From NCBI RefSeq assembly GCF_964355755.1, contig NC_092672.1, positions 27,472,437 through 27,536,436 of the forward strand: DNA of 64,000 bases, written 5' to 3'. The notes under the pieces are model-generated. The model saw only the letters and a program-made list of their open reading frames with translations, ran no database searches and was not told where the DNA came from. This document shows positions 1 through 64,000 of this stretch, one piece after another. The translations under genes were made by a program, and so were the position numbers. How positions within the stretch are numbered: position 1 is the first letter of the stretch; each line of letters begins with the position of its first letter. This stretch comes from Antedon mediterranea. Its lineage: Eukaryota; Animalia; Echinodermata.

Positions 1-450
1 CATACTTTACTAATTTATTTTTTAAACCAATATTGTTATATTTAAATGTTTTGTTTTATATTATAAGATGCATCAATGACACTTCTAAAGCGTTTTAGGC
101 TGCTATCCTTGAAATTTATTTCCAATAGTGTTATTACTGGTGGGATATTAACACCAAGTGATTTTCTAAATAAACTCAATTTAAATAAAAATCATACTGA
201 TCATTATTTTTTGTAGCTGAGTCAGAACATAAATATTATAGCACTGGTACACTGATTAATAGCAACATGATGCCTGTTTCAGCGCAGAATAAACTGTTTA
301 TTTCAAAAAAACTTTTTATTTATATCAACTGCATTTCTGCGAAATTTGTGCTCACATAATTATAGTCGTAAGTAGGTCACAAAGACATAACAATGTAATA
401 GTATATCTCTCATTTTATTGTAACAGGACCTTTTCAATTTGACATCACCA

Positions 451-455
451 CAACA

Positions 456-493
<38 letters not shown>

Positions 494-500
494 AACAACA
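451..500. repeat. (GAC)n/(CAA)n trinucleotide microsatellite
   Basis: Run of caacaacgacgacggcgacgacgac...gacaacaaca. Confidence 0.85.
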
Positions 501-1052
501 ATAATAATATATTATAATTTAATGAATATTATTCAAAACCTGAGCTTCACTGACAATATATAATAATAATGAAACACTGTCTGCAGATTGGATATAAGCC
601 CTATATGTTTAATTGGTGTATGTTCTTTTAGTTCTGGTATAACCATTATTCCACAATATCATAATACGTGTTTTTATTTTTATTGTATTAGGTTACTAGG
701 TTACCATTTATGTCTTGGCACAATACACATTGTAACGTAGATTGTATTATTATGTTTATTGATTGCCATTCATCATTCCAATGAATCATTGGCTGAAATA
801 ACATATTCTTTAACATTGAAAGCTGATTCTCTGTATTGTGTGTTGAGCATCTCAATCATCACTGTGGTGTAACAGTCGTTTTTACTAATTCAATATTCCT
901 AATATTTGGCTTTCAGTACTTAGTGTTTCCTGCATAGATTGCTATTGTCTATTTCTACTATATTTTTGTTGGAGGCCTACACGCACTGGAAACAACAGTT
1001 AGTTTGTCTACTACTGAGGATTGAAATTTACCCAGTAAATTAGAACAGAATT

Positions 1053-3116
1053 ATGGCAGCTGTAAATAAATCCCGTGATGACATGGATACAATTGTAGAT
1101 ACTTACCTTATGATGGCCATGGCATCAAGAGATCTTGTAATTACTCACATTAAAGTTGAGCAGAAACTATGGGATATTGCTTTTAATCAATTACCCTATA
1201 TAACATATCAAAAATATGGGACTGGAAGTTATTTTGAAGCTATGCCTCAGGAGATATGTGGAGATGAAGATTTCATGTATAACCATTCAATTTATCCAGA
1301 TGTATTGTGGCTATTTGAACCAGCAAGGAATGACCATAAAGGTGGTTACGTAATAGCTGAGCAGAATCCAAATGAACCAGTTTATTTCACACTTAAAGTA
1401 AGCAGCAACTGGCCTTTGAATGAATCTTTGAAAAATGTTGCTGTGAATGATTATGTAATACCTGATGCTCTTATATTGTCAAATACATTCTATAGTGATT
1501 CTGAAAAATATCTCAAAACGTCTAGAATGCACGGTCCTTCATTAGAAGCTACTTTAATAAACTCTGAAAAAACAGATCAAACCCCTTGTTTAAAATGCCA
1601 GTCATGGACACTGGAATCAGAATTTTTTACAAGAGAAAGATTAAACTGGCCAACACAAGCAACTTTAAGAAAGATTTCAAAGCTTGATTGTCTATTAGTT
1701 GGTGTTGGACATGCAAGTAGCTCATCAAAAGAAATTGAATGGAGGTTATCCTTTTCCCTTGCTGAAAAAGAACTCTGTTATGAACTTAGTGAACCATATG
1801 TAAGATGCATGTGTGCCCTTAAGGCAATAAAATCTTCAAAATACATTAATTTATTTAGTGAATCTGATTCTCCAACACCATTCTGTTCTTACTTTATTAA
1901 GACAGCTTGCTTCTGGATGTGTGAAACCCTTCCTTGTAACAATCAAAGCACGATGGACTTGATCAGGAAGACTTTGGACTGGCTGATAGATTGCTACCAA
2001 CAAAAATACCTTCCTCATTATTTCATTCCTCAACAAAATTTAATTGGACACTTAACAACGAAAAGTTGCGAAGAAGTGATAGTTTCATTGAAAGCAGTTA
2101 AACGAGACCTGTGGTGCTATGTGATGTCAAGTATCGCAGTTGCAGCTGGTGACTTTACTAACAACACTTTTTGTGTCAAATTCAAGCTCCCCAAACTTTC
2201 AAGTCCAAAGGACTATGCAATACTGGAGTCTACATTACTTGATAGCACATGTAAGATTGAGATCATGAAACGTGATTTAATTAGAGGTTACAATGTATTT
2301 TCCATCGGAAAACGACTATTATGTTATACTGTTTTGCATTGTGCAGAATTTAGTAAAATCATACAAGAACATATGCAAGTACACGTTGATAAATTGGAAA
2401 TTCTTCAACTTCAACTTGGCAATATGATTCAATCAGTCTTAGAAAGTGATGACGATATCGTACCAATCGGCTACAAGAAACTTATTCAGCATCATTTGTA
2501 TTGCTGTTTAGGAGACACTTATACAGGAATGCTGAAATTTTTTCAAAGTACTAGGAAAGATGATCTGCATGACTACCTCAATAAGCCATTGGAATACTAT
2601 GAGAAAGGATCAGAGCTTGTGTACCCTGATGGATGGAGTGATCAGGGTATAGGTACCCAAGTCAATGTGATTAAATATTATTATTTAATGAATGAAGAGG
2701 AAAAACTGAAAGAGATGCTTACCAAGTTTGAACCAGTACTTAGCAAAGTCAAAAGAAACAAAGATGTAATGATGAAACTAAGAAAAGTTTTAATACATGG
2801 ACATCTTACTGATGTTGTAGCCTTTGATGAATTTCCTTGGCAAACTGTTGACAGGGACATATTTAGTCTTGCTAAGAGTTCAACCAACTTTTTTTTTGTT
2901 AATCCAATCGTTTTCGTATTCTATGTAAATGCAAAATTATCACTGAAAGAAGGAGACATTTATAGGGCCTATACAAACTTAAATGAAATGAAGTCAAGTT
3001 TGACTGTGATTCATCTTTTAGATCATGAGATAACACAATCATTAATCCAGATCACAGAAAAACTATTGGTTTTATGTTTGTATAAGTTTTTGTTCTTATT
3101 TAGCAAACTATTCTAA
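1053..3116 (+). CDS. Mab-21/cGAS-like receptor (cGLR) nucleotidyltransferase, copy 1, 687 aa, single-exon CDS
   Basis: NTase motif GTGSYFEAMPQEICGDEDFM (GS-x11-DxD); HGPS...D third acid (KTDQTPCL); Mab-21 signatures [26 protein letters not shown] and LPHYFIPQQNL; then a ~320-aa predicted helical extension. Confidence 0.9.
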   Translation: MAAVNKSRDDMDTIVDTYLMMAMASRDLVITHIKVEQKLWDIAFNQLPYITYQKYGTGSYFEAMPQEICGDEDFMYNHSIYPDVLWLFEPARNDHKGGYVIAEQNPNEPVYFTLKVSSNWPLNESLKNVAVNDYVIPDALILSNTFYSDSEKYLKTSRMHGPSLEATLINSEKTDQTPCLKCQSWTLESEFFTRERLNWPTQATLRKISKLDCLLVGVGHASSSSKEIEWRLSFSLAEKELCYELSEPYVRCMCALKAIKSSKYINLFSESDSPTPFCSYFIKTACFWMCETLPCNNQSTMDLIRKTLDWLIDCYQQKYLPHYFIPQQNLIGHLTTKSCEEVIVSLKAVKRDLWCYVMSSIAVAAGDFTNNTFCVKFKLPKLSSPKDYAILESTLLDSTCKIEIMKRDLIRGYNVFSIGKRLLCYTVLHCAEFSKIIQEHMQVHVDKLEILQLQLGNMIQSVLESDDDIVPIGYKKLIQHHLYCCLGDTYTGMLKFFQSTRKDDLHDYLNKPLEYYEKGSELVYPDGWSDQGIGTQVNVIKYYYLMNEEEKLKEMLTKFEPVLSKVKRNKDVMMKLRKVLIHGHLTDVVAFDEFPWQTVDRDIFSLAKSSTNFFFVNPIVFVFYVNAKLSLKEGDIYRAYTNLNEMKSSLTVIHLLDHEITQSLIQITEKLLVLCLYKFLFLFSKLF

Positions 3117-3467
3117 ATAAAATATTACGCAGCTGCTCTGTGTGCGGTTTGGGTGTTAATCTACTTTGTACACAAGCTTGTAAACGGAATAGATATAGAT
3201 AGATATTCTGAAATGCTGCATGATATACAGTAGTGCTAGTCTAGTAGTTCTGATCGCAATTTCATTAATAAACTTGTCCCTCACTTTGTGGAAAAAGTGC
3301 TAATGTTGGGTTATCTAGGTAATTTAGGCGGGAATTGTATTACAGTACTAACATCTGTCATTTGCCTTTATTGTGGCATTTTTAAAATAAACAACTATAA
3401 AGATTGTGTAGGCCTACTACACATTGACATTTGCCATAACAGAATTATCAAATATATAAATCAAGCT

Positions 3468-3815
3468 AAAAAGACATAGATAGAGTTGTAGAGGAATTTC
3501 TGAAGAGGGGCATGGTATAAAGATTGTTTACAGTGGTTCTATGTGGGATATTGCTTATCAGCATTTACCCTTCATAACTTATCACAAATATATGGTGGGT
3601 GGTTTTATAAATATATGCCAGTGTGGAGATCAAGATTGAATGTTGAAAGTAAACAGCACCTGGCCTTTAGATGAATATTGTATTGTTGACAAGAATGGTA
3701 ACAAATTTCTGAGATGCTTTCAGGTAATTTAATTAAGCGTAAAACTCTACATTGGGCTGAAGTAGAAATAACAGATTTTTTCACAAGAAAATGAATAAAT
3801 AACAGGTCAATTACA
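3468..3815 (+). pseudogene. Decayed 5' fragment of a fourth cGLR paralog
   Basis: Collinear nucleotide matches to the intact copies: tgggatattgcttatcagcatttacccttcataacttatcacaaatat (WDIA...LPFITY-KY), tgtggagatcaagat (CGDQD), aaagtaaacagcacctggcctttagatgaa (KVNS-WPLDE), gttgacaagaatggt and gattttttcacaaga. Large deletions, frameshifts and stops interrupt it. Confidence 0.8.
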
Positions 3816-4934
3816 CCATCAGTCAGTTTAAATATGAAACGTACACAGCAAAACTATGCTATCCAAACACATATACATTTGAGCATGACAAAATATCTGA
3901 CTGAAAACTATATATACCACCAAACCTTGCAAATTTAAAATACTAAGTGGGTGGGTTTAGGTGTGCAATGTAAACTTCTTATCGAATACACTAAATCTTG
4001 ATCGATCGATAAATCGATCGCGCGAAAAATTATATTTTGAAAATAAAATTCAAGAAGAAATGAATAGGCTTACTGTATGTTGTTTTATTTTGTTTGTAGT
4101 ATTTAGGAAAAATGTATGTTTACCATTTATCGTAAATCGTTTTTGCCCTAGTGTGTTGCAGCTTATATAGTTAAGCCAATCAAATGTCAATCATGTTCAA
4201 GTTTATATGCCAACAAATTAAACAACAAACTCCCGAAGCGACATTATTCAATTATTTTGGTTTAAATTTGTAGATTATACATTATTTTAAATGCACACGC
4301 AATCAGGCAATCTGCAGTCACATTTTTCATAATGCCAACCAATTAGTCAACAATATCCTGAAACATTATTGAAATATTTTGGTTTAAATTTGTAAATTTT
4401 ACAATTTTTCTTTTATGCTGCACTACTGTACTACGCGCACACACTTAGGCACAATCTTAAATGAAAATTGTACTGTGCTGAGCATATGCTTATTTCTTTC
4501 TTTCATTTATTTGACATCTCAATACATAACATTAAAAATACATCAATAATATATATAATCACCTTTCATATTAGAAAGATTTGTGAATTTAAATCACAAT
4601 ACTTAGTTTATATTATGGACCAAAAGTGGTAGATCTAACAACTTCTATACTAAATGATTGACTTTAGATTCATGTGTATAAATGGAGATGACGGCTCTCT
4701 ACCTACTAAACACAAGAAAACAATTATAATGTGGTTATACTATAGAATCAATCCAAAATGCGCTGTGCACAGTACAAACTTTAATCTGTGCAACACTTTT
4801 CCACATAATCTGTGCGCAAAGTGTAGTATTAGGTACAGTATATAGATTCAACAAATTCACCCGTACACTGTACAAGTCAATACATTGCTTTTATTGTATT
4901 CTTTGGATTGTAGTATTGCGTTTGTCTACTATAT

Positions 4935-5770
4935 CAAAGAATATATATCACAAGAATGATTATTCCGCGATTTTTGCATGAGAAATTTGTAACAGAGAGC
5001 TCCAGTGAGTGATGCCCGCCCTCATAAGGGCGGATGTATACATACTAAATAAGACTTGATTTAATAGATATTATACATGTCACATTAAATAGAATTATGA
5101 TAATAGTTTTTGCAATTTTAAACTATTTTATAATACATATTTATTAACAAACTAGTGTACATTCACTTTTACAGACAATTATTTACTAACATGCTAAGTT
5201 AGTACACAAAAAAGGCCTAACACAGCAACACCAAAAATCAATGAATCGTTACTCAGCATGGCCTATTCTTTACCATTGCCGTTTACTACTCTACGCCCGG
5301 TAAATTAAGTATTGTTTTTATGATATAAATTAGTATAAAATACATGTTATTAATAGGACAAAATGTTAAATGTTATTAACATTTATTTGTTTTACCAGAA
5401 ACAAGTTAAATATAGGAATATTATTAAACAATCCTTCGTGAAAACGCGTAAACACCACACGCCCGGTCACGCTATCGTAGCGCCCGGTTGATAAAGCAAA
5501 CTGTTTATACGGCAGTTTTTACTAAATAAATTGCATAAAACGAACAATTAAATATCCAAATAGTATTTAACATGAAGTTGGCATGTAGTTGATAACATTT
5601 TTTATCATGAAAATACTACCGGTGGTCTAGCCTTTGATTATTGAAACCGTCACAAAAAGTTGTATACATCCCAGATACATCTACACTTATGGCGGCGCCC
5701 TACCACATGGACAATATTACTGTTACAGGGAAAATCGCGGATTACTCATTCTTGTGATATATATTCTTTG
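4935..5770. mobile_element. Non-autonomous TIR DNA transposon, P-superfamily-like (CAAAG termini, 7-bp TSD)
   Basis: TIR caaagaatatatatcacaagaatga at 4935 and tcattcttgtgatatatattctttg ending at 5770; direct repeat ACTATAT at 4928-4934 and 5771-5777. The superfamily call is inferred from termini and TSD length. Confidence 0.75.
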
Positions 5771-6151
5771 ACTATATTTAGACATAGACGCAATGTAAAA
5801 AAAGCAGCTACGTAGACTATGGAATAATGTATACAGCATACAGTATGTATATTGATTCTTCATTCATTGTTTGCAGAGCTGTTGGTTGAGTCATAGACCT
5901 AGCTCCGTAGTTGAATAAACATATTCTATACAATTATAATGTATAAGCATACGACACAAAAATCATTGAAGTGTGTTACCCAGTCTAAAGGATTACTAGC
6001 TGCAGTATGGGAGTATGATCCAAACAAATAACCGGTATAATGTGTAGGCCGTGTAGTTGGATTTAAGTTCGTGCTTATTACCGTACTGTTAACATCTTAC
6101 TCGATCTTCTTACTTTGTGGTGTTCAAAATAACTAACATCATAATAACAGT

Positions 6152-8188
6152 ATGGCAGTTGTGTGTAAATCAAGAGGTAAAGACAATGATAGAATTGCAG
6201 ATAAGCTTCTTAAAAGAGCCATGTGTTTAAGGTCTCTTCGTATTACTTCTAATAAAGTTAAACAGAAACTATACGATATATCTATTACTGCATCCTGCAA
6301 AAGAAAATATGTAGTGGGAAGTTTGTATGAAGCTATGCCTCACATAATTTGTGGAGATCAGGATTTCATGTTAAATCATCCACTTTATCCAGTTGTGTTG
6401 TGGCCGTTTGAACCAGCAAGAAAGGATCATAAAGGTGGCTATCTAATGGCTCAACAGAATCCAAATGAACCAGTTTATTTTACGCTAAAGGTAAACAGCA
6501 ACTGGCCTTTGGATGTATCTTTAAATTATGCTATTAATGAGTATGGTTATATAATGCCTGATGTCTTTACGAAAGATGAATTCCGTAAATCTGAAACAAC
6601 ATTTCAGGAATCGTCTAGGAAACATGGTCCTTCAATAGAATTAACCCATTATGACTCTACAACAACTGATATTATTTCTTGTTTATCCTGTCAGTCATGG
6701 CCATTGCATTCAGTAGATTTTTTTACAAGAGAAAGAGAAAACAGTTGGCCACCAGATGTGATTTTAAGAAAGATCCCCAAGGTTGATTGTCTGGTAGTTG
6801 GTGTTGGACATCCAACAAGCCCATCAAAAGAAATTGAATGGAGGTTATCTTTTTCTCTAGCTGAACGAGAACTTTGTTATGAACTCTGTCAACCATATGC
6901 TGAATGCATGTGTGCTCTTAAAGCAATAAAATCTTCAAAGTACATTGATCTATTTAGTGAATCTGATTCACCAACACCATTCTGTTCTTACTTTATAAAG
7001 ACAGCTTGCTTCTGGATGTGTGAAACTTCACCTACTAAAGGTCATGTCAGCACTATGAACTTGATCAGGAAGACACTTGATTGGCTGATAAAATGCTATG
7101 AAGAAAGGTATCTCCCTCATTATTTTATTTACCAACAAAATTTAATTGGAAATTTCTCAAGAGAATGTTGCGATAAAATGAGAGTTTCACTGAAGACAGT
7201 CAAAAGAGATCTTTGGAGCAATGTGATGTCAAGTATTGCTGTTATAGTTGGTGGTTGTATGGATGTCATTCTAGATCATCAACTCTTTATTCCCAATAGC
7301 CCTAAGGAATATTCAGAACTAATAAATAGCAAAGATAAGATTAAGGAGATTAACACAAATATACTTAGCAATGATTTTACAAAAGAGTTTGAACTACGGT
7401 GTTTAACTACTTTGCAGTGTTTTGTATTTAGTGGTATCATACAAGATTATTTCTGTCAAAAAATCGATCCATTAGAAATTATTCAACTTCAACTCGATGA
7501 TATAATTGAATTAGTCTTAGAAAGTGATGACAAAAATAGTACCAATTGGCTACAAGGAAGTTTACATTATTTATATTGCTGTTTAGGAGATACATATACA
7601 GGTTTATTGAAATATTTACAAGACTGTGGGATATATAATCTGCAAGACTACCTCAACAAGCCATTGAATTGCTATGAGAAAGGATCAAAGCTTTTGTACC
7701 CTGATGGATGGAGAGATCAGAGATGTATAGGTACCCAAATTAATGTTATTAAATTCTACTATTTAATGAATGAAGAAACAAAACTGAAAGAGATGCTTGT
7801 CAAGTTTGAACCAGTACTTAGCAAAGTCAAAAGAAACAAACAAATATTGACAAAACTAAGAAAAGTTATAATAGGTACTACTAAAAACACACAAGTGGAT
7901 ATTTATGCATGGCGTATTGTTGATAAGGACATATTTGGTATTGCTAAAAATTCAAAACATATTACTTGCTTTAATGCAATTGTTTTTATATTTTATGTAA
8001 ATGCCAAACTATCACTTAAAGAAGGAGACATTTATAGAGCATATGAACATTTAAATGAAATGAAGTCAATTTTACATGTCATTAAATTAGCTGATACTGG
8101 GGGTACACTAAAGTTGATTATGATCATAGAAAATTATTTGATTAAAAGTGTATATATGTTTTGGTTATTATTTAGAAAGATCTTCTAA
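6152..8188 (+). CDS. Mab-21/cGAS-like receptor (cGLR) nucleotidyltransferase, copy 2, 678 aa, single-exon CDS
   Basis: VVGSLYEAMPHIICGDQDFM, HGPS...[45 protein letters not shown]; alignable end to end with copy 1. Confidence 0.9.
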   Translation: MAVVCKSRGKDNDRIADKLLKRAMCLRSLRITSNKVKQKLYDISITASCKRKYVVGSLYEAMPHIICGDQDFMLNHPLYPVVLWPFEPARKDHKGGYLMAQQNPNEPVYFTLKVNSNWPLDVSLNYAINEYGYIMPDVFTKDEFRKSETTFQESSRKHGPSIELTHYDSTTTDIISCLSCQSWPLHSVDFFTRERENSWPPDVILRKIPKVDCLVVGVGHPTSPSKEIEWRLSFSLAERELCYELCQPYAECMCALKAIKSSKYIDLFSESDSPTPFCSYFIKTACFWMCETSPTKGHVSTMNLIRKTLDWLIKCYEERYLPHYFIYQQNLIGNFSRECCDKMRVSLKTVKRDLWSNVMSSIAVIVGGCMDVILDHQLFIPNSPKEYSELINSKDKIKEINTNILSNDFTKEFELRCLTTLQCFVFSGIIQDYFCQKIDPLEIIQLQLDDIIELVLESDDKNSTNWLQGSLHYLYCCLGDTYTGLLKYLQDCGIYNLQDYLNKPLNCYEKGSKLLYPDGWRDQRCIGTQINVIKFYYLMNEETKLKEMLVKFEPVLSKVKRNKQILTKLRKVIIGTTKNTQVDIYAWRIVDKDIFGIAKNSKHITCFNAIVFIFYVNAKLSLKEGDIYRAYEHLNEMKSILHVIKLADTGGTLKLIMIIENYLIKSVYMFWLLFRKIF

Positions 8189-9503
8189 CATAAATCTAGT
8201 ATCGCTGTTTGTATCATAGTCTTTAAACTCAAGTATCAAAACAAAATAGAAGGTTCTGCAATAATGCGCAAGATTGATTCTAGCATGACTGAAAATAGCA
8301 TATTACACTTGCTACAGTCATAGCAGGAAATTGCCGTACCTAATAATACTGTAGGTACAAGTATAAGAAATTAAAAAGGATGAGTATAGCATAGAATAGC
8401 AAAAATCCTATGTTATAATATCTTGCATCTGAATTCCTGTTTCCAACCAGGTCATCTATTTATAGTACAAGTAAAAATGACGGAATTCTTTGAATAAAAT
8501 ATTAAAAAGGTTTAGAGTTTCTTTCAAAATATAAGACATATTAGTTGAAAGAAGAATGAAGGCTAACAGAGCAGAATATCCAATATTACAATATTAAGTA
8601 TTGTACATTTTAAATACTGTAAATTTTGGGCGATAATATCAAAGTTTATTTTGGTCAGTAATTAAATAGGCCTAGACCTAGATAGGCTAGGCCTAAATAG
8701 AAAAAACACCTTGTCGACTTGTTGTTGCCTTATTAATTATTGCCATCGTGTTGACGGGTTGATTAAATACACATCATTTTTTTATTTGTGTATTTTAATT
8801 CTCGAAACCGACCAGACACGACACGTCGATGAAAATCTTCTGACCAACAACCGTTTACAATTATGCGCTCTCTATGTTGAGTAAAATTAAAGATGGTAAA
8901 ATTACGCACCGTTTGTAAACCTCTCCCTTGCGTGAAATCCTTCCGATCCTTCCGTCCAATAGACATAAAATAAATCGGAAAAAAAGCCAATGTTACATTT
9001 CTTTATTTTGTAAACTGTTTAAATTAAAAACATTTCTAAACACATACCGGCTTTTAAAAGATAATTTGATATATGAATTGTTTTAATTTAGCACTGAAAC
9101 AATACATTTAAAGAAATGTAACATTGACTTTTATTCTGATTTATTTACTATACTTGTGAACTCGTAATAAAGTCAACTCAATAAAACTATGTCTACACTA
9201 TCAAACTAGTTTGACAAAAAAAAAAGTGCGATGTAGCCAAATATGGTAGTGATATGCCCAAATTATACAAATCTATTATACCTCCTCACCTTGGATGTTG
9301 TTCAATTCAATTATTTCTCCATGTCAGGCCCGTCGAATTGACGCTGTTCAACGGAAGTTTGTACGGTTCCTGTCTTATAATTGTCCTAATTTTGCCTTTT
9401 CCATTAATTCTGTTCAGCAATCGTCGTACTATATCTGATATGTTTTTTAAAATATTTTTTTAACATTTTAAATTTTGAATATGACTGTTAATTTCGCAGC
9501 TTA

Positions 9504-11053
9504 TCTATATATAAATTTACGTAAGGGCAAAATTCGGTAAATCGCGCCTTACTTCTAGAATTTTTACTCGATGGTATATAAAGTTGGTTCGTACTTTCGG
9601 TACTGATTTTAACCACCTGATGTAACCCTGTTTACTAATTAAATTAAGTTAGATAATTAGTTATTGGCGATTAAAACGAATTTAGGTTCAACGATTTGCC
9701 CCAAATAGGGGTGTTTTCCGATCGTGGTATACACTGTCTAATGGATGTCCGTCTTGAAAAATACCCGCCACAAAAATGCGAGGAGGCTTCGCATTTTCCT
9801 ATCTCCTCCTACGATAATTGTTTTTAATAGCTGAAAACCGGTTGAACAGTTCGAGTACAGCATCATAATGTTGAAGACAGGCCGATTTTCTTTAAAAATA
9901 CTATTTTGATACATTTAATATACGTTTTTACAAATGTATTGATTTGTGATGAATGGAACATTCCAAATTATTTGGTTTAACCATACAGGTATAGATTTAG
10001 ATTTATGGGCCCCCTTGGAGAATAAACATAAATAGTATTGCAATGCTGTACAATACTGTTAAGGTATTAACCACTTTTGATCGCAATTTGAATCGCAAAT
10101 TTCTTACTGTGAGTGTTGGTACTGTTAGATGTAATATAAAAATATATACAAATAAACTTTATTACTGTGAGTGTGGGTAGGCCCTACTGTTAGATTATAA
10201 ACATATAATATAGAAATAAACATTCCAAATTATTTGGTTTAACCATAGAGGTATAGATTTAGATTTATGGGCCCCCTTGGAGAATAAACATAAATAGTAT
10301 TGCAATGCTGTACAATACTGTTAAGGTATTAACCACTTTTGATCGCAATTTGAATCGCAAATTTCTTACTGTGAGTGTTGGTACTGTTAGATGTAATATA
10401 AAAATATATACAAATAAACTTTATTACTGTGAGTGTGGGTAGGCCCTACTGTTAGATTATAAACATATAATATACAAATAAATAAACGTTATTACTGACA
10501 GTTGCTTCTCAACGTTTGTATTAATTAATAATTTAAAAATATATAAACGTCGTAGTGGTGTACTTTACTATTTCAATCGACTATGACAGTGAGAGTTTTA
10601 ACAAAGTACCGTATTAAATCGTAAATGTTTTACTGTATTTAGTGGTATATTATTTATAGGCCTATAAAACATTAAAAACAATATTTCGTTACTGAGTGGA
10701 TAAGAATATATTTTAAAATGTTTCCTCTTTGTACCTATCTTCTTCCCCCATCCCTCAACCCTTAATGTTACATACAAAACACAAATTGGGTTTGTTTAAA
10801 TGAGTCCAAATAAAAAAATTTGACTCATTTTGTTTTTCTCTCGGAAGTAATTCCCAGGGTGCTAATTTTGGTTGACTACATAAATCATTGTGTATATTTA
10901 TTCGTTTCTGTAAACGACAATATGTATTATAGTCCTGCGGTACGTACACTGTTTGAAATCTCCATTTTTTTCTCGCTGGAAATACTGTGTATTCGAGAAC
11001 CATCTGTGGGCACGACCTAGATGGTACGCGAGCGAAGCGAGCGTGCCATCTAG
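9504..11053 (+). mobile_element. Non-autonomous Helitron
   Basis: Starts A|TCTATATATAAA and ends with hairpin ctagatggtacgc-gagcgaagcga-gcgtgccatCTAG|T. It is inserted between A and T with no TSD. Homologous pieces occur at about 37982-38455 (+) and 62324-62548 (-). Confidence 0.8.
9957..10480. repeat. Near-perfect 262-bp tandem duplication inside the Helitron
   Basis: aacattccaaattatttggtttaacc... starts at 9957 and again at 10219, with only a couple of mismatches. Confidence 0.9.
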
Positions 11054-11499
11054 TATTAACTAATTAGGCCTAGTAATGTATTGGTAAGTGTAATAATATA
11101 AAACAAGGAAAAAGGGTTTGGAAAACCATTATGATTCAACATTTCCAATTTTATGCCATATAATTATTGTTCTCAATATGCTAAACATTTAATCCGTAAT
11201 TGAAGATGCTTAAATTAAAATAAATATTAAAATCACACACGACTCAATTTTAGACTAGTCGTTAATCTGAATCTAAATCACTTTAGGAAGATAAATTTTA
11301 TTATGATTATATTTATCTCAAGTCTAGTAAAGAATTGTATTGCTAATTTATTTACACTTTTAAATGATTGAGATATTTTTTAGAAGCATTATTAGCATTT
11401 GTGTTTTTTTGTTGTATATTTTGTATACCCGAAAACAAATGAATTTGAAAAAAATAATGATGTGAATATAATAATCTGAATCACAACACAAAAATTACA

Positions 11500-11643
11500 A
11501 TCTGCGCATGTCTTACGCAGCTTTATAGGTACGATGGCAAACATCGCTTCTTTCGATGACGTAACAATTGTTTACCTTTGAGTTAGTTTGCACGTAGTAG
11601 AGCATACTGTGGTTATTTATCGTTTACAATTTTGCTAATCAAA
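11500..11643 (+). promoter_or_regulatory. Putative SLC6 proximal promoter/5' region
   Basis: CpG-containing stretch just upstream of ATG 11644 with TGCGCATG (NRF1-like) and TGACGT (CRE-like) motifs. Motif presence only. Confidence 0.3.
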
Positions 11644-14600
11644 ATGTCGACATTAAAGACCCGTTTTATTCAAGTAACACCAGTAAGTTATTCTTGAATA
11701 TCATTTCCAACAAACTGTATAGTTTGATTTTATTTTATTTCAGATTTAGGTGAAAATACAGTGATTTAAAAAAATTATATTTGGCGCTCATCGGGGACGG
11801 CATAGAAAAATAAGGTCCGGGCACAATGTGTGATTTAGGTTACTGGGTATCACATCTGTCAAAACTCGGAGGGAAATACAGTATTTAAAAGTTTACCACA
11901 TAGGCCTACTATTTAGTATAATGCTTTAGCTATAACTTTAAACACGGGGAAAATACAGATGTTGCTTTATCTCTCTATTGCTATATTATTTGTAGTAAAA
12001 CAAAAAAAGAAAACAATAATATTAATATTACAAAACCGTAGTACTTAACGCAAATTTGTCCTCTGCACATACCAACAGCGCAGGTTCTGTCTTGACAACA
12101 GTTACGCCCCACTGTTGTTGTGACATCATGGAGAGGGTTTTCTTCTTCACAATGTAATATTCAGTCAGCCGCCGGCCGCAGAAAAGAAAGTGGTTACGTC
12201 ATAGACACGTCGGTGGTGTGATTGGCGGTTGTGTGTGACGTGAGGTCTACTTTTAACCAATAAGCTTCTGCTGTCTGGCATCTATAATTTACATATTATT
12301 GTGGGGATCATCTCATTATTACAGCAGCAGGAAGTACGCGCGGTAGAGGAGCGCGCGAGATCGAGCTAGAGAGAGAACATAACCCAACCAACGACATTAT
12401 CCTCGCCCGGCCCTGAGACAGGCTGTAGCATAGGCGTATAATTAATAAGCCTAGCTAGGCCTAGTAATGGTTTAAGGTTAGGCCTAATGATGTATTTTTT
12501 TAAATATATTTGTGCAGATTGATAACATTGAGGAGGACATCGAATCTCAAGTATCAGAGGGTGATGATGTAGGCCTAGGCCTAGGCCTATCTCAAGAAAG
12601 CACAACTGTGCGGGATGCATGCATCCTCAAAATTGAGAATGAGACTGAGACTGTCGAGAGTGATTCCTCATCTGCAGACCAAAAAGACATAGGCCTAGAC
12701 AAGAGTCTTTTTGAAGAAGGAAAAAGTAGTAGTGAAAACAGCACCTCAAGTAGAGGCACATGGGACAATAAAACAGATTTTCTGTTGTCTTGTCTGGGGT
12801 ATGCTGTTGGGTTAGGAAATGTTTGGCGATTTCCTTACCTGTGCTATGAAAATGGTGGCGGTAAGCATCTTAATTTAATTTAATTTTTTATTTAAAAACT
12901 GTAAAGTTTATGTTTATAAACATCATTAGTATAGAGGCCGAGATAAAAAAAAAAGTGCATCCTTCACTACACTGTACCACTCCTAGGCCTAGAACAAAAA
13001 CATTAACAATAAAAAATCATCTTTTCTAAGGCCTATGCTCGCTAGAGTAGTACTATACTAGGCCGCCTATAGTATAGTACTGTACTGATTAGGTTATAAT
13101 GCAGTGTACATAAAGTAAAGCATCTGGCGGAGGCCTATTATTATACCATGTTCGCCTTAATTAAAACTTCTGAATAGGCCTAGGCCTAGGCCTATTTCAT
13201 TTCTTTTTCTAAACCAAATTATGGAATGAACTTCAACAATATAAATCTCTAAATTAGAATCTTAAAGATGTATTTTCCCTCAAAAACATGAAAAATGAAG
13301 AGTAATAAAATCAGACTTTATAGGCCATTTTGCAGTTTACAGTAATAATAAAGTTATCCACTTTAATAAAAAATTTAAATTTTTTTTTTCACAAACGGTT
13401 TTCAGTTCGGAAATTAATTATTTTGAATGGTTTAAGAAAAATTGTTTGATATTGTATTCATCTATATTGCTCTGATTTAATTATTATTATTTTATTATAT
13501 TATAATCATAATGATTAAATCATAAATGATTAAAGTAAAATGTTCAGCTTATTATTGCACACTAAACAGACTGTATATGAGAATATGTATATAAAATCAT
13601 GTATCATTTTAGGTGCATTCCTTATACCTTATGCAACCATGCTGTTGTTAGCTGGACTTCCCATGTTCTTCATGGAGCTTTGCCTTGGACAGTACTCCAG
13701 CAGTGGACCAGCAACTGTCTGGAGGATTTCACCAATGTTTAGAGGTAAATCCAAAATGCTAAATAATGAATAAAGATAACACTACATTTTAATTTAACAG
13801 ACACATTTATGTTAAAGATTTAACTACAGCAACAAAATGAACAAAACTGGTTTCAATTTGTTTTGAATACTACAATAGTAACCGACCACAAATTTATACT
13901 ACACTAAATAATAAATTTTGAAGTTTAACTTAGATAATAAATAGTATTATGATAGAACCTCTATTAAGGGGACACCTTTGGGACCAAAAAAGTGTCCCCT
14001 TATAATATACAGTATTATATTTCCATTGTTCATGTCATGGGAAAGTGTCTCCTTAATAGGGATGTCCTCTAAATAGGGTGTTCCACTAATTGTTTCACTT
14101 TTATCGTTTCACATTGTTAGATTAAAATAATGTATTGTTACTGCATCATGATGGGAAAATTTAAAATCTGTTTATACGTTTTTGCAGTTGTGTATCAAAT
14201 GTTTTGGTCGCCCTTTCATGACATGTTTTTTTTCTTTATAAATGTGTTTTGTTAATTCTTTATTCACTTGGAATTTGTAAGACAACTCCAGAAATCTTAG
14301 GCTTTGGTCTTTGTTTCCTATTCCTTCCTGACTGAGGAATCATTGTTTTCAAACTTAGTTTTGTTGTCGTTATGTATAGGAATGGGTTACGGAATGGTGC
14401 TGATTTCAGCTTTTATCGGCCTTTACTACAATGTGATCATAACATACATATTGTATTACATGTTTGCTTCATTCACTAACAAACTGCCCTGGATCGGATG
14501 TAACAACCCTTGGAACACGGACATGTGTAACGGCATCTACGACGAGTGTCTGCGCACTGGTAACAAGATCATGACGGTGAACAACACATGCGTTGGTGTC

Positions 14601-17600
14601 GACTCCCTTTCAGAAGAACAACTTGACTTTTACAATATTGGACTCAACACACTAGGAGAAATAGATCTAAGTAACTACATCGATCCATTGAAGTCAAAAC
14701 GGAAACTTCCCAGCGAAGAGTATTTCAAGTAATTTTATAGTTTTATTTTATACAGAGTTGAAAATTGATATGTGATTAGATTACTGTTTCGTCAATGATG
14801 CCACAGAATAACTCTAAACATGTACTTTTACAGAAAAAAAAATGTAAATAAAATATGATGGCTAGGTAATAGATCAACTATGTTCATATTGTACTTACGA
14901 ACATTAGCCATTAACATCAACTTTGATGAATTGAAACAGGGATCAGCTCAGAAGTTTGTAAATGCCAAATGGTTGCAAAAACTATTTTTTATTTTAGGAA
15001 TGCTGTCCTGCATGAGGCATCTGGGATTGGTGAATTGGGCACTGTTGTTTGGCCATTACTAAGCTGTCTTGTCTTTGCTTGGATCATCATCTATTTCTGT
15101 CTTCAAAAAGGCATTAAATCTTCAGGAAAAGTAAGCAATGCAATATATTTCAATTTATATCAAAGAAGATCTTTAAATTAATCTCTCAATAAAAACAATA
15201 TGCCCATGCTAATTTTAATTGAAGTTGGTTTAAGATTTTAAGTACTAAGAGACGTTTACTATATAACTTCAAAATAAAATGTAATGACAAAAACAGATTG
15301 ACATTTCTGAACCATGGTGGTTATGATGCTTGGCTACCACTTCAAGGTTCAAGCCTGTCACATGTCAGGATTTTTTCTAAGGACAAAATTACAACTCCAC
15401 TCCCAAAGACTTTGTTTATGTAGAGCATCTTGTGTATATGTTTGTCTTGTGGATCTCTGAGGGTCCCTAATGATCAACAATTGCTGGATGGATCACCCTG
15501 AATAAATATGGTCCAAAAAAAAAATCATGGAACGTCCATTCTCAAGAACAAATAAGTCACATTAACAACTAAACAAAGTACGAACACCAAAGGATGACAG
15601 GAAATAATTAACAATTAGTTACAAAGACTGAAAAATCTAAAATGATAGGCTTCTCTTGTTAATTATTAAACAATTTGGCTGAGTCATTTTGTTTTTTCTT
15701 AAAACAGGCACTTTTTTTTAATTTAAGATTTGACAATGAGATTTCTATAGGTGTGACTTGGTATAAATTGTATGTTTAGCTAATCAGTTTATTCACTAGT
15801 GGTAGTAGCAACAACTGAAATATGTACTGTATTCAATTTTATAGTATAGCTACCAATAAATTGTTAATGTTTGAATGTCTTGTTTTATATAGGTGGTATA
15901 CTTCACAGCCACATTATGTTTGAATGTCTTGTTTTATATAGGTGGTATACTTCACAGCCACATTATGTTTGAATGTCTTGTTTTATATAGGTGGTATACT
16001 TCACAGCTACATTATGTTTAAATGTCTTGTTTTATATAGGTGGTATACTTCACAGCAACATTCCCATACATTGTATTGGTACTTTTCTTGATACTTGGAC
16101 TGACATTGGAAGGTAGTTACAACGGCATTAAGTTCTTCCTAACCCCACGCTGGGAAATCCTCTATGAACCAAAAGTATGTTTTTTTTTAATTTCTATATT
16201 AGTAATATTATTATTATTATTGTTTGTGTATCATTTGTCATGTGTATGCAGATCCATCCCATCCCCTCAATTCTGTAAAAGTCTCCAGATGTATTGAATG
16301 GAGCGGTAGACTCCGGTCATCCGGTACGAACGGCTATAGAAATTTGTTTATCTCTAATGGGATATGATGTAATGACAATTTTCAGAGATAATCTGTTTGA
16401 TATATTTAATTAGATAGTTGTTTTTAATATCATCATTATTGTATTCTTGAACTTCGAACAATGTAAAATTTCCTGTGAAGGAGGAAATAAAGTTTATCTG
16501 TATCTGTATGTGGTAAATTGGGTAAAGTTTTTATGAAATTCAAGTAAAAAATCTTTATTATGTTTTCAACAATAGGTATAGAACCAAAATTGCTTACTGG
16601 TTATGTGACAGAGAAATGGATATCAAATACAAACATATAAAAAGCTTTTAGGCTTATGTATTAGTTATCTGATTATAACTATAGGTATCCCAATGTAAAA
16701 ATTTAAATTAATGATGGTATTTTTTCTTTTTTCAGTTAATCAAAAGGAACTTACTGACTGAACCTAAACTTTTTCAATTTAAATGATTGAAATCGGATTA
16801 TCCATTCAAAAGTTATGGTCCGTTAAAGTTGCCAAAAAAAAAGAAAAAAAAGTTCTTATTTTTGCCAATAGATACCAGAATCAGCATGAAGCCATGGTGC
16901 CCGACCCTCAGATTTAAATATGGCGTTTGACAACACACAAAAATAATAATCACTACATCATTATTTTTTTAGGTATGGCTGGACGCAGCAGTTCAGATTT
17001 TCTTCTCCCTTAGTACATCATGGGGTGGATTACTGACATTGTCCTCATACAATAGGTTCCACAACAACTGCTACTTGTGAGTGAATGAAATATATTATTT
17101 ATAATTAAAACATTTTCTGAATTTGAAAAAAAATGAAATATTATTTGACTGTATGATTGGAACCAATCTGAATTCGGAAAAAAAAATGCTATTAAACTTT
17201 GAATATTTTATTGCCAGAGACCAATGCTTGTCATTGTCTGGACTTAGAAACCATCAAATCTGTGTCTACGTGGGAAGCCAATAAATATGTCCCAATATCC
17301 TTGCATGCATACAATAGATTAACATTAAGTTTGATCATCGGCGCCGGAAATTAAAAGTGTTTTTCACCATGCAAACCTTTTAATGCATAATAAAATTATA
17401 TAAAATAATGTTTGTTTAGCATTTTCCCAGCCATGACAGTAATAAATATGATTACCTTTACAGTGATGCCATATTCATAGCCCTAGCCAATTGTATGACC
17501 AGTGTATTCGCTGGAGTTGTAATCTTTTCCATCCTTGGCTTTATGGCAAATGAACTTGGACGAGAAGTCAGCGAAGTTGTAGACCAAGGTATGAAAATTT

Positions 17601-20600
17601 GTAGGCTATAAATTTGTAAAACACTCATAATTAATGGGATCACTTGGGGTGGTCAAGAAAGAAGGAGCATTTACAAAATCAATCGATTTTAAAGCGCGAT
17701 TCCAATGATCATTGCTCTTGGCGTTGTAAAAAAGAAAATCATAGTGACTTGAAACTGTCCAATGATGACGAGTTTCTAATGTGTAAAGGTAGATTGTTCC
17801 TGATGACCAAAATGTATATGGTCATTTTGTTGTTTATAACAAACATTTCAAACAATATGTAACTACTAAATTATTATTTTTTTTTTGTAAGGCTTTGGTC
17901 TAGCTTTCATTGCCTACCCAGAAGCCCTTGCTAGGCTGCCTGCAGCACCAGTCTGGTCAGTCCTGTTTTTCTTTATGCTGCTCACCTTAGGCCTGGACAC
18001 CCAGGTAGAGTTTATTCATTGTAGTTTGTGCTTAGGGAGACCTTTGGTTTAAGAGAGATCCATTAGTCTATGAATGGGTTTTCCACAGTGCTCCTTTTTT
18101 TCACTAAAAGAAATAAAATAAAACAAATATTGTATGTATATAAAGATAATATTGTACTCTATCATTTTGAAACAATTATTTCTTGGTGAATATGATTATA
18201 AAATTTTAACAACATACTATTAAACAATATAGTTATTCACTTTGACCAAAAGTATTTGAAACATGATTCAAAGAAAAGAACAAGTCAACTGAAGCCCATT
18301 CTATTGGTTATAGGCCCAACATTTATTTTATCAAGTTTTTGGTTTAAATTAAATTATATTTTTAATTGTTATTAATCACTTCTTTAAAAAAAAAAATAAT
18401 TAAATTGTTGATTTAGTCATCTTTGCTTTTCATGTTTTGGGGGACAAAACTCATCCTTAGTGTAATATTCTGTTTTATTTGGTATGTCAGCAATGATTTC
18501 ACTAACAATGATTTTTTATTTAAGTTCACCATAATGGAGACTGTTATGACATTCATCACAGATTTCTTTCCAAACCTAAGAAGGAACAAACCAAAGGTTC
18601 TCTTAGCCAGCTGTACCATGATGTGCCTCGCCTCTCTCATCTGTGTTACTGAGGTATGTTTACTTTTTACAAATGGGGGGGGGGGGGGGAGTGTTAACAT
18701 TATATTACTAACAGTAACACACAGTTTGTCAAAAATATATATCAAAAATTCAAGTTCTTTTTTTTCATTTTAAATGTCATGCTCCAAGCGCAACCCAAAT
18801 AGACCTTTAGTTAATCAAAGGGGGGCTAGTAGTAGTGCCTACAAATTGTACCTTTAGCGGTAGACAGGAGATTGCTTGAAATATCGGGATATCTTATGAT
18901 TAGCAGGAGACTTAGACAGGAGGTCTGTCACTGAAAGAATTTCTCTTCACAGGCCGGAGTATACTGGGTGAGTCTATTAGACTCGTACTCAGCTAGCTTT
19001 GTCATGCTGACCTTTGCCACTATGGAATGCATAATTGTAAGCTGGGTGTATGGCTATGACAGATTCAAGGAAGACATCTCCATCATGATTGGTTCTGCAA
19101 GAGTTAACAACAAACTCTTCAATTATTGGCGTGTCTGTTGGTGCTTTATCACACCAGCTCTGCTTAGTGTGAGTAAACATTAATTAACTATCTGCAATTA
19201 ACAATAAGTTTAATCAGAATTGACAGAGAATGTAGTAAAGAAACTTATTTATCTATCTAAAAAACTTTCTTGCTAAAATGACTCATGTACGTGGATATTA
19301 TTCAGTAGGGAGCATGACAAACTGCCATATCTGAGTAGCCAATTTCTGCAGATTTATTTGGTAATCTTTCCCTTTTTATCGGGTTATGGCAGAAATCATA
19401 ATAATGCATTGGTTTAATTATTTTCAAAATAGCTGACCTTTACCTAAATAATACTGAACCTAACCCTCTATTAATACAACTATTTAAAAAACACAGATGA
19501 TGTTGATGGCATTGAACCCAGGGCTCCAGTTCCTTAAACTGAAGCCTACACCACATTTGTCTTGGTGAAACTTTTTGACACAAACTATTTGATTATATCC
19601 ATGCTGAGCACTCTCTATAATGTCATAATTGATGTCATAATTAATATCATGAATTATTTATGTTTTCTGGCATAACCTGATATAAGAAAAAATAATGCTG
19701 GGCATGCAGGCAATACAACTATCCGGCAATTCCATGCACCACCATTATCGACTTACTGTTTCTATGATTGCGTCACTACAGTCGACTATCTAGCTGTCTT
19801 ATTAAGTCTATGAGATATATGTTTATATTACAGTTTGTACAAGTGTACAGCTTTGTCAACTGGAGTGCGCCATCTTACAACGGAGGCTTCCCAACCTGGG
19901 CACATACAATTGGATGGCTCATTACAGGCTCCACCATAATTCTGGTTCCAGTCTTCATCGTTGTAGAGCTGCGTAATGCATCAGGCACATTCCTTCAAGT
20001 AAGTAAAAAAAATGAGTTACGGTAGGTGTCAAATCAAATATCATTTCATCTTTATGTAGCTTGCCCAGGTAAATGTGTTCATCAGCTGATTTTTTTCTCA
20101 TGACAAAAAATAACTCCACTCCAAAAAGGCTTGTAATATAAAGATCTATCTACACTTTATCAAACTTTATGTGACAACAAAATGTGATGTGTTCAAACAT
20201 GGACACATGTCATATTACTACTATATTTGGGCATATCACACATTATTTGTCAAACTAGTTTGATGACAGAGCCGTAGATGTTTTGTAGAGCATCTTGTGT
20301 ATATGTTTGTGAACAGGGTTGCAGAATTTGCTTATGGTTATACTGTACTCTTGGTAATTTGCCTAAACACAAGATAGATTTATTTTAGAATTTCACTTAA
20401 ATATTTAAAAAAATGTACACAAAATAGCATCATAGATTGATGAAATACATCTCTGAGAAGATTGAAAATGTTCATCTGGTTTGTTAGTATAAGTATATTG
20501 AAAATATTCTTTTTTTCAAACCAATAATTAGTAAAAACTTAGTTAGTTTTTACTAATTATTGGTTTGAAAAAAAGAATATTTTCAATATACATCTCTGAG

Positions 20601-20987
20601 AAGTATTAAATTAGCCTACATCTAATTTTAGGTTTTTAATTGATTAATTTCAGCGACTAAAACTCATCAGCGCTCCTGCTGCAGATTGGGGACCACTGAA
20701 GTACGAACATCGGGCCTTGGTCAGGATATCTGAAAGTTCAGTTTCTACCATATCCGATCTGGTTGAACAGGAAAAGGGTAAAAATATATTATATTATAAT
20801 TGTAATAGAGTATATGCTAGTTATCTAAATAATTATAAATATAATTCTATTTTTTATTTGATTTTTTTTTATTAAACAAATAAATATTATTATTAGTTAA
20901 TAATATAATGCAATGCTTTTTCTCTTTTGTTTAGGCAAAACGAGTGGCTCCACAGAGCCTAACAAAGCCTCACATGACCCTACTTGA
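11644..20987 (+). CDS. SLC6 Na+/Cl- dependent amino-acid transporter (GlyT2/SLC6A5-like subfamily), ~719 aa, 14 coding exons
   Basis: Phase-consistent GT-AG exons: 11644-11682, 12518-12860, 13613-13744, 14380-14728, 14998-15130, 16040-16174, 16973-17076, 17464-17588, 17892-18004, 18525-18653, 18953-19168, 19834-19998, 20654-20777, 20935-20987. Motifs [104 protein letters not shown]. The first and last exons are less certain. Confidence 0.9.
13953..14088. mobile_element. Tc1/mariner-type MITE (tagaacctctattaaggggacacc family)
   Basis: Imperfect inverted termini agaacctctattaaggggacac...gtcctctaaatagggtgttcca; related pieces near 26860-26895, 30543-30770, 34957-35000 and 37207-37287. Confidence 0.55.
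15310..15510 (+). mobile_element. Degenerate SINE-like interspersed repeat
   Basis: ggttcaagcc B-box-like motif and an aataaata tail; a second copy (aactccactcc...gtagagcatcttgtgtatatgtttgt) at about 20090-20310 is split by a MITE. Confidence 0.45.
15867..16062. repeat. 4 x 49-bp tandem repeat spanning the intron 5/exon 6 acceptor of the SLC6 gene
   Basis: Unit atgtttgaatgtcttgttttatatag|gtggtatacttcacagccacatt; exon-start positions after each AG are 15893, 15942, 15991 and 16040. Confidence 0.95.
16248..16510 (+). mobile_element. 5'-truncated LINE 3' end (L2/Rex1-like)
   Basis: Translates as ADPSHPLNS...[21 protein letters not shown], resembling the DPSHPL...SGRR...RYRNSF C-terminus of CR1-group LINE ORF2, followed by an aataaagtttatctgtatctgtat tail. 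Confidence 0.55.
20493..20591. repeat. Perfect 47-bp-arm palindrome with 5-nt spacer
   Basis: gtatattgaaaatattctttttttcaaaccaataattagtaaaaact-tagtt-agtttttactaattattggtttgaaaaaaagaatattttcaatatac; bracketed by the direct repeat atacatctctgagaag. Confidence 0.9.
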
Positions 20988-21212
20988 AGGATCATTAAGG
21001 TCCTGGCAGAGGGTGTGCATGGGACAAGCGGGGGCTTCAAAATAATGTGGTAAGAAAATATTAGGTATATTATATAAATATGAGTGTATTTTCAGTGATC
21101 CTACCTAAATTTTTTATTATTAGCATTTTGAAGAACAATCAAAGCAGAGAGCTTCACTGGAACACATTTTAGCTCAAGACATTTTCATATTGATTATTTT
21201 TTAACACATTAA

Positions 21213-24200
21213 GAGAGCCAGTCACTAAAAATCAAACATTAGGTGGCAAGGGTAAAAATTTCGAATTGGCTCATATTTTGCACATTGGTAGACCTTGATG
21301 TAAGTAAACCTGATGTGTAGATTGTTTGGTAAAATATCGCTTAGTTTTCGAGAAAATCGAAAAATAACGATTTTCAGCCAATTTTGTTAACTTTTGGTGT
21401 ATAATTTACATTAAGTTTTACAGCCTCTGGAAGCCAAACATAGCAACGTAGTGTTTTATTATTTTACACTTACGTTAACTAGCATCTTGACAATAATTTA
21501 GTAAAGTTTCAAAAAATTTGATGAAATTTTAAGATTTTGACTAATTAATTACTAATTAGCATATATAAAACTCTTAAATGTAGGGTTTTTTTTCATGTTC
21601 GACGAATTTTTATAAAATAAAAAAGTCATCAATCTAAAGTTTAGATACTAATATTTATGAATCAAGTAAACAAAATTTGGGGAAACTATTTTGCGCTCCG
21701 TGCCAGAGCCACAAAGTTGTAAGAAATTAAAAGATTTTATCTGTCGGCAAGATCAATCAGATGTATTGTTATCTATTTAGCAATCTAAGTCGCTTTAAGC
21801 CAAACTTTTATTACGAGAAACAAACTTGAAAGATAAATTTTGAATTAAGTTGCAATTTAAACACAAACTAAACATACGTTTCTGGTAAAATTTCAATTAC
21901 TAACCAATATACGAAATTAGGCAATTAACTAAAAATCACTCGCTTATTCTTTGTCAAACCACATTATTATAAATTATTTCATCCTCTCATAGTTTATAGG
22001 ATAAAACTGAAAAATAAATTTGTTTTAACTTGTTATCGTTTTCCTGTTTGTCGAACCTGGTCGAACTTACTCAACAAGAATGTTTCAAAACATTAACCAC
22101 AGTAGACAAAACACTTTACTGCGTATATTCGATAGATAACGATATCTTCATTGACGTTGACAACGGAACTGATTTGTTATCCATTTTAGTTTATGTCTTA
22201 CAATGTAAAGACGTGTTGAAAATAATTCTTATATATAATTATTGTCTGATGGCTTTAAGTTCAAACAAAATGGGTTGTCGGCGGAGCTTGTGTATTTGAT
22301 AGAAAAGACCGCAAACAGAGCACTGAAGTCCTACCTTTACAAGCATGATATGCCAGAAGGAAATCGCTGCACACAGATACATGTTTTACGGGCATCGATA
22401 GTGAGTGGTACTATTTGTGCAGCAGGGAAATGGAAAGGTGTGAGTCACATCAACAACATAAGAGTATGGAAGCAGGTCCATGAAGGTGTGGATGGCGTAT
22501 GGTATTGGTGCAGGACAAAATCTACTTTTGAGTAAATTCTGTGTGCCCTCGAAGCTACCCAATTTAATTCATAACCAAGATAAGATGATGATGATTACGA
22601 TAGTGACGAAGTCGAAGAAAATGGAGACGATTCAAAAACGGAAAAGGAAAGAGAAATTCAACTTTTGTCGCAAACCGTACTGGACACAATAGGCTTGCAG
22701 CATCCAATAATGTTTGAAATGCATAATATTTGTGAACTGAAAGCTCAAGAAAAACTCTCCAGATTCTCTTTGCCAATGTTGCAAGAAATGTGTACTTCTC
22801 TTGAACTTGATACCACAGATATAACCATAAAGCGCAAGAAGCCATACATTGATTTGCTGGGAAAGCTGGTTTCCATGTGCAGTTGCTCGATTGATTAAGG
22901 TAGCAATGAAGGTAAAACTATGTCTGTAAGAATTCTTTAAAATAACAATTTAATATGTGGGACGATTCTGTTGTCTAAATTGTTAGTATTTAAAGTTGCG
23001 TTCTGTAAATTTTTAATAAAGCGAAGGGATGAAACAATGGTTTACAACAATAATTTATTGTTTAGGCTACGAATTATTAGGAAATTTCGCACGAGCACAT
23101 GAATGTTATCGGATGTCACCATTCTACTCATTTGCATAACAGAGTTCAGTGAACATTTGCGTTAACGTACTTGCTCGTTTTGATTTCGCGCTTCGACGGG
23201 AAGTGCAGAACGCTACGCATGTGTAGCGCACGCAACATACGCCACAGGTATTAAAACAAATCATGGAATACCTTGGGTTTATAGAGACTAAGCCTAGCCA
23301 GGCATGTTTAATCATGTTTTTGTTAACGTTTTCATTTACGCTATTTTTCTCGACGCAGGTAACTAAAGTTTTTCGTAATGCTTGCGCACGCACAGCAAGT
23401 TGTTTACAAAGTGGGCGGAGCTTGGAAAATAGCGTTAACGTGCTCGTGCGAATACTACCTATATGAGAAGATAAGAACATTATGTTATATAGCCTGTTTT
23501 CCACTAGGCGAAATTATTCGCGCAAATCAAACATTTTCGCGTATACGCGCACGTCAAATGGAACACTTTGTTGATAAAAATAAACTGCGCATGCGCACGT
23601 ATAGTGCAAAAAAATAATATTATTATTATTATATTATAATAATAAGAATAAATTCACCTAGTGGAAAACATAACATGTGATGAAACGAAGCGAGTTATAA
23701 TGTTGAGCTCAGATAGTAATTGCTTAATTTCATGGGTTAGTCGTTTAAATTTGACTAGAAATTTATTTTTAGATGTTTTTATATTAAAACGTAATTCCAA
23801 ATTATTCAGGACCTTTCAGTTTACCTTTAAAGTTTGTTTCTCGTAGTAAAATTTACCTTAAATCTGTAAATAGAGAACAATAGGTACATCTGATTGATCT
23901 TGCCGACAGATAAAAATCTTTGAATTTCTTACAACTTTGTGGCTCTGGCGCGGAGCGGAAAATAGTTTCCCCAAATTGTTTTTACTTGATTCATAAATAT
24001 TAGTATCTAAAAAGTAGATTGACGATTTTTGTATTAAAAAAAAATTCGTCGCACCCTACTTTTTAAGAGTTTTATATATGCTAATTAGTAATTAATTAGT
24101 AAAAATAGTAGAATTTCATTAAATTTGTTTAAACTTAATTATTGTCAAGATGCTAGTTAACGTAAGTGTAAAATATTAAAACGCTAGGTTGCTACATTTG

Positions 24201-24397
24201 GCTTCCAGAGGCTGTTAAACTGGCCGAAAATCGTTATTTTTCGATTTTCTCGAAAACTAAGCGATATTTTACCAAACAAACTACACATCAGGTTTACTTG
24301 CATCAAGGTCTACCAATGTGCAAAATATGAGCCAATTCGAAATTTTGACCCTTGCCTCTAAATTACGAATATGTCTGATTTTTGGTGACAAGCACTC
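21213..24397 (+). mobile_element. Sola3-like DNA transposon, internally deleted, with ~700-bp TIRs
   Basis: TTAA at 21209-21212 and 24398-24401; termini 5'-GAG...CTC-3'; long inverted repeats at about 21213-21930 and 23715-24397; broken transposase-like fragments inside. Confidence 0.8.
22380..22898 (+). pseudogene. Frameshifted C-terminal remnant of the element's transposase-like ORF
   Basis: Segments in different frames: KWKGVSHINN, KVWMAYGIGAG and LQHPIMFEMHNICEL...FSLPMLQEMC...KRKKPYIDLLGKLVSMCSC. They resemble, from recall, C-termini of invertebrate transposase-derived proteins, and lie between the TIRs. Confidence 0.55.
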
Positions 24398-24786
24398 TTA
24401 AAAAGCTTGGAAAATAAGCTATTAAATAACTTAATTTAAGTTTAGAGAAAAATTGCAAAATCAGTACTGTGGTCATGTTACGAAAGTCAAGTTCTGAAAA
24501 CAATATACTATCTGATAATTAACTTAACCACATAAAACTCATAGAAAGAAGGAAGCGTTTTGCCATTTTTCCCCTGACTTTTATATTATGACTAAACATT
24601 AGTGTTGTCACCGACCAAATGTTTGTAAAGGGAATGTTTAAAAAGTAAATTAATGTTTCTCTTTGTTTACTTTCAAACAGAAATAAACATAAAAAACTGA
24701 TGAGGACAAAGGAATCAGTCCTAGTGTAAACTCTCTACATAAAATGGATCTGGACCAAGACCATGTAAAGGTCAAGACAATAGAGG

Positions 24787-38200: not shown

Positions 38201-41200
38201 GAACATTTATTACTGTGACTGTGGGTAGGCTCTACTGCTGGATATATAAACACATAATATACAAATAAAAACTTTATTACTGACAGTTGCTTCTCAACGT
38301 TTGTATATTAATTAATAATTATAAAAAATATAAACGTCGTAGTGGTGTATCGTTACATGTACTTTACTATTTCAATCTACTATAAAAGGGACAGAAAAAA
38401 AAGGTATTAAATCGTAAATGTTTTACTGTGTTTAGTGGTATATTATTAATAGGCCTTAATAGTTACTTTCACTTGTATATTGAACACCGAACAATAATCA
38501 TTATTATTATAACTATGCCTCGTGTATAGTATACAAATAATGAATGTTTATGAGTGCAATGGTACAAATAATGGCACGAGGTGAATGATGAAAGGTTATA
38601 TCAACGAGGCAAAGCCGAGTTGATATAACCTTTCATCATTCACCAAGTGCCATTATTTGTACCATTACACGAATACAAAACATTCATTATTTGTTTTATA
38701 TAACATCTAAATAACAAACAAAAATGTTTCAAAAAGTACTATTTAACGATCGTTGAATAGTGCGTACTATTGCACGCCATGTGACCCACATTCGTCCAAT
38801 CAAATGACAGGAATTTATATAGGTGTTATATAATATACAATACAGTAGGCATATTAACATCCCATACACTTTTCAATTTGAACATCTCACTCATTCTACT
38901 TACCGTGGGTCCATCCACTAACATAGCTGATATATTGAGATTCTTTGTAAATGGAATCTTGTTAGTACTTAGTTCACTTTGCCAGTTGTTGTTGAGGTTG
39001 ATGCGGAATACTTGATTGAATGGACCGGAATAAGACAAGAAACCAGTGGCAAGTAGAACATCACCAACCAACCTACAACAATTAATAATATATTTTAGTT
39101 ACAGTATGTTCAGACGGCCTTCGACTGATGTACAGTTGCACTGCATGATACATATGATGAGCGTCCACACAATGCATAGTACAAGGTGAATCACACCAAT
39201 TTCCTGAAGTAGCTTGCAATTTTGCCAGATGTGGAAAGCGCTGATTATAGTGAGCCGTAATTTATACATATTTACTTGCAAGACGCATCCATACATTCCT
39301 CAGTAGCACATTTACTGAGACTGCTCAGGAGTAAATTTTCTAGTATAGCAAGGTTGAAGTTTAGTAACATAACAATAATGAGCATCTTCATGGCTTACAA
39401 CAAATAAACTGCTAACTTCATATTCATATTACTTACTACTAGAGATCAAGATTATTTAGATGTAGCTTATTGTAAATTTTATTTTGAAAAATATATTCTT
39501 CATAGATTAAATATAATTATGTTTAATCAATACTATCACTAATGTTGGTAACTGACCGGTTAGTCTGTGATTTGAATTCTTTACTCTGTTCTGTCCATCT
39601 GATCTTTTCACCACCAAGGCCATTGATGAGAGCTGAAGCTGCTACCATCTTACGACGACAACTTTCTGCATCATCAAGTAAATCCTAATAAACATAAATA
39701 TTGATATAAATTAAAAGAGACATATGTAATTGATATCATGTTGAAGTAGGCAAATATCTTGAGGTGTTTATATTAAGTTTTCAATTTGCAACCACCAACA
39801 ACAAAAGTATGTTATGTTTTGTCATCAGTTTGCACATGTAGACATATTAAGACGCTCATCATCTCAATAGAGTTTTAATAAACATTAATTGACCTGACCT
39901 AGTTGGGTCGTCAGTTTTTGCCAATCAAAAGCTCCCTGTTAGTTATGTAAATATTATGATCAAATACAAGTACAAGATAACTTGTCTGGAAGAAGAGTCA
40001 TGGCTTAAACCGGTCATTACACCCAATTAAAGTTGCAAATAAAATTGTGATAACCTCAACCAAACACAGTAATTAAATGTGATATAACAGATAGTGTAAT
40101 CAAATTTGGGGAAACAAAATTCATTAATCATATTTGTAAATATTATTTCCCAAATTCTTATTGTACAGAAACAAGTATTTTGAATATCGATGTGAACGAA
40201 AAGTAGACCAAAGAGTGCAGATCTCGAAAAAGTTGCTCACCAACATAAACAAAAAACAAACATAAAATAAACAAACAAAACCAAATTGCAACAAACCTGT
40301 TTTAATTTCATGGCAGCATCAAACTTTGCTTGTACAAAATCCAATTCCTTTTGCTTTTCATCTAAGGTAGCCTGAGCTTCATTCAATTCCTTGGTTGCAA
40401 TGTTCAGTCTGCCTTCTTGGATAGCAAGACTTGCCTACAAAAAAACACAACACTGTTTATAATTACCTAATACTTAAAAGATTATACAGACACAAATGGA
40501 ACATGATTTACCAATCTTTTATAGTTTTATTGTAAGTTTTTTAATGTTTTTTTTATGAATGTTTTTTAATCTCTAAAAAACAGGACCATATGTAAAACAG
40601 GTGCAATCTATACCTGATAATTTTTTTATCCTGTAGTCAAACATAAAAAAAGAACAAATCTTATGCACTATTTTTAACCAGATTTTTCTTAAGGTCCAAA
40701 AGATCACAAATTAATTTTTACAAATAAAAACACATTCTGAATACCAGACTTTCCAGAAAACCAGACATATTTTGCCAGTCCAAAGATGTCTGGTTTTGGG
40801 AGAGTTAAACAATAGAACAAAGTTTGGAACCATGGAGCACACAAGGTGCACCGCAAGCTTTATATCAACAAATCAAAATAAAAATTTAATTGAATGAATG
40901 AAATTCTTATTTGTGTTTTAGTTCACCTTAAGTGGAAGAACTTCTTTATTGATTGTGAAAAAAAATGCCATAGCCTGTGTCCAGGAGCAGAGACCAGCTA
41001 CATCGCCACACACTTTCTTAGCAGACTCTAAGCTGTAGTCTTCCATGTCAAGGTATGGTCTGAGTAACTCTACTGTTTCCTCATTGATGGTGTCTTTTGG
41101 AAAGGTTTGTAAAGATGCCAAGAATCCAGAACCACTCATCAGCTATGAGAAGAAAAGGTATTCAATTAAATGTTTTTTTGCTATCCCCCTGGTTATTATT

Positions 41201-44200
41201 ATTTAGTATATTATATTAGCATTTGCTAGTCTGAAAAAACATTCTAGTAGTGGTGGGAACTATAAAGTAGACCTTCCATAGTAAAAGACAATGAACATGT
41301 TAGCTAGTATAAAGTGTGACGGTTTAACAAAATAGCTATCTATAAAATGAGAATTTCAAATGCACTTTTCTATTTTCTATTCCATTGTAACCAAATCAAA
41401 TAAAACATTTTAATGATAAAAATAAATTATACCTTTAAAGATTCACTCCATGACGGTTTAGGACAAGGCCTATCAGGATCCAAGCTATTAATATCAAGCC
41501 TCTTCTGGAATAGCAGCATCACACAGTCCATAATACGCATAATGAGATGAGGTGGTTTACCCAGTTTACGTACGGTAGATATATGAGATGGTTTGAGTGT
41601 GTTGAGAGCATTTTCAGCCTCTTCAAGAGCTGGTCTGGCTGCTTCTAACTTAGTCTCTGCTATTGTCTTATCTGCTTCGATCTCATCTACAATATGCTGT
41701 GCTTTATCTTTTACTTTCTGCACTGCATTCTTTACTTTCTCTGCTGCCTGTGCCGACACTGTTACCTCTGCCAATACCTACCAAATCAAGTGCAAGAAAA
41801 TTATATTGTAGATAATTATGATTTATTAAAATGTGTGTACATTTTTGGTGAATTGAATAATATACAAATCTAGGAGTACCATGCCAAACAAAGTATTGGG
41901 ACCAGATAGGCACATAGTAACAGTTGGGCTTATCATTTTTAATATTGTTCTTAGGATGGGGCTTGGTTAATGTTTATGGGCTGGTTACAAAATATTACTT
42001 TTTTCATATACCCACACACATCATTGAATGGGGAGAAGAGAACATTGTATGTAGTTCTGGGTTTAAAATTTTCTATTTCAAAATGAGCATCATTAAATAA
42101 AGCCCCCTTTTTAAAAAATAAAGCTGATTTATGTAAATTGCAGGCATTGTTTTTTATAAGGAAAAATGTATAATTAAAAAAAAAATAAATTTTACATTAG
42201 AAAATACAATTTTATTTCAATTAACCAGTTAACAATTGTAATTCTTATCTATAACATTATGAAAAACTTTTTTTTTTTGCCCTGGTATCAGAAAGTTTGT
42301 ATAGGGCGACTACATCATATCAAGAATTGAAGTGTGTTGTTTTGTTCGCCTTAGTGTTGATATCAGAATGTTTGTATAGGCCTACATCATATCAGTAATT
42401 GAAGTGTGTTGTTTTGGTGCCCTGGTGTTGATATCAGAATGTTTGTATAGGCCTACATCATATCAATAATTGAAGTGTGTTGTTTTGTTCGCCTTGGTGT
42501 TGATATCAGAATGTTTGTATAGGCCTACATCATATCAATAATTTGTTAATGATTAATGAACATTATGTCTATATTCTCTATTCTATTGCTTACAATTTGG
42601 TTGGGGTGCATTGAATTGATTATTCTTCATTGGAACTGAATGGTTTCAAACATTGTTTAAATTCTGTTGTGGCTAACTTCTCCCATTGTAGGCCTATATC
42701 TATTTTGAAACTATATTTTGTATTCTAGAATTATTCTAAATTTAACAATTATCATTAAAAAAAAATGTCCATATGACATTGAGACAGAGACACATTATAG
42801 GCTTTTGACTACTATTAAGAGGCCAGGTATTATATTTATGGGGAAAGAAGACCACTACATGTTTGAACAATCACTCCTCCCATTTCTATAGTTATTAAAT
42901 AGACTAACCTGTTCAGCTTTCACAGATGCCACAGCGAGTTCTTTCTCCTTGTCCACAAGTTCTAATGCAAGCTCAGCTACAGACTCTGTTGCCTCAATCA
43001 GTTTGTTTAAGCCTGTGTTCATACGCTCAGCCAATTCATTGATTAATGCGTGTTTCTCCTTGTAGATTGTTTTGTATCCTTCCAGAAAGGACAGGTATGA
43101 CTTTGGTGTGACATGTGTCTGCCGTCGATACCTTAAAAAAAATAAAGAAATTTACATTTTTGTACACGTTGCTAAAATCTAATCTAAGCCATTGTGTAAA
43201 AATGAGTGTTATCACAAATCCCACTCTGATCATTGCCTATACAAAAACTCATCATGATAATTATGTTTTATAAAATATTCAAAAAGTCATAATACAAACC
43301 CATTTTGCAGTGAGCTCTGTCTACACTATCCAAAAGTGTGATGTGCCCAAATACAGTAGTGATATGCCCAAATAAGGTAGTGATATGATGTCGTTGTGTC
43401 CATATGGAAAAATCACATTTTTCATTGTGTAAAAAGAGTAAAAGATCATACCTCTGGAAGTACTCAATGCAAATCTCAGCAACTCCATCATGAAACACTC
43501 CCATAGTGTTGACAACAGACTGCTTAGTCTCTGGTGTACATACAATATCAAAACTTGACAAGAAGTGTTGTGCCACAGCGACCAGAGCATCTTTAGGCCA
43601 GCGAGTGAACCAATCCATCGTACAGCCAGATATAAGTCCAGGAAATTTCAGGGAACGATTACGGAACTTTTCTCCAACCTTTAATAAAATGTACGCATTG
43701 ATGCTTAAAACTAAGAAATGTATTGTAGTACGTATTGAAGTACAGGTCTCAAATTAATATACAAATAATAATTTGTTAATGTTTATGAGAAGGATGAACA
43801 AATAATTTCATACAGTGAAAGATGAAACTCAATCTAGTAAAAATAAGAAAAACCTAAATGTCTGACACCATTATAGATATTCTTTATGTGTGCTGGAGGC
43901 CATTGTTCATTGAAATAAAAGAAGGAAAGGAACTATCTCTAATTAAAGTCTACTGTTGGAACCAGGGTTTGTATACTAATAGACCTAACTACTGTTAAAT
44001 AGCTTGACCCTATATTAACCAAGGCAGCATGTACAGTTAATCTTCACTGGCCTTTCTCTTGGTCACATACATATGATTTATTTTTGAGTTTCTATCTTAT
44101 AATGTTCATACAGCAAGAAAATATGAAAATGAACACATCATACTGCTTTTTGCTGATAATGTATTTAACTTACTGGTGAAAAGCACAATACCACATGTAG

Positions 44201-47200
44201 GTTGTTTCTAGCTCTTGAGATGAAGTAATCATACAAGTTATCTTGAGTTGGTGGATGTCTGGGAAATTCCTTCTTCATGACGGGAATCAACTCTTGCGTT
44301 ATCTCATCCAACTCTTCACGAGCAAATAAATTAGAGACCTAGAGAGAAAAAAATAAATAAAATACAGCATTATTATTAAAAAACAATAATATTTTTGCAT
44401 TAAAAAAAAATCTTTACATTCTGAAAATCATCCAATTCAAAAAAATGCTATTATTTTTTTCAACATAGTACACGTAATATTTGGACTGGGTCAGTGCTAT
44501 TTTGAAGTTCATATTTTAAATCATGAAGGTTAGTAGTCTTTCTTGTTACTCTTCCAAGAATTTACAGGGTTTTAAACTTGCAATATATTGTAACATTTAA
44601 AACAAAATATAAAGATTTTCAGTAGGTATAAAGAGCTAATGAATTAGCTTACCTCTCCAGAGCTGAGGACATTGTTGATATATTCTAAGAAGGCTTCATC
44701 CTTGACTTCATTATCAGTGAAGATGAATGTGATACCTTGGCCCTCACAACCAGCAACACGATACATGTACTTGAGATCATCCATCAAGTTCGTAACATTG
44801 TAAGACCTTAATTTTTATAGAATTTAATTTTAATAAAAGACATGTAATGTGATTAGGATAATACCTGTATAATTGCAATTTATAAGAACAGAAAGCAAAA
44901 ATAAAGATGAAGGAAAAAATATAAACCATAAAAAATTGATTTAGACAGGGCAATGCATGGTAATAAACATCAAATAAATTATATAATAATTTACTAAAAA
45001 AGATATATAATGTGATTAGGAAATAATATTGTTAATGTAATGTACGGTAATAGGCATAAAATAAATTGTAATTAATTTTAATTAAAAAAGATATAATATA
45101 ATGTGATATGGATAACATATTGCAGTTTTAAAGACAGCAACATTAAGAAGGAAAAAAGAATGAATTTAAACTATATAACTGATTTAGATGCGGCAATTAT
45201 GCATGACATTGTAAATAAAACATAATATAAATTGTATATTATATGCATTTCCAACACTGATATAGCCAGAATGGTGTTATTATACAATATTAGCAGCTAG
45301 CAAATCCCTGGAAGATAGACCAAATTATTGGTTGTGTTTTTTTTTTGTACAGTAATAATACCATCAGGTTTTCCACTATACTTATAGTAGCTAGTTGTTG
45401 CTATTTTGATAAACAATAGAAGATCAAAATCCCCATTGTTCACATAACTAATTTCAACAACTCCCAACTCTTCATCCCTTTACCCACTTCACACATTGAA
45501 CCTTCACTTACTTTATTCAATCATTTTCAAATCAGAGTAAACATTAACAGACAGAATTTAAGCAAACTAGAACAGATTAGAAAAAGACCTTTGTACAACA
45601 AAAAGCAATCACTATTTACATGATCATCAAACCCTTCTAAGGTACAGTACAATAGACAGTGTGAACTTTTTTTTTAAGTTCACTCTATTTTGACTGCTTT
45701 TGAGTATTGCTGTTGGAAATATCTCTAAATTCTATCCTTGTTAAATTACAATAAATTACTTGAAATAACTGTAAGTTTGTGTACCATTACGAATTGCACC
45801 TGCGGGCCAGTAGAAATATGAGCAGAATATTACGTGAAGACATGGATTCAATTGCAGATTCGTTTCTTAAAATGGCCCTGTCAGATAGGGATCTTCACAT
45901 TGCTCAACTTAGAGTTGAACAGAAAGTAAGAGATATTGCTTTTACAGAATTACCCTTAATATCCTACAGAGAATATTTGCAAGGGAGTTTTTATGAATCA
46001 ATGCCGAAAGCATTATGTGGAGATCAAGATTTAATGTTTAGTCAACCAATTTATCCAGTTGTATTGTGGCCATTTGAACCAGAAAAGATGCATCCTACAG
46101 GTGGATATGTAATAGCTGAGCAGAATGCAAAGCAACCAGTTTATTTCACACTTAAAGTACACAGCAACTGGCCTTTGGATGAGTCTTTAAAAGACATTGT
46201 TGATAAGAATGGTTACATTATGCCTGATGTTTTTATAAATAATGAATTTCATAAAGTTTATACACCATCTCAAGGAACGTATAGAAATCATGGTCCTTCA
46301 ATAGAACTTACCAGCAGGGACTTAGTATTAGTGATGGATCAACTATATTGTTTCACCTGCCAGTCATGGCCATTGCATTCAGAAGATTTTTTCAATAGAG
46401 AAAAACGAAATAACTGGCCAACACAAGCAATTCAAAGAAAGATGGCTAAGCTTGATTGTCTGGTAGTTGGTGTTGGACACCCAAGAAGTGCATCAAAAGA
46501 AATTGAATGGAGGTTATCATTTTCCCTTGCTGAAAAAGAACTCTGTTATGAACTTAGTGAACCATATGTTAGATGCATGTGTGCCCTTAAGGCAATAAAA
46601 TCTTCAAAGTACATTAATTTATTTAGTGAAGTCAAATCTGATTCACCAACACTATTCTGTTCTTATTTTATTAAGACAGCTTGCTTCTGGATGTGTGAGA
46701 CTTTTCCTCCTGAAGGTCATAGCACTATGGACTTGATTAGGAAGACACTTGATTGGCTGATAAAATGCTATGAAGAAAGTTACCTTCCTCATTATTTTAT
46801 TCGCCAACAAAATTTAATTGGAAATTTATCAAGGGAATGTTGTGAAGAAATGATAGTTTCATTGACAGCAGTTAAACAGAACCTGTGGTGCAATGTGATG
46901 TCAAGTATTGCAGCTGCAACTGGTGACATTATCAAAAACTCTTTTAGTTTCATATTGAACATCTCTGAAGAACCAAATAGTCCAAAAGACTATGCAAAAG
47001 TGGAATCTTTCCTACTAGCTAGCGTTAATAGGATTGAACAGATGAATAATGTTTTAACACAACTTATGGATGGTTTTGTCAGTTGCGCACGACTATTATT
47101 TTTAAATACATTAGTTTTTTCAGAATTTAATAGAATCATAGAGCATAATGGGGTTGATCCATTTGTAGTTCTTAAGCTTAAATTTGACAACATAATTGAA

Positions 47201-50200
47201 TCAGTCTTTGAGAATGATGACAACTTAGTACCAAATGGCTACACAAAATTTTTTAAGCATCATTTGTATTGCTGTTTAGGAGATGCTTATACAGCATTAT
47301 TGAAATGTTTACAAAGTAGGCCTACTGGGAGAAATGATTTGGGTGACTACCTCAATAAGCCATTGGAATATTATGAGAAAGGTTCAGATTTTGTGTACCC
47401 TGATGGATGGAGTGATCAGTGCATTGGTATTCAAATTAATGTCATTAAATATTACTATTTAATGAATGAAGAGGAAAAACTGAAAGAGAAGCTTGCCAAT
47501 TTTGAACCAGTACTTAGAAAAGTTAAAAGAGACAAAGATGTAATGACAAAACTAAGAAAAGTTTATGTACTGTGTGCTTCGCAAAATGAATTAGCTAATT
47601 GGCATAACATTGACAATGACCTAGACCTAGGTCTTGTTGTTAATGATAAAATATTTGTATTTAATCCAATTGTTTTCATATTTTATGTCAATGCAAAAAT
47701 ATCACTAAAAGATGGAGACATTTATAGAGCATATGCAAATTTAAATGAAATGAAGTCAAGTTTAACTGCGATTCCAATATTGGAAAGATACGATATACCT
47801 TTGCTAATTACGATTATTGAAAGGTTATTGGCTAATTGTTTATATAGATTTTGGTTCTTATTCAGAAATCTTTCCTAAATATAAAAGCTATGCAGTTGCT
47901 CTATGAGTACAGTGTGAATATACCTAATTGTTACCCTACTTATTCAAACTTATGGTTTATGTTTTGCATGTCTTTTGTTTTACAGTTTTATATATTAACT
48001 ATTTCTGCATGTATCTAGCTCTTTAGAGGCGTGTTTTTATGGCAATACCTATTGTTTGCCTTATACAGTTGAGTACGTATCGGCTGGTGCCTAGAAAAAA
48101 ATAATCGGATGTAATGTAAACTAGATTTAATTCGTCACTATGACGAATTATAGGTTATATGCATTGATTTAAATAAAGATAATTGATTGATTTAAGATAT
48201 TTTGATTGATTGATTTTCTCAGAATCTTTAGTTATTTATAATATATGATAGGATCTTGCTAACGCAAATACAATAGCCGGTATCATAATCCGATCAAAGA
48301 TCCTTCTGCGTATATAATGTCGTGAACCACATTTGTGTTTTTATCTAAATTTCATTATAAATCATCTGTATAATCTATACACTAAGAATACAATTGAACA
48401 AACAATACGGATAATAAAAAAAAATCTTATTTCGCTTCGTTTCCCAATGTGAGACTCGAACTCGGTACCTTGAATGCTATAGACACGAGAAAAGACCACC
48501 GAGCCATACACAACGGACTAAAAATTATGGAAAGATTCCTCCATGTATTTACTATGCAGTAACCACTTTGGTGCAGATAGATTATTACATACCGCAATGA
48601 ATTATAATGTTTTACTATGATGACATCTTTAAAGATTTTTAAAAATGATGCACTGTCAAACTATATACTTTTAACTTTAATATATGAACTTCTTAAAATG
48701 GACCTGAATGGATTTTCGATTTTTTTCATTTTAGAATGATGTTTTGGGGGCTATTAGGTGTTGCTAGAATGTATATTGTTACAAAATATAAATTGGCCCT
48801 TTTGGGGAAAGCCCCATTTGAAAATCAAAAAAATTCGCGGGTGACGTCACTTTGCGAATATATTCCTATCCCTCCAATGGAAAATTTGCAGTTTTTTGGC
48901 TATAACTCTTGAAATCTATGGAGTATTTTCTAAAAAATGCTTGTGCATTTGCAGAAACGTATTTAGAATTTTTTTAGATAAAATTATTACCGTATAAACG
49001 GTTATTCATCGAGAAAATGACGATTTAAAATCTTAAAATCAACGGTTTTTTTCTGGCAATACCGAAGTTGGCCTGGCAACGTTGTCCGGGATACAGCTCC
49101 GTGCGCAATGATGCGTATCCATATTTTCCGTTCGTGTATTTTGTATATCGTTCGTAATTTATACTGCTAAAATTTGTTAGTTTCTTTAGTTTTTAGTTTA
49201 GCAGAATTAAATTAGTAATATGAGATGATAATTTATTTGTCACGAATCAGGCAGTTTGAAAACAAATTTTATTCATATTTTACTTTGGCTTGACAATGAG
49301 CGCAGGAAGTTGTTGATATCGCTTTGGTCCTTGGATACACATGAAACGGAGCCTCGCCGCATGATGTGGGTGGTGGATCGACTCCGCGCTCTGGATTGGG
49401 GGCCTAGGCCTAGTAAAGGTTTGGGAGGTAGGCCTTCTAAATTTGGGTTTTAGAACAAACGAAGTATATTTTAGGGACCTATATTTCAACACCATTAGAT
49501 ATTGAATAAATTAGTATTAGTGTTCCAGGCTGTCGATCATTCACTGACTATCGGGCGGCATACACGCTCTCGATATCATCGTATGTATATGTGACGTCGT
49601 GAATATAGAGGCTTCCGACGGCCGTTGAAATAGAATATTGCAATGGCGTGAGTAATTTTCACTAATTTACCATGGTATCTTAAAATTTCGTTTTTACTCA
49701 AAATACTATACATTTTGTTTTTATTTGTGTGGGTTTGTGTTAATTTGATACATTTAAATAACATGTGTGAATTTCTTGAAAAACGAAATTCCATTTCAGG
49801 TCCATTTTAAGGAAGAAAGTTAATGTTAAGTTTGTTATTTCGGCCTAAGAAAATGTTATAATTTGTTTGATTGTCGAAATTAATTTTTGTAAATTTAATA
49901 TGCCATTAATGATGACTTAATCAACTTTTGTTCTCTTAATTTCATAATAAATCATACATATGATAAATACAGTACACTTCAAGAAAATGAAATAAAAAAT
50001 AGCTGTTCCCGAGCATTCCAACGATATATATTAATTTAAAAATTTAGCATATTTTCACCATTTTGTTAACTTATACGTGCGTAGCCAGTCACTTTTGACG
50101 TGCTCGTATAACGCAATTTCGAGTTGAAACGTGAATCAAATATGATATTATTAAAGATTGTAAAACAGAAATCGGGCAAAAAGAGTGCGCTTAACGCTTA

Positions 50201-53200
50201 AAATTGCCTGAAACGTACTCTAATTTCATCGAAAATAAATTTTGACAACTTTGAACATTTTAAGCGCGCGTACGCAAGCTTTATATGCGCTACGCACGTA
50301 ATTGTATTGCCATATGATGAAATATGACCTGAAATTTATGAGTACCAAATTTTGTTTAATTGTGATTCATGCTTGTGAAGATATGATTACAAACGTAAAA
50401 TCGCGCGTAGACCGCGTAATTTTTGATTGCACATCGTGAAAATATAACCACATCGATTCCTGGCCATAAGGAATATACTCTGAAAACTTGACTTGAATTA
50501 ACGGACAAAATAGTGCTAAGGAAAGAATAAATAAATAAATAAATAAAGATTTTGACAGAATCAAGAGGTTATATGCATGATAATGCATATAACCTTTACA
50601 GTACATGATACCATAGATATATAGTGTAAAATATTAATATTTACTAATGATGATGATACACTATACTTCACTGTATGAGTACGATACATGCGTCAATATC
50701 ATGTTACATCCAGTTATTTTTCAGGTGAAAATCGGCAATTCATTTGCAACTCATAGAAATTTATAGACATGTATCGCTAGTACGCTCATACAGGAATACG
50801 AACGAGTTTTACAAATTTTTCAATTTACGAATAACCTTTTGTACTGTGGGACATACTATGGGAGGATTTTAAGAGTATTGGGCATGTCTGGGATGGGGGG
50901 GTTCGCAGTTAAGGGGGGGGGGGGGGGGCGCCCGAAAAAAAAAAAAAAAACCCTGGCTACGGGCCAGTACACGCTTGCCTATGATAAAGTACCCAGTCAA
51001 CGTGATAGTTATAACTTGCACATGCTCAAAACATGAAATGATGTCAGGGTATAAAAGTCGACATAGTGGACGTGTAAATTGAAAAGTCCCTAATAATGTG
51101 TTTCTACTCTATTTTATTTCGACGATAAATGGTAGAAGAATTAAAATATTTATGAATTAATGGTATCAAGAGACTTGCAATTGATTAGTTTTTCAAACGG
51201 TGATGATTGTTAAATATAGACATGGATACAAACACCGAATGTAGCAGATAGTATTTAGTAATGATTTATGTTTAAAGCTGAAACTTGGGTCCATTAAGTC
51301 GTCAAGGTCAAAGGAATGACATGTGATGCATATATTAATTAACTAATCAAACTGCATGAATACAATCGTGTGTGTATCTATATTTATATAACAGTTTAAC
51401 ACCTAAATAAATTCCTGTCATTTGATTGGACGATTGTGGGTCACATGGTGCGCAATAGTACGCACTATTAAACGATCGTTTTAACACGTTCACTGCCACG
51501 GCGTATTTATACGTCAAAAATTGCGTGTCGCTACTTGCCAAGACGTAATACTACGTCAAAATCGTAGCACTTTTGTATTGTATGTAGAATCGCTGGCAGT
51601 GGTGATTGGAACAGGAATTATCGCATGGCAGTTTATGAATGATGTACGTAAACGATAATCTAAAAATAAATGTCATATGTTTGTTTGTGTTTATTCCCTC
51701 ATGCATTGAATATGGCGCCCTCACACTCAATATAATCATCTCAAACGGGACTTGGCACTGGGACAGAAATTACGGAAAATGCCTTGGCAGTCAATGTGTT
51801 AATAGTCCTTTTTTTCGTGTATGAAAAAAAAAAATCTGTTTGGCATTTTAAACAGATTTTTTTTATTCTATTGCTTTTGAAATACAACAGCGCCACCTAT
51901 TTTGTACTTTCGTTGAGAATCAATGTTATTGTTATGACTGGTTTAGTGATGGATACATTTTTGGAGAGATTTATTTTACATACGTTTGGTGATTGATGAG
52001 TTTTCTCGGCGCGGTTGAAATCACCGGGGCTCACACTGTAGATGATGGGTACTAATGCTAGTAAAATATAATATGCATTTAATACATATATTTTTTTGGG
52101 ATAATTTACTAAGGGTAGAAGAATTTAGTTTATAAATAAATTATTTTAGTTAGTGAATAATTTGTTTAAACTGTGATGATTGTTAAACATAGACATGTAT
52201 ACAAACATAGAATGTAGCAAAGAGTATGAAAAAAAAAAAAAAAAGGTGGTTGTGATATCAGCATGTGTACAGCAAACTATACTATTCTAGAGTACATGCA
52301 GTCATTCTGATTGATACATAACAATTTACAACTTACCCTTTATCCAAAACTGTTGAAAGTCAAAATATATTTTAAAATCTTATTATTACAAAAAGTCATC
52401 ATTTACATTTATAACATGTCTAAGTAGATTTTTGTCATTTGATTGGACGATGGGTCACATGATATAAAAATAGTTGTTCGTATAAAATTGAATACTGAAA
52501 TTTCATTTTGCGTCTTTGTCCTGTGTGGACGCCAGTTGATATAAACGTAATTACTGATGTATGTGGTTGGTTAATGTTAGTCCTGCCGCTACAATTACAG
52601 TTGTGGTACGTGAGTGCTGAGAAGCCGCCTCGTAAAAATATATGTTGTTGGGAATTGCGAGTTTGGTGTAAACCTCAGCAGACCACAGTGACTGTGTGTG
52701 TACGCGAATGCCGAGAAGCCGCCTCGCAATAATGTATGTTGGTGGGAATTCGAGTCCGGTGTGGACCCAGCAGACCACAGTGTGTGTACGTGAATGCCGA
52801 GAAGCAGCCGTGACAATATTTGCGCGTTGTGTTGTGGATTTTCATGGCCCGGTAGATTTGCTTGGAATGTACATGTGTGGTGTTTCGTTTACCATTGGTA
52901 CCAACGCAAAAAACGCAAGCTAGGCCTAGCCAAGGAAGAAAACTGGTGTGGACTGTCCGGTAGTGTCTGTTGTTGTTTTTTTTTGTGTTATTGAAATTTG
53001 GGTATTATTATCATTATTGTTTTATTTTGCTATTATTAATGTTATACATTCTGAAGTTTGCAAACTTATTAAAGATGAATACAAATGAATAAATTAGTAG
53101 AGAACTCGTATTATTATTACGCATTGTGTGCGATAAAACAACTTGGCCACTTTGTGACACCATTCAAAATGTAATGTTAACATGTTTACTATTAATTATT

Positions 53201-64000: not shown

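What the first reader, a model, noticed from the sequence alone, without database searches (positions are those of the whole stretch)
1053..47878. Family of three catalytically intact cGAS-like receptors with an unassigned ~320-aa C-terminal module
Seen: three single-exon paralogs (1053-3116, 6152-8188, 45818-47878) each keep GS-x11-DxD plus the third Asp after HGPS. After the Mab-21 domain (ending near VMSSIA) each has a long shared tail with [24 protein letters not shown] and [12 protein letters not shown]. Established: cGLRs are innate-immune sensors that make cyclic dinucleotides for STING, and they are expanded in invertebrates. Inference: this is a lineage-specific sensor family in which a helical, TPR-like tail acts as ligand-binding or autoinhibitory domain, so ligand and product may be new.
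Basis: partly seen in the sequence, partly recalled or inferred. Interest (0 to 1): 0.78.

Follow-up and report, generated by a model that had tools for sequence, protein, structure and literature searches.

The report
Feather-star cGAS-like sensors with TPR tail
Three intact genes, closest to feather-star genes, encode cGAS-like enzymes that likely make an immune alarm nucleotide, each with a predicted TPR-like helical tail also found in anemone, coral and bivalve relatives, so they are ordinary members of an already catalogued family whose tail remains untested.

Summary
The three ORFs are real (687, 678, 686 aa, about 60% identical). All keep GS plus three catalytic Asp, and the model of A matches cGAS (Z 25.7). 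They are cGLRs of a crinoid-expanded clade; 6 of 6 closest Anneissia relatives checked are already in the Li et al. 2023 cGLR catalogue. The 315-325-aa tail has no Pfam match and folds as a helical solenoid whose best structural matches are mostly TPR proteins (Z up to 10.5, modest for a helical fold). It is not lineage-specific: it follows the NTase domain in anemone, coral, scallop and oyster cGLRs, and is homologous (HHalign 92.7%) to the common bivalve cGLR tail, some of which carry Pfam TPRs. A and C are acidic and so probably not nucleic-acid sensors; B is basic. Ligand, product, activity and tail function are untested. Verdict: new members of a known kind; the unannotated ancient tail is a modest lead.

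The parts
1053..3116 (+). cGLR paralog A, 687 aa: NTase/Mab-21 domain about res 1-362 (G58 S59, D71, D73, D175), helical linker about 363-474, TPR-like helical pairs about 475-687; NTase domain acidic (pI 5.38)
2139..3116 (+). Tail of A (res 363-687): predicted helical solenoid; three TPR-like helix pairs with a hairpin insert (YPDGWSD) and a strand-helix insert (about res 576-617); family-conserved G487, Y516, G519, D530, Y544, D600, Y624
3457..3800 (+). Decayed 5' fragment of a fourth paralog (frameshifts, stops, internal deletion); ends approximate
6152..8188 (+). cGLR paralog B, 678 aa, tandem with A; NTase domain basic (pI 8.46; first 50 residues net +9)
45818..47878 (+). cGLR paralog C, 686 aa, NTase domain acidic (pI 5.78); nested antisense in a dynein heavy-chain intron
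44807..53222 (-). Host intron (GT..AG, 8,416 nt) of a dynein heavy-chain gene; the flanking exons join in frame within the AAA_8 region

Best explanation
These are three intact, recently duplicated cGAS-like receptor genes of a crinoid-expanded clade, whose products likely act as ligand-gated enzymes that would make a cyclic dinucleotide for STING, with a predicted TPR-like tail that likely serves as a regulatory module. Shown: intact frames, catalytic residues, cGAS fold in the model, clade placement, and presence of the tail in cnidarian and bivalve cGLRs. Inferred: the enzyme is off until a ligand binds. It then joins two NTPs at the D71/D73/D175 metal site; 2'3'-cGAMP is the single most likely product by base rate. 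The tail is an old part of the 'long' invertebrate cGLRs and probably binds a protein or other non-nucleic-acid ligand or holds the enzyme off. A and C (acidic) probably do not sense DNA or RNA; B (basic) is the best dsRNA candidate. The copies arose by local duplication, one landing in a dynein intron and one decaying.
For: GS/DDD in 3 of 3 window proteins and 53 of 57 aligned rows. AF2 model of A: pLDDT 91.7, pTM 0.92, D71/D73 and D175 on strands 72-78 and 173-182; match to human cGAS Z 25.7, rmsd 3.4 over 305 residues; Foldseek best E 5.3e-12. Tree: A, B, C and Antedon P0001 form one set (SH-aLRT 100) inside a 23-row set whose other 20 rows are all named crinoid proteins (99). 6 of 6 Anneissia relatives checked are in Li et al. 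Table S1; Anneissia has 47 cGLR and 3 STING genes. The tail model is mostly helical, pLDDT 86.1; top VIA rows are mostly TPR proteins, best Z 10.5, rmsd 4.5, 149 aligned. 24 of the 24 newly found tail hits of 430 aa or more also carry the NTase domain. dN/dS 0.26-0.32 in the NTase C-lobe and 0.36-0.53 over res 475-575 of the tail. Li et al.: nucleic-acid sensors have pI above 8.5, acidic ones are proposed to sense other ligands, 2'3'-cGAMP is the most frequent product; full-length pI here 5.99, 8.36, 5.69. A 712-aa acidic construct, Sp-cGLR2, makes 2'3'-cGAMP with an unknown ligand.
Against: No activity, ligand or product data for this clade; 'Anneissia' was not found in the screen table. The literal Li et al. 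motif is not fully met: 101-102 residues between the second and third Asp against X50-90, and polar residues at some 'h' positions, though catalogued Anneissia relatives look the same. TPR assignment is moderate: Foldseek found nothing at E<=0.001 for the tail, Z of about 10 is within the range the tool calls common for helical folds, and only weak Pfam TPR rows (E 0.078-0.31) appear, in 1 of 15 tails. Whether Sp-cGLR2 has this same tail is unknown (its table cell is cut at 400 letters). MB21D2, an orphan with no known activator, matches the fold as well as cGAS does (Z 24.7). pI is a crude guide. No STING gene could be looked for in this genome.
Confidence: 0.6

Rival explanations
1. Active cGLRs in which the tail is only a structural or localising appendage, and sensing happens at the usual back-face groove of the NTase domain, possibly for dsRNA.
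For: [quoted passage not shown]
Against: The tail keeps a conserved R/G/Y/G/D/Y/D/Y set from cnidarians to crinoids. Its linker and insert diverge at dN/dS near 1 between conserved helices, which fits a diversifying contact surface, though also relaxed constraint. The NTase domain has pI above 8.5 in only 6 of 41 family rows.
Confidence: 0.25
2. Orphan Mab-21-fold proteins like MB21D2: catalytic residues kept, but the product is not a STING ligand, or the role is not immune.
For: MB21D2 has a complete site and does not respond to known PAMPs; it matches the model at Z 24.7. Of 58 screen constructs read, 11 are 600 aa or longer and only 2 of these are among the 15 enzymes picked as active.
Against: Birth-and-death pattern (tandem pair, nested copy, relic, many Anneissia paralogs) is typical of immune receptor families (established knowledge). 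One crinoid relative carries a BIR domain. Two long cGLRs are active in vitro.
Confidence: 0.12
3. Recent pseudogenes or silent copies that happen to keep open frames.
For: Overall dN/dS is fairly high, 0.53-0.58; a decayed copy lies beside A; a family-conserved tail Arg is Cys in all three and in P0001.
Against: Three 2-kb frames stay open at dS 0.43-0.54 with dN/dS about 0.3 in the C-lobe; all catalytic residues are kept.
Confidence: 0.03

Closest known systems
Anneissia japonica cGLRs in Li et al. 2023 Table S1 (e.g. XP_033108468, XP_033120355, XP_033121068) and Antedon mediterranea XP_071944364
   Same: Full-length homology, 35-40% (the closest Anneissia rows) and 55% (Antedon), same NTase-plus-tail layout, same clade
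   Different: Window copies form their own subclade with the Antedon protein and have Cys at a family-conserved tail Arg; Table S2 gives the six Anneissia records only Mab-21 (one also BIR), so their tail is unannotated
cGLR-TPR architecture (Li et al. 2023, Fig. 1C and Table S2)
   Same: NTase followed by a TPR-like helical region; tail profile aligns with a 13-row bivalve-type tail profile at 92.7%, E 4.1e-7, 174 columns; reversed controls 0.2-0.3%; Mytilus P0067 of that group passes Pfam TPR_1 and TPR_2
   Different: The canonical TPR of that group lies at its C-terminal end (P0067 res 591-623; most Table S2 rows seen at res 615-775), beyond the aligned region; the window tails have no Pfam TPR and carry a hairpin insert
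Sp-cGLR2 (XP_022802921, 713 aa, pI 5.66) and Cv-cGLR2 (XP_022344877, 632 aa)
   Same: Long cGLRs with about 300 residues beyond the NTase that Table S2 leaves unannotated; both active in vitro; Sp-cGLR2 is acidic and makes 2'3'-cGAMP with an unknown ligand
   Different: Homology of their tails to this tail could not be tested; different phyla
cGAS, Sp-cGLR1, Cv-cGLR1, MB21D2 (solved structures)
   Same: Same NTase fold and catalytic site
   Different: About 19% identity; the solved chains do not cover the tail; cGAS, Sp-cGLR1 and Cv-cGLR1 sense nucleic acid

Membership tests
cGLR (Li et al. 2023 criteria) | Catalytic GS and three acidic residues | tested here: met
   GS/DDD in 3 of 3; the GS and first two Asp of C align to the cGAS catalytic motif
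cGLR (Li et al. 2023 criteria) | Literal motif h[QT]GS X8-20 [DE]h[DE]h X50-90 h[DE]h | tested here: inconclusive
   Spacing to the third Asp is 101-102 and some 'h' positions are polar; catalogued Anneissia members deviate in the same way, so the authors did not apply it literally
cGLR (Li et al. 2023 criteria) | [quoted passage not shown] | tested here: met
   Pfam Mab-21 and Mab-21_C; phmmer to solved cGLR/cGAS, best E 4.8e-10
cGLR (Li et al. 2023 criteria) | Predicted structural homology to cGLR/CD-NTase | tested here: met
   Model of A against cGAS Z 25.7, rmsd 3.4, 305 aligned; B and C not modelled; metal-site distances not measured (no coordinates returned)
cGLR as functional PRR | Ligand-dependent cyclic dinucleotide synthesis that activates STING | not testable with these tools
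   Needs enzyme assay; no genome held to look for STING
Nucleic-acid-sensing cGLRs | pI above 8.5 and basic ligand surface | tested here: inconclusive
   Full-length pI 5.99, 8.36, 5.69; NTase domain 5.38, 8.46, 5.78 (Biopython, not the paper's algorithm): well below for A and C, borderline for B; surface not inspected
TPR domain | Canonical 34-aa repeat detectable by Pfam TPR models | tested here: not met
   No TPR family in A, B or C at E<=1; weak rows in 1 of 15 tails
TPR-like alpha-solenoid | Stacked antiparallel helix pairs matching solved TPR structures | tested here: inconclusive
   Best Z 10.5 (rmsd 4.5, 149 aligned), list dominated by TPR proteins, but under the Z 13 that the tool calls common for helical folds; Foldseek nothing at E<=0.001
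Bivalve long cGLR (cGLR-TPR) tail | Profile homology of the tail | tested here: met
   HHalign 92.7%, E 4.1e-7, colinear over 174 columns; reversed controls 0.2-0.3%; hmmsearch alone did not detect it

The most novel reading that the evidence does not exclude
The tail is an ancient interrupted-TPR sensing domain shared by the long cGLRs of cnidarians, molluscs and crinoids and counted as 'no extra domain' in the published census. It recognises a non-nucleic-acid ligand (a pathogen protein or a modified host protein) through a conserved R/D/Y site and fast-evolving inserts, and switches on the NTase. That would make these the first cGLRs gated by an appended receptor domain, possibly with a new product.
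Probability: 0.25. Interest if true: 0.7.

Novelty: new member of a known kind. Interest (0 to 1): 0.3.

Why it matters
The genes themselves add little: close crinoid relatives are already catalogued. The useful point is the tail. 10 of 10 Table S2 records that I could tie to this tail or its bivalve homologue are annotated there with Mab-21 only (one also BIR), so the published '87% have no extra domain' figure probably hides a large tailed class. What activates acidic cGLRs is an open question in that paper. Three paralogs that differ in charge (A and C acidic, B basic), with defined domain borders and conserved tail residues, give a ready tail-deletion and swap test.

Tried and rejected
Own genome: none held, so no genome-wide paralog count and no STING search. 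Single-sequence tail search found only 1 protein among 1698 candidates, which would wrongly suggest a narrow family; the profile search found 80 representatives. Tail profile against PDB sequences: best E 0.12. Foldseek of the tail: nothing at E<=0.001 in PDB or the viral library. ESM Atlas: all shown hits under 0.9 (mollusc hypothetical clusters and one Mab-21_C cluster), leads only. Split NTase-versus-tail complex job: 'no answer', score 0.00, alignments not used; no evidence either way. Expression: no RNA holder listed. Contigs of run X1 (kind guessed) cover much of 1337-3943, and two break off at dynein splice sites, but no spliced joint was shown and intronic contigs are present too, so this is not used as evidence. 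Two further tail groups (34 and 23 unnamed rows) align only weakly to this tail (16% and 25%), and a 3-row group at 4%; homology not claimed. Transmembrane anchor: best 19-residue hydropathy 1.64-1.73, not at a shared place in the three proteins, so not claimed. No flank homology between copies beyond about 30 nt, so retroposition versus DNA duplication for C is unresolved. Lower dS (0.13-0.16) between A and C at alignment codons 220-280 could be gene conversion; not tested. The careful tree did not finish; the quick tree has SH-aLRT only and 73 rows picked from the proteins held. Earlier findings: none returned. Literature: 8 searches returned no paper that appears to describe this tail; only Li et al. 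was opened, its large supplementary PDF could not be read and may show it, and subscription journals are not in the library.
Full report
Observation. The window is AT-rich (GC 0.29-0.39) with intron-broken animal genes and three long ATG ORFs: A 1053-3116 (687 aa), B 6152-8188 (678 aa) and C 45818-47878 (686 aa), all on +. B and C are 60% and 61% identical to A over the full length. Each has GS-x11-DxD and a third Asp after HGPS. Pfam finds Mab-21_C above cut-off in all three and Mab-21 above cut-off in A and C. The tails after VMSSIA are 325, 315 and 321 aa, with no Pfam family at cut-off.

Surroundings. A and B are tandem. Between them lie a decayed 5' piece of a fourth copy (about 3457-3800) and an element with 41-nt inverted ends (4934-5771). 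A sodium:neurotransmitter symporter gene follows on +, and a dynein heavy-chain gene runs on -. C lies antisense in a GT..AG intron of the dynein gene, 44807-53222; the flanking exons join in frame. Homology between copies ends within about 30 nt of the coding region. No whole genome was held.

NTase domain. With a 57-row alignment, AlphaFold2 gave A a mean pLDDT of 91.7 and pTM 0.92; D71/D73 and D175 lie on strands 72-78 and 173-182. The model matches cGAS and cGLR structures (Foldseek best E 5.3e-12; Z 25.7, rmsd 3.4 over 305 residues, with MB21D2 at 24.7). GS plus three Asp are kept in 53 of 57 rows; three of the four others are gapped there and one has GN. The literal Li et al. motif is not fully met (third-Asp spacing 101-102 against 50-90), but their own catalogued Anneissia records deviate alike. 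Pairwise dN/dS is 0.53-0.58 overall, 0.26-0.32 in the C-lobe, 0.36-0.53 over res 475-575, 0.58-0.94 in the linker and 1.06-1.27 in the short 576-617 insert, the last on only 22-25 synonymous sites.

Relatives. The closest is Antedon mediterranea XP_071944364 (55%), then many Anneissia japonica proteins (closest 35-40%) over most of the length. In a quick tree of 73 selected NTase domains, A, B, C and the Antedon protein form one set (SH-aLRT 100) inside a 23-row set (99) whose other 20 rows are all named crinoid proteins. The window is therefore most likely from a feather star (inference), and the expansion is crinoid. I looked up the six best Anneissia hits in Li et al. (PMC9980059): 6 of 6 are in Table S1 as cGLRs, and Table S2 gives them Mab-21 only, plus BIR for one. 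Table S5 lists 47 cGLR and 3 STING genes for Anneissia. The name did not occur in the screen table.

The tail. Folded alone with a 15-row alignment it is mostly helical, pLDDT 86.1. Foldseek found nothing at E<=0.001. The exhaustive aligner ranked mostly TPR proteins on top (best Z 10.5, rmsd 4.5, 149 aligned; also APC/C, NASP, kinesin light chain, Sti1), which is under the Z 13 the tool calls common for helical folds. TPR-like is thus likely but no particular TPR family is identified. The tail profile hit 80 of 1.84 billion representatives. Of the 59 not seen before, 24 are 430 aa or longer and 24 of 24 carry the NTase domain; the other 35 are shorter, 4 with part of the NTase and 31 without. 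Named carriers include Actinia tenebrosa (E 5.0e-26), Mizuhopecten yessoensis (4.6e-10) and Saccostrea echinata (8.1e-9), Stylophora pistillata and a cluster holding a Pocillopora record. Ten positions are kept in 75% or more of 92 tails, among them G487, Y516, D530, Y544, D600 and Y624; the conserved Arg at 484 is Cys in the window subclade. A 13-row group of mostly bivalve tails was not detected by hmmsearch but aligns profile-to-profile at 92.7%, E 4.1e-7, over 174 columns, with reversed controls at 0.2-0.3%. One member of that group passes Pfam TPR_1 and TPR_2 at its C-terminal end, where most Table S2 TPR rows seen also fall (30 of 51 places shown). So the tail is old, widespread, and related to the published cGLR-TPR architecture, although unannotated in the ten records I could check.

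Mechanism. Shown: intact genes under purifying selection, catalytic residues, cGAS fold in the model. From the family: cGLRs make cyclic dinucleotides after binding a ligand, most often 2'3'-cGAMP, and nucleic-acid sensors have pI above 8.5 while acidic ones are proposed to sense something else. Here full-length pI is 5.99, 8.36 and 5.69, and the family median for the NTase domain is 6.3, above 8.5 in 6 of 41. I infer that A and C respond to a non-nucleic-acid ligand, that B may sense dsRNA, and that the tail regulates or binds ligand. The high pTM suggests a fixed tail-to-enzyme arrangement, but I could not see coordinates, so where the tail sits is open. The nearest functional precedent is Sp-cGLR2 (713 aa, pI 5.66, 2'3'-cGAMP, unknown ligand); its tail sequence was cut in the table and could not be compared. 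Among the 58 numbered screen constructs I read (3 of 8 parts), 11 are 600 aa or longer and 2 of these are among the 15 chosen as active, which fits either a missing ligand or inactivity.

Literature seen. PMC9980059: passages, sections 5 and 6, supplement searches and parts; the large supplementary PDF could not be read and may bear on the tail. All other papers were seen as search listings only. Eight searches showed no paper on this tail. That birth-and-death evolution marks immune families, and that the two dynein exons are contiguous in other dyneins, are recalled, not from a call.

Verdict. Real and well described, but ordinary: new members of the cGLR family, in a clade already catalogued. 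What remains is a testable lead, an old and largely unannotated tail on long invertebrate cGLRs. Interest 0.3.

Noticed in passing
window 26267-61805 (-): Multi-exon dynein heavy-chain gene (Pfam AAA_7, AAA_8, AAA_9, lid, Dynein_C); its 5' part probably continues past the last exon seen
   Followed up: partly
window 12491-20025 (+): Multi-exon sodium:neurotransmitter symporter (SLC6/SNF) gene, convergent with the dynein gene
   Followed up: partly
window 4934-5771: Element with 41-nt inverted ends, 95% complementary, and summed contig depth far above its flanks: likely a non-autonomous DNA transposon between A and B
   Followed up: partly
window 21209-21927 and 23717-24401: About 750-nt inverted pair, 78% identical, around short ORFs at 22018-23617 with no Pfam family at cut-off for the one tested: possibly a decayed DNA transposon
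   Followed up: no
window 48000-51900: High-copy repeats fill most of the dynein intron just downstream of C; contigs skip 48111-50597
   Followed up: no
window 63309-63653: About 350-nt palindrome, 88%; 262-nt tandem duplication at 9957-10480
   Followed up: no
P0006 (Anneissia XP_033106383): Same cGLR plus tail, followed by a BIR domain at res 756-819
   Followed up: no
P0121, P0122, P0124, P0131, P0137, P0152: Proteins of 335-352 aa that hold the tail without an NTase match; may be split or broken genes or stand-alone tails
   Followed up: no
P0068-P0120, P0229-P0234 (unnamed): A 57-row group of Mab-21 proteins with their own long tails; those scanned (P0068-P0120) mostly lack a GS-x9-13-DxD match, and the longer ones appear to carry a partly duplicated tail
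   Followed up: partly
A, B, C and P0001, res 484 of A: Arg kept in 75% of 92 tails is Cys throughout the window subclade
   Followed up: no
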